From Candidatus Omnitrophota bacterium (lineage in GTDB: Bacteria > Omnitrophota > Gorgyraeia > Duberdicusellales > 4484-171), in NCBI GenBank assembly GCA_021735655.1, contig JAIPGM010000001.1, positions 277,262 to 341,261 of the forward strand: DNA of 64,000 bases, read 5' to 3'. The translations under genes were made by a program, and so were the position numbers. The notes below the pieces were generated by a model, which had not been told where the DNA came from, made no database searches, and was given only the letters and a program-made list of their open reading frames with translations. How positions within the stretch are numbered: position 1 is the first letter of the stretch; each line of letters starts with the position of its first letter. Below, piece by piece: positions 1 to 64,000 of this stretch.

Positions 1-797
1 CCAAAGCCAGAAATATTGGTGCTTGTCAAGCAAAAGGGGATATTTTTTGTTTCATTGATTCCGATGTTAAAATATTTAGCAATACCTTGAGATTAATAAG
101 TGATTCATTTCAATCTTTACCAGAAATTGCTGCCGTTCAAACTGCATGCACAGAATATTGTAGATTCACGAATTTTGCAAGCCAATATCATAATTTATAC
201 CTATATTTTCACATTGAAGCAATCAGGTGTAAATATATTAGGACTTTCATCGGAAATTGTTTTGCAGTAAAAAAAGAAGACTTTGTTTCGGTAGGAGGGT
301 TTAATGAAAATATTAAAAATGCAAGCGTCGAGGATGGTGATTTTGGTATGCGACTGTCTGAGCAGGAAAGAATAATATATCTAAATAAAAACATTAAAAT
401 TGAGCACAGAAGTTATATTAAATTACGAGGCGTACTAAAAAGAATGTTTATTCAATCCCAAGATAAAGTGTATACTTTAATGAAAAATAAAAGTTTATTT
501 AAATTTTCTCCGGATAAAACTCCTCACTCGAAGGAAAAAATATTTTCAGTATTATTGTCGCCTTTGTTGCTGATCAGTTCCATTATTTTAATTTTTGCTC
601 CAAAAACGTATGTAATTTTTCTCTCAGCCTTATTGCTATATTTATTGTCTAGCAGGCAGTTTATCTATTTTACCTTGAAATCCAAAGGGATAATGTTTGC
701 AATTAAAGCTGCTGTTTTTTATTACCTTAATTGCTTAGTTGCTTTCGTTGGCATAACCTGGGGTGTAATCAAGTTTGGGGGGGGTAATATTATCTAA
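1..797 (+). CDS. GT2 polyprenyl-phosphate sugar transferase (ArnC/GtrB-like), 5'-truncated by the window edge
   Basis: Frame-3 translation from nt 3 gives KARNIGACQAKGDILCFIDSDV (DxD region). It continues into ORF 87..797. The C-terminal ~90 aa form hydrophobic helices, typical of ArnC/GtrB-type GT2. Stop TAA 795-797 overlaps the next ATG. Confidence 0.7.
   Translation, partial: KARNIGACQAKGDIFCFIDSDVKIFSNTLRLISDSFQSLPEIAAVQTACTEYCRFTNFASQYHNLYLYFHIEAIRCKYIRTFIGNCFAVKKEDFVSVGGFNENIKNASVEDGDFGMRLSEQERIIYLNKNIKIEHRSYIKLRGVLKRMFIQSQDKVYTLMKNKSLFKFSPDKTPHSKEKIFSVLLSPLLLISSIILIFAPKTYVIFLSALLLYLLSSRQFIYFTLKSKGIMFAIKAAVFYYLNCLVAFVGITWGVIKFGGGNII
777..784. repeat. G8 homopolymer inside the 3' end of the GT2 gene (codes ..FGGGNII*)
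   Basis: Direct read of gggggggg at 777-784 in an AT-rich background. Confidence 0.9.
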
Positions 798-1903
798 TGC
801 AGTATATTAAACAAATTTTTAAACTGATTAATAAGAAAAGTGTGAATCCAGAATATGTTACATTTTTTATTACTAATAAATGCAATGCAAAGTGTAAGCA
901 CTGCTTATATTGGTCTAGCCTTAATTCAGACGAAAACGAATTGTCTTGTGAGGAGGTTAAAAAGATATCGCAAAATATGGGCAACTTTATATTTTTACTT
1001 ATCACCGGCGGTGAGCCATTCATGAGAGAAGATATTTCAGAGATTGCTCGTATTTTTTATGAGAATAACAACATTAAAAAACTTTCCCTAGTGACCAATG
1101 GCTATTTTACTGATAAAATAATTGGACATACTAAGGAAATATTAAGAAGGTGTCCAAAATTACAGTTGAACCTAAGTATTTCCTTGGATGGCATTGGCAA
1201 AAGGCACGATGAAATTAGAGGCCTAGAGGGTATTTTTCAAAGAGCAATTAATACCATTGGCAATCTAAAAAAAGTTCAGAATTCTTATCCGAAATTATCT
1301 ATTTCAACCGTTTGCTCATTTTCAGTTTTAAATCAAAACGATATTTTTGATATTTATCATTACGCAAGGGATGTTCTTAAACTTGATTCATTTAATTGTC
1401 CTTTAGTTCGCGGTAATTTAAAAGACAACTCAATAAAATCAAGTGATATAGCTATATACAAAAAGCTTTCAGAGGTTGTGAGAGCTGATGTTGTCAGCGG
1501 TAAATTAAAAGGGGCCAGCGATCATTTTATATCTAATGTAATATCTGCGGCTAAATTTATTGCGACAGATTTAAGCGTAAAGACTTTTGAGGCTGACAAA
1601 TATATAACTCCCTGTTATGCCGGTAAAATAAATGTAGTTATTTACCCTGACGGAGGGGTGTTTCCTTGTGAATTGCGAAAGGAAAAGTTGGGAGATTTAA
1701 GGACGGCGAATTATGATTTTAAAAAAATATGGTTTTCAAAAAAATCAAAAAGAGTTCTTGAGAAAATAAAAGAAACTAAATGCCATTGTTTTCATGGTTG
1801 TAATATGTTACCTAATGTTTTATATAATTCTCGATATATACCTAAGATGACTGTGAATTATATAAATGTATTATTAAAGAGATCAGGCAATAACTACAAT
1901 TGA
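797..1903 (+). CDS. radical SAM protein with Cys-rich SPASM/twitch-like C-terminal region
   Basis: CNAKCKHC (CX3CX2C) at residues 29-36; GGEPF motif; C-terminal CYAGK..FPCE and CHCFHGC clusters. ATG overlaps the upstream stop (TAATG). Confidence 0.75.
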   Translation: MQYIKQIFKLINKKSVNPEYVTFFITNKCNAKCKHCLYWSSLNSDENELSCEEVKKISQNMGNFIFLLITGGEPFMREDISEIARIFYENNNIKKLSLVTNGYFTDKIIGHTKEILRRCPKLQLNLSISLDGIGKRHDEIRGLEGIFQRAINTIGNLKKVQNSYPKLSISTVCSFSVLNQNDIFDIYHYARDVLKLDSFNCPLVRGNLKDNSIKSSDIAIYKKLSEVVRADVVSGKLKGASDHFISNVISAAKFIATDLSVKTFEADKYITPCYAGKINVVIYPDGGVFPCELRKEKLGDLRTANYDFKKIWFSKKSKRVLEKIKETKCHCFHGCNMLPNVLYNSRYIPKMTVNYINVLLKRSGNNYN

Positions 1904-1904
1904 T

Positions 1905-2846
1905 ATGTTGACTAAAATTAACCTTCAAAAAATAAAATCTTTTACGATATCTATTGTTACGATAATTATTTTCGTTGTATTGTTTTCTAAGATAAATATT
2001 TATCAATTTGCCGAGCATCTCAAAGAGGCAAATCTATTTTTTTTATTATTAGGAGTCGGTATATTTATATTTACCGAATTATTTATTTCTTCTGTTCAGT
2101 GGGTAGAAATACTTCGACAGCTCAATTGCCATATTAGCTTGAAGGAAGCAATGTTTATAAGGATTGGAAGTATTCCGGCAAAATCGATGTTGCCATTTCG
2201 AAGCGGAGAGTTGTTAAGAGCTTTTTATCTTAAAAAACAGAAGCAATTTCCAGTTTCTTTGGGGGTTGGTTCTTTACTCTTTCAGCTCATAATTAATCTT
2301 TTAGTTTTAATTAGCATTATGTCGTCTGCTTACATTTATTTTTTTAAATTAGATAACATTATTTTTTTCTCATTAATCTTAGCATTTCTATTCATTTTTT
2401 GTATATTATCATTTAAATTTATAAATAAGTTTATTCTTTATTTGGCTAAAAAAGTAAATTTTCAATTTTATGAGTCTCTAAAGGCTTTATTCAATATTCA
2501 CAGGAATTTTAAATTAAAAAGTTTAGTGGTGATACTTTTTTATTCGGTTATTATGTGGGTCGGTGAATTGTTTATATTTATTTTTATATTTAAGACAGTC
2601 GGTTTAGATATACCACTATACGCGATACTTATATTTGTACCTTGGACAATCATAATAAGTAATATCCCCATAACCATTTCGGGTTTAGGGACAAGGGAGG
2701 CTAGCATAGTTTTACTTTTTTTACAATTTGGCTCACCTGAAAAATTATTGAGCAGTGGAGTGCTTATGTCATTTATCCAATTTGTTTTACCATTAACATT
2801 CAGTTTGTTATTCCTTAGAAAGTTTTTGAAAAAGATTATGGTCTGA
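1905..2846 (+). CDS. UPF0104 / lysyl-PG-synthase-TM-like flippase-type integral membrane protein
   Basis: 313 aa with ~8 predicted TM helices. Conserved ..ISGLGTREASIV.. segment typical of the flippase-like (LPG_synthase_TM) family. Starts 1 nt after the radical SAM stop. Confidence 0.6.
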   Translation: MLTKINLQKIKSFTISIVTIIIFVVLFSKINIYQFAEHLKEANLFFLLLGVGIFIFTELFISSVQWVEILRQLNCHISLKEAMFIRIGSIPAKSMLPFRSGELLRAFYLKKQKQFPVSLGVGSLLFQLIINLLVLISIMSSAYIYFFKLDNIIFFSLILAFLFIFCILSFKFINKFILYLAKKVNFQFYESLKALFNIHRNFKLKSLVVILFYSVIMWVGELFIFIFIFKTVGLDIPLYAILIFVPWTIIISNIPITISGLGTREASIVLLFLQFGSPEKLLSSGVLMSFIQFVLPLTFSLLFLRKFLKKIMV

Positions 2847-2977
2847 TTAATATTTTATGGTTTCTAGGAGAGTTTTTAAAGGTTAGTAATGCGGAAATAT
2901 TTGGCTAGATAAATAATTTATTATTTTTGAGCGGCAAAAAAAGATATATAGCATTAAGGTAGCAAAATGAGTATACG

Positions 2978-3721
2978 ATGAGCAAGATAATAGCAATTAT
3001 CCCTACTTACAATGAGGCTGGGAATATTTTACCTTTGTTAGGTAAACTTTTTTCTCTGGCAAGTAATATTTCTGTTTTGATAGTGGATGATAGCTCGCCT
3101 GACGGGACATCTCAAATAGTAATAAAGTTGCAAAGAGAATATCCTAAGCTACATTTAATAACTCGGGCATGTCGTCAAGGCTTGGGCAGTGCTTATATAG
3201 AGGGGTTTAAATATGCCCTAAAGAAAGGTTACGATATAATAATTCAAATGGACGCAGATTTATCTCACGCTCCGCGTGAGGTGTTAAAGATGATCGCTTT
3301 AATTGAGAGGTATGATCTAGTTATTGGCAGCAGATATATTAAGGGTGGAGGAGTCTACGATTGGTCATATCCGAGAGTTTTGTTGAGCCGCTGGGCAAAT
3401 ATTTTTTCAAAAATATTGCTTAGGACGCAGGTCTATGACTTAACCAGCGGATTCAAATGCTTGCGAAAGAATGTATTGGAAGAAATAGATTTCCAAACTA
3501 TATCTTCCAGAGGGTATGCTTTCCAGATTGAAATGGTTTTTAGAGCTTTAAGGAAAGGCTTTAAGGTAATTGAGCATCCAATTATCTTTCAAGGAAGAAG
3601 ATATGATAAGTCTAAAATGTCTTTGCCGATTGTCATAGAGGCTTTTATTAGAGTTTTGTGTTTGTTTTTTAATCGATTCTCCAGGGGGCGCAATACAGGA
3701 TCAAATATTATCAATAAATAA
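2978..3721 (+). CDS. GT2 polyprenyl-phosphate mannosyl/glycosyl transferase (Dpm1-like)
   Basis: IIPTYNE..VLIVDDSSPDGT..QMDADLSH motifs of Dpm1/GtrB-type GT2. Confidence 0.75.
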   Translation: MSKIIAIIPTYNEAGNILPLLGKLFSLASNISVLIVDDSSPDGTSQIVIKLQREYPKLHLITRACRQGLGSAYIEGFKYALKKGYDIIIQMDADLSHAPREVLKMIALIERYDLVIGSRYIKGGGVYDWSYPRVLLSRWANIFSKILLRTQVYDLTSGFKCLRKNVLEEIDFQTISSRGYAFQIEMVFRALRKGFKVIEHPIIFQGRRYDKSKMSLPIVIEAFIRVLCLFFNRFSRGRNTGSNIINK

Positions 3722-3872
3722 AGGCCTTTCGACTTAAAGGTTAGGGAAATTTTTTAAGAAATACGATTAAAAAAGTATTTGATTCTATATAGAATATGAT
3801 AAAATTAAGGGATAAAGAAGTGTGTTTTTATATTAGATGCACAATTTACAATGCTAAAGGGAGGTGTCCAAA

Positions 3873-4625
3873 ATGATTAGGACCATGGAAACTTTATGTT
3901 TTGCGGCTTTGATTTTTGCAATAACATTTGCTTTTACTCCATTAGCTTTAGCTTATGATTTAAGTAAGTATTACCCTTTAAATGAAGGTGATAGTTGGGA
4001 GTATTTAACAAGCGGAATAGGCTACGTTGAGGGTGGAGCAGATAAGGCAGAATTTTCCGATATGATTGAAGTAGATAAAATAGAATCAAAAGAATCTATT
4101 TCCGGTAAAAGGACCATGGTAAAGGTTTCGGGAGCCTTAGAGGAAAAAGAATGTTTGGCTGTAGACTCAGAAGGACTAAAACTGTACAAGTTAATAGATG
4201 GTCCAGGTGGTTATGATATATTTACCCCGCCGTTCATGCAGTTGGCAAATCTTGCAGTTGGAGAGAGTAAAACTTTCTTAAGCAATGCAATCGGGTATGG
4301 TGATCGCTCAAGTGAAGGAGCCAGACTGAATACAAATACGATAACATTGGAATCAGTGGAAAGAGTAGAAGTTCCCGCAGGATTATTTGATGATTGCCTT
4401 AAATTTACGTCGACGGGTGAAAGAGCCTACGCAGATGGCAATTATGAAAATATTGAGTCTACCGTTTGGCTTGCTTTAGGGGTAGGTGTAGTTAAGGCTG
4501 ATTATATTTATATCGAACATGATTTTTCTTCAGGCGAGGATAGTACTACTACCAACAAGCGAAATTTGGTTTCAGCAAAGGTAAATGGTCAACAAATCGG
4601 AACTCCAAAGGAAAGTCAAGAATAA
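3873..4625 (+). CDS. hypothetical secreted protein (signal peptide, cleavage near ALA-YD)
   Basis: ATG at 3873 preceded by RBS AAGGGAGGTG. The ORF track begins at GTG 3864. Hydrophobic N-terminus. No recognisable family. Confidence 0.4.
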   Translation: MIRTMETLCFAALIFAITFAFTPLALAYDLSKYYPLNEGDSWEYLTSGIGYVEGGADKAEFSDMIEVDKIESKESISGKRTMVKVSGALEEKECLAVDSEGLKLYKLIDGPGGYDIFTPPFMQLANLAVGESKTFLSNAIGYGDRSSEGARLNTNTITLESVERVEVPAGLFDDCLKFTSTGERAYADGNYENIESTVWLALGVGVVKADYIYIEHDFSSGEDSTTTNKRNLVSAKVNGQQIGTPKESQE

Positions 4626-4725
4626 TAAGGCCAGCGTGCAAGTTTTAGCTAATGAAACTTGATAATTTTTTTATTGCAGTTTCATAAATCCTTCTATACG
4701 ATTCAAATTCAATATTACAATTTAT

Positions 4726-4734
4726 GGGGGGGGG
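4726..4734. repeat. G9 homopolymer in the intergenic region upstream of the GT4 gene
   Basis: Direct read: tttatggggggggg ttaatcc. This is the longest G run in the window. It lies ~120 nt upstream of ATG 4856. Confidence 0.9.
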
Positions 4735-4855
4735 TTAATCCGATCAACATGTGAAGTTCCTCATGAATTGCAGTCTTATCAAAATACGCATAAACATAAA
4801 ATACGAATTAATAAAGATGTTAAGCTATATATAGTTGATAGTTGTAGGGCGAAAA

Positions 4856-5959
4856 ATGAAAAAAATTCTGGTTTTTAACGCTGGAGCTTATATCTACGGA
4901 GCAGAAAGAGGGTTAATTAATTTTATTAGAACTTTGTCTGATAAATTTGAAATAACGGTAGTCTTGCCTTCCCAAGGCCCCCTTTCTAAAAAAATCGAAA
5001 AATTAAATGTATCTTTAAAAATATTTCCGATACCGATCCTTAAAATCTCGCTTTCACCGCTATATTATATTTTTTTTCCTTTTCATTTTATTTTTTCCGT
5101 TATTTATTTTAGCATTTATGCAATCCGCAAAGATATTGAAATAATTTGTAGTAATTCTTTACTTTTAGTTTTTCCGGCTATTGTTGCTAAATTTACCAAA
5201 AAAAGACATATCTGGTATTTAAGAGAGTTTCTGCCTTCTAGTTTTTTGAATAAAGCTCTAGGGGCATTCATTATCAGATTTTCAAACCAAATAATATGTC
5301 AATCTCAAGCTATTAGGGAAGCCTTGCTTGGCAAAGAAAGGGGCATTATTATTTATGAACCTTTAAATGCTACGGACTATAAAATCTACAAATCAGATCT
5401 TGCAAGAAGTGAGCTAAATATCCCTATAAAATCAACGGTTATTTCAATAATTTCTCGAGTGCATCCTTCTAAGGGACAGTATGAATTTATAGTTGATATT
5501 AAAAGGACATTAAAGAAAAATCCCAACATCCTTTTGGTTATCGCCGGTGATATATCGCCGAACAATTTAAGAAATCGTTTATATAAAGCAAAAATAGAAA
5601 AATTGATAGAGGGGGATACTCTAAAAAATGTAGTCCTTTTAGGTTTTAGAGATGATGTTGATAGGATACTTTCTTTAAGCAATATTTGCGTTTTTCCTTT
5701 TAAAAGAAAAGAACCGTTTGGAATTTCTGTAGCTGAAAGTTTAACTTTTGGTAAAATAACTTTTTTTCCTCAGGTTGGAGGTCTAAAAGAAGTACGTGAT
5801 ATCTTTGGTCGGGGAAACGATTTTAGTATAGATAGGATTTGTGAGATAGCCTCAAACTTTGAACCAGCACGAGTAGAAAAGCTCCAAGAATTATATATCC
5901 CTGAAGAGCTTTCTATCGCGACATACAAAAATAAACTTATTCCTATTTTTGAAAATTAA
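4856..5959 (+). CDS. glycosyltransferase, GT4/GT1-fold family
   Basis: MKKILVFNAGAYIYGAERG N-terminus and a C-terminal Rossmann-like domain. Likely start ATG 4856 inside track ORF 4835..5959. Confidence 0.55.
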   Translation: MKKILVFNAGAYIYGAERGLINFIRTLSDKFEITVVLPSQGPLSKKIEKLNVSLKIFPIPILKISLSPLYYIFFPFHFIFSVIYFSIYAIRKDIEIICSNSLLLVFPAIVAKFTKKRHIWYLREFLPSSFLNKALGAFIIRFSNQIICQSQAIREALLGKERGIIIYEPLNATDYKIYKSDLARSELNIPIKSTVISIISRVHPSKGQYEFIVDIKRTLKKNPNILLVIAGDISPNNLRNRLYKAKIEKLIEGDTLKNVVLLGFRDDVDRILSLSNICVFPFKRKEPFGISVAESLTFGKITFFPQVGGLKEVRDIFGRGNDFSIDRICEIASNFEPARVEKLQELYIPEELSIATYKNKLIPIFEN

Positions 5960-7087
5960 ATGAAGCCGTTTAAAAAAAAGATACTTTTTATTATTACCCA
6001 CCTTGAATTGGGAGGAGCTCAGGGTCAGTTGCTTTTGCTTGTAAAAAATCTAGATAGAAACAAGTACTCACTGTATTTATCTTCCGGAGACCAGGGCTAT
6101 CTCAAGGAAGAATTTTTAAAACTCCCATATTTACATATAAAATTAATTCCGGAGTTGATAAGAAATATTAATCCTTTCTACGATTTTATTGCTTTTTTGA
6201 AATTATATTTCTATATCAAAAAAAATAAATTCGATATAGTTCATACTAATTCCCCTAAAGCTTCTATTTTGGGAAGATGGGCGGCTTATCTGGCAGGCGT
6301 AAAAGGTATTATTTACACTGTACACGGTTGGCCTTTTCATAAATTCATGAATCCGATAGTGCATTATTTATATATTTTAATTGAAAAAGTGACCGCCAAG
6401 ATTACAAAAAAGATAATAGTTGTTTCTGAAGCAGACCTTAGAACAGGAATAGAGAATGAAATCGCCGATAAAAATAGAATTTTTCTTGTTCATTATGGCA
6501 TAGAAATAGATAAGTTTAATAAGGTGTATGATCAAAGAAGCGAAATTTTTCCTGGTAATACTGTTTTTACAATCTCTTCGTTTAAGCCTCAAAAGGATAT
6601 TTTTAATTTTTTGAAATTAGCAAAAATGCTTCTTGATAGAAATCCTCAGTTGAATTTTATCATAGCCGGAGACGGACCTTTGCGTAAGAGAGTGGAGAAA
6701 AGGATAGAGTTACTAGGGCTAAGCGGTAAGGTGCACCTAAAGGGCTGGTCTGACGATGTTTCTCTTTTATTTAAAATGGCATCGTTGTTTGTGCTCACTT
6801 CTTTATGGGAAGGTCTACCAGTGTCTTTGATTGAAGCGGTTGTATCAGGAGTTCCGGTGGTAGTCACTAATACCGGTGGCATTTTCGATATAGTGAAAAG
6901 CGGCAATCAGGGGGTGGTCGTCAATCCAACCAATATTTTAGAAATAGAGAGCGCTTGTTGGGAAATATTGAAAAACTATGATAATTGGAGTACAATTGTC
7001 AGGAATGGCCGGAAAAAGTTAAATTTAAAATATTGGTCTTTTGCTAGAACGCTGAGAGAAATAGAAAATATTTATGCTACTATTTAA
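5960..7087 (+). CDS. glycosyltransferase family 4
   Basis: ITHLELGGAQ N-terminal motif; EGLPVSLIEAVVSGVPVV (E-X7-E region) typical of GT4. Confidence 0.7.
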   Translation: MKPFKKKILFIITHLELGGAQGQLLLLVKNLDRNKYSLYLSSGDQGYLKEEFLKLPYLHIKLIPELIRNINPFYDFIAFLKLYFYIKKNKFDIVHTNSPKASILGRWAAYLAGVKGIIYTVHGWPFHKFMNPIVHYLYILIEKVTAKITKKIIVVSEADLRTGIENEIADKNRIFLVHYGIEIDKFNKVYDQRSEIFPGNTVFTISSFKPQKDIFNFLKLAKMLLDRNPQLNFIIAGDGPLRKRVEKRIELLGLSGKVHLKGWSDDVSLLFKMASLFVLTSLWEGLPVSLIEAVVSGVPVVVTNTGGIFDIVKSGNQGVVVNPTNILEIESACWEILKNYDNWSTIVRNGRKKLNLKYWSFARTLREIENIYATI

Positions 7088-8078
7088 GTTGATAGAGCTG
7101 TTAGCGCTTTTCTTTTTTGCTTTTACGCTCAGTATATTTTTTCTTGCTATTTCAAGAAAGCTATCTTTAAAACACAATCTTTTTATCAGAGATAGAAATA
7201 TACCTTATATTGGGGGGGTTAGTTTTTCTCTGGTTTTTATCATTTGCCTTATTTTATTTTCTTTTATTAAAGCTAAAGTTGTGCCTTTTCAGTTTATTTG
7301 GATAATTACCTTTTCATTTATATTGTTGTTGGTTGAGTGGATAGACGATTTGAAGGATTTAAAGCTTAAGGCCAGAGTCCTGATTCAAATCATTTTTGTA
7401 TTTTTATTTCTCCTTTACGGAAAGCAAATCCAGATTTATTTTTTACCAAACTGGGCTAATTATCTTATTTCTTTTTTATGGATAGTAGGGATAACCAATG
7501 CTTTTAATCATCTTGATGTCGCTGATGGGCTATGTGCAGGTATAGCTTTGATTGTTAGCTTGGCATGTTTAGTGATAGCTTTAAAGACTGGAAGCTTTTT
7601 ATTGTTTGTTTTTGTTGCTCTTTTTGGGGTTCTTTTGGCTTTTCTTTTGTTTAATTTCCCTCCGGCTAAAATATTCATGGGTAATGCTGGAAGTCACTTT
7701 TTAGGCTTCTTGTTTGCAACCTTAAGCATTTATGGAGACTATGCCAGCTTCGATAATATTTTAGCCATTTTTTTGCCCCTGTTGGTTCTAGGATTGCCGA
7801 TTGTTGACACATTTTATCTCATTGTGGTGCGTGCTAGTAAGAAAATCTCTCCTTTACGGAAAAGTGATGATCACATCATTTTACGTTATTTGTTAAAGGG
7901 CTATTCTTACAAGCGGTCTTTGGCAAGTATTTATTTTTTAACTGCGGTTTGGTGTTTAAGTGCAATTCTTTTATTGAATGGTCCAGGCCTATGGTGTTTA
8001 ATTTTTCTGATTATTGCCTTTTTGGGAACAATTCTTATGATCATTAAGGCTAATGTCAGTAAATTTTCTAGTTGTTAG
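7074..8078 (+). CDS. polyprenyl-phosphate HexNAc-1-phosphate transferase (WecA/MraY family)
   Basis: Multi-TM protein with NAFNHLDVADGL and other MraY/WecA-family motifs. Confidence 0.7.
   Translation: MLLFKLIELLALFFFAFTLSIFFLAISRKLSLKHNLFIRDRNIPYIGGVSFSLVFIICLILFSFIKAKVVPFQFIWIITFSFILLLVEWIDDLKDLKLKARVLIQIIFVFLFLLYGKQIQIYFLPNWANYLISFLWIVGITNAFNHLDVADGLCAGIALIVSLACLVIALKTGSFLLFVFVALFGVLLAFLLFNFPPAKIFMGNAGSHFLGFLFATLSIYGDYASFDNILAIFLPLLVLGLPIVDTFYLIVVRASKKISPLRKSDDHIILRYLLKGYSYKRSLASIYFLTAVWCLSAILLLNGPGLWCLIFLIIAFLGTILMIIKANVSKFSSC
7212..7218. repeat. G7 homopolymer within the WecA-like gene (codes IGGV)
   Basis: Direct read of ggggggg. Confidence 0.9.
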
Positions 8079-9263
8079 TCCGAGGATTATCCACCAGAGA
8101 AAAGCTACTTGAGGAATAAAGAAAGAGAAATCGACAATATTATGCAGGAGAAACGACAACCCAGCTGCGAATATAGCTAATGATAGTAATGTGTTTTTCG
8201 AAGCTATAAGTATTTTTAAGTTCATTCTTACATAATTAAAAACTATCACTAGCCAGCTTAAAATTCCTATCATTCCAAGCTCACCCCAAATTTGAAGATA
8301 AGAGTTGTGGCTATAGCGAGACCCGGGCAAATAAAAATTGCCTAAACCGACGCCGACAAAAGGGTGTTGTTTGATTATTTCAGTTGTTCCGCGCCAGTAA
8401 GCGACTCTTTGGTGAATAGAAAAAAAGGGGTTGGTTATTTTTTCCGGATTGTTCAGACGTAGATAAAAAACAATTATTGATAATAAGCCGATTACAAGAA
8501 TAGCGGTAATGCTTTTTTTGTTTATTTTTTTACGCCAAAATAGTAGAAAAGGCAACAGACTAAGCAAGGATAACCATCCGCCGATAGATTTAGTAAAGAA
8601 GAAGGCAATAAAAGAAATAAGGACGCAAAAAAAGGCCAGGTATTTATCAAATACCCATTTAGCTTCTTCTTTTTTTTGTAAAAGTAGGCCAAGGCTGATG
8701 AAGATTAGTATTATTAGATAACCGGCTAAAAGATTGGGGTTAATGAAAGGGGCCAAGGCTCTTGATTGCGATAATAGCTCTTTTACAAAATAGTTATTAA
8801 ATAATGCCCAAAGGCTGTAAATGGCCACAAAGCAGCAACTCAGGAGGAGTGTTTTTATCAGAACTATTTGATTGTTTTTTGGGGTAAGCTTAGCGAAGTA
8901 AAATAATAACAGAATGATAAAAAAGTCATAAACTTTATTTAGATTTGATACAAGATCAGAAACAAACAGTGCTGAACCAAATAGGTTTAAGAAAAAAACT
9001 ATGATTATTAAGTTAAAAAAACTTTTCTTGATATTTTTTCGGAAGATAAAAATATATAAAAGGCTAGAGCAAAAAATTACAAAATTAACTGTTGAATCAA
9101 GCATCCTAGAGCCAAATATCGGCAGAAGCGGGTAAAGGAAAATACAGCTAACTATAATTTTCCATATTGCTGACTGTAGTTTTAATTTCTGTTTTTCAGT
9201 CAGAGGCCTGAGCGGTGAATTAAGTTTATTCGCTATTGATTTGGTTAAAGTAATTATTGGCAT
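7998..9263 (-). CDS. O-antigen ligase / polymerase-like (Wzy_C domain) membrane protein
   Basis: ~10 TM helices with HNSYLQIWGELGMIG, a characteristic Wzy_C/WaaL loop motif. Confidence 0.6.
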   Translation of the reverse strand: MPIITLTKSIANKLNSPLRPLTEKQKLKLQSAIWKIIVSCIFLYPLLPIFGSRMLDSTVNFVIFCSSLLYIFIFRKNIKKSFFNLIIIVFFLNLFGSALFVSDLVSNLNKVYDFFIILLLFYFAKLTPKNNQIVLIKTLLLSCCFVAIYSLWALFNNYFVKELLSQSRALAPFINPNLLAGYLIILIFISLGLLLQKKEEAKWVFDKYLAFFCVLISFIAFFFTKSIGGWLSLLSLLPFLLFWRKKINKKSITAILVIGLLSIIVFYLRLNNPEKITNPFFSIHQRVAYWRGTTEIIKQHPFVGVGLGNFYLPGSRYSHNSYLQIWGELGMIGILSWLVIVFNYVRMNLKILIASKNTLLSLAIFAAGLSFLLHNIVDFSFFIPQVAFLWWIILGLTTRKFTDISLNDHKNCSQKGNNQKN

Positions 9264-9351
9264 ATTTTTTAGGTTTGTTACTATTATAACTAGAATTTGA
9301 CATATAGTAAAAAGATTTATATACTTTAAAGGTAGATTTAAAAGGTAAAAC

Positions 9352-10638
9352 GTGAAAAAATTATTTTTAACTATAATTATTTTCGGGCTGTTATTTTTGA
9401 TATCTAGCTATCTCGAAGCTGCTATCTCTTATCGGTCGAGTAAGGTTTTTTTTGAGGGAAAACAGCTTTTAGTAGCTAAACCTGATAGTCAGGGTCGATA
9501 TAGCCAGGCTTCTCCCTTTATAATCAAAGGAGTTACCTGGTCTCCGGAGACAGCCGCTCCTGATTTTGGTCCTAACCCAATATGCCCAAACGAAACTGTA
9601 GAATATGGTTTTTTCTTTGATTGGGCCGGCCGTATACCTCAGGGGCATGAGATTTTTGTTTATTGGAAGGAGCGGCAGTTTGTTAAGCATTACTTAACTG
9701 ATGTTCCGCTGATGAGGAAGATGAATTTAAATACAGTTAGGGTTTATAGTTCCTTCGGCGATGATTTTAGAGAGGGCCGTAAGGTTTTAGATGAGTTATT
9801 CGATAATGGGATTATGATTATTATGAATGTAGCAATGTCTAAAGTTGACATTGATAACCAGAAGTATTTAAAAGTAGTCGAAGCTTACAAAGATCATCCG
9901 GCAATTCTTTTTTGGGCGATCGGTAACGAGTGGAATCTTGACTATAATAAATATTGGGGTTATGAAACAGTAGAAGCAGCAGCCCAAGCTACAAACCAGG
10001 TAGCTAAAGCAATAAAGCAAGTTGATCCAGATCATCCGGTGACCTCAGTTTTGGGTGATCGTTTTAGTGATTGCGATTTTGAAGATTCGGTAAGCCACAT
10101 ACTTGATATTTGTTTAGAGATAGATGTTTGGGGTTTTAATGTTTACCGGGGAAAAAGCTTTAGAGATTTTTTTTCACAAGTTGAGAGCTTAACTGAAAGA
10201 CCTTTTTATATCTCTGAGTTTGGAACCGACTCTTTTCGTACTACTAAATTCAAGGTGGTTGATGAGCATCAGGCTGACAACTGCAAAGGTTGGGAGCATG
10301 AGGCTTTACAGGCAAAGTTTGTTTTAGGCCTTTGGCGGGAGATAGAAAGTAATCTTTCGGGAATTCATTCCGATAAGCAGTGTTTAGGCGGCCTGGTCCA
10401 TGAGTTTAATGATTCGCTTTGGAAGGTTGGCTCTTATCATGTAGGTTTAGGAGGTTTAGTTGACTATTACTCCGAAGAAAGATCTAGTTTTAGAACTTAT
10501 AATACCGAAGGGTTTTATCTTCCTGGGGGTCACCCTGATGATGTGGCTAACGAGGAGTATTTCGGTATAGTTAACGCTGAACGCAAGCCTAAAGAAATAT
10601 TCTTTAAATTGCAGGAATATTACGCTAAGTTAAAGTGA
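9352..10638 (+). CDS. secreted TIM-barrel glycoside hydrolase (GH5-like)
   Basis: Signal peptide; AIGNEWNL (NE(W/P) acid/base-type motif); aromatic-rich barrel. Confidence 0.5.
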   Translation: MKKLFLTIIIFGLLFLISSYLEAAISYRSSKVFFEGKQLLVAKPDSQGRYSQASPFIIKGVTWSPETAAPDFGPNPICPNETVEYGFFFDWAGRIPQGHEIFVYWKERQFVKHYLTDVPLMRKMNLNTVRVYSSFGDDFREGRKVLDELFDNGIMIIMNVAMSKVDIDNQKYLKVVEAYKDHPAILFWAIGNEWNLDYNKYWGYETVEAAAQATNQVAKAIKQVDPDHPVTSVLGDRFSDCDFEDSVSHILDICLEIDVWGFNVYRGKSFRDFFSQVESLTERPFYISEFGTDSFRTTKFKVVDEHQADNCKGWEHEALQAKFVLGLWREIESNLSGIHSDKQCLGGLVHEFNDSLWKVGSYHVGLGGLVDYYSEERSSFRTYNTEGFYLPGGHPDDVANEEYFGIVNAERKPKEIFFKLQEYYAKLK

Positions 10639-10639
10639 T

Positions 10640-10668
10640 TTGACATATCAAGGTATATTCTATATAAT
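10640..10668 (+). promoter_or_regulatory. consensus sigma70-type promoter TTGACA-N17-TATAAT, 9 nt upstream of the lysS ATG (leaderless arrangement)
   Basis: TTGACA at 10640-10645, 17-nt spacer, TATAAT at 10663-10668. No SD before ATG 10678. Confidence 0.55.
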
Positions 10669-10677
10669 CAATACATC

Positions 10678-12093
10678 ATGGAATTGAATGAAAAACTAGA
10701 GAAAATAAGCGAAGAGTTTGGTAACCCCTTCTTGGAGACGAGCTTTCCTAAGTCTTTGACTATTAAAGAGATACTAGATGGATTTGAGGAGGAAAAAGAA
10801 GTCCTGGTTGCCGGAAGATTAATTTCTAAGCGTGAGCACGGAAAAAGCGGCTTTGCTCATTTGAGCGATCATACCGGAAGGATCCAGTTTTATGCTCAGG
10901 CTAATAAATTAGGGGATGTTTATAAGCTTTATAAGGAAATGGATATCGGCGATATTGTCGGAATCCGCGGCAAGTTTTTTGTTACTCGGACCGGTGAGCA
11001 AACGGTTTTAATCGATGAATTAAAACTCCTAGCTAAGGCTCTTCGGCCAATGCCTGAGAAGTGGCATGGCTTAAAAGATGTTGAAGTAAGGTATCGTCAG
11101 CGCTATTTAGATTTAATTGCTAACTCTCAGGTTCGTGATGTTTTTATAAAACGTTCTCAGATAATTTCTTTAATCAGAGAGTTTTTAAATCAGTTAAAGT
11201 TTATTGAGGTTGAGACACCGATGCTTCACACGGTAGCCGGAGGAGCAGCCGGTAGACCGTTTATGACCCATCATAATGCAACTGATGCTGATGTTTATTT
11301 GCGGATTGCTCCTGAGCTTTATTTGAAGCGGCTTTTAGTTGGTGGGCTTGAAAAGGTTTATGAGTTGAATCGAAGCTTTCGGAATGAAGGAACTTCAACC
11401 CGGCATAATCCGGAATTTACTATGCTTGAAGCCTATTCTTGTTATCAGAACTATGAATATATGATGAAGCTTTGCGAAGATTTGTTTTCTTATTTAGCTA
11501 AAGAAATAAACGGCAGCTGTGAGATTGAATATCAGGGGCAAAGGTTAGATTTAACTCCTCCTTGGCAGAGGATTTCTTTTGCTGAACTTTTTAAAAAAGA
11601 GTTTGATGTCGAATCTAGTGATTCTCAGAAGGAAATGTTTGATAAAATTAGTAAGAAATTAAAATTAGCAAAGGGTTTGAGTCGTTCTCAAATCCTGAAT
11701 ATAACTGAGGAGTTGATTGAGAAAAACTATCCTAAGGATAAACCAGCCTTCATTGTTGATTTTTTTACTTGGACTTCGCCTTTGGCTAAGCGCAAAAGGG
11801 ATAACCCAAACTTAGTTGAGCGGTTTGAACTTTTTGTTGCTGGACTTGAAGTTGCCAATGCTTACTCTGAGCTCAATGACCCGATTGACCAGAGAGCACG
11901 TTTTAAAAAGCAACTAGAGACTGAAGATGAGCTTCCAAAGAAAATTGATGATGATTTTGTTTTAAGTTTAGAATACGGAATGCCTCCAGCTACTGGCTTG
12001 GGAATCGGCATTGATAGGCTAGTTATGATTCTTCTCAACCAACCCTCGATAAGAGACGTGATTCTTTTTCCGCTGCTTAAACCTTTAGGTTAA
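10678..12093 (+). CDS. lysS: lysyl-tRNA synthetase, class II
   Basis: FRNEGTSTRHNPEFTMLEAY (class II motif 2) and an OB-fold N-terminus. Confidence 0.9.
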   Translation: MELNEKLEKISEEFGNPFLETSFPKSLTIKEILDGFEEEKEVLVAGRLISKREHGKSGFAHLSDHTGRIQFYAQANKLGDVYKLYKEMDIGDIVGIRGKFFVTRTGEQTVLIDELKLLAKALRPMPEKWHGLKDVEVRYRQRYLDLIANSQVRDVFIKRSQIISLIREFLNQLKFIEVETPMLHTVAGGAAGRPFMTHHNATDADVYLRIAPELYLKRLLVGGLEKVYELNRSFRNEGTSTRHNPEFTMLEAYSCYQNYEYMMKLCEDLFSYLAKEINGSCEIEYQGQRLDLTPPWQRISFAELFKKEFDVESSDSQKEMFDKISKKLKLAKGLSRSQILNITEELIEKNYPKDKPAFIVDFFTWTSPLAKRKRDNPNLVERFELFVAGLEVANAYSELNDPIDQRARFKKQLETEDELPKKIDDDFVLSLEYGMPPATGLGIGIDRLVMILLNQPSIRDVILFPLLKPLG

Positions 12094-13250
12094 TGTTAAC
12101 CGAAATTTATTTAGCTAGACGTTATATTTTTAGGGGTCGCACTCGACACATCTCTTTTATTGGTATCATTTCTTGTTTAGGAGTTGCTGTCGGGGTCGCC
12201 GCTTTGATTATCGCCTTTTCAATTGTAAATGGAATTGATGGCGGTTTGATGAAACGAATCATGCGTTTTCAGGATCACTTGACCGTTGATAGTTTCGATC
12301 AAGAAAGTCTGCTGGCGGTTAAACAAGATCTAGAAAACTGGGATGAGGTCGAGACAGCTCAAATTTCAGTTAATACTCAAGTTTTTGCTAAATTTGGTGA
12401 AACAATAATGCCTTTAGCTGTAAGAGGGGTGGACTTTTCTGACCCTAAAGCTAAAGAGGAATTTTCTCAATATATAAAGAAAGAGTTTGCCCAAGAGGGT
12501 TTTTTCATCGGCCAAGGCTTAAGCCAGCAGTTCTTTATCGATAAAAAAATAGAGTTTTACCCTTTAGAGAAAAACCTTAAACTTAAAAGCAGCAAGGTTA
12601 GAGGGGTCTTCAAAGTAGGCTTATACGATATTGATAATTATTATTTGATTACTGATTTAAAGAAAGCAAAGTCTCTTTCGGCTAATTATTCTTTATTCTT
12701 AGGGGTAAAACTCAAAAATCCCTACTTGGCTGATCAAATTAAGGAAAGGCTGTTAAATAAATATTCCAACAAGTTGTTGGTTAACAGCTGGATTGAGTCA
12801 AACTCAGCTCTTTTTGCTACCTTAAAACTAGAAAAGTTAGCCTTATTTATTATTTTAGGTTTAATTATTTTGGTAGCTTCGTTTAACATATTCTCGGCGC
12901 TGACAGTTAAGGTAGTTGAGAAGACCAAAGATATTGGAATTTTAAGGTCTTTAGGTTTCAGAAGAAGAAGCATCCGAACTATTTTTACCCTTGGCGGTTT
13001 AATGATTGGCTCAACCGGGGTAGTTTTGGGGTCTTTGCTCGGAGTTGGTACTTGTCTTGTGTTTGAGAAGTATCCTTTTGTTAAAATTCCGGCTGACATT
13101 TTTGGCACTGATTACTTGCCGTTGGTAGTTGACTATAAAGACGTATTAGCAATTGCTATCGTCGGTTTGATTATTTCTTTTATCTCTAGTTTTTTGCCGG
13201 CTTATCGAGCGAGTAAGCTTAATATTTGTGAGGCGCTTAGATATGAATGA
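12093..13250 (+). CDS. lolC: lipoprotein-release ABC permease (LolC/E/F, FtsX family)
   Basis: FtsX-type 4-TM topology with a large periplasmic loop. It is the single permease gene beside lolD. Confidence 0.75.
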   Translation: MLTEIYLARRYIFRGRTRHISFIGIISCLGVAVGVAALIIAFSIVNGIDGGLMKRIMRFQDHLTVDSFDQESLLAVKQDLENWDEVETAQISVNTQVFAKFGETIMPLAVRGVDFSDPKAKEEFSQYIKKEFAQEGFFIGQGLSQQFFIDKKIEFYPLEKNLKLKSSKVRGVFKVGLYDIDNYYLITDLKKAKSLSANYSLFLGVKLKNPYLADQIKERLLNKYSNKLLVNSWIESNSALFATLKLEKLALFIILGLIILVASFNIFSALTVKVVEKTKDIGILRSLGFRRRSIRTIFTLGGLMIGSTGVVLGSLLGVGTCLVFEKYPFVKIPADIFGTDYLPLVVDYKDVLAIAIVGLIISFISSFLPAYRASKLNICEALRYE

Positions 13251-13911
13251 GTTGATAGAATTAAAATCTGTAAACAAAACTTATAACAACGGTATGCCTT
13301 TTGCGGCTCTTTGTGATATATCTTTATCAATAGCTAAACAAGACTATTTGGCAATAACCGGTCCTTCGGGAGCCGGAAAATCAACCTTGCTTCATATTAT
13401 CGGCGGCCTTGAACTTCCGACTAGCGGTGAGGTATTTTTTCAAGAAAAGCAAATATCTAAGCTCAACGATCGCGATCTTTGCCTTTGGCGTAATAAAACC
13501 GTGGGTTTTGTTTTTCAGTTTTATCATTTAATCGAAGAGCTGAATGTATTGGAAAATGTAGCAATTGCCGTATTTGGTCAGATGCAAAAATACTCTTTCA
13601 AAAAAGCTAAGGAGTTGTTAAAATATTTAGGACTTGAAAAAAGAGTTGAGGCTTTTCCATCGCAACTTAGCGGTGGCGAAAAACAAAGGGTAGCTATTGC
13701 TCGAGCTTTGGTCAATGACCCTCAGGTGCTTTTTTGTGACGAACCGACTGGTAATCTTGATAAGGAGTCACAAGAGAGAGTGGTTAGTTTGCTTTCGAAT
13801 TTAAATAGGAGCAAGAAAAAAACAATAGTTTTAGTGACCCATAATCAGGAGCTAGCTAGACAGGCAAAAAAAGTTTTAGTTATTGAAGACGGAAAAATAA
13901 ACGGAGGGTGA
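13228..13911 (+). CDS. lolD: lipoprotein-release ABC ATPase
   Basis: Walker A GPSGAGKST; LSGGEKQRVAIARAL signature. Confidence 0.8.
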   Translation: MRRLDMNELIELKSVNKTYNNGMPFAALCDISLSIAKQDYLAITGPSGAGKSTLLHIIGGLELPTSGEVFFQEKQISKLNDRDLCLWRNKTVGFVFQFYHLIEELNVLENVAIAVFGQMQKYSFKKAKELLKYLGLEKRVEAFPSQLSGGEKQRVAIARALVNDPQVLFCDEPTGNLDKESQERVVSLLSNLNRSKKKTIVLVTHNQELARQAKKVLVIEDGKINGG

Positions 13912-13913
13912 GC

Positions 13914-14789
13914 ATGAAAGTTTATCTTAACCGAGAGTTAGTTGAGAAAAAAGACGCAAAGGTTTCAGTATTTGATCATGGATATCTTTACGGTGATGGA
14001 GTTTTTGAGGGAATAAGAACCTACGACTGTTTGGTTTTTAAACTGAAAGAGCATGTCGACCGATTGTATGAGTCTGCTCATTCAATTATGCTAAATATCT
14101 CTTTCACTAAAAAACAGATGGTGGAAGCAATTATAAAAACGCTTAAGGCGAATAAACTTAAAGATGGTTATATCAGGGTAGTTGTTTCCCGTGGTGAAGG
14201 CGATTTAGGTCTTGATCCGCGAAAATGTAAGGGCAATGAAACATTAGTTATTATTACTGATAAGATTACTCTTTATCCTAAACAGCTATATCAAAAAGGG
14301 ATGGAGATAATAACTGTTCCTACGGTACGTAATATTCCGGAAGCTTTAAATCCACAGATTAAGTCGCTTAACTATTTGAATAATATCTTAGCCAAGATTG
14401 AAGCGATCAACTCCGGTTATCAAGAGGCTTTGATGCTTGATCATCTCGGCTATGTAGCTGAATGTACTGGTGACAATATATTTATGGTTAAGAAGGGTAA
14501 GCTCTATACGCCACCTCAATGTATGGGTACTCTTCGGGGGATCACCCGCGATGCAGTACTTGATATTGCTAAGAAGTTAAAACTTTCTACCAATGAGCAC
14601 GTTTTAACCCGGCATGAACTCTATCTATCCGATGAATGTTTTTTAACTGGAACTGCAGCCGAAATCGTTCCGGTAGTAAAGGTAGACGGTAGGAGGATCG
14701 GCACTGGCATTCCGGGTAAATTTACTAAAAAAATAATGCAGGAGTTTAGGAATTTAACTAAAACTTCAGGTGTAAGGTATAAGTTGTAG
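13914..14789 (+). CDS. ilvE: branched-chain amino acid aminotransferase (class IV)
   Basis: VFDHGYLYGDGVFEGIR N-terminal motif. ATG 13914 (track ORF starts at GTG 13908). Confidence 0.8.
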   Translation: MKVYLNRELVEKKDAKVSVFDHGYLYGDGVFEGIRTYDCLVFKLKEHVDRLYESAHSIMLNISFTKKQMVEAIIKTLKANKLKDGYIRVVVSRGEGDLGLDPRKCKGNETLVIITDKITLYPKQLYQKGMEIITVPTVRNIPEALNPQIKSLNYLNNILAKIEAINSGYQEALMLDHLGYVAECTGDNIFMVKKGKLYTPPQCMGTLRGITRDAVLDIAKKLKLSTNEHVLTRHELYLSDECFLTGTAAEIVPVVKVDGRRIGTGIPGKFTKKIMQEFRNLTKTSGVRYKL

Positions 14790-14801
14790 GAAAATAAAGC
14801 T

Positions 14802-15287
14802 ATGCTTTGTGATATTTGCCATAAAAACATTGCTACAGTTCATCTTACCGAGATTATTAATGATAAGGTAGCTGAGATGCATATTTGCCAGGCTTGTGCT
14901 CAGAATAAGTCTGAAGGTCTTGCTCAGCAGCCGAATATTTCTGATTTTGTTGGCGGTCTGGTAAATGCTGATTTGACTAAAAAAGATAATCGAGCCTTAA
15001 AATGCCCGGCCTGCGGTTTTAACTATAATGATTTTAAGAAAAAAGGGAGGCTGGGCTGTGGCCGGTGTTATACAGCTTTTAGAAGACAGTTACTTCCTTT
15101 GCTTAAGAAGATTCACGGAGCAATCCGCCATACTGGTAAAATTCCTTTAGATGTTAAGAGACCGGTTTCTTCAGAAGTAAAGTTAAGAGAGTTAAATGAT
15201 CAGCTAGAGCGGGCGATCCAGCTGGAGGAATACGAAGCGGCAGCAAAAATTAGAGATAAACTTAAGAAGTTGGATAAAAACAAGTAG
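14802..15287 (+). CDS. mcsA: protein-arginine kinase activator McsA (zinc fingers + UVR domain)
   Basis: CDIC..CQAC and CPACG..CGRC pairs. C-terminal UVR-like LERAIQLEEYEAAAKIRD. Confidence 0.7.
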   Translation: MLCDICHKNIATVHLTEIINDKVAEMHICQACAQNKSEGLAQQPNISDFVGGLVNADLTKKDNRALKCPACGFNYNDFKKKGRLGCGRCYTAFRRQLLPLLKKIHGAIRHTGKIPLDVKRPVSSEVKLRELNDQLERAIQLEEYEAAAKIRDKLKKLDKNK

Positions 15288-15298
15288 TAATTTAAATA

Positions 15299-16366
15299 AT
15301 GTTTAGGAATTTTCTCGATAACAAAGATAGTTGGTTGAGCAAGAAGGGTCCGGAATCGGAGATCGTTTTCTCATCGCGCATCCGTCTGGCTCGTAACATT
15401 GACGGAATTCCTTTTCCTTCTAAAGCTACAATTGCTCAACGGGAGGAAGTATTCAAGTCAGCCAAGGAAGCCTATCCGCATATTAAAAGATTCAAGAATA
15501 GTTTTTTTGTTAACATGGATGACCTCGGAGAGCTAGATAGTCACTTTCTTCTTGAGCGGCACTTAATTGCTCAAGAGCACTTAGTCCAGGCTTCACACCG
15601 AGGACTTATTATGTCTAAGGATGAGGAGATTTCAATCATGGTAAATGAGGAAGATCACTTCCGGATGCAGGTAATTACCTCTGGTTTTGATCTGAAGAAA
15701 TGCTGGGATATTCTTGATAATATCGATAATGATTTGAGTAAAAAAATATCTTTCTCTTTTTTGCCCGATGTAGGCTATCTAACTGCTTGTCCGACTAATG
15801 TTGGAACCGCACTTAGAGCGTCATGTATGTTGCATCTCCCAGCATTAATCCTTACCAAACGGATCAATAAGATTTTAGAGCTTTTGGCCCGGATATCTTT
15901 TACTACTCGGGGTTTGTTTGGTGAAGGCACGCAAGCTTTAGGAAATTTTTTTCAGATTTCCAACCAAGTGAGTTTAGGTTTAAGCGAGGAAGAGCTAATC
16001 GACAATTTGATCAGTGTAGTTAACCAGGTCAAAAATCACGAAATCGGTGCTCGCAATATTTTGATTAAGAAGTACAAAAAGAATCTAGAGGATAATGTCT
16101 GGCGGGCTTTAGGAATTTTAAGAAATGCTCGTTTGATTAATAGCAAAGAAGCCCTGAGTCATCTTTCTATCTTGTCATTAGGCCTAGATTTAGGTATAAT
16201 TAAAGATGTAGATTTTTCAAAGTGTAAGACTGGCAAGAAGTTGTTGCGTAACTTATTTATTATGATTCAACCGGCTCATTTACAAAAAATTGAAGGCCGG
16301 ACTTTAAAAGAAAAAGAACGTGATTCAATTAGAGCCGATATTTTAAGAGAAAGGTTAGGAGGATAA
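15299..16366 (+). CDS. mcsB: protein arginine kinase McsB (ATP:guanido phosphotransferase)
   Basis: Active-site CPTNVGT motif of phosphagen kinases. Confidence 0.85.
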   Translation: MFRNFLDNKDSWLSKKGPESEIVFSSRIRLARNIDGIPFPSKATIAQREEVFKSAKEAYPHIKRFKNSFFVNMDDLGELDSHFLLERHLIAQEHLVQASHRGLIMSKDEEISIMVNEEDHFRMQVITSGFDLKKCWDILDNIDNDLSKKISFSFLPDVGYLTACPTNVGTALRASCMLHLPALILTKRINKILELLARISFTTRGLFGEGTQALGNFFQISNQVSLGLSEEELIDNLISVVNQVKNHEIGARNILIKKYKKNLEDNVWRALGILRNARLINSKEALSHLSILSLGLDLGIIKDVDFSKCKTGKKLLRNLFIMIQPAHLQKIEGRTLKEKERDSIRADILRERLGG

Positions 16367-16370
16367 TAAA

Positions 16371-18815
16371 ATGTTTAATCGTTTTACTGAAAGAGCAAGA
16401 AAAGTTTTAGTTTTGGCAAAAGAAGAGGCCCGTCGTTTTAATCACGATTATATTGGCACTGAGCATATCCTTCTAGGATTGATTCGCGAAGGCGAAGGGG
16501 TAGCCTGTGCGGTTTTGCAAAATTTAGGCGTTGATTTAGAACGTTTACGTATTGAAATTGAAAAGTTGATTTCTACCGGAAGTGTATCCTCGGTGTTGGG
16601 AGATATTCCTTTTACCCCTCGCGCTAAAAAGGCTTTAGAACTGTCGGCTGAGGAGGCTAGGAATTTAGGTCATAATTATATTGGAACCGAACATATACTT
16701 TTAGGTTTACTTCGTGAAGAAGAAGGCATTGCCTCACAGGTTTTAATTTCTTTAGGGGCGGATTTAAAAAGAATAAAAAATGAGATTTCTGCTCTTTTAG
16801 GCGGAGCAACACAAACTCAAAATCAGAATACTAATCAAAGTTCGTCGAAAACGCCGGCTTTGGATTCTTTTGGTCGTGACTTAACTAAGCTAACTCGTGA
16901 TGGAAAGCTTGACCCAGTTATCGGAAGAAAAACCCAAATTGAAAGAGTGATCCAAATTTTATCCCGAAGAACAAAAAATAACCCGGTGCTTTTAGGTGAA
17001 GCCGGAGTTGGTAAGACAGCGATTGTTGAGGGTTTAGCCCAGGACATTATTAAAGGTGATGTTCCCGAGGTTTTGCGGGGAAAACGAATAATAGTTTTAG
17101 ACTTGGCTTTAATGATTGCCGGAACCAAGTATCGCGGTCAGTTTGAGGAAAGAATAAAAGCGGTAATGGAGGAGATAAAGCGTTCTAAAGATGTAATTAT
17201 CTTTATCGATGAGCTCCATACTTTAGTTGGTGCCGGTGCCGCCGAAGGAGCGATTGATGCTTCTAATATTTTAAAACCAGCCTTAAGCCGCGGCGAAATC
17301 CAATGCATTGGAGCAACTACTCTTGATGAATATAGAAAACATATTGAGAAAGATGCTGCTCTTGAGCGGAGATTTCAGTCAATATATGTTGAACCCAATA
17401 GCGTTGAGGAAACTATTCAGATTTTAGAAGGTTTGCGTGATAAGTACGAAGCTCATCATCGGGTTAAATTTACCGACGAGTCATTATCGGCTGCGGCAAA
17501 ACTGTCTGATCGTTATGTTTCGGGAAGATTTTTGCCGGATAAAGCTATCGATTTAATTGATGAGTCGGGTGCCCGATCAAGATTGAATGTATTAACCGCA
17601 CCTTCAGAAATAAAGGAACTAGAGGAGAGAATTTCTAATATTATTATTGAAAAAGAAGCGCTTATTAAGCAACAGGATTTCGAAAAGGCTGCTCGTCTTC
17701 GTGATGAAGAAAAAACTTTGCGCCTTAAGTTGGAGGTTTTAAGAAAAGAATGGAGTAAGAAAAGAGATCAGATTACTCCTGAGGTTGGATATGAAGAAAT
17801 TGCTCGGCTAGTAGCTAGCATTACTGGTGTGCCGATCTATCGTTTAGAGGAAAAAGAATCAGAAAAACTTTTAAAGATAGAGCATGATCTACGTGAAAGA
17901 GTGGCCGGGCAAGATGAAGCAATTGATGCAATTGCTCGTTCAGTTAGAAGAGCCAGGGCTGGAATCAAAGAACCGCGTCGGCCGATTGGTTCGTTTTTGT
18001 TTATGGGCCCTACCGGGGTAGGCAAGACTTTGCTTGCTCGGGCTTTAGCTGAATATATGTTTGGTAATGAAGAAGCACTTATCCAATTGGACATGAGTGA
18101 ATATATGGAAAAATTTAATGTTTCAAGGTTGCTTGGGGCTCCTCCGGGATATGTTGGTTATGAAGAGGGGGGTCAGCTTACTGAGCGCGTGAGACGTCGG
18201 CCCTATTCGGTTGTGCTTTTAGACGAAATTGAAAAAGCTCATCCTGATGTGTTTAATATACTTTTACAAATTTTAGAAGAAGGAAGATTAACTGATAGTT
18301 ATGGTCGAAGAGTTGATTTTAGAAATACAATTTTGATTATGACTTCTAATGTCGGAGCTGGAATAATCAGAAAGCGGGGCTCTTTGGGGTTTAAAGCAAT
18401 TAGTGAAGATATAAGCTATGAAGAAATGAAGAATCTTCTTCTTGAAGAAGTAAAGAAGACCTTTAAGCCGGAATTTTTAAATCGTTTAGATGAGACGGTT
18501 GTTTTTAGGCCATTGAATAGAAAAGATTTGGCAAGGATAGTAGATATCGAAATAGCTTATGTTAATAGTCGAATAGCTGAGCAAGGTTTTGAAGCTATAC
18601 TAAGCCCTAAAGCTAAGGATTTATTTATTGAAAAAGGGTTTGATCCGGTTTTTGGCGCAAGACCCTTAAAGAGAGTTATTCAAAGATTCCTTGAGGATCC
18701 TTTGGCTGAGGATATTATTAGAGGCAAATTTACCGAAAAGCTAAAAAAGAAGTCAGAGAGCGATAAAATAAAGATAAAAGTAATTAAAAAAGGGGGAGCT
18801 TTAGTATTTGAATGA
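16371..18815 (+). CDS. clpC: ATP-dependent Clp protease ATP-binding subunit ClpC
   Basis: Two Clp_N repeats; two AAA+ modules (GEAGVGKT, GPTGVGKT); middle UVR-like linker. Confidence 0.9.
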   Translation: MFNRFTERARKVLVLAKEEARRFNHDYIGTEHILLGLIREGEGVACAVLQNLGVDLERLRIEIEKLISTGSVSSVLGDIPFTPRAKKALELSAEEARNLGHNYIGTEHILLGLLREEEGIASQVLISLGADLKRIKNEISALLGGATQTQNQNTNQSSSKTPALDSFGRDLTKLTRDGKLDPVIGRKTQIERVIQILSRRTKNNPVLLGEAGVGKTAIVEGLAQDIIKGDVPEVLRGKRIIVLDLALMIAGTKYRGQFEERIKAVMEEIKRSKDVIIFIDELHTLVGAGAAEGAIDASNILKPALSRGEIQCIGATTLDEYRKHIEKDAALERRFQSIYVEPNSVEETIQILEGLRDKYEAHHRVKFTDESLSAAAKLSDRYVSGRFLPDKAIDLIDESGARSRLNVLTAPSEIKELEERISNIIIEKEALIKQQDFEKAARLRDEEKTLRLKLEVLRKEWSKKRDQITPEVGYEEIARLVASITGVPIYRLEEKESEKLLKIEHDLRERVAGQDEAIDAIARSVRRARAGIKEPRRPIGSFLFMGPTGVGKTLLARALAEYMFGNEEALIQLDMSEYMEKFNVSRLLGAPPGYVGYEEGGQLTERVRRRPYSVVLLDEIEKAHPDVFNILLQILEEGRLTDSYGRRVDFRNTILIMTSNVGAGIIRKRGSLGFKAISEDISYEEMKNLLLEEVKKTFKPEFLNRLDETVVFRPLNRKDLARIVDIEIAYVNSRIAEQGFEAILSPKAKDLFIEKGFDPVFGARPLKRVIQRFLEDPLAEDIIRGKFTEKLKKKSESDKIKIKVIKKGGALVFE

Positions 18816-19735
18816 AAAATTGCCTTTTTATGCTCCTCTTTTTTATTATTCTGAGTTTAATCGGAATATCTGCTTTTCCATTTTCAGAAAATTACATCGA
18901 ATTTAACTTAAACAATAGAGAAATAAAATTAGTAGACTTTAACCTTGGTGATTATGCTCTAAGTGGAGATTTTTCGCTGGGCAGCTATCAAGATCAAGGT
19001 TCTTTGATTTACGAGGTTGAGGGGCGTAACGTTTCTATTGGTGCTTCGGAGGGGTCGTCTTTGACCTTCGGTGATAAAACAATACCTTGGCTTGCGCTTA
19101 AAGCAGTAAAACGGGGTGAGGTTATTTTTATCGAGCAACTTTGTTGGCCGCAAGCTTTAATCAAAGGGAGTATTGACTTAGCTAAGTCTAATTTTTCTTT
19201 GGATATTAATACCGAGTGGGATGCGGCAAATCAGTTTTTAGAGGGGCACTTAAAAGTTTCGGCTAAGGCTTGGGGCAGTAGTAGTAATTTTTCACTCAGC
19301 GGTTTTTTAACTATTGACCAGGGGACCTATAAGGGTAGGGAGTTTGCCCATTTACGTTTAGATCTTTTGGGGAAACCACCGGTACTCAATATTACTGATT
19401 CAGAGTTTGTTATGACTGATGGTACGGTAGCAACTCTTGAAGGAGATAAAGTTCTAGATTTAAGAAATCTGTATAGCTATATACCACAAGCCGAATATCG
19501 GGCTAAAAAGGCCTTTATTGATGAGTGGCAACTCTTTTCGGAAGATGAAAGTAGGTTCGGATTAAAGAAAAGTCTTGATGAGAATATAGATGTTTCGGTT
19601 GGAACCGACAAACAAGAAGATTCAGCTTCGCCTGACACCGAGTTGCGTTACAGGATGAAAGATGATAAGTATTTGAAGCTAAAAATGCAAGAAAATAGCA
19701 CCGTTATTGGTATTGAAAAGCGAAGGGATTTTTGA
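18812..19735 (+). CDS. hypothetical secreted protein, translationally coupled between clpC and mlaE
   Basis: Signal peptide. ATGA overlaps at both ends. No recognisable family. Confidence 0.35.
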   Translation: MKNCLFMLLFFIILSLIGISAFPFSENYIEFNLNNREIKLVDFNLGDYALSGDFSLGSYQDQGSLIYEVEGRNVSIGASEGSSLTFGDKTIPWLALKAVKRGEVIFIEQLCWPQALIKGSIDLAKSNFSLDINTEWDAANQFLEGHLKVSAKAWGSSSNFSLSGFLTIDQGTYKGREFAHLRLDLLGKPPVLNITDSEFVMTDGTVATLEGDKVLDLRNLYSYIPQAEYRAKKAFIDEWQLFSEDESRFGLKKSLDENIDVSVGTDKQEDSASPDTELRYRMKDDKYLKLKMQENSTVIGIEKRRDF

Positions 19736-20499
19736 TGAGCCTATTGAAATCAGTTGGCCAATTATTTCATTATTTGGGTAGTTTGGGATTTTTCGCTAAA
19801 GATACCATTCGTTGGATTTTTATCAAAAAGCGCAGCTTAAGGGCAATTGGTAGAGAGATTGTCTTTATCGGTATCGATAGCCTGCCTTTGGTCTCGCTTA
19901 TTTCATTTTTTCTTGGAATAATTATTGCTTTTCAGACTGCTTATCAATTAAGAGCATTTCGTTCGGAAATTCAGCTGGCAACCTTAGTCGCTCTTTCGAT
20001 GGTTAGGGAGTTGGGCCCGGTTATCGGAGCATTAATCGTTGCCGCTAGAAGTGGTGCTTCAATCACTGCCGGGATTGGCTCGATGAAGATAAGTGAGCAA
20101 ATAGATGCTTTAGAGACTTTCGGGGTGGATCCGATAGATTATCTGGTTGTGCCTAAGTTTTTAGCTTTAGCAATTTGCATGCCGATTCTAATTATCTACG
20201 CTGATTGTATGGGGATAATCGGCGGTTATCTTGTCGGTACAACTAAGTTTGGAATTAGCCTCGGTTTATATTTTAGAATGACTTTTCAAGCTTTAGGCGG
20301 CCGAGATATTATGAGCGGCTTGGTTAAGAGTTTTTCCTTTGGCAGCATTATTGCTTTTGTATCTTGTTATGAAGGATTTCGTCCTTCTTCTTCGATTGAC
20401 GTATCGCGTTCAGTTACTCATTCGGTAGTGCGTTCGTTTATCTTTATTGTTGCTTTTGATTGTGTATTAACGGCACTTTTTTACTTTACTGGAGTATGA
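19732..20499 (+). CDS. mlaE: phospholipid ABC transporter permease
   Basis: MlaE/YrbE-family multi-TM permease. Confidence 0.8.
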   Translation: MMSLLKSVGQLFHYLGSLGFFAKDTIRWIFIKKRSLRAIGREIVFIGIDSLPLVSLISFFLGIIIAFQTAYQLRAFRSEIQLATLVALSMVRELGPVIGALIVAARSGASITAGIGSMKISEQIDALETFGVDPIDYLVVPKFLALAICMPILIIYADCMGIIGGYLVGTTKFGISLGLYFRMTFQALGGRDIMSGLVKSFSFGSIIAFVSCYEGFRPSSSIDVSRSVTHSVVRSFIFIVAFDCVLTALFYFTGV

Positions 20500-21248
20500 T
20501 AAAAATAAGAGGAATAAGCAGGTCGTTTGGCGAAAAACAGATTCTAAAAGGAATCAACCTTACGGTTAATAAGGGGGAAACTTTCCTTTTGATTGGACGC
20601 AGTGGCGCCGGGAAAACTGTCCTTTTAAAGAATATTATCGGCTTGCTTCGACCGGATCATGGTACAATTTGCATTGATGATGTTGATATTACTCAGTTGA
20701 GCAAAAAGAAATTAGAAAAAGTAAGGTTAGAATTTGGTTTAGTTTTTCAAGGCAGTGCTTTGTTTGATTTTTTAAGTATCGAGGAAAATGTTGGATTTTT
20801 TCTTTATCAGCATACAACTTTGAGTAAACGGCAGATAAGAAAAAAGGTTACCGAAACATTAGCCTTGGTAGGGTTAAAGGGGATAGAAGATTCTTATCCT
20901 TATGAATTAAGTGGTGGAATGAGAAAGCGGGTTGCTATAGCTCGCTCAGTTATTTATAATCCGAAAATTATAATTTATGATGAGCCGACAACCGGAATTG
21001 ACCCGATCGCTGTTGACAAGATAGTTTCTTTAATTGAAGATCTCCATCGGCGCCTCGGGATTACCTCAGTAGTGGTAACGCATGATTTAGAAGTCGGCTT
21101 AAGGCTTGCGGATCGATTGGCTTTTCTGCTTGGTGGCAAGATAATATTTGAGGGCGATAAAGAAGATCTAAAAAATAGTAAAGACGACCGCCTTATTCAA
21201 TTCTTAAAAGGGTCTTCTGGAGGCCCAATACAGGAAATGGAGGTATAA
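20496..21248 (+). CDS. mlaF: phospholipid ABC transporter ATPase
   Basis: MIKIRGISRSFG..GRSGAGKT Walker A; LSGGMRKRVAIAR. ATG 20496 overlaps the mlaE stop. Confidence 0.8.
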   Translation: MIKIRGISRSFGEKQILKGINLTVNKGETFLLIGRSGAGKTVLLKNIIGLLRPDHGTICIDDVDITQLSKKKLEKVRLEFGLVFQGSALFDFLSIEENVGFFLYQHTTLSKRQIRKKVTETLALVGLKGIEDSYPYELSGGMRKRVAIARSVIYNPKIIIYDEPTTGIDPIAVDKIVSLIEDLHRRLGITSVVVTHDLEVGLRLADRLAFLLGGKIIFEGDKEDLKNSKDDRLIQFLKGSSGGPIQEMEV

Positions 21249-21250
21249 AT

Positions 21251-21967
21251 ATGACTGTAAAAAATCTTTGGGATAGGAAGAAAAATATCGTTTACATTAA
21301 AGTGGGGAGTTTTTTCTTAGGAGCGTTGATTATAGTATTCATTACACTGATTTCCTTGAAAGAGGTAAATATTTTTAAAGGTACCTATGAAGTGACGGTT
21401 ACCTTTGATTTTGCCGAAGGGTTAGCGAATGCTTCCCCGGTCCGTTTTTGCGGTGTAGACGTAGGTGAGGTAAGAACGGTAGTAGTTAAGGAGATTGGCG
21501 ATAAGCCGTTGGTATTTGTTTATGCGAAGATAGAAAAAGGAGTGAATATTCCTAAAGACTCCTATTTTTTTGTAAATAGTTTAAGCTTGTTCGGTGAAAA
21601 GTATCTAGAGATCGATCCGCCGCAAAAGGTAACTGCTTATATCCAAGAGGGTGATATTGTTGAAGGAATCTCTCCGGTTCCCTTGTTTGATATTTTTGCC
21701 AGTGCTTCCAAAACCATGAATGAGGTAAGAGCTTTTTTAAGAGAGGGCGAAATTAAACAGTCAGTTGCCAATATAGTTAATAATATTGAAGATGTTACTT
21801 TAGAAGTGAAGGGTTTACTTGAAGATATGAAGGACAAACAAGGGACCATCGGACGCTTGCTGTATGACGATTCACTTTATCAAACAACCGAGGAGTTTAT
21901 CGGAGATTTGAAGGCTCATCCTTGGAAGTTATTACATAAGCCTAAAGATCGCAAAAAAAGAAAATAG
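21251..21967 (+). CDS. mlaD: MCE-domain periplasmic substrate-binding protein
   Basis: N-terminal TM helix plus an MCE domain (GTYEVTVTFDFAEGL..PVRFCGVDVGEV). Confidence 0.7.
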   Translation: MTVKNLWDRKKNIVYIKVGSFFLGALIIVFITLISLKEVNIFKGTYEVTVTFDFAEGLANASPVRFCGVDVGEVRTVVVKEIGDKPLVFVYAKIEKGVNIPKDSYFFVNSLSLFGEKYLEIDPPQKVTAYIQEGDIVEGISPVPLFDIFASASKTMNEVRAFLREGEIKQSVANIVNNIEDVTLEVKGLLEDMKDKQGTIGRLLYDDSLYQTTEEFIGDLKAHPWKLLHKPKDRKKRK

Positions 21968-22067
21968 GAAATTTTAGAAGGTAGTTAATTGATTAAAGAT
22001 GCAGTCTTTATCACGTCGGTTTTAGTATTAACTACTTACCAATTACCAATTATTCAATTATATAATC

Positions 22068-23393
22068 ATGTTTAATTGTTCCGGATGCGGGTATCAATCG
22101 GTTAAATGGTTGGGCAAATGCCCTACTTGCCAAGGCTGGGAGACTTTTGTTGAGGAGGTAAAAAAAACCTCCGGTGGCGTTAGAAAGGAGAAGCGTTTAC
22201 CTCAACTTATCGGTGAAATAGATTCAAAAGAGCTATCGCGGATCGAAACCGGAATTGGGGAGTTTGATCGAATGCTCGGCGGTGGGCTTGTTCCCGGCGA
22301 GGTAGTGCTTATTGGTGGTGAGCCCGGCGTAGGCAAGTCAACTCTTTTGCTGGAAGTGGCTGCCCGTCTCACCAAAAATGGTAAGACTCTCTATGTTAGT
22401 GCTGAAGAGTCAATTGAGCAGCTAACTCTTAGAACTAAACGTTTTCAAAGCGATACCAAAAAACTTTATATTCTTGATGAAGACAATGTTGAATATATCT
22501 ATAAAGCGATTCAGGAGAATGGATTCAAATTTGTGGTAATTGATTCGATTCAGGTAGTTTATTATCCGCAACTTGATGGTTCCAAGGGAAGCATCTCTCA
22601 GATTAGAGGCTGCACTGATTACCTTACTCAGATAGCCAAAACCTTGGGAATTGTTATTTTTATGGTTGGCCATGTTACTAAGGATGGTGCAATTGCTGGG
22701 CCTAAAGTACTTGAACATATTGTCGATTGTGTTCTTTATTTTGAAGGTGAATCACTTTCGAATTATCGTATTTTACGGTCAATGAAGAATAGGTTTGGAC
22801 CGACTGGGGATTTAGCTGTTTTTGAGATGAAATCAATTGGGTTAGCGGAGGTTAAGAAGACCACTGATATTTTTCTTCCTCATCGTGAGCAATCATTTCC
22901 GGGGAGCTGTGTTGTTTGTGTAATTGAAGGGTTGCGACCATTGTTGATTGAGCTTCAATCTTTAGTCAGTCGGGCTTCTTTTGGAGTGGCCCGTCGAAGA
23001 AGTCTTGGTTTTGATTTCAACCGGTTTTCACTTTTGGTGGCGATTATTGAAAAACGCTTAAAATTATCTCTTTCCAGCGAAGATATTTTTTTAAATGTTG
23101 CCGGGGGCTTGAGACTTAATGACCCCGCAGCAGATTTTGGTGCAGTGATGGCAATTATATCTAGCTTTCGGGATAAGAATTTACCTCCCGAGACGCTTTT
23201 TATCGGAGAGGTAGGGCTGGCCGGTGAGCTGCGGCGTGTTTCTAACATAAATTTGCGACTGAAGGAAGCTCAAAGAGCTGATTTTAAATATTGTATAATT
23301 CCTGAGCCTAACCTAAAGGAGGTGGATAAAGGTTTTAGTTCAAGAATTAAAAGTTATGGTTGTCTAAAAGAGGCAGTGAAAGAGGTATTCTGA
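22068..23393 (+). CDS. radA: DNA repair protein RadA/Sms
   Basis: N-terminal C4 zinc finger CSGCG..CPTCQ; RecA-like GEPGVGKST; Lon-like C-terminal domain. Confidence 0.9.
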   Translation: MFNCSGCGYQSVKWLGKCPTCQGWETFVEEVKKTSGGVRKEKRLPQLIGEIDSKELSRIETGIGEFDRMLGGGLVPGEVVLIGGEPGVGKSTLLLEVAARLTKNGKTLYVSAEESIEQLTLRTKRFQSDTKKLYILDEDNVEYIYKAIQENGFKFVVIDSIQVVYYPQLDGSKGSISQIRGCTDYLTQIAKTLGIVIFMVGHVTKDGAIAGPKVLEHIVDCVLYFEGESLSNYRILRSMKNRFGPTGDLAVFEMKSIGLAEVKKTTDIFLPHREQSFPGSCVVCVIEGLRPLLIELQSLVSRASFGVARRRSLGFDFNRFSLLVAIIEKRLKLSLSSEDIFLNVAGGLRLNDPAADFGAVMAIISSFRDKNLPPETLFIGEVGLAGELRRVSNINLRLKEAQRADFKYCIIPEPNLKEVDKGFSSRIKSYGCLKEAVKEVF

Positions 23394-23451
23394 GTGAAAA
23401 AAGTATTCATTAATCAATTCTGCAAAAAGCAGACATGCTGAGGAGGTTTTT

Positions 23452-24438
23452 ATGGGTTTATTTTTTTTAAGAATCTTGTTTATTTTAATTTTTATCGGAA
23501 TGGGTTATGTTCTGGGCGGAACCGATTCAATATTTTTTGCGGCAATCGGCGCTGCGGTTGGTATCGTTGTCGTTCTCTTTGAGGTGTTTGCCCGGCGAGT
23601 TTCCTTAAAAGGCTTATCTAGCGCAGTATTTGGAATAATGCTGGGGCTTTTGTTGGCTTGGATATTTTCTGAAACCTTAAACCAATTTTCATCATCTCCA
23701 GATTTCCCTTCCCAAGTAGTTAATAATATTAGAATATTTGTCACTTTCATCTTTGTTTACTTGGGACTCACCTTAGGCCTAAAAGGCAAAGATGACTTCC
23801 ATTTAATTATTCCTTATATTAAGTTTAAACGTCAAGAGTTGAAGGAAGAAATTATTGTCATGGATACTAGTGTTATTATTGACGGAAGGATACTAGATCT
23901 TGTGAAGACTAGGTTTATCGAAGCTAAGTTTTTAGTTCCTCGGTTTGTACTTAATGAACTTCATGCTTTGAGTGATTCCACTGATCATATGAAACGCCAA
24001 AAGGGGAAGCGGGGTATTGAAATTCTACATTCTTTAAAACAAGAGCCAAACATTGACGTTGAAATATATGATAAGCCGGTAGAAGGGGTTAAAAGTGTAG
24101 ATGAGAAGATTATCCGTTTGGGTCAAGAGCAAGATGCTAAGGTCATGACCACTGATTATAATTTAAACCGGATAGCTCAGTTGCAGGGCGTAGGTGTTTT
24201 AAATATCAATGATTTAGCTAATGCTTTGAAGCCAACTTTTGTTGCCGGTCAGCGTTTTCAACTCAAGTTGATAAAAGAAGGTAAGGAACAGAGCCAGGCT
24301 ATAGGTTACCTAGAGGACGGAACTATGGTTGTGGTTGAGGGTGGTCGACGCTTAATCGGTAAAATTGTAACTATTGAGGTTACTTCGATTTTACAGAGTT
24401 CAAGCGGAAGAATTGTGTTTACAAAATTAGCAAAGTAG
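23452..24438 (+). CDS. PIN/TRAM-domain membrane-anchored protein (YacL-like)
   Basis: N-terminal TM helices, a PIN domain (IIVMDTSVIIDGR) and a C-terminal TRAM-like barrel. Sits downstream of radA as in Bacillus. Confidence 0.7.
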   Translation: MGLFFLRILFILIFIGMGYVLGGTDSIFFAAIGAAVGIVVVLFEVFARRVSLKGLSSAVFGIMLGLLLAWIFSETLNQFSSSPDFPSQVVNNIRIFVTFIFVYLGLTLGLKGKDDFHLIIPYIKFKRQELKEEIIVMDTSVIIDGRILDLVKTRFIEAKFLVPRFVLNELHALSDSTDHMKRQKGKRGIEILHSLKQEPNIDVEIYDKPVEGVKSVDEKIIRLGQEQDAKVMTTDYNLNRIAQLQGVGVLNINDLANALKPTFVAGQRFQLKLIKEGKEQSQAIGYLEDGTMVVVEGGRRLIGKIVTIEVTSILQSSSGRIVFTKLAK

Positions 24439-24441
24439 GTA

Positions 24442-25104
24442 ATGAACCTTGGCGTAGTAATTGTTTCTGCTGGCATTGGCACGCGGCTCGGAAAGCGAGA
24501 TAAGCCAATTTTAAAGTTAGGCTCGAAGCCTCTTTTTTCCCATAGCTTAGAAGTTTTTAAAAGTCTAAAACAGGTAAAGCAGATTGTTTTGGTGTTGAGA
24601 AAGAGCCATTTTCGTTTAGCTCGAAAGTTTATTCAAGACGGCCGAGTGATTTTAGTTGAGGGTGGCGCACGGAGAAGAGATTCAGTATATAACGGTTTGT
24701 TGGCTTTAGACGGCGGTATTGATTCGGTTCTTGTCCACGACGGAGCCAGGCCGCTGATAAGTAGAGAACTAGTAATTAAGGTAATCAAAGCACTTAAAAT
24801 TAATCCGGCAGTAATTTTAGGAGTTAAAGCTACTGATACCTTGAAGTTGACTAAAGGAAAGATTATCAAAAAGACTGTTAAGCGGGATGATTTTTATTGT
24901 GCTCAAACCCCGCAAGGTTTTAGAAAAGATTTAATAGTCGAGGCTTATAAAAAGTTTAAGTCAAAAGCAATCACCGATAGTGCCCAGGCGGTTGAGCTTT
25001 TAGGTAAGCGAGTTAAAATCGTAGAGGGGGATAGATATAATATTAAAATAACCTATCCCCAAGATATAGCTTTAGCTGAAGCTATATATAGACTTAAGAG
25101 GTGA
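24442..25104 (+). CDS. ispD: 2-C-methyl-D-erythritol 4-phosphate cytidylyltransferase
   Basis: VIVSAGIGTRLG N-terminal motif. Confidence 0.85.
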   Translation: MNLGVVIVSAGIGTRLGKRDKPILKLGSKPLFSHSLEVFKSLKQVKQIVLVLRKSHFRLARKFIQDGRVILVEGGARRRDSVYNGLLALDGGIDSVLVHDGARPLISRELVIKVIKALKINPAVILGVKATDTLKLTKGKIIKKTVKRDDFYCAQTPQGFRKDLIVEAYKKFKSKAITDSAQAVELLGKRVKIVEGDRYNIKITYPQDIALAEAIYRLKR

Positions 25105-25110
25105 AAGGAT

Positions 25111-25587
25111 ATGAATGGTTATCAAGTTGGTTTGGGGTTTGATGTTCATAAATTTAGCACAAAGAAGAAAAGCTTAATTCTGGGCGGGATGAAGATTCCG
25201 GCTGCCTTTAGTCTTGAAGCAGTTTCTGATGGAGATTTAATATTACATGCAGTAAGTGATTCGATACTTGGCGCAGCTGGTTTAGGCGACATCGGTGATT
25301 ATTTTCCTCCTGAGAGCAAGCAGTCAAAGAATATCGATAGCATAGATATCACTCGCTTTGTGCTTAAAAAAATCGGCGGCAAATACAAAATTGAGAATGT
25401 TGATATTATTATCGTAGCCGATAAACCTCGTCTAGTTAAGTATAAACAGGCAATTACTAAATCTTTGAGGAAGATCCTAGTAACAGTAAATGTGAACCTA
25501 AAGATTAAATCGAAAGAGGGCCAAAACATTCTTGGTACCAAAAATGGTATGAGCTGTTTAGCTGTAGCTCTTTTGAAGGAAAAATGA
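25111..25587 (+). CDS. ispF: 2-C-methyl-D-erythritol 2,4-cyclodiphosphate synthase
   Basis: GFDVHKF..SDGDLILHAVSDSILGAAGLGDIG motifs. Confidence 0.85.
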   Translation: MNGYQVGLGFDVHKFSTKKKSLILGGMKIPAAFSLEAVSDGDLILHAVSDSILGAAGLGDIGDYFPPESKQSKNIDSIDITRFVLKKIGGKYKIENVDIIIVADKPRLVKYKQAITKSLRKILVTVNVNLKIKSKEGQNILGTKNGMSCLAVALLKEK

Positions 25588-26987
25588 GTATCAAAATATA
25601 TAATTCGCTGAGCAGGAAAAAGGAAGAGTTTAAACCTTTGAGAAAAGGTAAGGTTTCAATGTATGTTTGCGGTCCGACCGTTTATGGCGAGCCGCACATC
25701 GGACACGTGCGCAGCGCCTATATATTTGATGTTATTCGACGCTATTTTGAATCTAAAAAATACAAAGTTAAATTTGTTAGGAATGTAACCGATATTGACG
25801 ATAAGATAATTAATAAGGCCAAGGAAGAATTTAAAAATGAGGATATAAATATCGCAGTTAAGAAGGTTTCAGAAAAGTATCTTAAGGCTTATCATGAATG
25901 TATAGATGAATTGGGAATAAAGAAACCTACCCATGAACCAAAGGCTACTGAATATATCAAGAAGATGATAGCTTTTATACAAAAGTTAATCAAAAAAGGC
26001 GTTGCTTATGAGTCAGGAGGAGATGTCTATTTTGATATCACCAAGGCTATCGGCTATGGTAAATTATCTAACCAGAGCTTAGAGATGTTGGAGTCAGGAT
26101 CGAAAAAAGATCAAATCGGGATTAAGCATAACCAGTTAGATTTTGCTCTTTGGAAGAAGGCCAAACCTGATGAACGCAGTTGGAATAGTCCTTGGGGACA
26201 GGGGCGCCCGGGTTGGCATATTGAATGCTCGGTTATGAGTTCTGATATTTTAGGCAGTCAGTTTGATATCCATGGCGGAGGAATTGATCTTATTTTTCCT
26301 CATCATGAAAATGAAATCGCTCAATCTGAAGGCGCCGGCGGAAAATTTGCTAGGTATTGGATTCATAATGGTCTTTTGACAATTAATAAAGAGAAGATGG
26401 CTAAATCATTAGGCAATTTTATTACTATTAATGAGCTAGAAGATCGAGGCTACCCTCTAGATGTGCTTAAACTTTTATTTTTGCAAAGTCATTATTCACA
26501 TCCGGTAGATTTTACTTGGGAAAGAATGGAGGAGTTAAAGAAAGCTTACGAAAGAATTTTGATATTGGTCGATAAGGCTAAGGGTGTCCAGAGTGGTCTT
26601 GGAGAGGAAGGTATGCTTATGTATAAACAGCAGTTTACTGAAGCGATGGATGATGATTTTAATGCCGCAAAGGCTTTAGCTGTATTATTTGATTTAGTTG
26701 CAAGGTGTAATAAACTTTTAGAAAGCGACCAGGAGAATAAACAATTCATGCTTCGCCGTGGGGTAGAACTAATAAAAGAAATGGGAGGTATTCTTGGGCT
26801 TAGCTTTAAACAGGAGATAGCTAAAGGAGTGTCGGTTGAGGAGATAGATGAGAAGGTTAAACTTAGGTCAGAGTGTAAGCAGAAGAAAAAGTTTGACCAG
26901 GCTGATTCAATCAGGAAAGACTTAGAAGCTAAAGGAATCATTTTAGAAGACACTAAGGATGGAACAACATGGCGAAGAAAGCTTTAA
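25584..26987 (+). CDS. cysS: cysteinyl-tRNA synthetase
   Basis: HIGH (PHIGH) and KMAKSLGN (KMSKS) class I motifs. Confidence 0.9.
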   Translation: MSIKIYNSLSRKKEEFKPLRKGKVSMYVCGPTVYGEPHIGHVRSAYIFDVIRRYFESKKYKVKFVRNVTDIDDKIINKAKEEFKNEDINIAVKKVSEKYLKAYHECIDELGIKKPTHEPKATEYIKKMIAFIQKLIKKGVAYESGGDVYFDITKAIGYGKLSNQSLEMLESGSKKDQIGIKHNQLDFALWKKAKPDERSWNSPWGQGRPGWHIECSVMSSDILGSQFDIHGGGIDLIFPHHENEIAQSEGAGGKFARYWIHNGLLTINKEKMAKSLGNFITINELEDRGYPLDVLKLLFLQSHYSHPVDFTWERMEELKKAYERILILVDKAKGVQSGLGEEGMLMYKQQFTEAMDDDFNAAKALAVLFDLVARCNKLLESDQENKQFMLRRGVELIKEMGGILGLSFKQEIAKGVSVEEIDEKVKLRSECKQKKKFDQADSIRKDLEAKGIILEDTKDGTTWRRKL

Positions 26988-27601
26988 AAGCCAAGAAAAA
27001 AGCAATTTTTATTACCATTGAAGGGCTAGAAGGTTGTGGAAAAAGCAGCGTTATAAAATTTTTAAATAATTTTTTAAGGCGGAAAAAGTTTTCGGTTAAA
27101 ATTTATCGTGAGCCAGGCTCAACCGCAATCGGTGAAAAGATCCGAAAAATTCTTTTAGATAAAAAGAACAAGAAATTGTCGGCACACACAGAACTCTTGT
27201 TATATTTAGCAGCCAGAACCCAGCTCATCGAGGAGGAGTTAGAAAAAAGCCTGTTGAAATATGATTTTGTTATTTGTGATCGTTTTTTTGATTCTACTCT
27301 AGTTTACCAAGGCTTTGCTCTTGGCTTAAAGAAAGCTACTGAACTTTCAGTTAAAATATTTTCTTTAGGAATTAAGCCGGATTTAACATTTTATCTTGAT
27401 CTTCCGGCAAAAAAAGGCCTTAGTCGCTTAAAGACGCGTGATCGGATCGAGTCGCGGCCTTTAAATTTTCATAATAAGCTACGCAAAGGATTCTTACAGC
27501 TTTCAAAAAGATATCCTCGCCGGATAAAAACTATTGATGCCCGCGGAGATTTAGAAAGTATCTATAAAAAAATAAGCAGAATTTTAGTCAAGTATTGTTA
27601 A
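26969..27601 (+). CDS. tmk: thymidylate kinase
   Basis: FITIEGLEGCGKSS P-loop. Confidence 0.85.
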   Translation: MAKKALKAKKKAIFITIEGLEGCGKSSVIKFLNNFLRRKKFSVKIYREPGSTAIGEKIRKILLDKKNKKLSAHTELLLYLAARTQLIEEELEKSLLKYDFVICDRFFDSTLVYQGFALGLKKATELSVKIFSLGIKPDLTFYLDLPAKKGLSRLKTRDRIESRPLNFHNKLRKGFLQLSKRYPRRIKTIDARGDLESIYKKISRILVKYC

Positions 27602-27631
27602 TTTTTAATAGTCGCCAAATTGACGCTTACG

Positions 27632-28414
27632 ATGGACCAAAGCCAAGAGTTATTTAGTTATTTCCATACCCTTAAAAAACATTCCTGCATTGGAGTCGGC
27701 TATACTTTTATCGGAGAGGACTTTTCGCAAGTTCCCGATATTATAAAATTGATAAATTGTCAAGATGCAGATCGTTTTTGTAATAGTTGCTGGGATTGCA
27801 AACGGATCGACGAGGCTAATCACCCGGATTTATTGACAATTGAGCCGCAGGGCTTAACTATAAAAATCGAAGCTATTCGTGAGGCGATTCGTTTTCTTTC
27901 TTTAAAAAGTTTTCGTCTAACACGTAAAGCTATAGTTATAAAAGGTGCCCAAAATTTAACTCCCCAGGCTGCAGCAGCATTTCTGAAGACTTTGGAGGAG
28001 GCCCCGGACAATTCTTTCATTGCTCTTTGTATGTCAAAATTAGACGGGGTTCCGGCAACAATTATCTCGCGTTGCCGGAAGATTTTCTTACCGTTTAGCC
28101 AAAATAGCCTAGTTTCGAGCGATCGGGAACTTATTTTTGATCTTTTCGCCGGCCGGGATCTGTTTTTTAAGGACCGTAAGGAATTTTCTGTTTTCTTATG
28201 GGGACTAATTGCTTTGCTGCATACTGATTTATTGGTAAAAAAGGGTGGGCGAAATAATCAGTTGTCTAATTATAAGGAATGTGCGATAATTTTAAATTCT
28301 TACAGTCCGTCCCGAATCAGCAGTATTTTAGAGGATTTATTGAAAATTTACAGTGCTCATGGTAGCGTGAATATTAATTTAGCCCTGAATTTAATAAAGG
28401 CTAAACTAAAATAA
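27632..28414 (+). CDS. holB: DNA polymerase III delta' subunit
   Basis: AAA-like clamp-loader fold with a CxxC zinc module. ATG 27632 (track ORF starts at TTG 27620). Confidence 0.65.
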   Translation: MDQSQELFSYFHTLKKHSCIGVGYTFIGEDFSQVPDIIKLINCQDADRFCNSCWDCKRIDEANHPDLLTIEPQGLTIKIEAIREAIRFLSLKSFRLTRKAIVIKGAQNLTPQAAAAFLKTLEEAPDNSFIALCMSKLDGVPATIISRCRKIFLPFSQNSLVSSDRELIFDLFAGRDLFFKDRKEFSVFLWGLIALLHTDLLVKKGGRNNQLSNYKECAIILNSYSPSRISSILEDLLKIYSAHGSVNINLALNLIKAKLK

Positions 28415-28424
28415 GGAAAAGATA

Positions 28425-29219
28425 ATGAAAGTTGCTTTAGTACGGTTGCGCGAAGCTGGACAGCTGATGACTTATAAGGTTACCGAGGACGTCAGTGTTC
28501 ATGATTATGTTATTGTTGAGGCCGATCGGGGACTTGATTATGGTGAGGTCATCGAAGTAAGTGAGGCCAACCTTTGTCCAAAAAGTGAGAGTAAGGAAAG
28601 TTCGGTCAAAAGTATTGTCCGAAAGCTAACTCCCCCAGACAAGAAGGTGATTAAAGCAAATAGGCAGGAATCCAAAGATGCGATGCGCTTATGTGCGCGT
28701 AAAATTAGAGAGTACAAATTAGCGATGAAGTTGGTTGACGCTGAGTATTCTTTCGATAAGAAAAAAATTGTTTTTTATTTTACTTCTGAAGGAAGAGTAG
28801 ACTTTCGGGAACTAGTAAAAGAGTTAGCCAAAGTTTTTAAGATTAGAATAGAGATGCGGCAAATTGGCGTACGCGACGAAGCCAGGCTTTTTGGCGGCGT
28901 AGGACCTTGCGGTCACTCTCTTTGTTGTATCCGATTTTTGAAAAGTTTTGAGCCGGTAAGTATGAAGATGGCTAAGGCTCAGAAATTACCTTTAAGTAGT
29001 GGTAAAATTTCCGGTATTTGCGGAAGGTTAATGTGTTGTCTTTTTTATGAGTACAAGAATTATCGTGAATTATCTAAGGGATTACCTAAAGAGGGCCAAA
29101 CTATCGATACTGAACAAGGAAAGGGTAAGGTAATTTCAGTAAATGTTTTAAAGCGGCTTGTCTGTGTTCAGTTTGAAGATGGCCGAACAGAAAAAATCAC
29201 CTTTAAAGAAAATGAGTAA
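28425..29219 (+). CDS. ricT: PSP1 C-terminal domain protein (RicT/YaaT-like)
   Basis: PSP1 domain with conserved Cys cluster (GPCGHSLCC..CGRLMCC). Confidence 0.7.
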   Translation: MKVALVRLREAGQLMTYKVTEDVSVHDYVIVEADRGLDYGEVIEVSEANLCPKSESKESSVKSIVRKLTPPDKKVIKANRQESKDAMRLCARKIREYKLAMKLVDAEYSFDKKKIVFYFTSEGRVDFRELVKELAKVFKIRIEMRQIGVRDEARLFGGVGPCGHSLCCIRFLKSFEPVSMKMAKAQKLPLSSGKISGICGRLMCCLFYEYKNYRELSKGLPKEGQTIDTEQGKGKVISVNVLKRLVCVQFEDGRTEKITFKENE

Positions 29220-30765
29220 GTTTTATCTTACTACCCCTATTTATTATGTGAATTCCGAACCGCATATCGGCCACGCCTATACCAATATAATTTCTGATTG
29301 CACGGCTCGTTATCAACGCTTGAAAGGCAACCAGGTTTTCTTTTTGACTGGCACTGATGAACATGGCGAAAAAATAAAGAAGGCTGCTGAGGCTCAGCAA
29401 CAAGAGGTTAAGGTTTTCATCGACAATAAGGCAGAGATATTCAGGAAGTTGTGGGAAAAACTAAATATTTCCAATGATTTTTTTATTCGGACCACTGATG
29501 ATTTCCATAAACAAGTAGTTCAGGTGGTGGTTAGTAAATTAATTGAAAAGGGTGATATCTATAAGGCCAAATATAAGGGGTTTTATTGTACCCCTTGTGA
29601 AGGTTTTTGGACTCCGGTTCAAGTTAAGGAAGCTGGAGGTTGTCCGGACTGTAAGCGGGAGGTTCAGCTTATCGAAGAGGATAATTATTTCTTTAAACTT
29701 TCAAAATATCAGGATTGGTTAGTTAGTCATCTTAAAAATAATCCTGGTTTTGCGCAACCCAAGAGTCGTTATAATGAGGTATCAGCATTTTTAGAAAAGA
29801 ATAAGTTGGAGGATTTGTGTATTTCCCGTCCTAAAAAGCGTTTAAGTTGGGGGGTTGCTTTTCCCGGTGACGATCAATATGTAATTTATGTCTGGTTTGA
29901 TGCTTTAATTAATTATATTAGTGGAGCCGGTTACAGTATAGATCAGGAAAAATTCTCTCGACTTTGGCCAGCCGAGATTCATTTTATGGCTAAGGATATC
30001 CTACGCCACCATGCCATATTTTGGCCGATAATGCTAAAGGCTTTGGATCTTGAACTGCCTAAAGTTGTTTTTGCCCATGGTTGGTGGAAGTTTGAGGGTG
30101 AAAAAATGTCTAAATCAAGAGGGAACATCGTCAATCCTTTTGACGTTATCGAGACTTTAGCTATTTCACTCTCAGGAAGCAAAGAGATGGCCGTAGATGC
30201 TTTACGATACTTTTTGTTGCGCGAGGTACCAATAGGTTCTGACGGTACTTTTTCTTGGCCGGCTTTGTTTAATCGAACTAACTCTGATTTAGCTAATGAT
30301 TTAGGTAATTTAGTCTATCGGACCTTAAATATGGCTGAAAAGTATTTTGAAGGTAAAGTTAAGCCCTCAAAGAGCAGTCTCCCTTTTGAGTTTAAGCAAA
30401 GTCTTGGTAACCTTGAGGCTAGGTATTCTGAGCTTATGGATAGTTGTGCTTTTTCAGTTGCCCTAGAGGAAGTTTTTGGTTTTATTAGAGCCATGAATAA
30501 GTTTATCGAAGACTCAAAGCCTTGGACTCTTTGGAAAGAGAAAAAGGTTGAAGAACTTGAAAACTTTTTATATTATCTTCTTGAAGGCATTCGTATATCA
30601 GCTTTGTATTTATCTGCGGCTATGCCGAATGCGGCTAAGTCGATTTATTCTCAGTTAGGGCTAACTCAGGGTGAATTTTCTTTAGCTTCAGCTAAATGGG
30701 GCACTCAGAAAGAATTCAAAATAAAAAAAGAAAAACCGCTTTTTCCACGCATTGATGCTGATTGA
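29212..30765 (+). CDS. metG: methionyl-tRNA synthetase (short form, no C-terminal tRNA-binding domain)
   Basis: HIGH (PHIGHAY), KMSKS, zinc knuckle CTPCEG..CPDC. ATG 29212 with RBS. Track ORF begins at TTG 29158. Confidence 0.9.
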   Translation: MSKFYLTTPIYYVNSEPHIGHAYTNIISDCTARYQRLKGNQVFFLTGTDEHGEKIKKAAEAQQQEVKVFIDNKAEIFRKLWEKLNISNDFFIRTTDDFHKQVVQVVVSKLIEKGDIYKAKYKGFYCTPCEGFWTPVQVKEAGGCPDCKREVQLIEEDNYFFKLSKYQDWLVSHLKNNPGFAQPKSRYNEVSAFLEKNKLEDLCISRPKKRLSWGVAFPGDDQYVIYVWFDALINYISGAGYSIDQEKFSRLWPAEIHFMAKDILRHHAIFWPIMLKALDLELPKVVFAHGWWKFEGEKMSKSRGNIVNPFDVIETLAISLSGSKEMAVDALRYFLLREVPIGSDGTFSWPALFNRTNSDLANDLGNLVYRTLNMAEKYFEGKVKPSKSSLPFEFKQSLGNLEARYSELMDSCAFSVALEEVFGFIRAMNKFIEDSKPWTLWKEKKVEELENFLYYLLEGIRISALYLSAAMPNAAKSIYSQLGLTQGEFSLASAKWGTQKEFKIKKEKPLFPRIDAD

Positions 30766-31543
30766 TTCTCATTGTCACCTCAATAACCTTTCAGAAATAA
30801 CCAGAAAAGAAATTCTGGATACTTCAAGAAATGACTTTCAATATTGCTTTATCGATTCGAGTATAGACCTGAATAGTTCTTTAGCTTCTAGTCGATTGTC
30901 GGCGAGTTGCGACCATGTCTATACATCATTAGGTTTTCATCCCTTATCGGGAGAGAGCTTTGATCATCAAACACCAAAAGCTTACGGAAATCTAATTAAA
31001 AATAATGATAAAGTTATTGCTGTCGGTGAAATCGGTCTTGACTACAAAGCGACTATATCAACCAAAAAACAGGAAGAAATTTTTAAGACTTTTATTAAAA
31101 TTGCTAAAGATAATAATTTGCCGATAACTATACATAATCGTATTAATCCTTTAGGAGATAAGTTAAATGAGCCTCAACGGGTATTGGATATATTGGATGA
31201 ATTTTATCAAACTTACGAAATGGTGATATTCCATTGTTTTTCTCATTCGGTCCAAATTTTAGAAAGAATTATTAAGAAGATGGGTTTTGTCTCTTTTTCT
31301 TTGAATATTTTGCGTAAGAGTAATAAAATACTTAGATCTTTAGAGAAATGCCCTTTAGAAAATATTTTGTTTGAGACCGATTCTCCTTATATGAGAATAA
31401 AAGATACCAATTCCACGCCTTTAGATATAGGTAAAGTCTACGATCGGGCAGCTCAAATAAAAGGTGTGGCGAGGGATGAATTAGAAAAACAAGTTTTTTT
31501 AAATGCCAGAAAGGCATTTTCATTTAACCCCGGAGGCAAATGA
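30752..31543 (+). CDS. tatD: TatD-family metal-dependent hydrolase
   Basis: IDSHCHL N-terminal motif and TIM-barrel pattern. Confidence 0.8.
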   Translation: MMLIDSHCHLNNLSEITRKEILDTSRNDFQYCFIDSSIDLNSSLASSRLSASCDHVYTSLGFHPLSGESFDHQTPKAYGNLIKNNDKVIAVGEIGLDYKATISTKKQEEIFKTFIKIAKDNNLPITIHNRINPLGDKLNEPQRVLDILDEFYQTYEMVIFHCFSHSVQILERIIKKMGFVSFSLNILRKSNKILRSLEKCPLENILFETDSPYMRIKDTNSTPLDIGKVYDRAAQIKGVARDELEKQVFLNARKAFSFNPGGK

Positions 31544-32580
31544 TGACTTCGCTAAGATTTAAAAATAATCGTTTGTTTTATCTTGACCAGACTCAGCTGC
31601 CGCTAAAAGAGCTTTGGCGAGAGTGCCGGAGGCTAGAAGATGGCTTTTTGGCAATTAAACTCTTGCGAGTCAGAGGAGCTCCGTTGATTGGAGTCTTTGC
31701 GGCTTATTGTGTTGCAATTCATCTTAACAACCTTTCAAAGTCCAAAGATGTTTTTTTGAGGCAATTTAAAAAGTCTTTGAAAGATTTAGAGGCTTGTCGG
31801 CCGACAGCAGTTAATCTTTCCTGGGCCCTTAATCGCCTCAGGAAGGCAGCCAATAAGGTTAGCGGGCAAAGTATTTCAGTCATTAAAAGGGAAGTATTAA
31901 ATGAGGCTAAGGCAATTCATAAACAGGATGTTTTGTTGTGTAAACAAATGGCTGATTGCGGTTTAAAGCTAATTAAAAAAGGTGATCAGATTCTAACTCA
32001 TTGTAATACCGGATTTCTTGCTACTTCAGGACAAGGTACAGCCTTAGCGGTGATTTATCAGGCTGCGAAAAAGTATAATAATAAAATAGTTGTATATGCT
32101 GATGAGACTCGACCGCTACTACAAGGTTCACGCCTCAGCGCTTGGGAACTAATAAAGAAAAAAGTACCTTCTTATGTTATCTGCGATAACATGGCCGCTT
32201 CACTTATGGCTAAAGGCAAGATAGATAAAGTTTTCCTTGGGGCTGACCGCATTTCAGCCAACGGTGATGTAGCTAATAAAATTGGTACTTATAATGTTGC
32301 GGTTATTGCTAATTACCATAAAGTACCTTTCTATGTGGTTGCACCATTTTCTACTTTTGATTTATCATTAAAAAGCGGTGCTTCTATTCCGATTGAGGAA
32401 CGAAAGCCTGATGAAGTACGTAAGGTGGTAAGCAAAGTTTATATAGCGCCAAAGCAGGCTAAAGTTTGTAATCCGGCCTTTGATGTAACTCCGAGTAGGC
32501 TGATTACAGCTATTGTTAGCGATAAAGGGATTATCTATCCGCCGTTTAGAAAGAATATTAAAAAGGTGTTGTGTCGATGA
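31540..32580 (+). CDS. mtnA: methylthioribose-1-phosphate isomerase (eIF-2B-like family)
   Basis: GADRISANGDVANKIGTY signature of the MtnA/eIF-2B family. Confidence 0.75.
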   Translation: MMTSLRFKNNRLFYLDQTQLPLKELWRECRRLEDGFLAIKLLRVRGAPLIGVFAAYCVAIHLNNLSKSKDVFLRQFKKSLKDLEACRPTAVNLSWALNRLRKAANKVSGQSISVIKREVLNEAKAIHKQDVLLCKQMADCGLKLIKKGDQILTHCNTGFLATSGQGTALAVIYQAAKKYNNKIVVYADETRPLLQGSRLSAWELIKKKVPSYVICDNMAASLMAKGKIDKVFLGADRISANGDVANKIGTYNVAVIANYHKVPFYVVAPFSTFDLSLKSGASIPIEERKPDEVRKVVSKVYIAPKQAKVCNPAFDVTPSRLITAIVSDKGIIYPPFRKNIKKVLCR

Positions 32581-33425
32581 AGGAATTAGCTTGGATTGAT
32601 TACTTGAGACAAATAGTTCCCAAGAGCCGGGAAGTTTTAATCGGCATCGGCGATGACTGTGCTCAAGTTAAATCCAGAAGCGATAAGTTATTACTTAAGA
32701 GCGATTTATTTATTGAGAATATTCATTTTAAGTTAGGAAAGACAGGGTTTAAAACAATCGGTTTGCGGGCAGTAGCAAGAGTGCTTTCAGATTTTGCTGC
32801 TTGTGGAGGAGTTCCAAAATTTATCGGTATTTCAATAGGCATTCCCAGCTATTTAAAAATTAGCGACGTAAAGAAGATATTGGGAGCAGTTTTAATTCAG
32901 GCTAAGAAATATAAATTCTCTTTAGTTGGTGGTGATACTGCTAAAAGTGCAAAATTATTTTTAGATGTTTGGGGGTTAGGTGTAGCCCCTAAATTTATCT
33001 CAAGAGACGGCGCAAAGGTTGGAGATTATATTTTTATTACTGGAAAGTTAGGTACAAATAGGTTAAATGAGCCTTTTGAGCCAAGGCTTAAGGAGGCCCA
33101 ATATTTAGCTAAGAATTTTAGATTAAATTCGATGATCGATATATCCGATGGTTTTATTGTAGATCTTTATCGAGTTTTGACTTTAAGTAAAAAAGGTGCT
33201 TGTCTTAATAAAGAGGCTATACCTGCCGTCAACGGGAAAGCTGATTTTTATCGCGGAGAAGACTATGAATTGATTTTTACTGTAGATAAGGCTGAGAAGA
33301 AGCTTAAAACTTTGGAAAAGAAATTCTACTGTGTTGGTAGGGTGAAATCTAAGCAGTTTGGGTATAAAATTGAGAAAAACAATAAGTTATATAATTTATC
33401 GCCGAACGGTTACTTGCATTTTTAA
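32571..33425 (+). CDS. thiL: thiamine-monophosphate kinase
   Basis: GIGDDCAQV and GGDTA AIR-synthase-like motifs. Confidence 0.7.
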   Translation: MSMKELAWIDYLRQIVPKSREVLIGIGDDCAQVKSRSDKLLLKSDLFIENIHFKLGKTGFKTIGLRAVARVLSDFAACGGVPKFIGISIGIPSYLKISDVKKILGAVLIQAKKYKFSLVGGDTAKSAKLFLDVWGLGVAPKFISRDGAKVGDYIFITGKLGTNRLNEPFEPRLKEAQYLAKNFRLNSMIDISDGFIVDLYRVLTLSKKGACLNKEAIPAVNGKADFYRGEDYELIFTVDKAEKKLKTLEKKFYCVGRVKSKQFGYKIEKNNKLYNLSPNGYLHF

Positions 33426-33430
33426 TTGAG

Positions 33431-33910
33431 ATGAAGTTTAATTTGACATTAAAGTTAAAGAGTTTATCGGCTACGGAAACTAAGCACTACGGTGAATTGT
33501 TTTCAAAGGCTTTGTCTGGTCGGGACCTGGTTGTATTAGTTGGAGCCTTGGGCGGCGGTAAAACTACCTTTACCAAGGGCATTCTTAAAGGTTTAGGTTA
33601 TCGGGGTCGGGTTCTAAGCCCATCATTTACTTTAGTACGTGAGTATCTAACTAAAAAGTTTAAGACCTATCATGTTGATTTATATCGCTTGGATAAAAAT
33701 GAGGCCTTAAACCTAGGGCTTGATGATTTTATCTATTCCGATAATAGTCTTACTTTGATTGAGTGGGGTGATAGGATAGATAAGGAATTGGATAAGTATA
33801 TAGTGGTTAAGTTCTCATACTTAGCTGAAAGTTCAAGGCAGTTATTAATTTCAACGGTAGGTTATAATAAGCAGAAAATAAAAGCCATAAAAGGATTGAT
33901 TAACAAATGA
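33431..33910 (+). CDS. tsaE: tRNA t6A37 biosynthesis ATPase TsaE
   Basis: P-loop GALGGGKTTFTKG. Confidence 0.8.
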   Translation: MKFNLTLKLKSLSATETKHYGELFSKALSGRDLVVLVGALGGGKTTFTKGILKGLGYRGRVLSPSFTLVREYLTKKFKTYHVDLYRLDKNEALNLGLDDFIYSDNSLTLIEWGDRIDKELDKYIVVKFSYLAESSRQLLISTVGYNKQKIKAIKGLINK

Positions 33911-34572
33911 ATTTATTAGTAGTTGATGCCAGTTCTGAGAATATCTCACTAGCTATAAAATATAAAGGAAAGCTAGTGGCTGATTTTAATCGAAAGAAAC
34001 GCTTTGGGGCGTCTTTACTTATTCAGCAGATTGACAGGCAGTTAAGTAAGAATAAGCTAAGTCTAAAGTCAATGGATGCTTTTGTAGTTGGCAGTGGCCC
34101 AGGTTCTTTTACTGGCCTTCGGATATCCTTTAGCGTAATTAAAGCCTTTATGTTGGTAACTAAAAAACCGACTATCGAGGTGGGAAGTTCTTATTCTTTA
34201 GCTTATGCTTTGAGGAATAAGTCTAGCAAAATAGCGGTTATTTCCGATGCCCGGCGAGGTTTAATCTACGGAGTTTGTTTTAAGTCTAGATTGGGAGTTT
34301 TAAGGAAAGAGGCTAAAGAAAAACTTTACAAACTAGAGGAGTTTATCAAGAACAAAGAGGATTATCTTTTTTGTACCTATGATAAAGATCTAAGAGATCA
34401 GGTTTCCAATTTAAATAAAAAGATTGGGTTTTATGATAAAGATTTATACCCTAAGGCTCGGGATTTGCTACTTGAGGCTGAGCTGTGTTATAATCAAGGT
34501 AAGTTTACCACAATTGACAAGTTAAAGCCTTTATATCTACATCCAAAAACATGCCAAATCCAAAAAAAATAA
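33907..34572 (+). CDS. tsaB: tRNA t6A37 biosynthesis protein TsaB
   Basis: YeaZ-like ASKHA fold. Adjacent to and coupled with tsaE. Confidence 0.7.
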   Translation: MNLLVVDASSENISLAIKYKGKLVADFNRKKRFGASLLIQQIDRQLSKNKLSLKSMDAFVVGSGPGSFTGLRISFSVIKAFMLVTKKPTIEVGSSYSLAYALRNKSSKIAVISDARRGLIYGVCFKSRLGVLRKEAKEKLYKLEEFIKNKEDYLFCTYDKDLRDQVSNLNKKIGFYDKDLYPKARDLLLEAELCYNQGKFTTIDKLKPLYLHPKTCQIQKK

Positions 34573-35675
34573 TTCGTCCGCTTTGGATTGAAGTTGATTT
34601 AGCGGCTTTAAGTAGTAACTTTAAAGCAATCAAAGCTTACCTTGAGCCAAAAACTAAGATAATTGCAACTATCAAGCAGTCTGCCTATGGGCATGGTCTT
34701 GTTCCAGTAGCCAAACAGTTAAAAAAAGACGGCGTAGATATTTTTGGTGTTGGCAGTATTGAGGAAGCCCTGGCTTTGCGTGAGGCTGGTTTTGATTCCC
34801 CGGTGATTGTTTTAACGGCAGTCTTAAGTAATTTTTGTAATTTATTTTTAGAACACAAGGTTATTCCGACAATAGTCGATTTAGAATTTGCTAAAAAATT
34901 AAATCGTTTGGCTAAAAAGATGGGTCGTAAAGTAGCCGTTCATGTAAAGGTTGATACCGGGATGGGTCGTTTAGGGTTTCATTATAAACAAGCTGACCAA
35001 TTTGTCAGGGAGTTAGCTAAACTTAAAAATATAATTCTTGAGGGTATTTATACCCATTTCCCGGCCGCTGACAGTGACCCTGGTTTTACTCAGTATCAGA
35101 TAGATGCTTTTAATGGTTTTATCGAGCAGTTAAAAACCGAAGGTATATCATTTAAATATCAACATTGCGCTAACAGTATTGGGTTATTGCGTTACAGTCA
35201 CACTTATTTTAATATGGTTCGTCCCGGGCTCATTCTTTATGGGGTTAAACCTCAGGCTGAGGTAGATATCGGAATTAAACCGGTATTAAGTTTAAAGTCA
35301 AGGATTGTCTTTATTAAACAGGTTAAAAAAGGCTCAGGAGTTAGTTACGGAAGAACCTACATAGCTAAGAATAACCGCAATATCGCTACGGTGGCGGTTG
35401 GCTACGCTGATGGTTATCCTTGGTCTTTGTCTAACAAGTCTAAAGTTTTAATTAAGGGTAAATTTTTCGAGTTAGTCGGTAGAGTTTGCATGGATCATAT
35501 TATGATAGACTTAAAAGGTAGAAGCGATATTAAGGTTGGTGAAGAAGTAATTTTAATTGGTGAAAGCAAAACTAAGAAAATATTGGCTGAAGACTTAGCT
35601 GAACTGGCTCAAACTATTCCCTATGAAATTGTAAGTAGACTTTCCGAGAGAATACCTCGAATTTACAAGAAGTAG
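34551..35675 (+). CDS. alr: alanine racemase
   Basis: PLP-Lys motif IIATIKQSAYGHG. C-terminal beta domain. Confidence 0.85.
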   Translation: MPNPKKIIRPLWIEVDLAALSSNFKAIKAYLEPKTKIIATIKQSAYGHGLVPVAKQLKKDGVDIFGVGSIEEALALREAGFDSPVIVLTAVLSNFCNLFLEHKVIPTIVDLEFAKKLNRLAKKMGRKVAVHVKVDTGMGRLGFHYKQADQFVRELAKLKNIILEGIYTHFPAADSDPGFTQYQIDAFNGFIEQLKTEGISFKYQHCANSIGLLRYSHTYFNMVRPGLILYGVKPQAEVDIGIKPVLSLKSRIVFIKQVKKGSGVSYGRTYIAKNNRNIATVAVGYADGYPWSLSNKSKVLIKGKFFELVGRVCMDHIMIDLKGRSDIKVGEEVILIGESKTKKILAEDLAELAQTIPYEIVSRLSERIPRIYKK

Positions 35676-35684
35676 AAATTTCTT

Positions 35685-36269
35685 TTAAGCCCCGGTGTGA
35701 TAGATATAAAATGCTTCATCATTGCCAACAACTGGATGTATGCGAAAGGTTCCATTAGTTAGAATACCATTATCAAGGGTATCGTCAATTTTCTGTAATG
35801 GTTCAGCTTTTGGTGCACAAAAAACACCTGGCGTAGGAAAGCAATGGTTAGAAATTAAAATACTAAGCTCATAAGGAGCTCCATCTGCTTCGAGATCATA
35901 ACAATAAAGAGCATAAATTCCTCCCCAGGGATGCATGACCATACTACCGTCTAAGTATGGACCGTCCCAACCTCTAATCGTTGCACCAGAGGTTGCATTA
36001 ACCAAAGTAGAACTATATACCGGTACCCATTCTGTTTCATCTACGAAACCATCGGCGGGGTCATCGTCGGGAAATTCTTCTAATGGCCATTGAGCGGTAT
36101 CAGCGTAATGGGATAAGATAGCAGTCTTGGTAGCTTTAATATCAGCTATAGCCCGAGTGACTTTAGCCTTCTCAATAGCCCTGAAAGCATTAGGAGCAAT
36201 GATTGCCGCTAGAATTGCAATGATAGCAATGACTACGATAAGTTCGATTAGAGTGAATGATTTTTTCAT
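35685..36269 (-). CDS. GspG/PulG-like pseudopilin (prepilin-type N-terminal methylation domain)
   Basis: MKKSFTLIELIVVIAIIAILAAI class III signal. GspG-like WDGPY and HPWGG motifs. Confidence 0.75.
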   Translation of the reverse strand: MKKSFTLIELIVVIAIIAILAAIIAPNAFRAIEKAKVTRAIADIKATKTAILSHYADTAQWPLEEFPDDDPADGFVDETEWVPVYSSTLVNATSGATIRGWDGPYLDGSMVMHPWGGIYALYCYDLEADGAPYELSILISNHCFPTPGVFCAPKAEPLQKIDDTLDNGILTNGTFRIHPVVGNDEAFYIYHTGA

Positions 36270-36289
36270 AAAAAATTTCCTTTTGAATA

Positions 36290-36298
36290 ATTATATCA
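36290..36298 (-). promoter_or_regulatory. extended -10 element (TGATATAAT) upstream of the pseudopilin gene 35685..36269
   Basis: The minus-strand sequence reads TGATATAAT and is followed by RBS AAGGAA. It is duplicated upstream of the paralog. Confidence 0.4.
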
Positions 36299-36346
36299 CA
36301 ACAGGAAGAGGTAATTTAATAGGGTAATTTGCTGTTTGCCTAAATA

Positions 36347-36973
36347 TTATGGAGTATAGCGATCGTCATAATCCCAAAATAATATCCAGTGAATATCAGA
36401 CATTGACCCTCCGGCTGATCCGCGAACATTACCGGTATTGAGCGGCCAATCTTCGTCATCATCCACCATAGTGTCTAACTTTTTAGCAGCACTCTGTGGC
36501 ATTCGACAGGTACTAGGATTAATAACGCCTTCAACGTAAGGATAACAATAATTATCTATTTCTAAAACTAATTCTTCTATGCCATTTACCGGATCGCTAT
36601 AATCTTGCCAACAAGTAAAAGCATATTGGCCTCCCCAAGGATGCATTCCGGGAGTCTTTTCCACATAAGGTCCATCCCAGCCTGGCCAGGTTGCTGGTGC
36701 CCAATGCAGAGTAATATTGAGAGGATTTGTGTCTAAAGGGTTTTGACCTGGTAACAAGTGCATTTGCGTACCAGTGTAGCCATCCATAACTTTACGTCCA
36801 GTATCAGCATAAAGAGCACCAACTGAGGTTTTAAGAACTCTGGAATCAGCAATTACTCTGGCAACTTTGGCTTTTTCAATGGCCTTAAAGGCATTAGGAG
36901 CGATAATTGCTGCAAGGATAGCAATGATAGCAATGACTACGATAAGTTCGATTAGAGTGAATGATTTTTTCAT
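36347..36973 (-). CDS. GspG/PulG-like pseudopilin paralog
   Basis: The first 30 aa are identical to the neighbour. WDGPY and HPWGG motifs. C-terminal domain is divergent. Confidence 0.75.
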   Translation of the reverse strand: MKKSFTLIELIVVIAIIAILAAIIAPNAFKAIEKAKVARVIADSRVLKTSVGALYADTGRKVMDGYTGTQMHLLPGQNPLDTNPLNITLHWAPATWPGWDGPYVEKTPGMHPWGGQYAFTCWQDYSDPVNGIEELVLEIDNYCYPYVEGVINPSTCRMPQSAAKKLDTMVDDDEDWPLNTGNVRGSAGGSMSDIHWILFWDYDDRYTP

Positions 36974-36993
36974 AAAAAATCTCCTTTTGAATA

Positions 36994-37002
36994 ATTATAT
37001 CA
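36994..37002 (-). promoter_or_regulatory. extended -10 element (TGATATAAT) upstream of the pseudopilin gene 36347..36973
   Basis: Same motif and spacing as the copy at 36290-36298. Followed by RBS AAGGAG. Confidence 0.4.
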
Positions 37003-37028
37003 CGATAAGATGGATTTAATAGTGTAAT

Positions 37029-38114
37029 TTACCTTATTAGGCGCAATCCGGTTACGCCGATAGTTAAAAAGAATAGTGGCGCCATCCAAGGGCTAATCAT
37101 TGGCAGAATAATGCCTGATTTTCCTAAAGCAACGCTAAATGAAGAGATAAAGTAGTAGATAAAGATAAAGATAAACCCTACCCCCAAGGAAGTAAGGCCA
37201 ACCTTACGTTTTTTAATTTCTAGAGCAAAGGGTAGAATTCCGATAACTAAGAAGAAATGGGAGAAAGGCTCGACTAATTTTTGGTTATAGTGAATGATTA
37301 ATTCTTTTAGTTTTTCTTGTGAGCCGATTTTTTTTAACTGATCTATTTCACGTTGTAAATCATTGAGAGGAGTGAATTCCAGGAGAATACTTTTTTTAAG
37401 TAGAAGTTCCTGAGGGTTTTCAGCTAAGGGAATAGGCTTTTTGTCCAAGTTTTGGCTGTTGATGCTTTTACCATAGCGGTCAAAGGTATTTTCTTTAACT
37501 AATGTAGCGGTCCACTGTTCATTTTTATAGTAGATAGTTTTACAGATTATTTCTTTTATAAAGTCACCTTCTTTGTCTTCTTGAAAGATTGCAACATCAG
37601 TTAAGATTTTTTCACTTGGTGAAAATTCCCGGGCAAAGAAAATCATTCCACCTGAGGAGAACTTAAAGTTTCGCTCAAGCGAAGATCCGGAGAGGTCTTT
37701 TTTTATGAAGTTTCTTTTAATTTCTTCAACTTCTCTTTGAGATTTAATCAGTACTTTTTCTTGAAGGTAGAAGGCGCCAGAGGAGACAACAATTGAAAAC
37801 AAAATCAGCGGCAAAGACAGGGACATAATGCTTACTCCGGCTGAGCGCATTCCGGCAATTTCGTTACCCCGATTGAGTTCCCCTAAGGTATAAAGCATAC
37901 TGATCAGGAGTGCAAAAGGGCTTACCCATTTGAAGATCCAAGGAATCATACTTAGATAATAACGCACGAGCATTAGAAATGGTATTTTTGATTTTAGGAT
38001 ATCGGCAAGATTACTGAAGGTATCAATGACAAAGAAAAGACCGATAAATATGGCTAGGATAGAAATATATCCTAAAACAGCACTTTTTAAAGTATATTTA
38101 TCGAGAATGCGCAT
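37029..38114 (-). CDS. lptG: LPS export ABC permease (YjgP/YjgQ family)
   Basis: 6-TM permease with a periplasmic beta-jellyroll domain. Second gene of the lptFG pair. Confidence 0.7.
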   Translation of the reverse strand: MRILDKYTLKSAVLGYISILAIFIGLFFVIDTFSNLADILKSKIPFLMLVRYYLSMIPWIFKWVSPFALLISMLYTLGELNRGNEIAGMRSAGVSIMSLSLPLILFSIVVSSGAFYLQEKVLIKSQREVEEIKRNFIKKDLSGSSLERNFKFSSGGMIFFAREFSPSEKILTDVAIFQEDKEGDFIKEIICKTIYYKNEQWTATLVKENTFDRYGKSINSQNLDKKPIPLAENPQELLLKKSILLEFTPLNDLQREIDQLKKIGSQEKLKELIIHYNQKLVEPFSHFFLVIGILPFALEIKKRKVGLTSLGVGFIFIFIYYFISSFSVALGKSGIILPMISPWMAPLFFLTIGVTGLRLIR

Positions 38115-39186
38115 ACTTATAGATAAGAGAAACTCCTAAAAGCATAATTATAAAACTGGATAGCCAAATTCCGATCCAAGGGGTTACTATTTGACGTTCG
38201 ATTAAGGCTTTACCTAGTATTGAAAGCAGGTAGTAGGTTAGTGCACCTAAACAGGCAATACCGAAGTTAATCGATTTTTCCCGGTGGCGTACAACTAGAG
38301 ATACTCCGAAACCTAAGATAGTGAAGGCAATGATCGAGAAGGATAGATTTATCCTTTCGTGAAATTCAGTCAGAAAATCGGTCGTTTCTATGCCTTTTTG
38401 CCGGTATTGTTTAATCTTACTGAGTAGCTCTTCTATTCTCATGTCTGAAGGTTTCTTTTCGGTTTTAGTCGGTTTTTCTTTTTCAATCGGGATATTTTTA
38501 AAGAAGATTTTAAATTCACCACGTACATCACGTTTGCCGGCGGAGTCGATGTCATGATAATAGACATCTTCCAGTTTCATTTTTAGCACGTCTTTCTCTA
38601 CGATGAACTCTCCTTGTTTAGCTACGATCATTGTGGTCGCTTTTTTATTTTCCTTATCGAGCATATAAATTATGACATTTTTTAATTTATTTTCTTGCTT
38701 ATCGGATACATAGATGACATGATTTTCGAAATGCTCTAAAAAGACCCCCGGCTCAATAAAGGCCGATATATTTTTCATAAGTATTTTTTTTACATTATGG
38801 TAGCGGTAGGTAAGTTGAGGCACTACCTTATCATTTAGAATAAATAGTAGCAATGCGAAGATTGTTCCAATAATCAGAAAAATGTGTAGTATTTTAAAAG
38901 TTGAGACCCCGGCTACTCGCATGGCAATTACTTCATTGTCGGCGATTAATCGGCCCATAGATAGGAGTACACCCATGAAGAATGCTAATGGTAGGGTGTA
39001 GCGCATGAGCGGCGGGAAGGCAAATGACAACAAAGTAAAGGCGTCTTTAATATTAACGCCTTTACGAACAATCATATCTGAGAGATCAATCAGTTTGCCC
39101 ATCAACAGCACGGTGCTTAAAATAAGAAGCGAGAAGATAAAAACAGTAAAGAAATCTTTAATGATGTAGCTGCGGATTATTTTCAT
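38098..39186 (-). CDS. lptF: LPS export ABC permease (YjgP/YjgQ family)
   Basis: Same family. First gene of the pair. Overlaps lptG. Confidence 0.7.
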   Translation of the reverse strand: MKIIRSYIIKDFFTVFIFSLLILSTVLLMGKLIDLSDMIVRKGVNIKDAFTLLSFAFPPLMRYTLPLAFFMGVLLSMGRLIADNEVIAMRVAGVSTFKILHIFLIIGTIFALLLFILNDKVVPQLTYRYHNVKKILMKNISAFIEPGVFLEHFENHVIYVSDKQENKLKNVIIYMLDKENKKATTMIVAKQGEFIVEKDVLKMKLEDVYYHDIDSAGKRDVRGEFKIFFKNIPIEKEKPTKTEKKPSDMRIEELLSKIKQYRQKGIETTDFLTEFHERINLSFSIIAFTILGFGVSLVVRHREKSINFGIACLGALTYYLLSILGKALIERQIVTPWIGIWLSSFIIMLLGVSLIYKYAHSR

Positions 39187-39914
39187 GATTGTTGTTTAAA
39201 TTGGTTTCTTACAGTTTTGGATAAAGTTAGGGCTGTGATTATATTGGCACCTTTTTCTTTTAGGGCTTCTGAACACGCAAAAATAGTTGATCCAGTAGTG
39301 AAGATATCATCAACTAGAATAAGATTTAGGTTTTTCACAGCGTTGCTTGCGTTAAATATTCCTTTTACATTATTTTGTCTTTTAAGCCTGGCCAGTTTTG
39401 TCTGAGAAGGCCTGAATCTCGTGACACTTATTATATCATTTCTTAGGGGAATATTGAAATGATTTGATAGGAAGTTAGCTAAGACCTCAGCTTGGTTATA
39501 ACCCCTCATTTTTAGTTTATAACGGTGCAAGGGAACGGCAGTTATGCAGTGATAGCGATAAGCAGAAAATTGGATATCTTCTAGATGCTTAATTATTAGC
39601 TGAGCTAGGAGGTCACCTAAATAATCGCAATTACGGTATTTAAATAGCTGAATTAGCTTAGTTAAGGGCTCTTTATATTCGGTTGCACTGATTGCTCGCA
39701 TATAGGGGTATAGTTTAGTTTTACATTTATTGCAGGTTAATTTTTCTGGTTCATCTATTTTTCGTAAACAATAGCGGCAAAGAGGCGGTTTTAAGAACTT
39801 TATTTTTTTATAGCAGTCATTACAGAGCTGTCCCTGATGTATTTTTTTCTCGCAGCTAAAACAGGTTAAGGGAAAAAGTAAATTCTTGGCAGTTTTTATA
39901 TACTTTTTAAGCAC
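39183..39914 (-). CDS. comF: ComF-family protein (double zinc ribbon + phosphoribosyltransferase domain)
   Basis: N-terminal CxxC pairs; PRTase motif LILVDDIFTTGSTI. Confidence 0.75.
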   Translation of the reverse strand: MLKKYIKTAKNLLFPLTCFSCEKKIHQGQLCNDCYKKIKFLKPPLCRYCLRKIDEPEKLTCNKCKTKLYPYMRAISATEYKEPLTKLIQLFKYRNCDYLGDLLAQLIIKHLEDIQFSAYRYHCITAVPLHRYKLKMRGYNQAEVLANFLSNHFNIPLRNDIISVTRFRPSQTKLARLKRQNNVKGIFNASNAVKNLNLILVDDIFTTGSTIFACSEALKEKGANIITALTLSKTVRNQFKQQS

Positions 39915-40021
39915 AAGGGCTATTGTATTAGCTTTTTTTTTAATTTCAATAGTTAGTTTGTTTCGTTATTTTTAGATTTGTAGTATAATATTGTTTATAG
40001 AGTAATTGAGAAGGGGGATTG

Positions 40022-42694
40022 ATGTTACTGTTTGGATTTGTTATATCTCTAATTTATTGGATTTTTTCCGCCCTGAGCGACATGCTTATTTTTGGTCAGG
40101 GAACTTTTTTTGAAAATCTTACTGCCCCTAGCTCTCAAGAATTAATTCATCGCTTGTCAGTAGTTTTAGTTCTAATAATATCCAGTGGCTACTTTAGATA
40201 TTTTATCGGAAAGCGTCAGGTTATCGAGAATGAGCTTGATCAGGAGTATTGCCTTTCTCCAATAGCTCTAAATAGGATTGGGGCTATGACCTTTGTTTTT
40301 GATCCTACCGGTAAAATTTTACGTTTTAATCAGGCTTGCGAAAAAATAACCGGTTATACATTCGGTGAAGTAAGGAATAAATCCTTTTGGAAACTCTTTT
40401 TAGAGCCGGATACTGCTGAATTGATGAGGGAGCGACTTAATTGGATTAGTAGCAAATCGTTCCCTAGAGAGTATGAGAATATTTGGTTAGTTCGTAATCG
40501 GCAGCGTATTTTTATAAAATGGCACAACACGATGGTTTTAGACAAGGAATCAAAGCTAAAATACATTGTAAGCGTTGGCACAGATATAACCGAATACCAG
40601 CAAAAACAAAATATATTCAGGGGTTTTAATCGACAATATCAGGGGCTAATTGATAATATTGGTATCGGCATTTCGGTTGTCTCTCCGGATTTATCGATTG
40701 CTTATAAAAATCGCCAATACAAAGAATGGTTTCCCAAAGGAGATGTTTCTAGCCAATCGGTCAGCCATGATATTCTTAGTAATTTTTCTTCTCAAAATTG
40801 CGGCAAGTGTCCGAGTTGTAAAGTTTTGTCTGATGGCGTGGCTCATGAAGCAATGATTGAGGTTGACGCTTTAGGTAAAAGGATGGTTTATAAAGTTTCT
40901 GCATCGGCAGTTATTGACACTGAAGGTAAAATCGTTGGTGCGATAGAAACAATTCAGGATTTTACAAAAATTAATCATCAGGAAGTCGAAATAAGACGCA
41001 GCTACCTTGCTCAGGCAGTAATTAATTCTCTTTTACGTTTTTCTTTAGAGAATATTACTCTTGAGGGTTTTTTAAAATGTGCCCCGGGCATTATTGTATC
41101 TACCCCTTGGCTTAGTTCAAAATCCAAGGTGGCGATTTACTTAGTTGGAGATGAACCGGAAGTCTTAGTCTTGAGAGCTCAGGTTAATTTTTCTAAAGAA
41201 GAGATCCCGGGTATAAAGCGTTTTGCTTTTGGTGAGCATATTGCTGGTCGAGCTGCCCAGTTGGCAAGACCACAATTTTCAGCCCATATTCAGGAAGGTA
41301 ATGAGATCGGAATTAAAAATGGCGGAATTAACGCCCATTATTGTTTGCCGATCATCTACTCAGGGGCAGTTTTGGGGGTAATAGATATATATATGGAAGA
41401 TGGCCATATCCAGAGTAAACAGGAGGAAGAGTTTTTATCGGCCATTGCTAATACTTTAGCTGGAGTAATCCATCGTAAAGAAGTCGAGGAACGATTAGGC
41501 AAGACAAATGATTGTTTTGTGAGCTTGGGAATAGACCCGGTTGCTAATATTCAGAGCTTTGTTGCTTTAAGCGGCGAAATCCTTGAAGTTGATACGATGT
41601 TTTATCAGCAATTTAATCCAGATACAAATTCTTTTGAGATTCTCGGTGAGTATAATAGCTCTGGTAGCTATAAGCCGTTAGTAAAATATTATAAGAGTGC
41701 TTGTCATGAGACTATGAGAGCTGAAGGCGAGATATTAGTTAAAGATGTATCAGAAATTTCTCAATCGACAAAAAATTCTAAACTTCATACTTTTGTTGGC
41801 CAGGCAGTTAGGTGCGGAGGTAGCTATGTTGGCTTGCTGAGTGGTTTCTACAGGGACTATTTTAGACTTAGGGAAGATGATCGCAAGTTCTTAGGGGTTA
41901 TTGCCTCAGCCATCGGCGTTGAGGAGGAACGTATAAAGTCGAAGCGGCATCTTGATGTTGCTTATGATAGATTAAAAGAGGCTCAACATGAGCTCGTTCA
42001 GTCTGAAAAGCTAGCGGCTTTGGGACGATTTTCTTCGGGTATGGCCCATGAGGTAAAGAATCCTTTGGGTATTATTTTGGGAGGTATTGAGTTTTTAGAA
42101 AAAAAACTAGTTAAAGCAGACAAAGATGAAAGGTTAGCTATTAAAAAAATTAAAGAGTCTACTCTGCGGGCCGACAGCGTAGTACGTAATCTTCTTAAAT
42201 TTGCAATGCCTTCGGAAATAAAAACCGAAAAACTTAATCCAGTTGATTTGATTAACGATACCCTCACGTTAGTTAAGTATCGGATTTCTTTAATTAATGT
42301 TAAAATTGATACTGATTTTACTAAAGAAGATATTTTCGTTTCCGGAGACAAAAACCAGCTACAGCAAGTTTTATTTAATTTAATAATGAATGCCGTCGAT
42401 GCTGTAGCTAAGGGTTCGATTATTAAGATAAAAACTTTAAAAGTCTCGGCTGGTTATTTAGCCTATCCAGCCTGCGTTATTGAAATAAACGACACCGGCC
42501 AAGGTATATCTGAAGATAATTTATCTAAGCTGTTTGAGCCTTTTTTTACTACAAAGCGTGATAAGAAGGGGACTGGTCTAGGGTTATCAATTTCTAAAAT
42601 AATAGTTGAGAACCATAAGGGTAAGTTAACTATTGATAGTGAGTTTGGGAAGGGGACTATGGCGAGAGTTATTCTGCCGATAGCCGCTGGATAG
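40022..42694 (+). CDS. sensor histidine kinase with 2 TM helices and multiple PAS and GAF domains
   Basis: HisKA H-box GMAHEVKNPLG; HATPase N/G boxes (NLIMNAVDA, GTGLGLS). Upstream PAS and GAF repeats. Confidence 0.8.
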   Translation: MLLFGFVISLIYWIFSALSDMLIFGQGTFFENLTAPSSQELIHRLSVVLVLIISSGYFRYFIGKRQVIENELDQEYCLSPIALNRIGAMTFVFDPTGKILRFNQACEKITGYTFGEVRNKSFWKLFLEPDTAELMRERLNWISSKSFPREYENIWLVRNRQRIFIKWHNTMVLDKESKLKYIVSVGTDITEYQQKQNIFRGFNRQYQGLIDNIGIGISVVSPDLSIAYKNRQYKEWFPKGDVSSQSVSHDILSNFSSQNCGKCPSCKVLSDGVAHEAMIEVDALGKRMVYKVSASAVIDTEGKIVGAIETIQDFTKINHQEVEIRRSYLAQAVINSLLRFSLENITLEGFLKCAPGIIVSTPWLSSKSKVAIYLVGDEPEVLVLRAQVNFSKEEIPGIKRFAFGEHIAGRAAQLARPQFSAHIQEGNEIGIKNGGINAHYCLPIIYSGAVLGVIDIYMEDGHIQSKQEEEFLSAIANTLAGVIHRKEVEERLGKTNDCFVSLGIDPVANIQSFVALSGEILEVDTMFYQQFNPDTNSFEILGEYNSSGSYKPLVKYYKSACHETMRAEGEILVKDVSEISQSTKNSKLHTFVGQAVRCGGSYVGLLSGFYRDYFRLREDDRKFLGVIASAIGVEEERIKSKRHLDVAYDRLKEAQHELVQSEKLAALGRFSSGMAHEVKNPLGIILGGIEFLEKKLVKADKDERLAIKKIKESTLRADSVVRNLLKFAMPSEIKTEKLNPVDLINDTLTLVKYRISLINVKIDTDFTKEDIFVSGDKNQLQQVLFNLIMNAVDAVAKGSIIKIKTLKVSAGYLAYPACVIEINDTGQGISEDNLSKLFEPFFTTKRDKKGTGLGLSISKIIVENHKGKLTIDSEFGKGTMARVILPIAAG

Positions 42695-42696
42695 GG

Positions 42697-42724
42697 TTGA
42701 CATCTTTTAATAAAGGTGTATTAT
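42697..42724 (+). promoter_or_regulatory. sigma70-type promoter TTGACA-N16-TATTAT for the receiver gene
   Basis: TTGACA at 42697-42702, TATTAT at 42719-42724, then RBS AGGGAGG and ATG 42744. Confidence 0.5.
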
Positions 42725-42743
42725 TTTTTTAGGGAGGTTATTG

Positions 42744-43133
42744 ATGAAAAAGATACTAATTATTGATGATGAAGAAGATCTGTCCTTTTTTGTCAAAGCG
42801 AACCTAGAGTTAGTTGAAGGCTATGAAGTTACAACGGCCACTAGCGGTAAAGAAGGTATTAGAGTCGCCGCCAAGTACATGCCGAATATAATACTTCTTG
42901 ATATTATGATGCCGGGTATGGATGGCTATGAGACTTTAGATAAACTTAAGAGTTCAAAGAAGACAATGTCTATTCCGGTAATTATGCTCACTGCTAGGGC
43001 TGACGAAGAGTCTAAAGTAAAAGCGGCAAGTGCTTATAACGAAGATTATTTGATTAAACCTGTCCAAATAGATGTTTTAAGGGCAAAAATTGAAGAAGTG
43101 CTAAAACGTCGGAACTTTGAAGAAGACTTGTGA
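42744..43133 (+). CDS. single-domain response regulator (CheY-like receiver)
   Basis: ILIIDDEED..LLDIMMPGMDGYE..K motifs (acidic pocket, Asp, Lys). Confidence 0.8.
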   Translation: MKKILIIDDEEDLSFFVKANLELVEGYEVTTATSGKEGIRVAAKYMPNIILLDIMMPGMDGYETLDKLKSSKKTMSIPVIMLTARADEESKVKAASAYNEDYLIKPVQIDVLRAKIEEVLKRRNFEEDL

Positions 43134-43172
43134 TTTTAGCCTAAAGCTTTAAAACATAACCCAGTCCAACCT

Positions 43173-43508
43173 ATGCGTTTTTTTTCTTGGCCAACAGTAA
43201 TTACTTTTTCTTTGCTAATTTTCGTACTTTCTATTTCTCCGATTGGCGTAGCCGAAGAAATTGTCTTTCCTTTTTTAGATAAATTTTTCCACGGATTAGC
43301 TTATTTTTTGCTTAGTTTTGTAACGGTGAATACTTTCCGCAAAGCAAATAAAAAGCATGCTGTACTTGGTGGATTCATTTATTCCTTTTCGCTGAGCATA
43401 TTGATCGAAATAGCTCAGTACTTTATTCCCTATCGAAGTTTTCAGGTCACGGATATAGCTGCTAATTTTTTGGGAAGTTTTTTGGGTTGTTTGCTTAGAG
43501 TTATCTAG
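43173..43508 (+). CDS. VanZ-like family membrane protein
   Basis: Small 4-TM protein with VanZ-like DKFFHGLAYFLL and DIAANFLG motifs. Confidence 0.6.
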   Translation: MRFFSWPTVITFSLLIFVLSISPIGVAEEIVFPFLDKFFHGLAYFLLSFVTVNTFRKANKKHAVLGGFIYSFSLSILIEIAQYFIPYRSFQVTDIAANFLGSFLGCLLRVI

Positions 43509-43520
43509 TTAAAGATAGGC

Positions 43521-45086
43521 ATGAAAAATAATATTAATAATTTAAATCAACTTTTAGACAATGCAGTTTCTAAATTTGCTAATCGTCCGGCATTAATTTT
43601 TGGAGCCCGCAAAATAACCTACCAGCAGTTAAAAGTCTCGGCAGACAATTTAGCGACTTCTCTTTATCGTTTAGGAATAAGATCCAAGGATAAGGTTGCT
43701 GTTTGGTTGCCCAATTGCCCGGAGTTTGTATTTTCTTTTTTTGCGATTACCCGGCTAGGCGCAGTAGTTGTTCCGATTAATACGATGTTTAAGCGAGAGG
43801 AGGCCCGTTATTTAGTTTCCGATTCTCAGGCAAAAATTCTAATTTGTTCTATTGATAAAGTGGAAGATGTTGAGAATATTCTTTCGCGTGTTGATACGCT
43901 TATGAATATAATTTCTCTACCGGCCCCGAGTCAAAGCAGGCTGATGCTTAGCTTTCATTCTTTAGTTAGGAATTCTAAAGGGAATTTTAAAAGGTGCGAA
44001 GTGGTTGAAAATGATTTAGCTGAAATAGTTTACACTTCCGGAACAACCGGAAAACCTAAGGGCGCCTGCCTCAGTCATAAAAATCTTATTTCTAACATTA
44101 AGGATTGTTCGCAAGTTATAAAATTCAGCAAAGCTGATTCGGTGGTTTGTATTTTGCCTCTTTTCCATTCTTTTGCTTCAACCGTTTGCATGCTGCTTCC
44201 TATTTATAATGGCGGTCTAGTAGTTATTATGCGCTCAGTGCGTCCGTTTAAGCGAGTCATTCGGACAATTTTTCGTCATCGGATTACTATTTTTGTCGGG
44301 GTACCTTCACTTTATAGTATTTTGAGTGCGATGAAGCTTACTAAGCTGCGCTGGGTTTTAAATGTTTTTATTAATCCAATTCGTCTGTGCATATCTGGTG
44401 CGGCAGCTCTTCCTTTAAAAGTAGCTAAAGATTTTGAGAAGAATTTTAAGCGACCCTTGCTTCAAGGCTATGGTTTAACTGAAGCTTCACCGGTAGTTTC
44501 CCTCAACCTTTTAGATAGAAAACTCAAACCAGGTTCAGTCGGCCGGGTTCTTCCTTCGGTTAAGGTTAAGATTGTAGGTAAAGATGGCCTGGAAGTTGTC
44601 TTGGGTGAGGTTGGTGAATTATTGGTTAAAGGCCCTAATGTAATGAGTGGTTATTATAATTTAATTGAGGATACAAAAAAAGCCTTAAAAGAAGGCTGGC
44701 TTTATACTGGCGATTTAGCTAAGATGGATGAAGCAGGCTGTATTTATATCATTGGTCGCAGCAAAGAGATGATTAATGTGAGAGGTTTTAATGTTTATCC
44801 TCGGGAGATTGAAGATTTACTTTATCAATATCCGAAGATAAAGGAGGCTGCGGTGGTCGGTGTTTCCCATCGACATCGGGGAGAGGTCCCGGTTGCTTTT
44901 GTGGTTACAGAGGGTAAAATAGAACAGCGTGAAATTATTAATTATTTAAGGTCGAATTTAGCAGCCTATAAAATACCGCTTAAAGTTTTCTTTAAAGAAA
45001 ACTTGCCTAAAAATGCTACCGGAAAGATACTAAAAAGAGAGCTGGGAGATGAGGTTAGGGCAACTTTCGAAGGAATAAAGGAATAA
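43521..45086 (+). CDS. long-chain fatty acid--CoA ligase (AMP-binding superfamily)
   Basis: TSGTTGKPKGA AMP-binding motif. C-terminal GDEVRA.. plus Lys. Confidence 0.8.
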   Translation: MKNNINNLNQLLDNAVSKFANRPALIFGARKITYQQLKVSADNLATSLYRLGIRSKDKVAVWLPNCPEFVFSFFAITRLGAVVVPINTMFKREEARYLVSDSQAKILICSIDKVEDVENILSRVDTLMNIISLPAPSQSRLMLSFHSLVRNSKGNFKRCEVVENDLAEIVYTSGTTGKPKGACLSHKNLISNIKDCSQVIKFSKADSVVCILPLFHSFASTVCMLLPIYNGGLVVIMRSVRPFKRVIRTIFRHRITIFVGVPSLYSILSAMKLTKLRWVLNVFINPIRLCISGAAALPLKVAKDFEKNFKRPLLQGYGLTEASPVVSLNLLDRKLKPGSVGRVLPSVKVKIVGKDGLEVVLGEVGELLVKGPNVMSGYYNLIEDTKKALKEGWLYTGDLAKMDEAGCIYIIGRSKEMINVRGFNVYPREIEDLLYQYPKIKEAAVVGVSHRHRGEVPVAFVVTEGKIEQREIINYLRSNLAAYKIPLKVFFKENLPKNATGKILKRELGDEVRATFEGIKE

Positions 45087-45093
45087 GGATAAA

Positions 45094-45753
45094 ATGAATT
45101 CCCATAATAAAGCGTTTGAAATTGTTTTTAATGACGAATATTTAGTTGTTGTAAATAAAATTGCGAAAATTTTAGTTCAACCTGCATCTAGCAAGAAAGA
45201 GGTGACTTTAACCACGCTTATTGCTAAAGAGTTAAATGAGAAAGTTTTTCCTTGTCATCGATTAGATCGAGAAACTACTGGTTTGATTATTTACGCGAAA
45301 AGCTCAGCCATCCAGACTGATCTTACCTGGCAGTTCAGAAAGAGTGAAGTTAAAAAAAAGTACATTGCTTTTGTTAAGGGTCGTTTAGATGGAAGGGAAG
45401 GCTTACTTGATGATCAGATAATCGATCGCGAGGGGAAACGTTTTGGTGAAAAACCCAAAAGAGCAAAAACAATTTATAGGGTGTTAGAAAGATTTCCTAA
45501 TTTCAGTGTTTTAGAACTTACTCCTTTAACTGGAAGAACTAACCAGTTGCGTATACAACTAGCTAATATCGGTTATCCGATCTTAGGTGAAACAAAGTAT
45601 GCCTTCCGGAAGGATTTTGCAATTAGATTTCGACGGCTGGCTTTGCACGCTTTTTATTTGCAATTTCTTCATCCGGTGAGCTCCGATAAGGTTAATTTAA
45701 AGATCAATTTAGCTAATGATATGAAGGATTTTTTAGATAAAAGGAGAAAGTAA
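45094..45753 (+). CDS. RluA-family pseudouridine synthase
   Basis: HRLDRETTGLIIYAKS catalytic Asp motif. Confidence 0.8.
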   Translation: MNSHNKAFEIVFNDEYLVVVNKIAKILVQPASSKKEVTLTTLIAKELNEKVFPCHRLDRETTGLIIYAKSSAIQTDLTWQFRKSEVKKKYIAFVKGRLDGREGLLDDQIIDREGKRFGEKPKRAKTIYRVLERFPNFSVLELTPLTGRTNQLRIQLANIGYPILGETKYAFRKDFAIRFRRLALHAFYLQFLHPVSSDKVNLKINLANDMKDFLDKRRK

Positions 45754-45806
45754 ATAATTTTCAAAAAAAATCTTTACATAAGAGGCATTAATGATAGACT
45801 AAAATT

Positions 45807-46355
45807 ATGAGAGAAAAGGCGTTTACTTTAATCGAATTAGTAGTGGTTATTGCTATTATTGCCATCCTTGCTTCTATTGTCGCTCCTAATGCTTTTAGGT
45901 CAATCGAGAAGTCAAAGGTCGCTCGAGCAGTAAGCGACATAAAAACTCTGCAAGGAGCCGCAAGTAATTATTATGTGTCCACTAATAAACGGGCGCCGAC
46001 CTACATGATGGAGGATTCTACAACTTACCTTAACAATCCCTATATAACTGATTCGGGAGATGCCGGTTGGAATGGTGCTTATCTTGAACAGTGGCCCGCA
46101 CACCCTTGGGGAGGTAGCTACGGCTGGATTCAGAACTATGCTTGGGACGGAGACGGTTCTTTAAATGATGGTATTGTTGTCATGGATGATGACCGGCCGG
46201 GAATGGGAGTTGCGGATAACCAGGGACAAGTTCCTCAAAAAGCACTGATAAAAATTTCTGAGATTTTAGATGACGGCACTCTTACCAGTGGAACAGTCCA
46301 GTCACCAATCAGCGGTGAAGCTGGAACCTTAGGTGCTCTGACTTTTCATAATTGA
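45807..46355 (+). CDS. GspG/PulG-like pseudopilin paralog (third copy)
   Basis: MREKAFTLIELVVVIAIIAILA; GWNGAYL and HPWGG motifs. Confidence 0.7.
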   Translation: MREKAFTLIELVVVIAIIAILASIVAPNAFRSIEKSKVARAVSDIKTLQGAASNYYVSTNKRAPTYMMEDSTTYLNNPYITDSGDAGWNGAYLEQWPAHPWGGSYGWIQNYAWDGDGSLNDGIVVMDDDRPGMGVADNQGQVPQKALIKISEILDDGTLTSGTVQSPISGEAGTLGALTFHN

Positions 46356-46484
46356 ACGTTTTGTAAAAATAAAAAGAGCTGGCTAAAAACTTAAATAGTA
46401 CAAAATTTAGAGATTACCTGACCAGCGAACAATTTAATTCAACCGACCTAAACTCACCGTTTCTTTAAGCTAAAAAACATTTAT

Positions 46485-46513
46485 TTGACTAAAAAACTAG
46501 TGATTAGTATAAT
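46485..46513 (+). promoter_or_regulatory. consensus promoter TTGACT-N17-TATAAT, 9 nt upstream of the thioesterase ATG (leaderless arrangement)
   Basis: TTGACT at 46485-46490, TATAAT at 46508-46513, ATG 46523. No SD. Confidence 0.55.
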
Positions 46514-46522
46514 TGTTACCTT

Positions 46523-46906
46523 ATGCATACGATAGAAAAAAAGATTTACTACCACGATACTGATTGCGGAGGAGTGGTCTATTATTCTAATTACCTGAAG
46601 TATCTTGAAGAAGCCAGAACCGAATTTTTACTCGATAAGGGTTTGGATGTAGATAAATTGGCCAAAGAAGATACTTTGTTTGTGGTTGGTAGTGTAAATA
46701 TTAGTTATAAGGCTCCGGCTAAATATGCCGATAAGCTAGCAATCTATACTGAGGTTATTAAAAAGAAAAACGTATCTTTGGAGTTTTCCCAAGAAGTAAA
46801 AAGAGCTGATCAGGTGTTAGTTTCAGCAATTACTAAACTTGTTTGTGTGGGGAGTAATTTTAAGCCCAAGGCGATGTCAAAAGAGGTAAACGAGAGGATA
46901 GGATAA
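46523..46906 (+). CDS. acyl-CoA thioesterase, YbgC/4HBT family
   Basis: YYHDTDCGGVVYYSNYLKYLEEARTEF hotdog-fold signature. Confidence 0.75.
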   Translation: MHTIEKKIYYHDTDCGGVVYYSNYLKYLEEARTEFLLDKGLDVDKLAKEDTLFVVGSVNISYKAPAKYADKLAIYTEVIKKKNVSLEFSQEVKRADQVLVSAITKLVCVGSNFKPKAMSKEVNERIG

Positions 46907-47259
46907 TGACATATTCGATTTTTGATAAAGATAAGGGTACAGTAATAAGTGGTAAAGCCAGGATAGCTAAGAGTTTTGGCTTGCGTCTAAAGGGGTTAAT
47001 GTTTAAAAAGGAAATTGATGAAAAAGAAGCCCTTATTTTTCATAATGCGCCGGCGATTCACACTTGTTTTATGAGGTTTGCTATTGATATTGTGTTTTTG
47101 GATAAGAGCAATAAGGTAATAAGAATTTGTGAAGCAGTTAAGCCTTGGAAAATGGTTACTTGCTCCAAGGCGGCTATTACTATAGAACTTCCTGCCAATC
47201 GCGCCAAGCGCAGATCTTTGGCCCTAGGTGATCAATTAGAGATAACTCTTGGAGATTGA
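46906..47259 (+). CDS. DUF192 (COG1430) family protein
   Basis: GLMFKKE..HTCFMRFAIDIVFLD pattern. Confidence 0.55.
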   Translation: MTYSIFDKDKGTVISGKARIAKSFGLRLKGLMFKKEIDEKEALIFHNAPAIHTCFMRFAIDIVFLDKSNKVIRICEAVKPWKMVTCSKAAITIELPANRAKRRSLALGDQLEITLGD

Positions 47260-47364
47260 AAAGCCTAAGTAATTTCAGGCCTATTTCTAAATTATATTGA
47301 CTAGGTTTAACTTTTAGTTTATGATAGGCTTTGTTCTTATAATATATAGGTATGGGAGGTTTAA

Positions 47365-48372
47365 ATGATTAAGGCTGCAGTATTAGGAGCAACCGGTTTT
47401 ACCGGCGAAAAATTGATTGAAATTCTACTTAATCACCCTAAGGTGCAGATTGGCTATATCTGCGCAAAGGTTGAAAAAATTCAGAAATTTTCAACTATTT
47501 TCCCTCATTTTAAAAACAAATTGGATATGGTTTGTGCCAATCCTGATCTTGAGCAGGCGGCCAAACTGGCTGAGGTTATATTTTTAGCTTTGCCGCATAA
47601 GTTATCTTATACGGTGGCGCCTTTTTTCTTAGAGAAAGGAAAGCTAGTAGTAGATTTGTCAGCTGACTACAGACTAAAAGATCCGAAGGTTTATGAACAA
47701 TTTTATAAGGCTAAACATAAGGATTTAAAAAATTTAAAGAACTCGGTATATGGGCTTCCGGAATATTATAAAGAGAAGATAAAAAAGGCGAAACTTATCG
47801 CTAACCCAGGCTGTTATCCTACGGTCTCAACTTTAAGTCTAGCTCCTTTGTTGAAAGAAGGCGTAGTTAAGAATGTAATTATTGATGCTAAAAGTGGGAT
47901 TAGCGGTGCCGGAAGAAATCCGGATTTAACTTATCGCTATGATCATTTAAGCGGTAATCTGTTTGGCTATAAACTTTTTGATCATCAGCATTTACCGGAG
48001 ATAGAACAGGTGCTTTCTAATATTAGTAAAAAGAAAGTTTCACTTAGATTCACTCCGCACGTTATTCCGGCTGAGAGAGGAATTTTGGCGACTATCTATG
48101 CTGATTTAGTCAAACCGGTCAAAGAAAATACGGTTAACAGTATTTATGCTCAGTACTACAAGAAAGCCCCTTTCGTGAGGTTGTTTAAGCAGAAGCTTCC
48201 TCAATTAAAAGATGTTGTCGGTAGTAATTTTTGTGATATTGGTTTCCAGATTAAAGATAAAAAGATAGTCATCATTGGAACGATTGATAATTTAATAAAA
48301 GGTGCCGCCGGCCAGGCAGTGCAAAATATGAATATAGCTTTAGGCTGGGATGAAAAACTGGGTTTATTATGA
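47365..48372 (+). CDS. argC: N-acetyl-gamma-glutamyl-phosphate reductase
   Basis: GATGFTG N-terminus and active-site GCYPT. Confidence 0.9.
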   Translation: MIKAAVLGATGFTGEKLIEILLNHPKVQIGYICAKVEKIQKFSTIFPHFKNKLDMVCANPDLEQAAKLAEVIFLALPHKLSYTVAPFFLEKGKLVVDLSADYRLKDPKVYEQFYKAKHKDLKNLKNSVYGLPEYYKEKIKKAKLIANPGCYPTVSTLSLAPLLKEGVVKNVIIDAKSGISGAGRNPDLTYRYDHLSGNLFGYKLFDHQHLPEIEQVLSNISKKKVSLRFTPHVIPAERGILATIYADLVKPVKENTVNSIYAQYYKKAPFVRLFKQKLPQLKDVVGSNFCDIGFQIKDKKIVIIGTIDNLIKGAAGQAVQNMNIALGWDEKLGLL

Positions 48373-49457
48373 AATTACCACAAGGTTTTCTTTCTTCCGG
48401 AATCAATTGCGGGTTAAAAAGAAAAAAGTTGGATCTTGGACTTATTTATGTTGAGGATTTTGCTAAGGTAGCCGGATTTTTTACAACGAATGCTAATCTT
48501 TCTTATTCGGTCGTAGCGGCTAAGAAAAATATTAAAAATCCGATTAAGGCGGTTTTAGTCAATAGCGGAAATGCGAACTGTTATTCTCATAAGTCTGGTT
48601 TAAAAGATACCGAAGATATAGTTTTAAAGTTAGCTAAGAAGCTAGGAGTAAAACAATCTAGCATCTTGATTGCTTCTACTGGTATTATCGGTAAAAAATT
48701 ACCGAAGCAAAAAATCATATCGGGATTAGAGCCTTTAATAAAGAACTTGGGAAAGCAGTCTAAGAATTTTTCAGAGAGCATTCTTACTACGGATGCCTTT
48801 GTTAAAACTGCCGGCAAACAGATTCTTAAAGGTAAGGCCAGCGTGGTTGGCTTTGCCAAGGGCGCTGGGATGATTTGTCCTAATATGGCTACAATGTTAG
48901 CTTTTGTGCTTACTGATTGTGATTTACCGCAGGCTGTTTTTAAAAAAATTGCTAAAGAAGCAGTTGAAGAAAGTTTTAATTCAATAAGCGTTGATGGTTG
49001 TATGAGTACTAATGATACCTTAATATGTCTTTCGAGCGGAAAGGTTCCTTTAAAGAACAAAGCTCAAATAGCTGATTTTTCTAAGAGTTTAAAGGTTGTA
49101 TGTTTAGAATTAGCCAAGCTAATAGTCAAAGATGCCGAAGGGGCAAGTAAATTTATTCATATTCGGATAAAGGGAGCAAAAACTAAACTTGAGGCAAAGA
49201 AGTGCGGTTTAGCTTTAGCAAATTCCAATCTTTTTAAATGTGCTATTTATGGTGAGAATGCAAATTGGGGAAGGATTATCCAAAGTTTGGGGCAAGTCGG
49301 GGTTAAGTTGGGAGAAAATATAGGTATTAAAACAAATTCCCTTAAGAAGAGAAATATTGATATAGCGATTGACCTAAAGAGAGGTAGGTCGTCAGCAAGC
49401 ATTTACACCTCGGATCTAACCCCGCAGTATGTTAAGATAAACGCTGAATATAGTTAG
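48369..49457 (+). CDS. argJ: glutamate N-acetyltransferase / ornithine acetyltransferase
   Basis: Autoproteolysis site PNMATMLAF (ATML). Confidence 0.8.
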   Translation: MKLPQGFLSSGINCGLKRKKLDLGLIYVEDFAKVAGFFTTNANLSYSVVAAKKNIKNPIKAVLVNSGNANCYSHKSGLKDTEDIVLKLAKKLGVKQSSILIASTGIIGKKLPKQKIISGLEPLIKNLGKQSKNFSESILTTDAFVKTAGKQILKGKASVVGFAKGAGMICPNMATMLAFVLTDCDLPQAVFKKIAKEAVEESFNSISVDGCMSTNDTLICLSSGKVPLKNKAQIADFSKSLKVVCLELAKLIVKDAEGASKFIHIRIKGAKTKLEAKKCGLALANSNLFKCAIYGENANWGRIIQSLGQVGVKLGENIGIKTNSLKKRNIDIAIDLKRGRSSASIYTSDLTPQYVKINAEYS

Positions 49458-49465
49458 GAGTTAAT

Positions 49466-50317
49466 ATGGTTCAAGAAGCAATAAAAAAAGCCGATGTTTT
49501 AATTGAGGCGCTGCCTTATATCAAGAAGTTTCATAAAAAGATATTTGTAATTAAGTATGGAGGTTCAATTCTAGGCGAAGAAAGAGTCAGGAAGTGCGTT
49601 CTTGAGGATATTGCTTTTTTAAGATTTGCCGGTATTAGGCCAATTATCGTTCATGGCGGTGGACCTAATATTACTGAAAGACTCAGAGACCATAAGGTGG
49701 CAACTGAATTTGTTGACGGCATGAGAGTGACTGATCAGTTTACTTTAAATGTAGTCGAAGAGGAGCTTAATAAATTAAATGATCTTATTCTTGGCGAAGT
49801 AGCAACCCATCAAGTTAAGGCCCTAGGTTTTAAGAAGAAGAATAGTATCTTAAGGGTTAAGAAAAAAAAGAGTAAGGTTGACCTAGGTTTGGTCGGTGAG
49901 ATGGTCGGTTTCGATAAAGAAACGTTATTTAAGGCTTTAGAGAGCGGTATTCCGGTTATTTGCCCGATGGGTGTATCAGCTGACGGAGTTTCCTATAACA
50001 TAAATGCTGACGAGGTAGCTTTTTTTCTGGCCTCTGAGTTAAAGGCAGAAAAGTTAGTTCTCTTAACCAATGTTTTAGGAGTAATGAGAGACCCTAAGGA
50101 CGATCACTCTTTAATTTCAACTATAACTGCCAAAGAGGTAAAAGAGTTAATTCAGGAAAAAATAATCGATGAGGGTATGGTGCCAAAGGTTATGGCTGCC
50201 AAAAAAGCAATTAATAACGGTGTAGGCAAGGCTCATATTGTTGATGCCAAAATTCCCCATGCTTTGCTTTTAGAGATATTTACCGATCAGGGTATTAGCA
50301 CCGAGATAGTAAAATAG
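49466..50317 (+). CDS. argB: acetylglutamate kinase
   Basis: VIKYGGS..VHGGGP amino-acid-kinase motifs. Confidence 0.9.
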   Translation: MVQEAIKKADVLIEALPYIKKFHKKIFVIKYGGSILGEERVRKCVLEDIAFLRFAGIRPIIVHGGGPNITERLRDHKVATEFVDGMRVTDQFTLNVVEEELNKLNDLILGEVATHQVKALGFKKKNSILRVKKKKSKVDLGLVGEMVGFDKETLFKALESGIPVICPMGVSADGVSYNINADEVAFFLASELKAEKLVLLTNVLGVMRDPKDDHSLISTITAKEVKELIQEKIIDEGMVPKVMAAKKAINNGVGKAHIVDAKIPHALLLEIFTDQGISTEIVK

Positions 50318-50327
50318 GATTGATTAA

Positions 50328-51509
50328 ATGAACATTAAGAAGTTATATAAGGATTATTCGTTAAATACTTACACTAGAGTAGGTCCGGTATTTGTTAAAG
50401 GTAAGGGAAGCTGGCTTTGGGATGCCCAAGGTAATAAATATTTGGATTTACTTCCCGGCTGGGGGGTATCAATTTTGGGCCATTGTCATCCGAGAATCGC
50501 GGCGGCTATTAATAAACAGACAAAAAAGTTAATTCATCTTCCGAATAATTTGTTTTTTAAAGAGCAGGCCTTATTAGCTAAAGAGATTGTGAAAAAGAGT
50601 TTTCCGGCTAAGGTATTTTTTGCTAATTCCGGGGCTGAAGGCATTGAAGGGGCGATAAAGCTTAGCCGTCTCTTTGGTAAAGGAAAAAGATATGAGTTGA
50701 TTACTATGAAAAATTCCTTTCACGGAAGAACTTTCGGTGCTCTTTCAGCGACAGCCCAAGCTAAATATAAAAAACCGTTTAAGCCGATACTCGGAGGTTT
50801 CAAAGAAGCAAAGTTTAATGATATAAAGAGCTTTAAGAATAAGGTTAATAAAAAGACGGTCGGGGTAATCCTAGAACTAATTCAGGGAGAGGGTGGAGTA
50901 AACGTAGCTGATAAAGATTATATAAGGCAGTTAAAGCAATATTGCCAAAAGCATAGCCTTTTATTAATTATTGATGAGGTCCAAACCGGAATGGGCAGAA
51001 CTGGAAAACTGTTTGCTTATCAGAATTATTCCATAACTCCTGATATAATGGTTTTATCAAAGGGTATCGGGGCAGGAGCCCCGATGTCAGCAATAGTTGT
51101 TAACAAGAAAATAGCTGATATAATTAAGCCGGGGATGCATGCTTCAACTTTTGGCGGATCGCCTTTAGTGACTGCGGCCTCACTTGAAACTTTTAAGGTA
51201 ATTGATCAAGAGAAGCTTCTTGGTAAGGTTAAAAAGAATGGTGACTATCTTCATAAGAGATTTTTGACTTTCAAGAAAAAGTATTCGTTGGTTAAAGCAG
51301 TGAGAGGAAAAGGCTTAATGCTGGGAATCGAGCTATCAATTGATGCGCAGCCTTTATTTTTAGAGTGTTTAAAGAGGAAGTTAATAATAAACGCTACCCA
51401 TAGAACAGTTTTAAGGATGTTACCGGCCTTAAACGTAACTAGATCTGAGTTGGATCAGGGTCTAGAGATATTAGATGCGGTATTAGCTAAGTTTGCTAAA
51501 AAAAAGTAG
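50328..51509 (+). CDS. argD: acetylornithine aminotransferase
   Basis: Class III aminotransferase: DEVQTGMGRTG and PLP-Lys LSKGIG. Confidence 0.85.
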   Translation: MNIKKLYKDYSLNTYTRVGPVFVKGKGSWLWDAQGNKYLDLLPGWGVSILGHCHPRIAAAINKQTKKLIHLPNNLFFKEQALLAKEIVKKSFPAKVFFANSGAEGIEGAIKLSRLFGKGKRYELITMKNSFHGRTFGALSATAQAKYKKPFKPILGGFKEAKFNDIKSFKNKVNKKTVGVILELIQGEGGVNVADKDYIRQLKQYCQKHSLLLIIDEVQTGMGRTGKLFAYQNYSITPDIMVLSKGIGAGAPMSAIVVNKKIADIIKPGMHASTFGGSPLVTAASLETFKVIDQEKLLGKVKKNGDYLHKRFLTFKKKYSLVKAVRGKGLMLGIELSIDAQPLFLECLKRKLIINATHRTVLRMLPALNVTRSELDQGLEILDAVLAKFAKKK

Positions 51510-51516
51510 AGCCAGA

Positions 51517-52452
51517 ATGAATCATTTTATTGCCCTTAAATATTTTTCTCAAGGAGAGATTGAAAAGCTTATTGATTTAGCGATAAAGATAAAAAGCAAT
51601 CGAAGTCTTTATCGAGATTCACTGAAGGGAAAATCAATAGGGCTTATTTTTGAAAAACCGTCCTTGAGGACTAAGACTGCTTTTTATATTGGGGCGGTAC
51701 AGTTAGGCGCTGAAGCTATTTACTATACCCCTCAAGAGATAAAAATCGGAGAAAGAGAATCGGTTGGTGATATTGCCGGAACTTTTTCAGTGTATTTAGA
51801 CGCGGTAGTTTTGCGTACCTTTTCGCATGATACAATTTTAGAGTTTGCAAAACTTTCAAAAATACCGATAGTTAATGCTTTAAGTGATTTTTTTCATCCT
51901 TCGCAAGTATTAGCCGATATTCTTACAATCAAGGAAGCTAAGGGCGATATAAAAAAGTTAAAAATCGTCTATGCCGGTGACGGTAATAATGTTTGCAACT
52001 CTTTAATTCATGCATTTTCTATTTTAGGTGGCAATTTGACTCTAAGTATTCCTAAAGGCTATGGGTATGGGCTTAAGAATAAAGTTTTAGCTGAGGCTAA
52101 GGCTCAGGCAGAGATTTCCGGGGCAAAGATATCTTTTAATCCTTCACTTAGTGAAGCAGCCAAAGGCGCGGATGTTCTATACACCGATGTTTGGACTTCA
52201 ATGGGCAAGGAGTCGGAAAGAAAGAAAAGAAAAAAAGCTTTTAAAAACTTTCAGATAAATGATAAAATCTTAAAAGCTGCTAAGAGTGATTGTATCGTGA
52301 TGCATTGTCTTCCGGCTCACAGAGGGGAGGAGATTACCGATTCGGTAATTGACAGTAAAAATTCGGCAGTCTTCAAGCAGGCTGAGAATCGTCTCCATGC
52401 GGCAAAGGCAATTTTAGTTTATCTTTTAAAAGGTAATAAGGCGGATAAATAA
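51517..52452 (+). CDS. argF: ornithine carbamoyltransferase
   Basis: STRT-like SLRTKT and HCLP motifs. ATG 51517 after the argD stop. Confidence 0.85.
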   Translation: MNHFIALKYFSQGEIEKLIDLAIKIKSNRSLYRDSLKGKSIGLIFEKPSLRTKTAFYIGAVQLGAEAIYYTPQEIKIGERESVGDIAGTFSVYLDAVVLRTFSHDTILEFAKLSKIPIVNALSDFFHPSQVLADILTIKEAKGDIKKLKIVYAGDGNNVCNSLIHAFSILGGNLTLSIPKGYGYGLKNKVLAEAKAQAEISGAKISFNPSLSEAAKGADVLYTDVWTSMGKESERKKRKKAFKNFQINDKILKAAKSDCIVMHCLPAHRGEEITDSVIDSKNSAVFKQAENRLHAAKAILVYLLKGNKADK

Positions 52453-53624
52453 TGAAAAAAGTAGTTTTAGCTTATTCGGGAGGATTAGATACTTCTTGTT
52501 GTGTGGCTTGGCTTAGAGATAAAGGCTACAAGGTGGTAGCTTTTTCTGCTAATTTAGGCAGTGAGTTCTCACCTAAAGAGCTTAAAAGCATGGCTAAGGC
52601 CAGCGGAATATCTAAAATCTATATAAAAGATTTACAAAAAGAATTCGCTGATCAGTATATACTTCCGGCACTTAAGGCCGGGGCAGTTTACCAGAATAAA
52701 TATCTTCTGGCGACAGCTCTTGGACGTCCTTTAATTGCTAAATATTTAGTTGAAGTAGCCAAAAAGGAAAAAGCAACTTATGTTGCTCATGGCTGTACGG
52801 CTAAGGGTAATGACCAGGTAAGGTTTGAGATAGCAGTGAAAGCTTTGAATCCTAGACTAAAGGTTATTGCTCCCTTGAGAGAGTGGCACTTAACCTCTAG
52901 AGATTCAGAGATTAAATATGCAAAAAGTAAAAAGTTGCCGATTAAATCAACCAAGAAGAAGATTTACAGCATTGATAAAAATATTTGGGGAGTAAGCATT
53001 GAAGCCGGCAGCCTCGAAAATTTGGACAACGAGCCTCCAGAAGATGCTTTTATTTTAACTCAAAGTTTAAAAAAGGCTCCCTCTAGTCCTCAATATTTAG
53101 ATATTGAGTTTTCTAAAGGAAAGCCAGTTAAGCTAAACGGGAAATCTACGGAGTTGGTGGCGCTTATAAACAAGCTTAATAAAATCGGTGGCAAACACTC
53201 AATCGGCAGGACTGATGTTATTGAGGACAGGGTTGTCGGTATAAAGTCGAGAGAGGTTTATGAGGCTCCGGCAGCTTGGATATTGCACTTAGCTCATAAG
53301 GAGCTTGAAAGTTTAGTCTTAGACAGAGAGACTCTTTCACAAAAAGCGCTTTTAGCCTTGAAATATGCCCAACTGGCCTATCAAGGTTTGTGGTTTTCTA
53401 AGCTGAAGATCAGCCTTGATGCGGCGATTTTAGAAACTCAAAGCAAAGTAAGCGGAAAGATAAGATTGAAACTATACAAAGGAAATATAATTATCGCTAA
53501 AAGAAGTTCGCCGCACTCTTTATATAAGGAAGAGCTGGCAACTTACGGTGAAAAAGATAAATTTAACCGAGATTGGGCCGAAGGGTTTATTAAAATCTGG
53601 GGAATGCCCTTTGTTGGTAAATAG
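52452..53624 (+). CDS. argG: argininosuccinate synthase
   Basis: AYSGGLDTS PP-loop. Confidence 0.9.
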   Translation: MKKVVLAYSGGLDTSCCVAWLRDKGYKVVAFSANLGSEFSPKELKSMAKASGISKIYIKDLQKEFADQYILPALKAGAVYQNKYLLATALGRPLIAKYLVEVAKKEKATYVAHGCTAKGNDQVRFEIAVKALNPRLKVIAPLREWHLTSRDSEIKYAKSKKLPIKSTKKKIYSIDKNIWGVSIEAGSLENLDNEPPEDAFILTQSLKKAPSSPQYLDIEFSKGKPVKLNGKSTELVALINKLNKIGGKHSIGRTDVIEDRVVGIKSREVYEAPAAWILHLAHKELESLVLDRETLSQKALLALKYAQLAYQGLWFSKLKISLDAAILETQSKVSGKIRLKLYKGNIIIAKRSSPHSLYKEELATYGEKDKFNRDWAEGFIKIWGMPFVGK

Positions 53625-53627
53625 AAT

Positions 53628-53690
53628 ATATCCGCCTCGCTAGATATACGGTAAATTTCCTCCGTAAATTTACCGTAACTCGGCGGATAT
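53628..53690. repeat. long nested inverted repeat (hairpin) in the argG-argH gap
   Basis: Outer arms ATATCCGCC (53628-53636) and GGCGGATAT (53682-53690). Inner perfect 11-bp arms ACGGTAAATTT (53648-53658) and AAATTTACCGT (53666-53676) around a 7-nt loop. Confidence 0.8.
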
Positions 53691-53745
53691 CAATTCAACT
53701 AAGCATTTTTCGAAGAAAAATGCAAGTTTCATTGAGGAGGTAAAC

Positions 53746-55140
53746 ATGGCTGATAAATTATGGGGTGGAAGATTTAGGAAGGAAGTAAATAAAGATTTTT
53801 TTGAATTTCAGAAATCAATACAATATGATTATAAAATCGTTGAATATGATATCTATCATTCAATTATTCACGTTACCGCCCTGGAAGAGGCCGGGCTTTT
53901 AAGTAAAGACGATGCCATTAAATTAACTTCTGTTTTAAGCGATATTTTTCAAGAGGTTAGAGAAGGAAGATTCAAGTTTAACCCTAATTCTGAAGATATC
54001 CATACTGATATTCAAAATAGAGTCTCTAAAAGGTTAGGGAAGCTGGCTCAGAAGTTACATACTCTACGTTCAAGAAACGATCAAGTTGTTTTTGATGAGA
54101 AGTGGTATTGCTATCGGGAAGGGGTCTATACTTTAAGTCTGATTAATGTAGTTTTGGCTAATCTGAATCATCTCGGCAACACTTACCGAGATACGCTTAT
54201 TCCCGGCTATACTCATACTCAGCGAGCTCAGGTAGTCTCATTTATTAACTATACCGGAGCTTTCTTTTGTATGTTTGAAAGGGATTTTGAGAGATTAGAT
54301 GCCTTCGTAAAGAAGTCAGAGATCTATATCGGTTCCGGTGCTTTGGCCGGAAGTGCTATTCCTAAGGCAGCCTATAGTGAGGCTTTAAAAAAGTTTTTGG
54401 AAAGTTCAAAAGCACAGTTAAAACATTCTAAGTCTTACACGGTTAAAAATTCTTTAGATAATGTTGCCAGCCGTGATTTTGTAATTGAGTTTTTGAGCAT
54501 TCTATCAATATTACAGATGCATTTGTCACGCATGGCTGAAGATTTTATCCTTTATTCGACCAAAGAGTTTGGATTTCTTGATTTACCGGAGGAGTTCTGC
54601 ACCGGTTCATCACTTATGCCGCATAAGAAAAACCCTGATTTTCTAGAGTTAGTCAGGGGAAATACCGGAAAAATATATGGTAATATAGTTTCAGTTTTAA
54701 CTATGATGAAGGGGCTACCGTTAACTTATAATCGGGATATGCAGCTAGATAAAGAGCCGCTCTTCTCATCTACCGAGGTAGTAGAACAAGAGCTAAAAAT
54801 AGTTGCCGGGCTAATTGCTGGTATAAAGTTGAATAAAAAAAGAATTCTTGAAGCCCTTGAAGATGAGGAGCTTTATGCTACAGAATTAGTAGAGTTTTTG
54901 GTTCATGCCGGGGTTGCTTTCTCGGAAGCCCATACTACGATTGGAAAGCTGATAATTTATTCCGAAGATAACAAAATTAAGATTAAAGATATGTCGGATA
55001 AAATTTTAAAAAAGTTTAATTCGTCGTTGAATCATAAAAACGTAAATCAAATAATGAGCGCCGAGCATGCGGTGGCGTCAAAAAAATCGTTACCGAAACA
55101 GAAGCATACTACTTCCAAAAAACCTTCTAAGAAGAAGTAG
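53746..55140 (+). CDS. argH: argininosuccinate lyase
   Basis: Fumarase/ASL family: GSSLMPHKKNPD signature. Confidence 0.9.
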   Translation: MADKLWGGRFRKEVNKDFFEFQKSIQYDYKIVEYDIYHSIIHVTALEEAGLLSKDDAIKLTSVLSDIFQEVREGRFKFNPNSEDIHTDIQNRVSKRLGKLAQKLHTLRSRNDQVVFDEKWYCYREGVYTLSLINVVLANLNHLGNTYRDTLIPGYTHTQRAQVVSFINYTGAFFCMFERDFERLDAFVKKSEIYIGSGALAGSAIPKAAYSEALKKFLESSKAQLKHSKSYTVKNSLDNVASRDFVIEFLSILSILQMHLSRMAEDFILYSTKEFGFLDLPEEFCTGSSLMPHKKNPDFLELVRGNTGKIYGNIVSVLTMMKGLPLTYNRDMQLDKEPLFSSTEVVEQELKIVAGLIAGIKLNKKRILEALEDEELYATELVEFLVHAGVAFSEAHTTIGKLIIYSEDNKIKIKDMSDKILKKFNSSLNHKNVNQIMSAEHAVASKKSLPKQKHTTSKKPSKKK

Positions 55141-55146
55141 CCTAAA

Positions 55147-56403
55147 ATGCACGAATTTCGTTTTAAGAAAAACAGACTTTATTGTGAGGATTTGCCGGTT
55201 CAAGAACTAGCCACGAAATACGGAACCCCTCTTTTTGTCTACAGCTCAAGGACAATCGTTGATCACTTTTTAAAGATTAAGAAGGCTTTTTCTTCGATTA
55301 AACCCTTAATTTGCTATTCAGCCAAAGTTAATTCTAATCTTTCGATCATGAAGCTTTTGGTGGATCAAGGAGCCGGATTGGATATTGTTTCCGGTGGTGA
55401 GCTTTATCGGGCTAAAAAAGTAAAATGTCCGGCTAAGAAAATAGTTTACGCTTCAGTCGGCAAAACTGATCGGGAGATAAAAGAAGCGCTTGATTACGGT
55501 ATATTGATGTTTACCGTCGAGTCTTTGGCCGAGCTAAAAAGAATTAATGCTTTAGCCAGAAAGCTAAAGCTAAGGGCGGATGTGGCCTTAAGGCTTAATC
55601 CTGATGTTGCGCCTAAGACTCATAGTTATATTATTACCGGTAAAAAGGAAACCAAGTTTGGAATGGACATCGATACGGTAAAAGAAATCCTTCTAGTTAG
55701 AGATAATTATCCATATTTGAATATAATTGGCATCCATATTCATATTGGCTCGCAAATTACCGAAAGCGCACCGTACTTAAAAGCGATTCGAAAGGTAAAA
55801 GAATTAGTCGATGAGGTTTCACGAGCCGGAGTTCAATTGAAATATTTTGATATCGGCGGGGGGTTGGGTATAGTTTACAATAAGGAAAAAGCTCAGACTG
55901 CTCAAAGCTTTGCTAAACAAGTTTTGCCGTTGCTGAAAAGCATCGGCTTAAAGGTAATACTTGAGCCGGGTCGTTTTATTGTCGGTAATAGCGGTATTTT
56001 AGTTACCAAGGTAATTTATTTAAAGGATACTTTTAAGAAGAGGTTTATAATTGTTGATGCGGCCATGAATGATATGATTAGGCCGTCTTTATACGGGGCT
56101 TATCATAATATAATTACCGTAAAAAAGGCTCAGAGTAAGAAAGCAAAGCCTAAGAAATTAGTTGATGTGGTGGGGCCGATCTGTGAGAGTGGTGATTTTT
56201 TAGGTAAAGCCAGGAATCTAACTGTAAATGAGGGTGACTATTTGGCAATTATGGCCGCCGGAGCCTATTGCTTTAGCATGAGCTCGAATTATAATTCACG
56301 ACCCCGCGCAGCTGAGATAATAGTAAAGAAAGACAAGGCTCAGCGTATCCGCCGAAGAGAAAAGTATGCCGATTTAGTTAAATCCGAAAGGATTGTTTTT
56401 TAA
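55147..56403 (+). CDS. lysA: diaminopimelate decarboxylase
   Basis: PLP-Lys CYSAKVN; GGGLGI; C-terminal CESGD. Confidence 0.9.
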   Translation: MHEFRFKKNRLYCEDLPVQELATKYGTPLFVYSSRTIVDHFLKIKKAFSSIKPLICYSAKVNSNLSIMKLLVDQGAGLDIVSGGELYRAKKVKCPAKKIVYASVGKTDREIKEALDYGILMFTVESLAELKRINALARKLKLRADVALRLNPDVAPKTHSYIITGKKETKFGMDIDTVKEILLVRDNYPYLNIIGIHIHIGSQITESAPYLKAIRKVKELVDEVSRAGVQLKYFDIGGGLGIVYNKEKAQTAQSFAKQVLPLLKSIGLKVILEPGRFIVGNSGILVTKVIYLKDTFKKRFIIVDAAMNDMIRPSLYGAYHNIITVKKAQSKKAKPKKLVDVVGPICESGDFLGKARNLTVNEGDYLAIMAAGAYCFSMSSNYNSRPRAAEIIVKKDKAQRIRRREKYADLVKSERIVF

Positions 56404-56409
56404 AACATA

Positions 56410-57222
56410 ATGACTACGATAACTTTTTATAAACTGCAGGCTTCCGGTAATGATTTTATTCTTATTGATAATCGTAAGACAAAGCTTAAGGCCGGCCAGC
56501 TAAAAAAGCTTGCCCGAAAGTATTGTCAGCGCAAATTGTCTATCGGAGCTGACGGCCTTTTGGTTATTGAGTCTTCGAAGAAAGCATCTTTCAGGATGAG
56601 GATTTTTAATGCTGACGGCTCAGAGGCCGAGATGTGTGGAAACGGCGCTCGCTGTACTGCTTATTGGGCCAAGAGTAAAGCTAAACAGGTTAAGTTTGAA
56701 ACTCAAGCCGGAATAATTGAAGCTTGCTTAAAAGCTGATAGGGTTGCTATTAAGCTTAGCGACCCTAAACAGATTAAGGTGCGTATCCCAATTGTTGTTT
56801 TGGGTCGAAAGATACATCTAAATTTTATCAATACCGGCGTGCCACATGTGGTTATTTTTGTTTCTGGATTAGATAAAATCGATGTTGAAAAAATAGGCCG
56901 GGCAGTACGATTTCATAAAAAGTTTCAACCGGCCGGGACAAATGTTAACTTTGTTGAGATAATTAATGATAACTTTGTTCGGGTAAGAACCTATGAGCGG
57001 GGGGTTGAAGCTGAAACTTTAGCTTGTGGCACTGGAAGTGTTGCCGCGGCAATTTTATTAAAATTTAAACTTAAAGTCACAAGCGGTAATCATAAGGTTA
57101 GAGTCTTAACTAAAAGCCAAGAAACCTTAAGCGTGCATTTTAGTAAGATTGATGATAAAGTAAGGGATGTTTGGCTTAAAGGCAAAGCTGATCTGGTTTG
57201 CCAGGGAAGTTTAAAGTTTTAA
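56410..57222 (+). CDS. dapF: diaminopimelate epimerase
   Basis: Two catalytic Cys motifs: MCGNGARC and CGTGS. Confidence 0.85.
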   Translation: MTTITFYKLQASGNDFILIDNRKTKLKAGQLKKLARKYCQRKLSIGADGLLVIESSKKASFRMRIFNADGSEAEMCGNGARCTAYWAKSKAKQVKFETQAGIIEACLKADRVAIKLSDPKQIKVRIPIVVLGRKIHLNFINTGVPHVVIFVSGLDKIDVEKIGRAVRFHKKFQPAGTNVNFVEIINDNFVRVRTYERGVEAETLACGTGSVAAAILLKFKLKVTSGNHKVRVLTKSQETLSVHFSKIDDKVRDVWLKGKADLVCQGSLKF

Positions 57223-57239
57223 ATTATTTAGGAGGATTT

Positions 57240-58118
57240 ATGCTTAAAGGAAGTATTGTCGCTATAGTAACGCCTTTTGACTCTCAAGGAAATATAAACG
57301 AAGCTAAGTTGAAAGAGTTGATTGATTGGCATATTGATTGCGGCACCGACGGTATTTTAGTTTGCGGGACGACTGGAGAAAGTGCAACTCTTACTCATCC
57401 TGAACATAAGCGGATTATTGATTTAGCGGTTTTGCATATAGATAAAAGAGTTCCGGTTTTGGCTGGTTGCGGTTCTAATTCAACTCATGAGGCTCTTGAT
57501 CTGGTTACTCATGCCAAGAGCGCTGGAGCAGATTTTGCTTTAGTAATTACTCCTTATTATAATAAACCCACCCAAGAGGGGCTTTATCGGCACTTTAAAG
57601 AAATAGCTGATAATGTTGATATGCCGATAATTATTTATAATGTTCCTTCGCGCACCGGAAGCAACATCCTTCCTGAGACCGTGGCTAGAATTTATAAGGA
57701 TTGTAAGAATGTTGTCGGGATTAAAGAAGCTAGTGGTTCACTTGATCAAATTACTAAGATAATGAGTTTGGTAGACGATAAGTTTCTGCTTTTTTCAGGA
57801 AGTGATGAGATCAATTTGCCGATACTTGCTACCGGCGCATCAGGAGTAGTTTCGGTGGCCGCAAATATCGTACCTAAGGAAATCCATCAGCTGGTAGCGA
57901 AGTTTTTAGAGGGTGATTTAGCTGAGGCTAGAAAAATTCAACTCCATCTTTATGAGTTAATTAAAACTCTTTTTGTTGAAACAAATCCGATCCCGGTAAA
58001 AACTGCCTTAGGGCTTATGGGGTTAATTGAGCCGAATATGCGCCTACCTTTATGTAATTTGAGTGAGACAAATCTAAGTACTTTAAAGATAGTTTTGAAA
58101 AAGTATAAGTTAATTTAA
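57240..58118 (+). CDS. dapA: 4-hydroxy-tetrahydrodipicolinate synthase
   Basis: GTTGES and active-site Lys region (IVGIKEASG). ATG 57240 with RBS AGGAGG. Confidence 0.9.
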   Translation: MLKGSIVAIVTPFDSQGNINEAKLKELIDWHIDCGTDGILVCGTTGESATLTHPEHKRIIDLAVLHIDKRVPVLAGCGSNSTHEALDLVTHAKSAGADFALVITPYYNKPTQEGLYRHFKEIADNVDMPIIIYNVPSRTGSNILPETVARIYKDCKNVVGIKEASGSLDQITKIMSLVDDKFLLFSGSDEINLPILATGASGVVSVAANIVPKEIHQLVAKFLEGDLAEARKIQLHLYELIKTLFVETNPIPVKTALGLMGLIEPNMRLPLCNLSETNLSTLKIVLKKYKLI

Positions 58119-58136
58119 TAGTTTAGGGAGGATATA

Positions 58137-58853
58137 GTGGTTAAATTAGGCATAAGCGGTGCCCGGGGAAAGATGGGTGAGCGGATAATTGCCTTGGCTA
58201 AAGAGTCAGGTGATTTTCAGATAATTTTTGGCTTGGAGCGCTTGGACCATCCTGACATCGGAAAGAATATCAATGGGGTGCCGATAGTTGAATCCCGTGA
58301 CTATATCCAGCAGTGTGACTGTTTGATTGATTTTAGTGCCGCCAAGGCGATAACTGATAATTTATCTTACTTAACGGAGTTTAAGAAGTCAGCAGTCATC
58401 GGTATAACCGGCTTAGATTCATCTAGTCAGGAAAAAATAAAGTCGGCAGCAAAAAATATCCCGATAGTTTTTTCACCGAATATGAGTGTGGGAGTTAATA
58501 TTTTGTTTCGTTTATTAAAAGAGGCAGCCAAAAGTTTAGCTGGCTACCAAGCCAGTATTTTTGAGGCTCATCATATCCATAAGAAAGACTCTCCTTCGGG
58601 AACCGCTAAGAAAATAGCAGAAATTATTAACGGTTATGATTTTAATATAAAAGTTGAAGATATCGAAGCTAAGCGTGAGGATGAAATCGTTGGTGATCAT
58701 AAAGTAGTTTTTGAAAGCGATCTTGATAAGCTAGAGTTATCCCATTCGGCTAAGACCAGAGATATTTTTGTTCAGGGAGCATTAGTTGCCGCTAGTTGGG
58801 TTAAAGGTAAACCGGCTGGTTTATATTCGATGGAGGATGTTTTAGGAAAATGA
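58137..58853 (+). CDS. dapB: 4-hydroxy-tetrahydrodipicolinate reductase
   Basis: GARGKMG NAD(P)-binding; E-AHHIHKKDSPSGTA motif. GTG start with RBS AGGGAGG. Confidence 0.8.
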   Translation: MVKLGISGARGKMGERIIALAKESGDFQIIFGLERLDHPDIGKNINGVPIVESRDYIQQCDCLIDFSAAKAITDNLSYLTEFKKSAVIGITGLDSSSQEKIKSAAKNIPIVFSPNMSVGVNILFRLLKEAAKSLAGYQASIFEAHHIHKKDSPSGTAKKIAEIINGYDFNIKVEDIEAKREDEIVGDHKVVFESDLDKLELSHSAKTRDIFVQGALVAASWVKGKPAGLYSMEDVLGK

Positions 58854-59998
58854 AAAAATTTGAATTGTCAGAACGGCTAAAAAAATTCCCACCGTACTTA
58901 TTTGCTGAAATTGACCGGCAAAAGTCACTTTTAAGAAAGAAGCGGGTTGAATTTATCGATCTTAGTATCGGTGATCCGGATATTGCCGCACCATTAGCCG
59001 TAATCAACAGCTTAAGCAAAGCCGCAAAAATAAAGATTAATCAGAAGTATGCTTTAGATCAAGGAAAGACCGCTTTTCGTTTGGCTATAAAAAAATGGCA
59101 GAAGAAGCGTTTTGGAGTATCAGTTGACGCTGAAAGTCAGGTGCTTCCTTTAATCGGCTCAAAAGAGGGTTTGATTCATTTTCCTTTAGCTTTTGTTAAC
59201 TCCGGTGAATATATAATTGTGCCTTCACCCGGGTATCCCGGCTATAAAAGTGCAGCTCGTTTTGTAAGCGCAAAGATTCATGAATTACCGCTCCTTGAGA
59301 AGAACAGATTTTTGCCTGAGCTCTCAAAGATTCCGCTTGGGGTGAGAAATAAAGCCAAACTTATCTATTTGAACTATCCGAATAATCCGACAACAAGCCT
59401 GGCCCCTTTAGGATTTTTAAAAGAGGTGGTAAATTTTTGTTCTAAATATGGAATAATCCTTGCTTATGATAATGCTTATTCGGAAATTTACTTTAAAGAT
59501 AAGCCGCACAGTGTATTAGAAGTTAAAGGAGCCGATGAGGTTGCCCTGGAGTTCCATTCACTATCAAAGACATATTGTGTAACCGGCTTCAGGGTTGGTT
59601 GGGCCAGCGGTAATCCCCAATTAGTTAAAGGCCTGCTTAAGGTTAAGGCTAACGTTGATTCAGGAATTTTCGGCGCAATTCAAGAGGCAGCAATAACTGC
59701 TTTAGATACCCAGAGCGGTTACGTTAATAATTTGAGAAAAACGCTTAGACAACGAAGGGATATCTTTATTGATGTTTTAGAAAAATCAGGCATTGAGCCT
59801 TGCTATTGCGACTCAACTTTTTATGTTTGGGCTAGAGTCCCGAGAAAGTTTAAGTCTTCGATAGACTTCTCTAAATACTTGCTTCAAGAAAAAAGAATTG
59901 TTGCAACTCCCGGTTTAGGATTTGGAAAGTACGGCGAAGGGTTTATTCGCTTTGCTTTAACTGTAGATAAGAACATTTTAAGAAAGGTTAGGATATAA
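58850..59998 (+). CDS. dapL: LL-diaminopimelate aminotransferase (class I aminotransferase)
   Basis: N-terminal YLFAEI..IDLSIGDPD pattern of DapL. PLP-Lys SLSKTY. Located in the dap cluster. Confidence 0.65.
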   Translation: MKKFELSERLKKFPPYLFAEIDRQKSLLRKKRVEFIDLSIGDPDIAAPLAVINSLSKAAKIKINQKYALDQGKTAFRLAIKKWQKKRFGVSVDAESQVLPLIGSKEGLIHFPLAFVNSGEYIIVPSPGYPGYKSAARFVSAKIHELPLLEKNRFLPELSKIPLGVRNKAKLIYLNYPNNPTTSLAPLGFLKEVVNFCSKYGIILAYDNAYSEIYFKDKPHSVLEVKGADEVALEFHSLSKTYCVTGFRVGWASGNPQLVKGLLKVKANVDSGIFGAIQEAAITALDTQSGYVNNLRKTLRQRRDIFIDVLEKSGIEPCYCDSTFYVWARVPRKFKSSIDFSKYLLQEKRIVATPGLGFGKYGEGFIRFALTVDKNILRKVRI

Positions 59999-60529
59999 GT
60001 GTTAAGCAAGTGTAGTTTTAAAATAATTTTGTTTTTGTTGGCGAGTAGTTTAATTGCCGGCAGTAACTTTGCTTTGGATATTGAGAGCGATGCTTTTAAG
60101 AATGGCGGTTATATTCCTGATCGCTACACCTGTGATGCCCAGGATTTTTCTCCGGTTCTTTCCTGGAGCAATGCGCCTCAAGCAACCAAGAGTTTTGCCT
60201 TAATTGTCGATGACCCCGATGCTTCGTTTAAGGTTTGGGTCCACTGGGTAATTTTTAATATACCGGCTGAGACTAGCAAGCTCAAAGAGAACATTACCAT
60301 TGATGAGCTAAGTTCTTTAGGAATAGTTCAGGGAACCAATGACTTTGAAGTTTTGGACTATCGAGGTCCTTGTCCGCCTCAAGGTAAACCCCACCGTTAT
60401 TCTTTCAAGCTCTACGCTTTAGATATGAAACTTTCGTTGGAGGAGGGAGCGACTAAAAGTGAGCTCATAAAAGCAATCCAGGGTCATATTATCGCTGAAA
60501 CTAAAATAGTCGTTTCTTATCAGCGTTAA
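59999..60529 (+). CDS. secreted PEBP-family protein (YbhB/YbcL-like)
   Basis: Signal peptide. PEBP motifs DPDAS..HWV and GPCPP..HRY. Confidence 0.7.
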   Translation: MLSKCSFKIILFLLASSLIAGSNFALDIESDAFKNGGYIPDRYTCDAQDFSPVLSWSNAPQATKSFALIVDDPDASFKVWVHWVIFNIPAETSKLKENITIDELSSLGIVQGTNDFEVLDYRGPCPPQGKPHRYSFKLYALDMKLSLEEGATKSELIKAIQGHIIAETKIVVSYQR

Positions 60530-60588
60530 TTAAAAATAGTTAAGGTAGTTTTCGTTAAATGCAGTATTCACTTTTATTGTTAAATTAA

Positions 60589-62137
<1,549 letters not shown>

Positions 62138-62159
62138 GTTGTTAACATAGTTATAATTT

Positions 62160-62236
62160 CGCGGGGTGGAGCAGCCTGGTAGCTCGCAAGGCTCATAACC
62201 TTGAGGTCTTGGGTTCAAATCCCAACCCCGCAACCA
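62160..62236 (+). tRNA. initiator tRNA-fMet (anticodon CAT), CCA encoded
   Basis: CGCGGGG..CTCATAA..TTCAAAT..CCCCGCAACCA. It has the C1:A72 mismatch and the A11:U24 pair, and is near-identical in architecture to E. coli tRNA-fMet. The anticodon stem has 2 rather than 3 consecutive G:C pairs. Confidence 0.85.
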
Positions 62237-62247
62237 TCTTTATAAAA

Positions 62248-62283
62248 GCCCAGATTAATTAATTTTAGTCTGGGTTTTTTATT
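62248..62283 (+). terminator. rho-independent terminator after the tRNA
   Basis: Stem GCCCAGA/TCTGGGT with an AT-rich loop, followed by TTTTTTATTT. Confidence 0.6.
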
Positions 62284-62377
62284 TGGGTAGAGGAAAGGGC
62301 GTTCGGATAACACTGGGATAACAAAAGTATCCTGTAGACTTTTATTCCTCGCCCCATAAAGACCCCCACCCCATCCG

Positions 62378-62417
62378 ATTTAGCCCCAGATATAGTTATA
62401 AGGGCTGTTTTTGGTGC
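62378..62417. repeat. 40-bp direct repeat, copy 1 (ATTTAGCCCCAGATATAGTTATAAGGGCTGTTTTTGGTGC)
   Basis: 38/40 identical to the copy at 63096-63135. It contains the AGCCC..GGGCT inverted pair followed by a T-run. Confidence 0.85.
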
Positions 62418-62521
62418 GTAGAGGAAATTTTAAAAAATACTCTTAGGCTATCTAAAAGGGGTATGAAATTTATTTTTTTATCTTTTTTGAGAATGGTATA
62501 ATGTTGTGTAAGGAGAACGAA

Positions 62522-63034
62522 ATGGATACAAAAGAAAAACAGAAGATACTTGAAAGGTATTTGCATATACCTGAAGAAGAGCTAAGTGAAATGCTCTTAG
62601 CTGATGAAAAGGGATATAAAGATGGCGTCTATCAGTTGCTTTTGGACGCCGCTAAGTCAAGAGGCTTTGGTGCAGGAACAAGGGAAATTCTCATTAAGGC
62701 TTCATCTTTGCAACGAGAAGTTAAAGAAAAGCTCGCTTTGCAAACATTAACTCCTACACAAAAAAGGATATTTACTATACTCCCAGGTTTTGCTATGTGG
62801 CATTATTTTTTTGCTCCAAAAGAATGTAAACAAAGAAAAAAAGATGCAATACGATGTCATTGGCGGGGATGGAGAAACTACCTACTGTTAATTTTGGCTG
62901 GTGCAGTGTGTGTAACTATCTTTTCAGGCACTCAAACGACACTAGACCAGATTATGCTTATTTTTGTACTCGTTCTTGCAACTATATGTATATCAATATA
63001 CCTACATCTACAAGAAAGAAAAAATAAGAAATGA
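62522..63034 (+). CDS. hypothetical protein with a soluble N-terminal domain and 2 C-terminal TM helices
   Basis: Extended -10 TGGTATAAT at 62494-62502; RBS AAGGAG; ATG 62522. No recognisable family. Confidence 0.4.
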   Translation: MDTKEKQKILERYLHIPEEELSEMLLADEKGYKDGVYQLLLDAAKSRGFGAGTREILIKASSLQREVKEKLALQTLTPTQKRIFTILPGFAMWHYFFAPKECKQRKKDAIRCHWRGWRNYLLLILAGAVCVTIFSGTQTTLDQIMLIFVLVLATICISIYLHLQERKNKK

Positions 63035-63095
63035 AACAGTATGCCTTATTTTTTCTCATAACTACCTTCATACTTCTCTATAAATAGGTTTTCAA

Positions 63096-63135
63096 ATTTA
63101 GCCCCAGATATAGTTATAAGGGCTGCTTTTGGTAC
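63096..63135. repeat. 40-bp direct repeat, copy 2
   Basis: ATTTAGCCCCAGATATAGTTATAAGGGCTGCTTTTGGTAC. Confidence 0.85.
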
Positions 63136-63210
63136 TTAAATCAAATTCTAGAAAGCGGGTTTATTATTTTACTTTAAAAGAAACTGGGTTGGGTGTAGAA
63201 TAAGGCTAAT

Positions 63211-63639
63211 ATGCAAGCTAAAATCAAGAAAATCATAAAGAGAGAAGGGTTAATTATCTTAGGGATTATACTCTGTGGAGTTTTTTTAGCTTATTTAGGC
63301 GGTTTCTTATCTTTTCAAAAGTCTAATTGTTCTTTTCAAAAGTCTAATTGTTATTTTTTTAATCAGAGGTATAAACAACCAGGAACATCGGATAAGTATT
63401 TGTCTAAAGAAAAAATATTAGAAGATATCCGTGGAGAATACCCTCAATATGATTCCGTAGATGATGCCATTTTCGCAAAGGTGATTGAGAATGAATTGAA
63501 GCGGTGTGGGCAGTCAGGAAAACTTAGACTATTGGTTCGGACGGCAGGGTTCTGTGGTATTTTTTTACTTTTTTTGGGTTATCCCATCTACCTATCTATC
63601 CGTTTCATTATCTGGGCAATCAAAGCCTTGAGGAAATAA
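63211..63639 (+). CDS. hypothetical small membrane protein containing an internal 7-aa tandem duplication (SFQKSNC x2)
   Basis: N- and C-terminal TM helices. RBS AAGG upstream. No family. Confidence 0.4.
   Translation: MQAKIKKIIKREGLIILGIILCGVFLAYLGGFLSFQKSNCSFQKSNCYFFNQRYKQPGTSDKYLSKEKILEDIRGEYPQYDSVDDAIFAKVIENELKRCGQSGKLRLLVRTAGFCGIFLLFLGYPIYLSIRFIIWAIKALRK
63310..63351. repeat. perfect 21-bp tandem repeat x2 (CTTTTCAAAAGTCTAATTGTT), in-frame
   Basis: Direct read. 21 bp equals 7 codons. Confidence 0.9.
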
Positions 63640-63650
63640 TAGGAGGTAAT

Positions 63651-63743
63651 ATGTTAATAAGAAAATTAATGCATTGGTATATAATTGCGGCAGCAGTAGG
63701 CACAATACTGATGCTTTTGTTATTTTTGTTTGGAGTATTATAA
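63651..63743 (+). CDS. small hydrophobic peptide ORF (30 aa, MLIRKLMHWYIIAAAVGTILMLLLFLFGVL), absent from the ORF track
   Basis: Strong RBS AGGAGGT 7 nt upstream of the ATG. Single TM helix. Confidence 0.35.
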   Translation: MLIRKLMHWYIIAAAVGTILMLLLFLFGVL

Positions 63744-63752
63744 GGGGCTAAT

Positions 63753-63833
63753 ATACAATTTAAAACCAAGAAAATCATAACAAGAGAAGGGTTAATAAGT
63801 TTAGGGTTACTCATCCTTGGTGCAGCTAATTAG
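63753..63833 (+). pseudogene. degenerate duplicate of the 5' end of gene 63211..63639 (no ATG; reads IQFKTKKIITREGLISLGLLILGAAN*)
   Basis: ~75% nucleotide identity to 63204-63262. The start codon is mutated to ATA and the reading frame is truncated after 26 codons. Confidence 0.35.
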
Positions 63834-64000
63834 ATAGCTAATTTTTGTGTTAGATGAAAAATAAAAGGAGATGATACGATAATTGTTCAATGATAGTTGG
63901 TGAAAACTCTGGATTATCAGTAGAATAAATAGATAGTCACAGAGTAGATAGGTTATAGGTTGTATTGTTTTTCTGGGGCTTAATTGACCCCGTAAAGGAG

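Follow-up and report, generated by a model that had tools for sequence, protein, structure and literature searches.

In the window (the whole stretch of 64,000 nucleotides of Candidatus Omnitrophota DNA that was analysed), a radical SAM enzyme (rSAM) is translationally coupled to an upstream membrane glycosyltransferase of family 2 (GT2a), and in related loci this GT2-rSAM pair is the conserved unit. We give an even chance to the proposal that the rSAM tailors the sugar that its GT2 loads on a lipid carrier, before flipping; the whole explanation, in which the rSAM and the upstream membrane GT2 are a two-enzyme unit made as one fused protein in many organisms, is put forward with equally balanced confidence. 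The locus lies at the start of the window:

1..797, + strand: GT2a, 3' part (264 of 327 codons) of a membrane GT2 (Pfam GT2/GT21 families)
795..799, + strand: TAATG stop/start overlap of GT2a and rSAM, translational coupling (direct sequence reading)
797..1903, + strand: rSAM gene, 368 amino acids, uncharacterised family of the twitch/SPASM clade
881..904, + strand: codons of C29-X3-C33-X2-C36, site of the SAM-binding [4Fe-4S] cluster
1613..1801, + strand: codons of the auxiliary-cluster region, C273-X12-G286-X4-C291 ... C329-X-C331-X3-C335
1905..2846, + strand: UPF0104/LPG_synthase_TM (MprF-flippase-like, 'PplT') membrane protein (PF03706, TIGR00374)
2978..3721, + strand: soluble Dpm1/PpgS/AglJ-like GT2 (PF00535, 103.6 bits)
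3864..4625, + strand: secreted or membrane-anchored protein of 253 amino acids, weakly DUF3108-like (PF21347, 22.7 bits, below cut-off)
4835-5959 and 5960-7087, + strand: two GT4 glycosyltransferases (PF00534, PF13692, PF13439)
7074..8078, + strand: polyprenyl-phosphate sugar-1-phosphate transferase of the MraY/WecA family, initiating enzyme (PF00953, 113.2 bits)
7998..9263, - strand: Wzy_C (O-antigen ligase/polymerase-like) membrane protein (PF04932, 63.7 bits)
9352..10638, + strand: secreted TIM-barrel glycoside-hydrolase-like (GH2_C-like) protein, end of the locus (PF02836, 42.4 bits)

The TAA stop codon of GT2a (795-797) shares its last base with the ATG of the rSAM gene (797-799), and the TGA of the latter (1901-1903) is separated by a single nucleotide from the UPF0104 start codon at 1905. 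Two relatives (L081 and L083) showed a 4-nt overlap at the GT2/rSAM junction. Everything that the original prediction had read from the sequence, namely the gene order, the TAATG overlap, the cysteine motifs, the 1-nt spacer and the downstream genes, was confirmed. Since GT2a is interrupted by the window start, the upstream half of the locus lies outside the window.

The UPF0104 protein matched PF03706 with 133.9 bits against 33.4, over profile positions 7-300 of 302, and TIGR00374 with 59.2 bits (cut-off 43.2). The 7074-8078 protein scored about 70 bits with each of the WecA and archaeal MraY models, below cut-off. A signal-like hydrophobic segment is present at the N-terminus of the TIM-barrel protein, and a perfect sigma-70 consensus was observed beyond it at 10640-10668, ahead of the next gene, lysS. 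The 3864-4625 protein, which also starts with a hydrophobic signal segment, had been suggested as a substrate of the rSAM; nothing points there, and the protein is conserved in one related locus (L089), whose DUF3108_like protein is 35% identical (E = 6e-30) and whose rSAM is 55% identical to that of the window.

Full-length GT2a (P0121, 327 amino acids) combines a GT-A catalytic domain, in which a DSD motif is present, with an interface helix and three hydrophobic helices at the C-terminus. It had been labelled ArnC/GtrB-type, a label that did not survive: by sequence it is closest to MftF and EpsD (the best NCBIfam matches, with TIGR04283, all below cut-off), and by fold its AF2 model (pLDDT 88) is nearest in Foldseek to PcManGT (6yv7), Chlorella hyaluronan synthase and BcsA. 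No GtrB, ArnC or DPMS appeared among the Foldseek top 50, and the ArnC model gave the GT2 of L083 20 bits against 529, over the N-terminal 100 residues only. According to the model, the fold of GT2a is membrane-embedded and cellulose-synthase-like. Assignment to the processive cellulose, hyaluronan or chitin synthases was also rejected because the QxxRW motif is absent although the fold is alike; at this position the orthologue alignments have (L/I)(K/R)x(M/D/E)(F/Y), for example LKRMF. If all three hydrophobic segments spanned the membrane, a C-terminally fused rSAM would lie on the wrong side, and one of them is therefore predicted to be non-spanning. The coupled GT2 had also been taken for a polyprenyl-phosphate sugar synthase. 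The candidate for that role, judging by sequence, is instead the second, Dpm1-like GT2 (2978-3721), whose best NCBIfam matches were PpgS, AglJ and dolichyl-phosphate hexose transferase, none of them reaching the cut-off.

The rSAM belongs to the radical SAM superfamily (PF04055), with CX3CX2C, a GGE-type SAM-binding motif and a partial TIM barrel; Pfam Radical_SAM matched it with 59.7 bits, and SPASM with 28.2 bits (gathering score 21.5) over residues 273-330. Its cysteines lie in the motifs CNAKCKHC (C29, C33, C36), CYAGK...FPCE (C273, C291) and CHCFHGC (C329, C331, C335). Among 83 family members the C29-X3-C33-X2-C36 motif was kept in 99%, C273 in 100%, C291 in 99%, C329 and C331 in 96% each and C335 in 75%. 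The seven-cysteine SPASM motif, CX9-15GX4C - gap - CX2CX5CX3C - gap - C, reportedly ligates two clusters. This canonical pattern was not found in the family, which has neither CX2CX5C nor the terminal cysteine; the four C-terminal cysteines kept at 96% or more have BtrN-like spacing, and the family profile aligned with the twitch region of BtrN at positions 262-329 (E = 3e-4). The N_Twi_rSAM model gave 59.5 bits (cut-off 170). With four or five conserved cysteines, as in the sugar dehydrogenase BtrN, the C-terminus looks more like a twitch domain, with one auxiliary cluster, than a full SPASM domain. The SPASM-like assignment of the original prediction is corrected to this extent: the Pfam SPASM match holds, but the reduced cysteine pattern fits twitch better than a seven-cysteine SPASM.

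No curated family was found for the rSAM. In the profile search no member reached any NCBIfam cut-off, and the enzyme is not of the anSME, heme (AhbD/NirJ) or HemW type; for anSME, both a family-level sequence match and a sulfatase partner were absent. The window rSAM has no B12-binding domain and HpnJ was not among the NCBIfam matches listed. It also lacks an RRE or leader-binding domain, and its cluster motif starts already at residue 29. Neither its sequence nor its fold sets it clearly nearer to peptide maturases (SkfB, SuiB, CteB) than to sugar enzymes (BlsE, DesII, BtrN), so that homology leaves its substrate class unfixed.

The rSAM profile retrieved about 2,700 clusters at 50% identity, and relatives occur in at least 578 species of Bacteria and Archaea, frequently in CPR and DPANN organisms. 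Of the 65 loci that have both flanks, 33 had a GT2 on the same strand directly next to the rSAM, and the ORF immediately upstream of the rSAM was a GT2 in 30 of 60. In the closest loci adjacency rose to 16 of 22, 14 of these with a GT2a-type enzyme directly upstream, while about half of the more distant members had no directly adjacent GT2. In L083 the pair stands alone amid housekeeping genes. GT2::rSAM fusions were found in L026 and L041, and among the 150 best representatives all 13 members of at least 550 amino acids were fusions of a GT2a-type enzyme to the rSAM, one of them (P0254) in reversed order. Two (P0172 and P0187) have no TM segments, indicating that a membrane-bound substrate is not obligatory. 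The conserved adjacency and repeated fusions bear out the placing of the rSAM in envelope glycosylation. On the other hand, the expected conservation of a GT2/rSAM/UPF0104 triad was not observed: only 5 of 83 loci had UPF0104 at a distance of up to 8 kb from the rSAM, and an rSAM::UPF0104 fusion (P0022/L085) is a single case. Flipping by UPF0104 would therefore belong to the window locus and not to the family.

Other genes recur around the pair. In 33 of 83 loci a Dpm1-like GT2 lay no more than 8 kb from the rSAM, and a B12-dependent rSAM with HpnJ as its best or second-best NCBIfam match was nearby in 28 of 83; in L041 the B12-rSAM is fused to the Dpm1-like GT2, and a UPF0104 domain to a methyltransferase. 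These data suggest a second couple, of B12-rSAM and Dpm1-like GT2, in the same loci. PMT_2 GT-C proteins were the commonest large membrane proteins near the rSAM (14/74), a YfhO GT-C occurred in a single locus, and one locus carried an HpnK-like YdjC deacetylase (187 bits, cut-off 232.6). The UPF0104 proteins of other loci weakly matched HpnL, MprF and the GlcN-PG flippase model. Three membrane-anchored proteins with a Pfam Sulfatase domain were read as LtaS/EptA-like and not as anSME clients.

The same protein types make up HpnI/HpnK/HpnJ/HpnL, the pathway for the cyclitol ether head group of bacteriohopanetetrol, in which a GT2 puts hexosamine on the lipid, a YdjC deacetylase and an rSAM remodel the sugar by ring contraction, and a UPF0104 protein is present (PMC13459092). 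HpnJ and Cds act on lipid-linked hexoses, following the glycosyltransferase step (PMC13459092). The window rSAM differs in belonging to the SPASM/twitch clade and, lacking a B12-binding domain, is not an HpnJ homologue at the family level; the HpnI match of GT2a was weak (24.8 bits against 310), the loci gave no sign of a squalene-hopene cyclase context, and the rSAM family spans Archaea, CPR and DPANN.

HexSDF of C. difficile (PMC10128005) and GpgSDF of P. aeruginosa (PMC12713373) are synthase-deacetylase-UPF0104 operons, in which a glycosyltransferase synthase, a head-group modifier and a UPF0104/MprF-like flippase parallel the GT2 - rSAM - UPF0104 order of the window. Their modifier is a deacetylase instead of an rSAM and their synthases are GT4/GT28-type instead of a membrane GT2, whereas UPF0104 is not a constant partner of the rSAM family. 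UPF0104 is a glycosylation flippase by prediction (PMC5898192), and flipping has been shown only for MprF, being predicted for HexF, GpgF and AglD (PMC12713373, PMC10128005, PMC5898192).

The Arn (ArnC/ArnD/ArnEF/ArnT), GtrA/B/C and Und-P-pentofuranose systems likewise combine a polyprenyl-phosphate sugar synthase, tailoring, a flippase and a GT-C. Lipid-linked sugars are tailored there on the cytoplasmic face, by ArnD or, in the three-component systems, by an epimerase acting on Und-P-pentofuranose (PMC11127046). Three close relatives of the window locus carry an Arn-like set of Dpm1-like GT2, NAD epimerase/dehydratase (SDR), DegT aminotransferase and a GT-C-like (PMT_2-like) protein of 666-702 amino acids; no GT-C is visible in the window part of the locus. 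In contrast to Arn, the rSAM-coupled GT2 is not ArnC/GtrB-like and the tailoring enzyme would be a radical one. The twitch/SPASM sugar enzymes BtrN, BlsE, DesII and SpeY share 11-17% sequence identity with the rSAM; they act on soluble antibiotic intermediates and are not known to have a membrane GT2 as partner or fusion. In the papers searched no description of the module was found, in line with the original prediction that it is not a standard component of glycan loci.

In the mechanism that we propose, the GT2, with its active site presumably at the cytoplasmic membrane face, would add a sugar to a lipid-anchored acceptor, either polyprenyl phosphate (or a glycan linked to it) or a membrane lipid. 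SAM would then be cleaved at the CX3CX2C cluster, the 5'-deoxyadenosyl radical would take hydrogen from the lipid-linked sugar, and the single cysteine-ligated auxiliary cluster would handle the electron; the product would be a sugar that is oxidised, epimerised, deoxygenated or ring-contracted. In the window, UPF0104 may flip the tailored lipid-linked sugar to the outer leaflet, where it would be displayed or used by periplasmic enzymes such as Wzy_C or, in relatives, GT-C enzymes of the PMT_2/YfhO type. By analogy, the arrangement may follow the 'synthase - modifier - flippase' order of HexSDF, GpgSDF, ArnC/D/EF and HpnI/K/J/L, the modifier's place being taken by a radical enzyme. That the rSAM acts after the GT2 is, like the substrate, the type of reaction and the flipping, an inference, whereas gene order, coupling, breadth of the family, adjacency, fusions and fold classes were observed; adjacency and fusion indicate neither order.

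Like BlsE and DesII, which act on nucleotide-linked sugars, the rSAM could instead work one step earlier: by decarboxylation, deamination/dehydration, epimerisation or C-C rearrangement it would turn a nucleotide sugar into an unusual, possibly labile donor and pass it to the neighbouring or fused GT2. However, the resemblance of its core to MoaA and viperin is one that this rSAM clade shows in general. The partner GT2s are mostly membrane-embedded, nucleotide-sugar tailoring enzymes are seldom fused to their transferases, and the known kin of the recurrent UPF0104, GT-C, HpnK-like deacetylase and HpnJ-like rSAM act on lipid-linked sugars. We regard the earlier step as unlikely, though a serious alternative.

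A change to the lipid part, with the GT2 giving the head group, is very improbable. Tes, Mss and Gms would be the models for such C-C bond formation, methylation-independent cross-linking or other polyprenyl or acyl change, but the similarity to Tes is limited to the common rSAM core and the fixed partner is a glycosyltransferase, not a lipid-synthesis enzyme. Many members of the rSAM family moreover come from CPR and DPANN organisms, which are not known to synthesise lipids of their own.

We find it very improbable that the rSAM is a RiPP or protein maturase (thioether, C-C crosslink or epimerisation) whose product the GT2 glycosylates, after the models of MftC/MftF in mycofactocin and the SunS-type enzymes of glycocins. 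Mycofactocin likewise pairs a SPASM-clade rSAM with a membrane GT2; MftF was the best NCBIfam match of the GT2 in 15/15 orthologues (best E = 1e-31), SunS was matched by 6/15, and SkfB, SuiB, CteB and ChlB are among the top structural matches of the rSAM. The scores fell far below the cut-offs, however (MftF 30.9-87.9 bits against 280, MftC 60.2 against 265), and the mycofactocin system was rejected. Neither the MftA precursor nor the MftB chaperone is present, and the rSAM has no N-terminal RRE domain; a precursor gene does not fit between GT2a, rSAM and UPF0104, and the other gaps hold no credible small ORF. The loci examined showed neither peptidases nor exporters as partners, the surrounding genes are those of polysaccharides and lipid carriers, and no small gene flanks the stand-alone pair of L083. 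It is scarcely credible that the rSAM is a common housekeeping SPASM enzyme (anSME, AhbD/NirJ heme enzyme or MoaA-like) that merely happens to lie among glycan genes: the best NCBIfam scores do fall on AhbD and NirJ1/2, but at 78-92 bits against cut-offs of 500-650, soluble sulfatase and heme-pathway neighbours are absent, and GT2 adjacency and fusion recur across phyla and both domains of life, the fusions contradicting it.

[quoted passage not shown] Radical chemistry in the pair or fusion would there yield a non-standard lipid-carrier sugar, which might be carbocyclic or ring-contracted, keto, epimerised or deoxy, and GT-C enzymes would deliver it to the surface. Oxygen-independent radical tailoring would then take place inside core envelope glycosylation, in concert with HpnJ-like B12-rSAMs, which in some cases are fused to Dpm1-like synthases in their turn.

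In primary envelope glycan assembly radical SAM enzymes have scarcely been described, and both precedents, HpnJ and calditol synthase, are confined to particular lineages and await characterisation in vitro. The link of a large rSAM family to a single kind of membrane glycosyltransferase is suggestive of a radical step, so far undescribed, in the building of cell-surface sugars, and the GT2-rSAM pair or single fusion is a concrete target for finding new sugar chemistry. Even if the reaction proved ordinary, say a simple dehydrogenation for which an aerobic counterpart is known, a large family of 'radical SAM proteins' would be annotated by pathway. The family could also help to explain unassigned surface glycans and glycolipids of uncultivated anaerobes such as Omnitrophota, CPR and DPANN.

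Direct reading of the window, together with an ORF listing, bore out all the sequence statements of the original prediction. The ORF of the membrane GT2 just upstream of the radical SAM protein (hereafter GT2a) is open at the window start and ends in a TAA stop at 795-797, which overlaps the ATG (797-799) of the 368-aa radical SAM protein (hereafter rSAM) in a TAATG junction; rSAM extends to 1903 and another ATG follows at 1905. Genes were assigned by Pfam and NCBIfam scans as follows:

..797, GT2a (GT2/GT21 models)
797-1903, plus strand, rSAM (Radical_SAM, 59.7 bits; SPASM, 28.2 bits)
1905-2846, LPG_synthase_TM flippase-like protein, UPF0104 (133.9 bits)
2978-3721, soluble GT2, Dpm1-like (top matches PpgS, AglJ and dolichyl-phosphate hexose transferase)
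3864-4625, 253-aa protein that opens with a hydrophobic segment (weak DUF3108_like match)
4835-5959 and 5960-7087, two GT4s
7074-8078, plus strand, MraY/WecA-family PF00953 protein
7998-9263, minus strand, Wzy_C protein
9352-10638, GH2_C-like TIM barrel

The G+C content of the window is 37%. The WecA/MraY-family and Wzy_C ORFs, on the plus and minus strands, are convergent and their 3' ends (8078 and 7998, respectively) overlap by 81 nt. A perfect match to the sigma-70 consensus (TTGACA, 17 nt, TATAAT) was found at 10640-10668, 10 nt 5' of the lysS start, and, judged from its sequence, this putative promoter marks the end of the locus. A second, near-perfect sigma-70 site (9297-9325) lies opposite a minus-strand site (9311-9283) in the divergent intergenic region between Wzy_C and the hydrolase. 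From 9352 to 35675 about 27 consecutive ORFs of at least 150 aa, all on the plus strand and with short gaps or overlaps, form a long co-directional array, which opens with the hydrolase, lysS and a LolC/E-like permease, the last read from its translation. The 253-aa secreted protein (3864-4625) has a 35%-identical, DUF3108_like homologue (15455-16159, E 6e-30) in locus L089, an unclassified metagenome contig whose rSAM is 55% identical to that of the window; there the homologue is likewise downstream of a Dpm1-like GT2. Rather than standing here by chance, the 253-aa protein may belong to the system as a conserved periplasmic part.

The original prediction had set out GT2, rSAM and UPF0104 as a gene triad. 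ORFs were called mechanically in 91 loci of rSAM relatives and scored with HMMs trained on the proteins of the window plus relatives of these, and the neighbours were additionally scanned with Pfam. These purpose-built HMMs were used because single-sequence phmmer/jackhmmer searches detected UPF0104 incompletely and blended both GT2 types. A same-strand GT2 directly adjoined rSAM in 33 of the 65 loci having both flanks. Among the closest relatives a GT2 adjoined rSAM in 16 of 22 loci, and in 14 of those 16 it was of the window type and directly upstream. The GT2 and rSAM genes overlapped by 4 nt in L081 and L083, the latter carrying the pair alone amid housekeeping genes. Of 83 loci, no more than 5 had UPF0104 within 8 kb of rSAM. 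The triad is thus not conserved; taken with the GT2 adjacency counts, this indicates that the conserved unit is the GT2-rSAM pair. In the distant half of the rSAM family the neighbours were less regular, and function there may be different. Locus L087 encodes a 36%-identical GT2a homologue (8001-9008) with LytR_CpsA_Psr, Wzy_C, a DUF6541 protein and several methyltransferases and has no rSAM, indicating that this type of GT2 works without a radical partner too.

The two proteins were also found in one ORF, in L026 (Omnitrophota) and L041 (Elusimicrobiales). Thirteen of the 150 best cluster representatives were at least 550 aa long, and all 13 were GT2a-type GT2s fused to rSAM. The GT2 was N-terminal in 12 of these fusions and the order was reversed in P0254; TM segments were absent from two (P0172 and P0187). 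No other evidence speaks as strongly for a shared target molecule of rSAM and the GT2 as these independent fusions. An rSAM::UPF0104 fusion (P0022, locus L085) was also detected; a further rSAM and a PMT_2/TPR protein are encoded after it. In L041, an Elusimicrobiales MAG, the GT2::rSAM fusion is directly followed by an HpnJ-like B12-binding radical SAM protein fused to a Dpm1-like GT2 (9107-11290, 727 aa) and by a UPF0104 domain fused to a SAM methyltransferase (12135-13715, 527 aa). The former appears to be a further GT-rSAM couple of this pathway.

Full-length GT2a (P0121) has 327 aa, and the architecture shared by 14 aligned orthologues comprises a DxD-containing GT-A domain, an interface helix and, at the C-terminus, three hydrophobic segments. 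The top NCBIfam matches were MftF (15 of 15 members, best E 1e-31), EpsD and TIGR04283, all under their cut-offs; the ArnC model matched weakly, over the N-terminal 100 residues only. A PDB profile search and Foldseek (model pLDDT 88.2) grouped GT2a with PcManGT, Chlorella hyaluronan synthase (TM 0.66-0.69 by Foldseek) and BcsA. GtrB, ArnC and DPMS were absent from the top 50 matches of the fold search, and GT2a has no QxxRW processivity motif. The profile and fold evidence thus leaves the earlier labelling of GT2a as an ArnC/GtrB-type polyprenyl-phosphate sugar synthase unsupported by homology; the candidate for that role is the Dpm1-like second GT2 (2978-3721). Were GT2a to cross the membrane with each of its three hydrophobic segments, a fused rSAM would lie on the wrong side; presumably one segment is instead an in-plane or re-entrant helix.

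Neither rSAM nor any one of its 29 aligned relatives reached an NCBIfam cut-off; top scores were about 80-100 bits (AhbD, NirJ) against cut-offs of 500-650. Membership of the anSME, AhbD/NirJ, MftC, PqqE and Tes families was rejected, the scores being far under the cut-offs. The comparison values obtained for rSAM were 23.8 for SkfB, 23.7 for BlsE, 22.4 for SuiB, 20.0 for anSME, 19.8 for both MoaA and viperin, 19.7 for PqqE, 18.4 for DesII, 17.4 for Tes and 15.1 for BtrN. The cluster motif begins at residue 29, behind one short helix, and an N-terminal RRE-type domain is absent. Over 83 family members, conservation was 99% for C29, C33 and C36, 100% for C273, 99% for C291, 96% for C329 and for C331, and 75% for C335, which gives the pattern CX12GX4C ... 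CXC(X3C). On this conservation a full SPASM domain, with its seven-Cys signature, was rejected despite the Pfam SPASM call. The pattern resembles that of BtrN, a twitch enzyme with a single, fully Cys-ligated auxiliary cluster, and the BtrN twitch region was detected by the rSAM family profile. We read the C-terminal domain as twitch-like, with one predicted auxiliary cluster, and not as SPASM.

Within 8 kb of rSAM, a Dpm1-like GT2 was present in 33 of 83 loci and B12-binding radical SAM proteins in 28 of 83; GT4s, SDR epimerases/dehydratases and methyltransferases also recurred. HpnJ was the best or second-best NCBIfam match of these B12-binding proteins, alternating with BchE, and its matches were full length (117-182 bits against a cut-off of 577). 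Among the 74 large polytopic membrane proteins of the loci PMT_2-type GT-C was the commonest family (14), followed by Wzx (7), MurJ-like (5) and Wzy_C (4) proteins; L089 carries a YfhO GT-C. Three loci whose rSAM relatives are 51-55% identical (L081, L088 and L090) have in common a Dpm1-like GT2, an NAD-dependent epimerase/dehydratase, a DegT aminotransferase, further radical SAM proteins, GT2a, rSAM and a mutually homologous, weakly PMT_2-like membrane protein of 666-702 aa, a gene set that follows the logic of the Arn pathway. The UPF0104 proteins of L013 and L075 matched HpnL, MprF and the GlcN-PG flippase model weakly. These recurrent neighbours place the rSAM family among genes making, tailoring, flipping and transferring lipid-linked sugars.

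L089 also encodes a YdjC deacetylase (12175-13038) whose best match, HpnK, nearly reached the cut-off (187 bits against 232.6), and no hopanoid genes were seen in that locus. Together with the HpnJ-like proteins of other loci, this suggests HpnJ/HpnK-type head-group chemistry on a non-hopanoid lipid. Unusually dense radical-enzyme clusters were observed in L030 (Saccharibacteria), with at least seven SPASM-type profile matches around the GT2-rSAM pair, several of them short or low-scoring, and in L072 (a Pseudomonadales MAG), with six B12-binding radical SAM genes in 17 kb.

The rSAM family comprises uncharacterised, very widespread enzymes. At E<=1e-5 a word-indexed search yielded 765 relatives, whose sources include Omnitrophota, Nano-, Woese- and Undinarchaeota and Wolfebacteria; searching 1.84 billion cluster representatives exhaustively with the profile gave 2,709 matches at E<=1e-30. 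Scanning one genome per species revealed a relative in at least 578 species, covering many bacterial phyla, DPANN archaea, Methanosarcinales and Methanomassiliicoccales. A single locus, L073, derives from a named isolate and not from a MAG, namely Pelotomaculum terephthalicicum JT; its rSAM is 32% identical and lies between a GT4 and a GT2.

Starting from the observed coupling, adjacency, fusions, fold classes and context, we consider it probable that rSAM and the GT2 cooperate in making envelope glycans or glycolipids; for the specific order and substrate, with GT2a acting first and rSAM on the lipid-linked sugar, the chances appear even. We infer that GT2a would glycosylate a lipid-anchored acceptor at the cytoplasmic face of the membrane, and that rSAM would then take hydrogen from the added sugar, its single auxiliary cluster serving electron transfer. 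The product would be an oxidised, epimerised, deoxygenated or ring-contracted sugar. In the window locus UPF0104 would flip this tailored product, and periplasmic enzymes, Wzy_C in the window and GT-C in relatives, would use or display it.

The main alternative, that rSAM acts on the nucleotide-sugar donor ahead of transfer, is favoured by the resemblance to BlsE and DesII, by conserved basic residues and by the two fusions lacking TM segments; we hold it possible, at a good deal less than even chances. Action of rSAM on the lipid chain is unlikely. That the pair serves a peptide pathway, as MftC/MftF or the glycocin enzymes do, is also improbable, since rSAM has no RRE, a search of the window gaps gave no credible precursor-peptide ORF and the loci examined offered no peptidase or exporter context. 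A housekeeping role is very improbable indeed.

The modification of lipid-linked sugars proposed for the GT2-rSAM couple has published precedents. HpnJ, acting after HpnI and HpnK, and calditol synthase are radical SAM enzymes that work on a lipid-linked hexose after the glycosyltransferase (reviewed in PMC13459092). The GpgSDF (PMC12713373) and HexSDF (PMC10128005) operons each run from a synthase through a head-group modifier to a UPF0104 flippase, and in three-component systems an epimerase works on Und-P-pentofuranose (PMC11127046). For UPF0104 a role as glycosylation flippase has been predicted, its gene neighbours being PMT/STT3-like or a deacetylase plus a GT (PMC5898192); fusions of it to GT-A, GT-B, O-antigen-ligase and methyltransferase domains are also on record (bioRxiv 10.1101/2022.03.11.483950). 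A SPASM/twitch radical SAM protein coupled to a GT2 is described neither in these precedents nor in the full-text literature searched (radical SAM with GT, flippase or lipid-linked).

The original finding is thus real and more general than first noted, minus the triad and the ArnC-type synthase. Its centre is the GT2-rSAM couple, often a single fused protein, amid lipid-linked-sugar machinery. The proposed process, lipid-linked sugar tailoring before flipping, is of a known kind, with an uncharacterised enzyme family involved here.

Follow-up and report, generated by a model that had tools for sequence, protein, structure and literature searches.

The glycan locus and the spacer containing the G9 tract

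The window, by which the whole 64-kb stretch of DNA from an uncultivated Omnitrophota bacterium analysed in this work is meant, begins with a 9.3-kb glycan cluster whose main features are collected in Table 1. In the first part of the cluster the genes encoding a GT2 glycosyltransferase, a radical-SAM/SPASM protein, a flippase-like protein, a second GT2 and a DUF3108-like secreted protein precede a non-coding spacer. Behind the spacer lie two GT4 glycosyltransferase genes, designated here GT4a and GT4b, followed by a gene of the WecA/MraY family and by a convergently oriented gene for a Wzy_C membrane protein. The original prediction that a run of G residues heads a GT4-GT4-WecA gene series was borne out at the level of protein families by the Pfam assignments. 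The scores of the protein encoded by 7074-8078 against the NCBIfam models for WecA and MraY were under the cut-offs, and an NCBIfam equivalog cut-off was reached by none of these locus proteins. Judging from the domains found (GT4, GT4, WecA/MraY family and Wzy_C), the genes behind the tract are predicted to have surface-glycan functions.

Table 1 Features of the glycan locus and of the spacer upstream of GT4a (positions in the window)
Feature	Position	Strand	Remarks
G8 run, last codons of GT2 gene	777-784	+	12 nt before radical-SAM ATG 797
DUF3108-like secreted protein gene	3864-4625	+	weak Pfam match; 5' of the spacer
Non-coding spacer, DUF3108-like gene to GT4a	4626-4855	+	230 nt; from the gene/gap table
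Weak terminator-like hairpin	4639-4672	+	arms CAAGTTTTA / TGAAACTTG, 9 bp, then T7 at 4666-4672
Stop-free frame, tract read as Gly-Gly-Gly	4666-4878	+	63 codons in the spacer, with the stop 23 nt into GT4a
Candidate promoter P1, TTGCAG-17-TACGAT	4674-4702	+	7/12 consensus; top weight-matrix score in the spacer
Mini-ORF ATG GGG GGG GGT TAA (MGGG-stop)	4724-4738	+	read directly; length variants in silico
G9 tract	4726-4734	+	read directly
Candidate promoter P2, TTAATA-16-TATAGT	4808-4835	+	9/12 consensus; sole consensus-scan match in the spacer
GT4a glycosyltransferase gene, first past the tract	4856-5959	+	Pfam PF00534/PF13692
GT4b glycosyltransferase gene	5960-7087	+	Pfam PF00534/PF13439; syntenic with GT4a in relatives
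WecA/MraY-family polyprenyl-phosphate sugar-1-phosphate transferase gene	7074-8078	+	PF00953, E = 1.5e-32
G7 run, codons 47-49 of the WecA-like gene	7212-7218	+	Gly-Gly-Val in conserved P-x-I-G-G motif
Wzy_C (O-antigen ligase / polymerase-like) membrane protein gene	7998-9263	-	PF04932; convergent with the operon; synteny conserved

The start codon of GT4a was assigned to the ATG at 4856 (MKKI...) on the basis of an alignment of about 30 orthologues. The gene is intact, and every family-invariant residue is retained in the alignment. Its product matched 78 Omnitrophota homologues at 36-56 % identity, together with the identical NCBI entry MCF7907372.1, which belongs to a Candidatus Omnitrophota MAG; the affiliation with this phylum was borne out by the relatives of LysS. 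The ribosome-binding site in front of GT4a is weak, its pairing with the anti-Shine-Dalgarno sequence being estimated at -3.4 kcal/mol in comparison to -10 to -15 kcal/mol at the strong sites of this genome.

Nine consecutive G residues were read directly from the plus strand exactly where they had been reported, at 4726-4734, in the context ...ACAATTTAT GGGGGGGGG TTAATCC..., or, over a longer stretch, ...TTACAATTTAT-GGGGGGGGG-TTAATCCGATC.... No longer run of G or C occurs in the 64-kb window. The tract starts 100 nt past the stop codon of the DUF3108-like ORF and ends 121 nt ahead of the GT4a ATG, in agreement with the predicted distance of about 120 nt, and it lies outside the annotated ORFs and outside core promoters. 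The surrounding region had been described as AT-rich and 210 bp long. The former holds, with a GC content of 31 % for the whole spacer and 28.5 % when the tract is left out; the length does not, since 210 counts only as far as an in-frame TTG at 4835 and the spacer measures 230 nt. With this length it is the longest spacer of the window save the one that follows the tRNA gene.

Over-representation of the tract and its companion runs

The number of G runs of nine or more expected in 64 kb amounts to 0.06 under an iid model and to 0.22 under a first-order Markov model, and by the composition of the whole window alone the tract is therefore only mildly unusual. When the G fraction of the spacer itself (14.5 %) was used, the expectation fell to 5e-6 in the spacer and to 8e-5 in the whole non-coding part of the window, which comprises approximately 3.3 kb.

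Only three G or C runs of at least seven residues were found in the window, namely the G9 tract, a G8 and a G7, and all of them are situated inside the glycan cluster. The remaining 54.7 kb contains five G6 runs and not a single G or C run of seven or more. The cluster has no G6 and yet carries the G7, the G8 and the G9, so that the heavy tail of the run-length distribution is seen only there. Extrapolation from the run lengths predicted about 0.2 runs of at least seven in the cluster in comparison to the three observed; the corresponding P(>=3) of about 0.002 is a post hoc value. C runs of at least six were absent from the 64-kb window, and a scan of the window for other SSR types yielded nothing notable. 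The loci of relatives provided about 243 kb of low-GC Omnitrophota DNA, which contained eight runs of at least seven and none of at least eight. Poly-G and poly-C runs are under-represented in prokaryotes generally (PMC2831843). The expectation from spacer composition, the confinement of the long runs to the cluster and their scarcity in relatives together make the G9 clearly non-random, and the tract is over-represented whether it is measured against composition or against the remainder of the window.

The two companion runs have ordinary explanations. The G8 run codes for FGGG in the C-terminal tail of the GT2 protein, where all frames meet a stop within a few codons. Gain or loss of one G would change only the last 3-8 residues and would shift the stop codon relative to the overlapping ATG of the radical-SAM gene, for which the run also forms a Shine-Dalgarno-like sequence with a pairing of -11.4 kcal/mol. 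The G7 run encodes part of a conserved motif, and mixed Gly codons occupy the same site in orthologues, with a G6 in one of them (L092). Addition or removal of one G from this run would truncate the WecA-like protein to 49 or 76 aa. The G7 could hence serve as an ON/OFF frameshift site, at a length that is less mutable, and it is the sole one of the three runs that would be able to do so. These explanations temper the argument drawn from clustering, and the proximity of the three runs could be partly coincidental.

Promoters, terminator and RNA features of the spacer

The clear sigma-70 promoters of this genome are located about 10-40 nt from start codons (TTGACA-17-TATACT at 9297, TTGACT-17-TATAAT at 46485 and TTGACT-17-TATGAT at 47297). 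The spacer contains two candidates. The weight-matrix score of P1 was 8.6, in comparison to 12-14 for the clear promoters elsewhere in the window; with the start site predicted for it, P1 would give a leader of approximately 147 nt in which the tract occupies about +17 to +25. P2 came from a consensus scan in which the number of matches was not above that in shuffled sequences. It lies 20 nt from the GT4a ATG, as is the case for the clear promoters of the genome. This distance speaks for P2, in which case the tract would be transcribed only by read-through from upstream. With P2 the tract would lie approximately 75 nt upstream of the -35 hexamer, at about -108 to -116.

No pair of -35 and -10 hexamers separated by 15-19 nt and bracketing the tract was found in the spacer, which excludes a switch of the porA/tp0126 type acting through promoter spacing. 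The location of the tract in the promoter, as originally proposed, found no support: no such pair flanks it, and with P2 transcription would begin about 110 nt past the tract. A TACAAT motif at 4716-4721 matches the -10 consensus in 5/6 positions and is separated from the tract by 4 nt. No acceptable -35 hexamer was present 16-18 nt upstream of this motif, and the pairing was outside the top four of the weight-matrix scan.

The hairpin at the upstream end of the spacer has a folding energy of -8.2 kcal/mol and a z-score of 0.29, no better than shuffled sequences, and the terminator scan made no call. With such a weak hairpin terminator, read-through from the upstream gene across the tract is plausible. 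No significant RNA structure was detected in the spacer (z-score 0.35) and a search of the spacer against Rfam gave no match; a structured RNA or riboswitch was rejected on these two grounds. In folds of the leader with G6 to G12 the predicted accessibility of the Shine-Dalgarno/AUG region was unchanged at 0.38 throughout. The inverted and direct repeats around the tract comprised only weak AT-rich matches, none of them significant.

Conservation of the operon and origin of the spacer

Synteny of the GT4a-GT4b-WecA-like block and the convergent Wzy_C gene is kept across many Omnitrophota metagenome contigs, which identifies it as a core operon for envelope glycans in this phylum. In the relative L092 the block adjoins LysS and LolC, the same neighbours as in the window.

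The region preceding GT4a is organized differently. In the relatives a conserved GT2 gene of about 290 aa overlaps the start of GT4a, typically by 23 nt (L082, L084, L085, L088, L089, L103 and L108). The same gene is present in the two closest relatives, L161 and L163 (56 and 54 % protein identity, respectively), with overlaps of 4 and 23 nt, and the GT2/GT4a overlap was seen in at least 9 relatives. The gene order in L087 and L088 is DUF3108-like, GT2, GT4a, and a homologue of the DUF3108-like gene is likewise found 5' of GT2-GT4a in L092. The majority of the overlapped GT4a starts in relatives are devoid of a Shine-Dalgarno sequence, which implies translational coupling between GT2 and GT4a.

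An orthologue of this GT2 was found nowhere in the 64-kb window. A search of the spacer for a remnant of the gene by tblastn and profile HMM, including variants with altered tract length, gave nothing better than E >= 0.5, and the idea that the spacer is a GT2 pseudogene remnant was rejected on this basis. Since the GT2 gene is present in relatives and absent from the window, the spacer with the G9 is a derived, lineage-specific junction. The comparison of gene orders places the origin of the spacer at the site of the lost ancestral GT2 gene.

A non-coding G or C run of at least six upstream of GT4a was found neither in the two closest relatives nor in about 30 other orthologous loci. Inspection of the orthologous upstream regions had been suggested as a check along with the original prediction, and it revealed no tract at this position. 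Runs of G6, G6 and G9 at -202 in L103, L108 and L109 were considered as variants of tract length and discarded, as they are Gly codons within GT2 that differ by substitution. The gene calls differing between L161 and L162 were also considered as frameshifts; the DNA of the two is 100 % identical and the candidate was rejected.

A single further assembly of the locus was available. A Logan contig of SRR12088349 (L160, 130 kb) matches the window without a single difference across 16,127 nt, the G8, G9 and G7 runs among them. It very likely derives from the same reads and is therefore silent on minority variants in length. Look-ups of the exact proteins GT4a (with both starts), GT4b, P0001, radical-SAM, LPG_synthase_TM and GT2b pointed to no other assembly, and LysS led only to this Logan contig. 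An exact DNA pattern with a variable gap at the tract had no match in the genome contig collection. No close strain was found; the nearest homologue of GT4a among 5.8 billion proteins is 56 % identical.

Reading frames at the tract

An ATG at 4724-4726 abuts the tract and shares its G with it; no Shine-Dalgarno sequence is present upstream of this ATG. With nine G residues the frame is closed at once by the stop at 4736-4738 (Table 1). When the tract was altered in silico to G10 or G7, an ORF of 50-51 codons was obtained that runs from the ATG at 4724 to a stop at 4878, 23 nt within GT4a. With G8 or G11 an ORF starting at a TTG at 4659 joins the same frame and comprises 72-73 codons.

The stop-free frame that traverses the tract and runs into GT4a is unusually long for so AT-rich a spacer, the chance of a 63-codon open stretch estimated by shuffling being about 0.02 for the forward frames and about 0.07 for all six frames. 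Its overlap with GT4a equals the 23-nt overlap of GT2 and GT4a in relatives. The stop at 4878 is fixed by the conserved N-terminus of GT4a, and the coincidence is therefore not independent evidence. The argument concerning an upstream ORF was built post hoc, after the sequence had been seen. A poly-G switch acting in frame on GT4a itself was rejected, because the tract lies 121 nt upstream of ATG 4856 and the frame of ATG 4724 is closed by the stop at 4736-4738 before it reaches GT4a.

Possible roles of the tract

The G9 tract is a plausible candidate for a contingency element, of the phase or volume type, that would control the GT4-GT4-WecA-like operon by slippage; we hold this reading tentatively, at a likelihood somewhat short of even. 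The assignment of the tract to a slip-prone class agrees with the cut-offs derived from known phase-variable bacteria, as PhasomeIt takes tracts of at least 7 and all tracts of at least 8 vary in C. jejuni NCTC 11168 (PMC6321876). Surface-glycan transferases are classical targets of poly-G phase variation.

Replication slippage would alter the G9 by +1 or -1, and a change in tract length would alter operon expression. Since the tract is situated in no -35/-10 spacer, the favoured route would go through a transcribed leader, with transcripts that come from P1 or read past the weak terminator. At G9, translation from the ATG at 4724 would yield only MGGG followed by a stop, and at G10 or G7 the upstream ORF of 50-51 codons would end 23 nt inside GT4a, restoring the geometry of termination and reinitiation found in relatives. 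Termination across the start of GT4a, followed by reinitiation there, would thereby depend on the length of the tract. An alternative route, ranked below that of the leader and upstream ORF, would be a distal effect on P2 exerted from about 110 nt upstream. That the tract slips, that transcripts cross it, that the upstream ORF is translated and that expression responds are the parts of this model that we infer. The most specific version, in which the tract toggles a 4-codon mini-ORF to an upstream ORF of 50-51 codons and so re-creates the GT2-GT4a coupling in a switchable form, is fairly unlikely.

The rarity of the tract, the class of its targets, the geometry of the ATG, the ancestral coupling and the weak terminator count in favour of a contingency element. 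The identity of the second assembly, the lack of conservation, the position off the promoter and the ATG devoid of a Shine-Dalgarno sequence count against it. So does the character of the operon, which is conserved, placed beside housekeeping genes and not obviously a variable antigen locus.

A serious possibility, although one well short of probable, is that the tract is a neutral and hypermutable leftover. The loss of GT2 would have freed the spacer from constraint on its sequence, a short G run would have grown in it by slippage, and expression would be independent of its length, which might well vary. The spacer is indeed derived and lineage-specific, with GT2 gone from the whole window, no relative has the tract, and the best core promoter does not include it. 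The companion runs fit this explanation as well, the G7 being made of conserved Gly-Gly-Val codons and the G8 lying in a tail in which any frame soon stops. However, a general expansion by slippage is not evident, since the other 54.7 kb has no run of at least seven, and runs of at least eight are missing from the 243 kb of relatives. A pure G9 should moreover decay quickly, poly-G being generally selected against (PMC2831843), and neutrality leaves unexplained the abutting ATG and the long open frame into GT4a.

The tract might also be a cis element of fixed length that functions without slippage, either as a G run at a transcription start site, subject to reiterative transcription, or as a site for regulator binding or bending upstream of P2. 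This is quite improbable. A start about 7 nt downstream of the -10-like TACAAT would fall inside the run, but the motif has no acceptable -35 partner. A known instance of reiterative transcription at a G run is pyrG of B. subtilis. The start mapped for tprL of T. pallidum falls on the fourth nucleotide that follows a poly-G run (PMC7864442). Against such an element, neither a conserved motif nor a partner site was found, nor was there any significant inverted repeat, structured RNA (z-score 0.35) or Rfam match.

Control at the post-transcriptional level, in which a G-repeat in the leader is bound by a C/U-rich small RNA like RepG and the tract length sets glycosyltransferase production, is very improbable. 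A variable leader G-repeat does control an LPS glycosyltransferase in H. pylori (PMC8295292), and the window contains a C-rich intergenic stretch (62349-62376) just 5' of a terminator-like hairpin. In a duplex scan of the 64-kb window, however, no specific partner emerged and the interaction of this C-rich candidate equalled the shuffle mean; the window is free of C runs of at least six, and the model needs a transcribed tract.

The chance that the G9 is a sequencing or assembly artefact, arising as poly-G from two-colour chemistry or as a miscounted homopolymer, is next to negligible: Illumina homopolymer lengths may be one off and the same reads very probably underlie both assemblies, but the run is short, internal and bordered by unique flanks, is identical within contigs of 341 kb and 130 kb, and differs from dark-cycle poly-G artefacts, which are long and occur at read ends, while the agreement of two different assemblers rules out an artefact of the assembler.

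Comparison with known systems

Nearly all known cases of phase variation by homopolymer slippage come from pathogens that are host-adapted and in culture, and a literature search retrieved no paper linking Omnitrophota with phase variation. Members of this phylum are mostly ultra-small cells for which host-dependent traits have been proposed (PMC10066038), and in view of this lifestyle a switching of surface structures would be biologically sensible. If the tract acts as a contingency element, this operon would give Omnitrophota its first phase-variable locus for surface glycans; it would suggest that these possibly host-dependent ultra-small bacteria diversify their surface stochastically, and such switches could be read from metagenomes. 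If the tract is invariant or inert, it would be a rare homopolymer left in a spacer made by gene loss.

Within the phylum, the coupling of GT2 and GT4a in relatives resembles the frame of the window that ends 23 nt inside GT4a and could be translated from the ATG if the tract were G10 or G7. The upstream frame of the relatives is a real gene for a 290-aa enzyme, whereas in the window its place would be taken by a 50-codon ORF that belongs to no recognisable family, lacks a Shine-Dalgarno sequence and has a putative translation only.

In H. pylori the tlpB-hp0102 system has a G-repeat in the leader ahead of a glycosyltransferase gene (PMC8295292), and the G9 would be similarly placed if P1 or read-through is used. 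H. pylori possesses the RepG small RNA, whereas the window shows no complementary C/U-rich small RNA. In Neisseria meningitidis volume control of surface genes is exerted by poly-G in the -35/-10 spacer of porA and by poly-C over the -35 of opc, as outlined in PMC7864442; the G9 does not share this position within a core promoter.

The tracts upstream of tprE/G/J, tprL and tp0126 of T. pallidum are, like the G9, non-coding poly-G runs of about 8-11 residues preceding genes of surface components. Their lengths vary within isolates and promoter output changes with them, in a species that possesses little else by way of regulation (PMC7864442). In T. pallidum the tract is located inside a mapped promoter, with the start 4 nt downstream or with the tract in the -35/-10 spacer, whereas the Omnitrophota G9 is outside the best sigma-70-like match. 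The phasome of Campylobacter jejuni for LOS, capsule and flagellin glycosylation resembles the window in its low GC content and in the concentration of G runs of at least seven in glycan clusters (PMC6321876). About 80 % of the Campylobacter tracts are in reading frames, where they act as ON/OFF switches through frameshifts, and many recur from strain to strain, whereas the G9 is intergenic and restricted to one lineage.

By its length, its over-representation and its link to surface genes the tract is a candidate contingency locus of a known kind; it lies neither in a core-promoter spacer nor in an ORF. Its closest analogues are the promoter poly-G tracts of T. pallidum and the glycan-locus phasome of Campylobacter.

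Gene content at the spacer ahead of GT4a

In the metagenome contigs of Omnitrophota relatives that were compared at this locus (L082, L084, L085, L088, L089, L103, L108, L161 and L163), a conserved GT2 gene of approximately 290 aa overlaps the start of the glycosyltransferase gene GT4a. The GT2 gene is missing from the window's genome segment, and no remnant of it was detectable in the spacer (4626-4855) that carries the G9 run. In another relative, L087, the GT2/GT4a junction is broken up by a nucleotidyltransferase/HEPN toxin-antitoxin-like gene pair.

Homopolymers in coding sequences

Homopolymeric runs were also found within the coding sequences of glycan genes, both in the window and in relatives.

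Homopolymeric runs located in coding sequences of the window and of related contigs
Sequence	Position	Run	Location
Window	777-784	G8	Final Gly codons of a GT2 gene (FGGGNII-stop)
Window	7212-7218	G7	WecA/MraY-family transferase gene, codons of the conserved P-x-I-G-G-V motif close to the N-terminus
L109	4798-4806	G9	GT2 gene
L109	5526-5533	C8	GT4a
L106	about 997-1003	C7	GT4a

A change of the G7 run by +1 or -1 cuts the WecA/MraY-family protein to 49 or 76 aa. The Gly codons at this site are mixed in the orthologues, and L092 has G6 at the matching place. The G8 run lies 12 nt upstream of the start of a radical-SAM gene, which overlaps the GT2 end (TAATG at 795-799), and is Shine-Dalgarno-like relative to this downstream gene. 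Stops come within a few codons in all three frames; its length could tune the coupling of the two genes, not switch GT2 off.

In comparison with sister contigs, the homopolymers of L109 originated by substitution (L108 has GGGGGGAGT or CCCCTCCCC). In L116, a short metagenome contig, the GT4a orthologue is divided at about 700-720 between two frames encoding residues 2-164 and 165-313. Since there is no homopolymer at this frame break, the split GT4a probably reflects either a misassembly or a pseudogene.

Composition, promoters and repeats of the window

The GC skew is uniformly and strongly positive across the window (1-64000; 14,001 G versus 9,717 C), and almost all genes are carried by the + strand. 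The GC content of the glycan cluster (first ~10 kb) is 31-34 %, in comparison to 37-39 % in the remaining window.

At 22061-22070 the sequence TATAAT stands 1 nt ahead of the ATG at 22068, and at 46485-46525 a TTGACT-17-TATAAT promoter ends 9 nt ahead of the ATG at 46523. Canonical -10 hexamers that stand only 1-10 nt ahead of start codons suggest that the organism has mRNAs with very short leaders or none.

Near the window end, the small ORF 63211-63639 contains a 21-nt tandem repeat (63310-63357; 2.3 copies, 96 % identical). An unusually C-rich stretch, CCTCGCCCCATAAAGACCCCCACCCCATCC (62349-62376), is located downstream of tRNA-Met and could be a small RNA. It precedes the first copy of an exact 29-nt repeat, TTTAGCCCCAGATATAGTTATAAGGGCTG, present in two intergenic regions (62379-62407 and 63097-63125). 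A T run follows the hairpin that this repeat forms, an arrangement resembling a terminator.

Follow-up and report, generated by a model that had tools for sequence, protein, structure and literature searches.

A Bacillus-collinear housekeeping gene array with mcsA-mcsB-clpC in the candidate phylum Omnitrophota

How does a gene order familiar from Bacillus, including the genes of protein arginine phosphorylation, come to lie in a genome that also encodes Lpt, Lol and Mla systems? The question is raised by the window analysed here, a 64,000-nucleotide piece of a Candidatus Omnitrophota genome; Omnitrophota is a candidate phylum of two-membraned bacteria with Planctomycetes and Chlamydia among its relatives. 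The original prediction, made from the DNA letters, wavered between a diderm lineage with Firmicutes affinity, a candidate phylum, and long-range conservation of a housekeeping block. We think it quite likely that the locus is an Omnitrophota (PVC group) array with a Bacillus-collinear backbone and a Bacillus-like McsAB-ClpC system without CtsR, and that it is no younger than the diversity of the sampled phylum. A Bacillus-like order in Omnitrophota is a modest comparative-genomics observation and not a new kind of system.

Twenty-six co-directional genes on the forward strand run from lysS to alr (10678-35675) with intergenic gaps of -62 to +100 nt, a spacing that suggests co-transcription. 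Gene identities were assigned by NCBIfam or Pfam, and all genes named in the original prediction were found in the order given there. The array opens with lysS (lysine-tRNA ligase, 10678..12093; NF001756, 603 bits, cut-off 468). A candidate promoter of the sigma-70-type consensus TTGACA-17-TATAAT (10640..10668, same strand) with 12/12 matching positions lies in the 39-nt gap before lysS and is the sole 12/12 match within 9000-28000, but the whole scan was at chance level (50 found versus 47 expected) and the site is therefore a lead only. Next come genes for a LolC/E-like permease (12093-13250; best match TIGR02212, 240 bits) and a LolD-like ATPase (13228-13911; best match TIGR02211, 247 bits), both below the equivalog cut-offs and as a pair matching Pfam MacB_PCD, FtsX and ABC_tran, and then ilvE (branched-chain amino-acid aminotransferase, 13908..14789; NF006185, 454 bits, cut-off 363), which ends 12 nt before mcsA as first described. 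The core of the locus consists of mcsA, encoding the arginine kinase activator (14802..15287; NF053706, 147 bits, below the cut-off of 210), mcsB, encoding protein arginine kinase (15299..16366; NF002194, 409 bits, cut-off 385; PF00217 and PF27454), and clpC, encoding a class I AAA+ unfoldase (16371..18815; 1025 bits to B. subtilis ClpC). The mlaEFD genes had been placed after clpC; they do follow it, but x307, a gene for an exported all-beta protein of 307 aa (18812..19735) that shares 4 nt with each of its two neighbors, stands between clpC and mlaE, the successive gaps from ilvE-mcsA to x307-mlaE being 12, 11, 4, -4 and -4 nt. While mlaE (19732-20499) is at the cut-off of TIGR00056 (212.9 bits against 212.2), mlaF (20460-21248) and mlaD (21251-21967) have MlaF and MlaD as best matches below the cut-offs.

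The array continues with radA/sms (22068..23393; TIGR00416, 542 bits, cut-off 403) and a yacL-like gene (23452..24438) for a membrane PIN-TRAM protein, which has four hydrophobic helices at its N-terminus, a PIN region of PRK13764, a TRAM domain and 48% identity to Bacillus YacL. These are followed by ispD (24442-25104; TIGR00453) and ispF (25111-25587; TIGR00151), both above cut-off, cysS (25584..26987; TIGR00435, 531 bits), tmk (26969-27601), holB (27620-28414), ricT (28425-29219), metG (29158-30765) and a tatD-family gene (30752-31543) just past the end of the interval originally described. The genes mtnA, thiL, tsaE, tsaB and alr (31540..35675), conserved in relatives, close the array. On the reverse strand lie an lptG-like (37029-38114; best match TIGR04408) and an lptF-like (38098-39186; best match TIGR04407) gene for LPS export permeases, both below cut-off and matching PF03739 with 213 and 258 bits, respectively. 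The Lpt, Lol-like and Mla genes read from the letters are thus present, most of them below the NCBIfam equivalog cut-offs, and because of them we infer a diderm envelope for the Omnitrophota host.

Eight window proteins (McsA, McsB, ClpC, RadA, YacL, IspD, IspF and CysS) match a Bacillus chromosomal locus in the same order, which verifies the parallel drawn earlier for mcsA through cysS; eight orthologues sharing order and orientation in two genomes are far beyond chance. The collinear housekeeping proteins are 34-50% identical to those of Bacillus, and ClpC reaches 59.5% identity with its B. subtilis counterpart. The resemblance extends to lysS, which we take to lie upstream of the clpC region in B. 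subtilis as well. Unlike the Bacillus clpC region, where ctsR always comes first, the Omnitrophota array lacks ctsR, disA and gltX-cysE, carries the lolCD-like genes and ilvE between lysS and mcsA, has x307 and mlaEFD between clpC and radA, and belongs to a PVC-group diderm. Its cysS also runs straight into tmk-holB-ricT-metG-tatD, whereas the B. subtilis block is presumably about 60 kb from cysS. The order of the tmk...yabD block in B. subtilis, as described in the original prediction, is in our understanding established knowledge. Partial support for it is found in PMC3814617.

Statements on phylum-wide conservation are based on the 80 loci with the most similar McsB, a sample that is not taxonomically balanced; their labels are nearly all Omnitrophota, with a minority of Planctomycetia/Planctomycetales or other names. 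In tblastn searches of the window proteins against these loci (McsB identity 47-74%), the order lysS-lolC-lolD-ilvE-mcsA-mcsB-clpC-(x307)-(mlaEFD)-radA-yacL-ispD-ispF-cysS-tmk was found in almost all of the 80 and in almost every one that was long enough, so it is conserved among the sampled Omnitrophota. About 20 related metagenome loci also show the continuation cysS-tmk-holB-ricT-metG-tatD-mtnA-thiL-tsaE-tsaB-alr. Commonness of the order in the host's own lineage, which had been named as a finding that would speak against the original reading, is in essence what we observe, since nearly all sampled Omnitrophota share the order; a literature search retrieved no published report of its being common in this phylum. 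Within Omnitrophota, McsB identity falls as low as 44%, about the value between Omnitrophota and Bacillus (median 44%). Judged from these sequences, the arrangement goes back at least as far as the sampled Omnitrophota diversity.

A Bacillus-matching order, together with 59 of 65 ORFs on one strand and a strongly positive GC skew as in many Firmicutes, might equally be expected of a diderm Firmicutes lineage (Negativicutes, Halanaerobiales or Limnochordia-like) that simply shows the Firmicutes order. That placement is extremely improbable: the named close relatives are all Omnitrophota or Planctomycetia-labelled MAGs, Bacillota names are absent from the best 80 loci and the best 120 proteins, and McsB proteins of Bacillota appear only at about 42-44% identity. 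NCBI has a protein identical to the window McsB from a MAG labelled "Candidatus Omnitrophica bacterium", where it is named protein arginine kinase, and the x307 protein is likewise identical to an entry of a Candidatus Omnitrophica MAG. The candidate-phylum alternative is thereby borne out, and no affinity to Negativicutes or Halanaerobiales is seen, Omnitrophota being placed in the PVC group by the NCBI taxonomy. That a Firmicutes fragment was joined to a Gram-negative contig by misassembly or misbinning is scarcely conceivable; only the mixed look of the gene content would favor it, against which outer-membrane-related and Bacillus-like genes are intermingled with 4-nt overlaps, about 80 independent loci from many studies show this arrangement too, the same McsB occurs on two independent assemblies, and composition is uniform throughout the window. 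Both readings are thereby contradicted.

The locus resembles that of Bacillus also in the zinc fingers of McsA, in the catalytic and receptor residues of McsB, and in the phospho-arginine pockets and ClpP loop of ClpC. McsA of the window has four CxxC pairs, making two zinc fingers, and a C-terminal UVR-like coiled coil; it aligns over its full length to B. subtilis McsA (8wtb_B, E 8e-29) with 8/8 cysteines aligned. McsB consists of a kinase domain and the McsB_C dimerisation domain, scores 290 bits to B. subtilis McsB and passes only one of five McsB models. The active-site check that had been proposed found every catalytic residue kept: the NEEDH motif, C167, R29, R125, R176, R207 and E212 are invariant in 80/80 relatives, as are the phospho-arginine receptor residues R337, D338 and R341, with S285 being Ser or Thr (residue roles from PMC11046695 and PMC8370763). 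Position 194 is Lys in the window and in 53 of the 80 relatives; the Arg found there in B. subtilis is needed for the closed octamer and thermotolerance (PMC8370763), and regulation may therefore differ from that in Bacillus. The N-domain of ClpC is of the phospho-arginine-binding kind, its M-domain is short and its ClpP-docking loop reads LGF; across 73 relatives, T7, E32, K85, E106, F436, the Walker A/B residues and [L/I]GF vary little or not at all (roles from PMC12583610). The replaced octamer latch, and the lack of a demonstrated activity for McsAB outside Firmicutes (PMC11046695), could indicate that this McsB acts on small molecules as a phosphagen kinase or is an adaptor without activity. 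We regard this as very unlikely, since the protein lacks the phosphagen-kinase N-terminal domain, has the McsB-specific PF27454 and an intact receptor site along with the invariant catalytic residues, and is encoded between a two-zinc-finger McsA and a ClpC with intact phospho-arginine pockets; R194 is in any case generally variable outside Bacillaceae.

Conserved residues thus make it most likely that mcsA-mcsB-clpC works as in Bacillus. The zinc-finger McsA would activate the McsB kinase, which would phosphorylate arginines of damaged proteins; the phospho-arginines would turn on the unfoldase ClpC by docking in the two pockets of its N-domain, and ClpC would pass the substrate to ClpP via the LGF loop. 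The lack of ctsR upstream of mcsA, pointed out originally, was confirmed: neither CtsR nor YwlE has a tblastn match in the window or in 1.89 Mb of related loci, CtsR-box matches are at chance level with none near mcsA, and CIRCE has no match in the window or the related loci. Because the locus shows no CtsR repressor or operator and the genes lie inside a housekeeping array, McsAB is probably a writer of degradation tags and an activator of ClpC rather than the switch of a heat-shock regulon. ClpP, a phospho-arginine phosphatase and ctsR could be encoded elsewhere in the genome, beyond the window.

The claim that McsB would be unusual in a diderm was overstated, mcsAB being present in a Planctomycetota MAG and in a lineage with a PilQ secretin. 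In mycobacteria, part of the backbone order (lysS, clpC, radA, ispD, ispF, cysS) is presumably shared by the lysS-lsr2-clpC1 ... radA-disA ... ispD-ispF-cysS1 region of Mycobacterium tuberculosis (Rv3598c-Rv3580c), which we take to lack mcsA and mcsB, to contain several unrelated interspersed genes and to belong to another envelope type. Homologues of mcsAB are known from some Gram-negative bacteria (PMC11046695), and Chlamydia, a PVC-group diderm like Omnitrophota, has McsAB and a ClpC that, with ClpP, degrades arginine-phosphorylated casein (PMC10128030, PMC11708050); C. trachomatis has McsA/McsB (CT676/CT675) as well as ClpC, and these papers describe no CtsR-based regulation. The chlamydial mcsAB genes form a separate, tRNA-flanked operon away from clpC (PMC10128030), whereas in the window mcsA, mcsB and clpC are contiguous, 11 and 4 nt apart, with a radA...cysS stretch in Bacillus-like order behind them.

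More distant McsB-bearing lineages have other arrangements, namely mcsB-clpC-sigma70, ilvE-mcsAB-clpC-TPR-proS, lolCD-mcsAB-coaX or mcsAB beside a ribosomal operon, and the other PVC and the non-Firmicute lineages sampled lack the extended order, the Planctomycetota MAG having mcsAB alone. Such a distribution would suit an ancient horizontal transfer of mcsA-mcsB-clpC, or of the block through cysS, from a Firmicute to stem Omnitrophota, as would the 59.5% identity between ClpC and that of B. subtilis and the chlamydial operon, which its authors read as a possible transfer (PMC10128030). The likeness to Bacillus would then stem from that transfer and not from a common ancestral order. We nevertheless consider a transfer rather unlikely: the collinear set includes the essential single-copy genes radA, ispD, ispF, cysS and lysS, whose joint replacement is improbable, the 34-50% identities to Bacillus are ordinary between-phyla values, and ctsR is missing. 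Within Omnitrophota, McsB has diverged as far as it has from the Bacillus protein, and any transfer therefore predates the sampled diversity.

The x307 protein has no NCBIfam or Pfam match, and its structural model (pLDDT 80) has no significant match to a solved fold. It begins with a signal or anchor helix and ends in Phe, and its family follows clpC in the loci of 39 relatives.

The mcsA-mcsB-clpC genes of the window lie in an array of 26 co-directional genes, separated by gaps of -62 to +100 nt, that opens with lysS (10678-12093) and ends with alr. Genes were named from an ORF listing and family scans (NCBIfam, Pfam), and every gene named in the original prediction was recovered: ilvE (13908-14789), mcsA (14802-15287), mcsB (15299-16366), clpC (16371-18815), mlaE, mlaF and mlaD (19732-21967), radA (22068-23393), a gene for a YacL-like membrane PIN-TRAM protein (23452-24438), ispD and ispF (24442-25587), cysS (25584-26987), the tmk, holB, ricT, metG and tatD-family genes (26969-31543) and, on the minus strand, the genes for LptF-like and LptG-like permeases (37029-39186). 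The reported 12 nt between the end of ilvE and mcsA is correct, and mcsA and mcsB are separated by 11 nt. A gene between clpC and mlaE (18812-19735) had been missed; it overlaps both neighbours by 4 nt and encodes an exported protein of 307 aa (x307) with no family assignment. Beyond tatD the array runs on via mtnA, thiL, tsaE, tsaB and alr to 35675. The gap upstream of lysS holds the sole perfect sigma-70 consensus of the scanned stretch, no more than a lead for the array promoter, from a promoter and terminator scan that was overall at chance level. An Rfam search of the window returned nothing except tRNA-Met. Listed ORFs cover about 96% of the window, 59 of the 65 on the plus strand, and GC skew is positive in all 2-kb bins (+0.05 to +0.26); bias of this kind and strength has been linked to PolC-type replication in Firmicutes (PMC3814617).

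The Bacillus-like order from mcsA to cysS, claimed previously from the sequence alone, was verified directly by searching the window proteins against a fetched Bacillus mcsB neighbourhood (L144). Eight genes, mcsA through cysS, match in the same order and orientation, with protein identities of 32% (McsA), 40% (McsB), 59% (ClpC), 50% (RadA), 48% (YacL), 38% (IspD) and 34% (IspF); the cysS match covers the gene start only, where the L144 locus ends. Eight collinear orthologues exclude chance. If lysS precedes ctsR/clpC in B. subtilis and forms lysS-lsr2-clpC1 in M. tuberculosis, as we assume, the common backbone reaches further upstream than had been noted. The adjacent thiL, tsaE and tsaB genes (32571-34572) form a third Bacillus-like micro-synteny, also kept in related metagenome loci, and their order is presumably that of the B. 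subtilis ydiA-ydiB-ydiC operon, for which the labels BSU05910 and BSU05920 occur in PMC3814617. For the second block, the B. subtilis order is taken by us to be tmk...holB-yaaT...metS-yabD. These B. subtilis comparisons, the position of lysS included, have partial support in PMC3814617. Our literature search found no paper giving yacL-ispD-ispF-gltX-cysE-cysS as one set. The order common to Omnitrophota and Bacillus is one more candidate for the short list of cross-phylum conserved gene orders, and deep bacterial phylogenetics could draw on it as a rare genomic character.

The genome is that of a Candidatus Omnitrophota bacterium, as identical proteins and syntenic loci in genomes of that phylum indicate. 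A McsB with 100% identity is deposited at NCBI as 'MAG: protein arginine kinase [Candidatus Omnitrophica bacterium]' on a 341-kb contig, so that public annotation already names mcsB correctly, and is also present on an independent Logan assembly; an identical x307 is deposited as 'hypothetical protein K9L86_00685 [Candidatus Omnitrophica bacterium]'. With each species represented by a single genome, at least 568 relatives were detected by McsB. The best 80 of these share 47-74% McsB identity and are nearly all labelled Omnitrophota, a phylum placed within the PVC group in the NCBI taxonomy, with a minority of Planctomycetia/Planctomycetales MAGs and a few other labels. No Bacillota appear among the names of the best 80 loci or the best 120 proteins, and Bacillota McsB proteins show up only at about 42-44% identity. 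Of the lineages offered in the original prediction, the candidate phylum was thus the right one, and a Negativicutes- or Halanaerobiales-like identity was not borne out. Membership of Bacillota, its diderm classes included, was rejected, the named close relatives of McsB and of the neighbouring genes being nearly all labelled Omnitrophota/Omnitrophica or Planctomycetia/Planctomycetales.

Placement of the genome in a lineage in which this order is known to be common had been named as a finding against the original prediction. Among the 80 best relatives it is common: tblastn recovered lysS-lolC-lolD-ilvE-mcsA-mcsB-clpC-...-radA-yacL-ispD-ispF-cysS-tmk in almost every sufficiently long locus. 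This sample is biased, consisting of the loci most similar in McsB; among the loci sampled here, the arrangement is the rule in the lineage. The mlaEFD genes are missing from about eight of the 80 loci, in which a gene of about 320 aa still lies between clpC and radA. A metagenome scan with RicT extended the comparison downstream, with cysS-tmk-holB-ricT-metG-tatD-mtnA-thiL-tsaE-tsaB-alr present in about 20 loci at 55-78% RicT identity and tmk-holB-ricT-metG kept at 40-43%. In at least one related locus (L151, 20826-21062 and beyond) ispD and ispF are fused in one gene with IspD plus YgbB domains; the window genes are separate.

Outside this group, mcsAB genes were found in several non-Firmicute lineages in varied contexts (L145-L150). 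In a Planctomycetota MAG they stand alone; the arrangement in an 8.8-Mb genome is mcsB-clpC-sigma70, and in another locus mcsAB follows a ribosomal-protein operon and has pilMNO and a secretin gene nearby. The other distant contexts are ilvE-mcsAB-clpC-TPR-proS and lolCD-mcsAB-coaX, the latter with lolCD-like neighbours and without clpC. No CtsR was found at the more distant McsB loci examined. The full contiguous mcsA-mcsB-clpC with its Bacillus-like continuation is specific to Omnitrophota. At 50% identity, the McsB family as a whole falls into 1624 clusters (E of 1e-30 or better). Five McsB representatives of 500-545 aa (P0341, P0345, P0369, P0372 and P0395) have matches limited to the C-terminal ~340 residues, which would fit fused McsA-McsB proteins.

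Two explanations for the shared order remain. A very old gene order may have been retained in Omnitrophota; in favour of this, the collinear set holds essential single-copy genes, the identities to Bacillus are ordinary between-phyla values, ctsR is absent, and divergence inside Omnitrophota is deep. The lowest McsB identity within the phylum is 44%, and the Omnitrophota-Bacillus median is likewise 44%; within-phylum divergence is thus about equal to the distance to Bacillus, which indicates that the arrangement is old within Omnitrophota. The other explanation, ancient transfer to the stem lineage of Omnitrophota, has in its favour that the extended order is not shared by the remaining PVC and non-Firmicute contexts in the sample. 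A more far-reaching form of the retention scenario can be formulated, and we consider it improbable. It holds that the backbone lysS...mcsAB-clpC...radA-yacL-ispDF...cysS descends from a very early bacterial ancestor and survived across the Terrabacteria/Gracilicutes divide, with Omnitrophota, Bacillota and, in part, Actinomycetota retaining it, that the diderm form with embedded lolCD-like genes, a TamB-like exported protein and mlaEFD is closer to the ancestral one, and that monoderm Firmicutes lost the outer-membrane lipid-trafficking genes at the same positions and gained ctsR. Overall, the observation behind the original prediction was confirmed and its interpretation partly supported.

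Our analysis of the encoded proteins, with residue roles for McsB and ClpC drawn from PMC11046695, PMC8370763 and PMC12583610, points to an intact module. McsB passes the cut-off of NF002194 (409 bits against 385) and has the C-terminal dimerisation domain PF27454 (McsB_C). Its kinase domain carries NEEDH, C167-P-T-N with the catalytic Cys167, R125, R176, R207 and E212, all invariant in the 80 relatives, and N119, which is Asn in 79 of them; the catalytic residues, flagged earlier as a point to be checked, are therefore conserved. R337, D338 and R341 of the predicted phospho-arginine receptor site are also invariant in 80/80, and S285 is replaced by Thr in nine and kept in the other 71. Position 194 is Lys in the window protein, a residue shared by 53 of the 80 relatives, so that the Arg194 latch of B. 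subtilis is absent. In B. subtilis, phosphorylated Arg194 stabilises the closed octamer and an R194K mutant is heat-sensitive (PMC8370763). Arg occupies this position in 114 of 120 Bacillaceae sequences, but the position is variable across the wider family; the latch therefore looks like a Bacillaceae refinement rather than a family-wide feature. McsA aligns over its full length with B. subtilis McsA, with two four-cysteine zinc fingers and a C-terminal coiled coil; C3, C6, C29, C32, C68, C71, C86 and C89 correspond to the eight zinc-binding cysteines, and its score against NF053706 is 147 bits, below the cut-off of 210. ClpC shares 59.5% identity with its B. subtilis counterpart and keeps both Walker A/B pairs, M-domain F436, and T7, E32, K85 and E106 (T7, E32 and E106 belonging to the predicted phospho-arginine pockets), residues that show little or no variation in 73 relatives; its ClpP-docking loop reads LGF, whereas that of B. 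subtilis reads VGF. Neither a ClpP peptidase nor a YwlE-type phosphatase was found in the window by family scans and tblastn.

The locus also differs from that of Bacillus in its regulatory genes. CtsR is encoded directly upstream in L144, whereas the window and the related loci lack it; the earlier statement that no ctsR lies upstream holds in the window and extends to every related locus. The search for ctsR and ywlE that had been recommended was carried out by tblastn on the window together with 1.89 Mb from related loci and gave nothing below E 0.3, a negative made less secure by the uncertain accuracy of the two query sequences. The CtsR operator RGTCAAANANRGTCAAA, allowing up to three mismatches, occurs 10 times where 11.65 would be expected, never near mcsA, and CIRCE has zero matches. 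An LMW-PTP motif match in related locus L132, the sole one in the window and the 1.89 Mb scanned, was discarded, its frame being broken by stop codons. It is proposed that the module would be expressed together with the housekeeping genes, and that McsAB may write degradation tags and activate ClpC instead of switching a CtsR regulon. The lack of CtsR at the locus and the housekeeping array, taken with Chlamydia and Planctomycetota, suggest that degradation tagging is the widespread core function; on that reading, the CtsR heat-shock switch would be a Firmicutes addition.

McsB-dependent arginine phosphorylation is still described as a Gram-positive trait (PMC11046695, PMC8370763, PMC10128030); homologues in some Gram-negative bacteria are mentioned in PMC11046695. 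Chlamydia has McsA, McsB and ClpC, and its ClpC-ClpP complex degrades arginine-phosphorylated casein (PMC10128030, PMC11708050); no arginine-kinase activity has been reported for any non-Firmicute McsAB (PMC11046695). The original prediction that arginine phosphorylation would be unusual in a diderm was overstated, as mcsAB is carried by Chlamydia, itself a PVC member, by a Planctomycetota MAG and by a secretin-bearing lineage. As for the predicted diderm envelope, Pfam LptF_LptG matches both permeases well above gathering (213 and 258 bits) and MlaE reaches the cut-off of its subfamily model by a narrow margin; the LolCE, LolD, LptF, LptG, MlaF and MlaD equivalog models are best matches with scores below their cut-offs, and no outer-membrane beta-barrel machinery gene lies within the window. 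Our literature search found no paper joining Omnitrophota with McsB, with ClpC in this context or with arginine kinase. The finding is not a new mechanism; it is a known system in a further lineage, and an entire uncultured, probably diderm phylum appears to keep a complete McsA-McsB-ClpC module with predicted functional residues intact.

The x307 protein belongs to an exported all-beta family of 290-500 aa encoded after clpC in 39 related loci, including loci without mlaEFD. In the 80 best loci (L002-L081) the homologues lie between clpC and mlaE or radA, and the family is marked by a signal or anchor helix at the N-terminus and by a conserved C-terminal end, ...G(V/I)E(K/H/R)xxxF. Pfam and NCBIfam gave no match for x307 and five homologues, a PDB sequence search with the x307 profile gave none, and Foldseek of the x307 AlphaFold model (pLDDT 80) against PDB returned nothing significant. 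A longer homologue in L151 (14240-15523) has a faint TamB (PF04357) match. Our guess is that x307 may take part in lipid trafficking together with MlaEFD.

Three small proteins with a prepilin N-terminal methylation motif, one of them with a T2SS-G domain, are encoded at 35685-36973 (minus strand) and 45807-46355, and two of the three adjoin the lptFG-like genes. A long but ordinary biosynthetic array occupies 47365-59998 on the plus strand, comprising arginine genes (semialdehyde dehydrogenase, ArgJ, amino-acid kinase, aminotransferase, OTCase, argininosuccinate synthase and lyase) followed by lysine-pathway genes (decarboxylase, DapF, DapA, DapB and an aminotransferase).

Follow-up and report, generated by a model that had tools for sequence, protein, structure and literature searches.

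We consider it likely that two neighbouring type IV pilin-like genes of an uncultured Omnitrophota bacterium, here called A and B, are old paralogues whose 5' ends have been homogenised by gene conversion, a form of concerted evolution of tandem paralogues. We note that this reading is drawn from comparisons of sequence. The two genes lie in a window, the whole 64-kb stretch of DNA that was analysed, which comes from a metagenome-assembled genome (MAG). A third gene of the same kind, C, lies further along; these three are all the pilin-like genes of the window, and each is full length with a start codon (Table 1).

Table 1. Positions of the pilin-like genes and of the elements around their 5' ends (window coordinates)
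Feature	Position	Strand	Description	Basis
Gene A	35685..36269	minus	194 aa, type IV pilin-like (GspG-related), MCF7907403.1, "A clade"	ORF, profiles, model
Gene B	36347..36973	minus	208 aa, type IV pilin-like, MCF7907404.1, "B clade"	ORF, PF07963, orthologues
Paralogue C	45807..46355	plus	182 aa, third pilin-like gene, un-homogenised with A or B	
Homogenised 5' block, gene A copy	36217..36299	minus	extended -10, RBS leader, ATG, codons 1-17	exact pattern match
Homogenised 5' block, gene B copy	36921..37003	minus	one mismatch (A/G, 9 nt before ATG)	
Codons 18-43 of gene A	36141..36216	minus	protein kept relative to B, codons diverged; outside the putative conversion tract	
Extended -10 TGATATAAT, gene A	36290..36298	minus	20 nt before ATG; putative promoter element	read from sequence
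AAAAGGA RBS, gene A	36278-36284	minus		read from sequence
Extended -10 TGATATAAT, gene B	36994..37002	minus	putative promoter element	read from sequence
AAAAGGA RBS, gene B	36982-36988	minus		read from sequence
Upstream box AAATTACCCTATTAAAT, gene A	36314..36330	minus	weak -35-like TTAAAT, 18 nt before the -10 hexamer	
Upstream box AAATTACACTATTAAAT, gene B	37014..37030	minus	overlaps the stop codon of the permease gene	

A short tract of near-identity within diverged genes

The original prediction of a near-identical block across the start codons of two adjacent reading frames was borne out. The block is 83 nt long, recurs with a single mismatch, and contains GTGATATAAT (an extended -10 of the form TGnTATAAT), AAAAGGA, the ATG and codons 1-17. 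A recurrence of this kind is expected 0.00 times in shuffled sequence, and none of 100,000 permutations produced 83 consecutive nt with one mismatch or fewer. The two copies are direct, not inverted, repeats. They form part of a wider repeat of 166 nt at 85% identity (36141-36306 against 36845-37010, spacing 704 nt), in agreement with the ~150-190 nt of high similarity reported at first sight. Differences are distributed very unevenly along this repeat, with 25 of the 26 found over 165 gap-free aligned positions falling in the last 82 positions.

Protein identity between A and B continues to residue 29 (MKKS...APNAF), but different codons are used from codon 18 onward. Synonymous changes occur at 0 of 17 codons in the stretch 1-17 and at 14 of the 20 codons with identical amino acids in the stretch 18-40 (Fisher P = 6.5e-6). 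The shared coding block as originally drawn therefore stands for the -10 element, the RBS and the early codons, but its coding extent has to be shortened: near-identity of nucleotides ends after codon 17, and the later identity is of protein only. Synonymous change in codons 18-40 is near saturation while the amino acids are kept, so the divergence is old and cannot be put down to selection on the protein. The pair carries a tract of near-identity with a sharp boundary inside diverged paralogues (P < 1e-5).

Gene C shows how the same peptide is written elsewhere in the window. Its start encodes the same N-terminal protein as A and B, but only 40 of 54 nucleotides are identical, and 7 synonymous changes separate it from A or B in 13 early codons with identical amino acids; the earlier description of a third paralogue conserved in protein and not in nucleotides is accurate. 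Exact scans for further copies of the block returned 0 matches, both with 53 nt in 185,579 species-representative genomes and with 34 nt in JGI metagenomes, collections that do not include the source genome itself. The block was also considered as a possible RNA element and rejected: the sole Rfam match, rli48, reached 21 bits where the gathering score is 100 (E = 0.95), and folding z-scores ranged from -0.49 to +0.60.

Relationships of A and B to genes in other Omnitrophota

Downstream of the block the two proteins diverge strongly while keeping the WDGPY and HPWGG motifs, as had been described. Their C-terminal domains share 29% identity (56 bits), and each is far closer to orthologues in other Omnitrophota. 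The C-terminal domain of A is 47-58% identical to its orthologues (184, 166 and 139 bits against L001, L003 and L006), and that of B is 58-71% identical to its own (250, 238 and 193 bits against L086, L088 and L090); further B orthologues, P0121, P0122 and P0123, are 75, 73 and 65% identical. In whole-database searches, A and B rank each other behind roughly 100 other proteins.

The early codons give the opposite grouping. Over 14 of them with identical amino acids throughout, either gene differs from every orthologue, and from C, by 6-8 synonymous changes, whereas A differs from B by one, at codon 18, just beyond the block. The tract groups by genome (A with B) and the remainder of each gene by orthologue, and this disagreement between the start of each gene and its remainder points to a short gene-conversion tract. 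Two descriptions of the pair had been offered originally, as recently duplicated or as evolving in concert. The second agrees with this incongruence; the first is contradicted by the low C-terminal identity and by the nearly saturated synonymous sites beyond the block.

Orthologues of A and B occur in unrelated contexts, some standing alone, others within a triplet or a V-ATPase operon. We considered conserved B-A synteny and rejected it, as the orthologues are not neighbours elsewhere and the gene after the B orthologue L088 scores only 61 bits to A. A and B are adjacent in this genome only, an arrangement without shared ancestry. Shuffling between middle and end sub-domains was rejected as well: the best matches of both sub-regions of A fall in the same clade, and likewise for B.

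Recurrence in other adjacent gene pairs

Sharing of exact 5' sequence recurs among other neighbouring genes of this family and is concentrated there. Exact in-register 5' runs of at least 50 nt were present in 13 of 148 adjacent same-strand pilin-like pairs (5/74 plus 8/74), or about 9%, compared with 1 of 616 non-adjacent pairs within the same genome and 17 of 19,266 pairs between genomes or contigs (10/11,245 plus 7/8,021). In two examples, the runs are longer than that of A and B and again precede dissimilar bodies. The pair L012 shares 107 nt exactly from the ATG with C-termini 28% identical, and the pair L010 shares 95 nt with C-termini 27% identical. Tract boundaries vary among pairs, and the pattern depends on proximity and has recurred independently, including in separate NCBI, ENA and JGI assemblies. 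In other homogenised pairs the tract begins at the ATG or inside the reading frame, and what lies upstream is unrelated.

Protein family and genomic setting

A, B and C are type IV pilin-like proteins related to GspG, with scores under the GspG equivalog cut-off. In the order A, B, C, they match the N_methyl profile PF07963 at 28.3, 28.1 and 30.9 bits (cut-off 21.2) and TIGR02532 at 22.8, 22.5 and 29.5 bits (cut-off 16.3). All three have a prepilin motif, with a short basic leader followed by F-T-L-I-E and its Glu at +5. At position -1, where Gly is canonical, A and B have Ser and C has Ala. The AF2 model of A (mean pLDDT 88.2, pTM 0.83) has a pilin fold, in which a helix at residues 7-58 is followed by beta strands. 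A Foldseek search of the PDB with this model gave type IV pilins or pseudopilins for all of the top 19 matches, with E-values of only ~1e-3; the best were the type IV pilins PilA1 and PilW of Clostridioides difficile.

The relation to GspG (PulG/EpsG; TIGR01710, PF08334) is evident in several comparisons. GspG is the top-scoring NCBIfam model for all three proteins, the W-x-G-P-Y ... P-W-G region of A, which holds the two retained motifs, aligns to the Pfam T2SSG profile PF08334, and EpsG/GspG is among the Foldseek matches of A (probability 0.75-0.87, target-normalised TM 0.51-0.57). However, the TIGR01710 scores of A, B and C (52.5, 37.7 and 62.3 bits) lie below the equivalog cut-off of 88.85, and the proteins exceed GspG in length by 50-70 residues. 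Against the PF08334 cut-off of 21 bits, C passes (27.8) and A is borderline (21.9), whereas B has no match.

Unlike GspG genes, the three are not found in a gsp operon with GspD/E/F and minor pseudopilins but are scattered among housekeeping genes. Neighbours of A and B include an alanine racemase-like gene, LptF/G-type permeases and other housekeeping genes, and one of the permease genes (37029..38114) lies upstream of B. All 20 large ORFs scanned were housekeeping genes. Neither GspD/E/F nor PilB/C/Q was found among these 20 and the listed ORFs, a subset of the ORFs in the window, which accords with the absence noted before. An antisense ORF of 66 aa (36127-36327, plus strand) was rejected as spurious; it is an unsupported reverse reading of hydrophobic helix codons.

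Start region and upstream box

A and B each have a putative promoter and an RBS of their own, and we infer promoter activity for their extended -10 elements from this sequence. A consensus scan found no good -35 hexamer for gene A. An extended -10 at 20-24 nt before the ATG recurs in 18 genes of the family.

Further upstream, both genes have a 17-nt box whose two copies match at 16 of 17 positions. These are its only two matches in the window, where 0.40 would be expected. The spacer between box and -10 hexamer is 4 nt shorter at B than at A. Because a diverged spacer and this 4-nt indel separate the box from the block, a single simple conversion tract would be insufficient to account for it, and its conservation would call for patchy repair, a second event or selection acting on the box itself. 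A similar sequence, CCCTATTGAAT, with partial resemblance to the box, is found upstream of the B orthologue L086. We considered the box as a possible widespread regulatory site, but apart from this one partial resemblance it was seen only at its two positions in the window.

Proposed gene conversion and competing explanations

In our reading, A and B are two complete filament-subunit genes, each with a putative promoter, from two old subfamilies of a family greatly expanded in Omnitrophota. Non-reciprocal homologous recombination, a local gene conversion, has probably copied the promoter, the RBS leader and the first 17 codons of one gene onto the other, in a tract of ~85 nt; patchy extension of that tract may reach the box ~60 nt upstream. 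The nearly invariant N-terminal coding segment would be the source of the nucleotide identity on which recombination acts. Because this segment gives the needed identity, conversion would be expected to recur in adjacent paralogues and to end where their sequences diverge. We infer recombination as the mechanism of transfer from the form and recurrence of the tracts.

Nucleotide-level purifying selection would explain the block differently, as a cis-regulatory module kept since an old duplication without any conversion, and we regard this as unlikely. The block spans exactly the parts involved in initiation (extended -10, RBS and first codons), the upstream box is kept despite a diverged spacer, and the placement of the extended -10 in the 18 family genes also suits such selection. 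Yet in the orthologues and C the same N-terminal peptide is written with codons that show 6-8 synonymous changes per 14, and their leaders differ from those of A and B (5-9 nt against 20 nt), which indicates that the nucleotide sequence of the block is unconstrained across the family. The unrelated upstream sequences of other homogenised pairs also argue against a conserved module, as does the lack of an RNA structure signal in the block.

The original prediction had favoured a cassette-like arrangement for varying pilins. Here, the 5' blocks would be maintained as dedicated substrates of programmed, high-frequency recombination, and pilin arrays would delete, duplicate and swap C-terminal domains, re-pairing them with promoters and varying the pilus surface. 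If this were true, ultra-small host-attached Omnitrophota would vary their filament surface population-wide without silent cassettes. Direct repeats of 83 nt set 704 nt apart could yield a single chimera with the promoter and 5' end of B and the body of A, and homogenised 5' ends in many adjacent pairs suggest that recombination acts repeatedly at the N-terminal segment. Omnitrophota are thought to attach to host cells and frequently carry genes for type IVa pili (PMC10066038), which makes variation of the surface plausible.

We nevertheless think programmed variation quite improbable at this locus. A and B are complete and have a putative promoter and an RBS each, and no promoterless or 5'-truncated donor copies are present in the 64-kb window. 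Nucleotide similarity does not extend past the first ~166 nt, and with homology on only one side of the variable part, cassette exchange by flanking homology would be impossible, leaving deletion or duplication only. The 3' domains belong to stable lineages with orthologues of 47-77% identity elsewhere, and their middle and end regions are congruent. Inverted repeats amount to one 15-nt pair, 1344 nt apart; no recombinase gene adjoins A or B; and the minus strand of 34001-39000 has no G4 motif (G3+N1-7 x3). The exact scans of 185,579 genomes and JGI metagenomes, which do not include the source genome, showed no variants. Conversion of this kind is a commonplace side effect of recombination among related neighbouring genes, and a switching system is unsupported by the features of this pair.

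We give very little credence to a recent tandem duplication followed by very fast 3' divergence under diversifying selection. It would fit the tandem layout, the 704-nt period and a homology that begins at the same upstream box in both genes, but not the near saturation of synonymous sites in codons where amino acids are kept, nor the far closer relation of each 3' domain to orthologues elsewhere than to its neighbour. Least credible is a block created or homogenised by metagenome assembly or binning, since, although the source is a MAG and repeats are known to cause assembly errors, a chimeric join leaves one repeat copy and not two with different intact ORFs after each, 83 nt is shorter than typical reads and maximum k-mers, and the pattern is repeated in the independent assemblies.

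Gene conversion leaves room for other contributions. After conversion, the block may be kept identical partly by selection on the promoter and the translation start region, and a third, unseen donor copy may be present elsewhere in the genome, of which 64 kb was readable. Resemblance of the promoters provides a weak hint that conversion ran from B to A; codon choices favour neither direction. With identical signals for starting transcription and translation, an identical signal peptide and an identical first helix, A and B are probably co-expressed. They would share a prepilin peptidase and filament machinery encoded outside the window.

Comparison with known recombining systems

Pilin variation in Neisseria involves one expressed locus, pilE, and promoterless, 5'-truncated silent copies, pilS. 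Conversion replaces the variable 3' part of the gene and requires a G4-forming sequence located upstream of pilE. A and B resemble this system in belonging to the type IV pilin family, in combining a constant N-terminus with a variable C-terminal domain, and in the proposed mechanism of gene conversion. In our pair, however, the constant 5' part appears to be the converted one, and each gene is complete and has a putative promoter of its own. Within the window we found no silent donors, no homology flanking the variable region and no upstream G-quadruplex.

In Moraxella, tfpQ and tfpI are switched by a site-specific invertase acting on inverted repeats, with a single promoter. The likeness to A and B is that two alternative pilin 3' domains go with one common 5' constant region. 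In contrast, the repeats of A and B are direct and there is a putative promoter for each gene; neither bounding inverted repeats nor a gene for an invertase or other site-specific recombinase was found adjacent to the pair.

The mechanism proposed here is not new, as gene conversion between tandem paralogues is well known. Conversion between tufA and tufB in enterobacteria likewise involves recombination between paralogues. Another comparison is the lpl lipoprotein cluster of Staphylococcus aureus, for which Tsuru & Kobayashi (2008, PMC2568036) describe a highly conserved nucleotide segment that is the site of homologous recombination in tandem paralogues, with incongruent phylogenies on either side. 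The 5' block and 3' body of A and B are incongruent in the same manner. The cluster differs from our case, in which the conserved segment forms the very 5' end and takes in the putative promoter, the comparison is of two genes between species and not of many strains of one species, and no shuffling of variable parts is seen.

Implications for annotation

For annotation, high 5' nucleotide identity between neighbouring pilin-like genes of Omnitrophota should not be equated with recent duplication. A tree or a family count that uses the N-terminal segment will mislead. The invariant N-terminal segment of this expanded family is probably a recurrent hotspot of local conversion, through which divergent subunits have come to share a start region in the 13 adjacent pairs. 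For A and B, that start region includes the putative promoter, and its sharing may couple their expression. The expansion of pilin-like genes in Omnitrophota and PVC-type genomes, raised in the original prediction, is also apparent in our data: two Omnitrophota MAGs have ~11 loci each, and Victivallales have many.

A near-identical 5' segment in two neighbouring pilin-like genes

Two pilin-like genes, A and B, lie in tandem on a 341-kb contig of this Candidatus Omnitrophota MAG, with B as the upstream member, immediately following an LptF/G-type permease gene pair, and A as the downstream member, convergent with an alanine racemase-like gene. Both are deposited as 'prepilin-type N-terminal cleavage/methylation domain-containing protein'. 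As originally predicted, they share a near-identical promoter and 5' coding segment: an 83-nt block comprising GTGATATAAT (TGnTATAAT, an extended -10), AAAAGGA, the ATG and codons 1–17 occurs in both with one mismatch, and no such match arose in 100 shuffles of the window. The wider A/B repeat, 85% identical over 166 nt, has a period of 704 nt. Both copies also carry a 17-nt box, AAATTAC[C/A]CTATTAAAT, 14–18 nt upstream of the -10 hexamer; the spacer between box and block has diverged and contains a 4-nt indel. A third paralogue, C, has the same N-terminal peptide encoded by different codons, which agrees with its predicted conservation at the protein rather than the nucleotide level.

Features of the A/B region and of related loci (window positions unless a locus is named)
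Feature	Position	Strand	Remarks
Gene A	35685-36269	minus	ORF, 194 aa; MCF7907403.1
Gene B	36347-36973	minus	ORF, 208 aa; MCF7907404.1
Paralogue C	45807-46355	plus	
Block, A copy	36217-36299		
Block, B copy	36921-37003		
AUG palindrome, A	36262-36276	minus	UUUUUU-AUG-AAAAAA
AUG palindrome, B	36966-36980	minus	UUUUUU-AUG-AAAAAA
Ser codon preceding Phe+1, A	36258-36260	minus	
Ser codon preceding Phe+1, B	36962-36964	minus	
Antisense ORF	36127-36327	plus	66 aa
TGATAGACT upstream of C	~45792-45800		6 nt before ATG
Pilin-like trio, L100	~3960-5700		Ga0209507_1000004, an 805-kb contig
Pilin-like triplet, L088	4351-6232		JAHKAJ010000006.1
P0123 gene, L090, L091 and L092	5001-5606		V-type ATPase operon

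The near-identity of the two 5' segments is real and clear in statistical terms. A and B differ at 26 of 165 gap-free positions, 25 of them within the last 82, and an 83-nt stretch with at most one mismatch appeared in 0 of 100,000 permutations. Synonymous differences were absent from codons 1–17, compared with 14 of the 20 amino-acid-identical codons in 18–40 (Fisher P = 6.5e-6). At 14 early codons whose amino acids are identical in all orthologues, every orthologue, and C as well, had 6–8 synonymous changes relative to A or B. Only A and B have the 20-nt leader and its RBS in common; their orthologues have the extended -10 merely 5–6 nt from the ATG, or no such promoter. The block clusters by genome, but the remainder of each gene by orthologue, an incongruence that reads as the signature of gene conversion, or equivalent 5' segment replacement, after the lineages separated. 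In this respect the proposed concerted evolution of the pair is supported. CCCTATTnAAT ... CTGTnGTGnTATAATT occurs upstream of both A and the B orthologue in L086, and L088 has the -10-proximal CTGTnGTGnTATAATT part; this promoter resemblance is a weak hint, on which we do not rely, that the 5' module may derive from the B lineage.

The two genes belong to old subfamilies

Recent duplication, the other half of the original prediction, did not hold. Without their first ~45 residues, A and B share 29% identity (56 bits). With the N-terminus removed, A matches its counterparts in L001, L003 and L006 at 58, 53 and 47% identity (184, 166 and 139 bits), and B matches those in L086, L088 and L090 at 71, 69 and 58% (250, 238 and 193 bits). 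In whole-database searches, each ranked behind roughly 100 other proteins in the other's results. A-type orthologues are solitary or beside other pilin-like genes, and B-type orthologues are solitary, in a triplet or within a V-type ATPase operon. With closer orthologues elsewhere, in unrelated contexts, A and B thus represent two old subfamilies, found side by side only in this genome. The operon location was seen in three independent assemblies, where P0123 (B clade, 65% identical to B) lies between the ATPase B and D subunit genes.

Identical 5' runs recur in other adjacent genes

Two independent surveys, of genome loci fetched with A and metagenome loci fetched with B, scored exact in-register 5' runs of at least 50 nt. 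Adjacent same-strand pairs had such runs in 5/74 and 8/74 cases, respectively, and pairs from different genomes or contigs in 10/11,245 and 7/8,021; among same-genome non-adjacent pairs in the genome survey, there was one in 616. One pair (L012) is identical for 107 nt from the ATG on, with unrelated upstream regions and C-termini 28% identical; another (L010) is identical for 95 nt, with C-termini 27% identical. Homogenisation of 5' ends is thus a recurrent process involving no special element. The variation in tract boundaries among pairs speaks against a fixed, functional nucleotide element; the block itself showed neither a meaningful Rfam match nor any sign of RNA structure. All surveyed runs were 107 nt or less, under usual assembler k-mer sizes; since longer tracts would break contigs, the surveys probably undercount homogenised pairs.

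Three consecutive pilin-like genes in L100 provide a multi-gene example, with pairwise exact 5' runs of 65–91 nt and C-termini 29–35% identical. The B orthologue is the central gene of a pilin-like triplet in L088 and in L093/L094. In the L088-type triplet, identical 5' runs reach 26 nt at most; being neighbours is thus not enough to ensure homogenisation.

Probable conversion versus programmed variation

Neisseria pilE/pilS and Moraxella tfpQ/I have a pilin layout with constant 5' and variable 3' parts. A and B resemble them in this layout, but the defining features of those systems, tested for at A/B, were not found. The original prediction of cassette-like recombinational variation is not supported, and we regard it as very improbable that the 5' modules are kept as substrates on which pilin arrays frequently rearrange. 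Although the 83-nt direct repeats could mediate a 704-bp deletion yielding a chimeric gene, A and B are each complete with their own predicted promoter, homology lies on just one flank of the variable part, the repeats are direct, the window contains no truncated silent copies, and the gene strand lacks a G4 motif. The regions before WDGPY and after HPWGG find their best matches in the same clade, for A and B alike, and thus show no trace of domain swapping. In public collections, exact scans returned no further copies or variants.

The best explanation, which we consider likely, is that a short tract was copied by gene conversion between two adjacent pilin-like genes of ancient divergence. 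Its closest described counterpart is the recombination that occurs at a conserved segment within tandem paralogue clusters such as Staphylococcus aureus lpl, where the portions flanking the conserved segment are phylogenetically incongruent (PMC2568036). The A/B pair adds a case to a known type of event, in genes already annotated.

Protein family and partner machinery

A, B and C all pass the prepilin N-terminal methylation-motif models PF07963 and TIGR02532. Their best named model is the GspG equivalog TIGR01710, at 52.5, 37.7 and 62.3 bits, well under its 88.85 cut-off; PF08334 was borderline for A, unmatched by B and above cut-off for C. An AlphaFold2 model of A (pLDDT 88, pTM 0.83) has residues 7–58 helical and packed against beta strands. 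Type IV pilins or pseudopilins make up all of its best 19 PDB matches, led by Clostridioides difficile PilA1 and PilW, with EpsG/GspG next; the E-values are weak, around 1e-3. The protein family is large: at E <= 1e-3, searches from A and B returned 1,495 and 1,684 database proteins, and two Omnitrophota MAGs have ~11 pilin-like loci each.

No secretin, assembly ATPase, platform protein or prepilin peptidase was found among the 20 large window ORFs scanned and the other ORFs listed, in line with the originally noted absence of GspD/E/F and PilB/C/Q. As type IVa pilus genes are reported to be common across Omnitrophota (PMC10066038), the partner filament machine is probably encoded outside the window.

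At -1 of the predicted cleavage site (Phe+1), where Gly is canonical, A and B have Ser and C has Ala. Of 146 collected homologues (P0001–P0149), 72 have Ser at this position, 44 Gly and 11 Ala, and most leaders are just four residues long (MKKS), pointing to relaxed or shifted -1 specificity of the prepilin peptidase in this lineage. Cysteines occur at C122, C143 and C150 in A and at C120, C143 and C156 in B; C lacks all three. The Cys of an (N/D)xC(F/Y)P motif is nearly invariant family-wide (alignments A2/A3), as is a second Cys in the B-centred alignment, suggesting a disulfide in the C-terminal domain.

Start signals

The antisense ORF overlapping the block consists of hydrophobic helix codons read in reverse, is without support and is probably spurious. 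The AUG of A and of B sits within a small palindrome that could form a weak A-U hairpin, with folding energies no better than those of shuffled controls. Spacing between the extended -10 and the ATG is bimodal in the family. One peak, at 20–24 nt with a Shine-Dalgarno sequence, comprises 18 family genes, A and B among them. In 19 of 172 family genes an extended -10 (TGnTAnnnT) ends 5–9 nt before the ATG without a Shine-Dalgarno sequence, an arrangement that would imply leaderless mRNAs; the short-spacing type is found upstream of C and also in L001, L086, L088 and L019.
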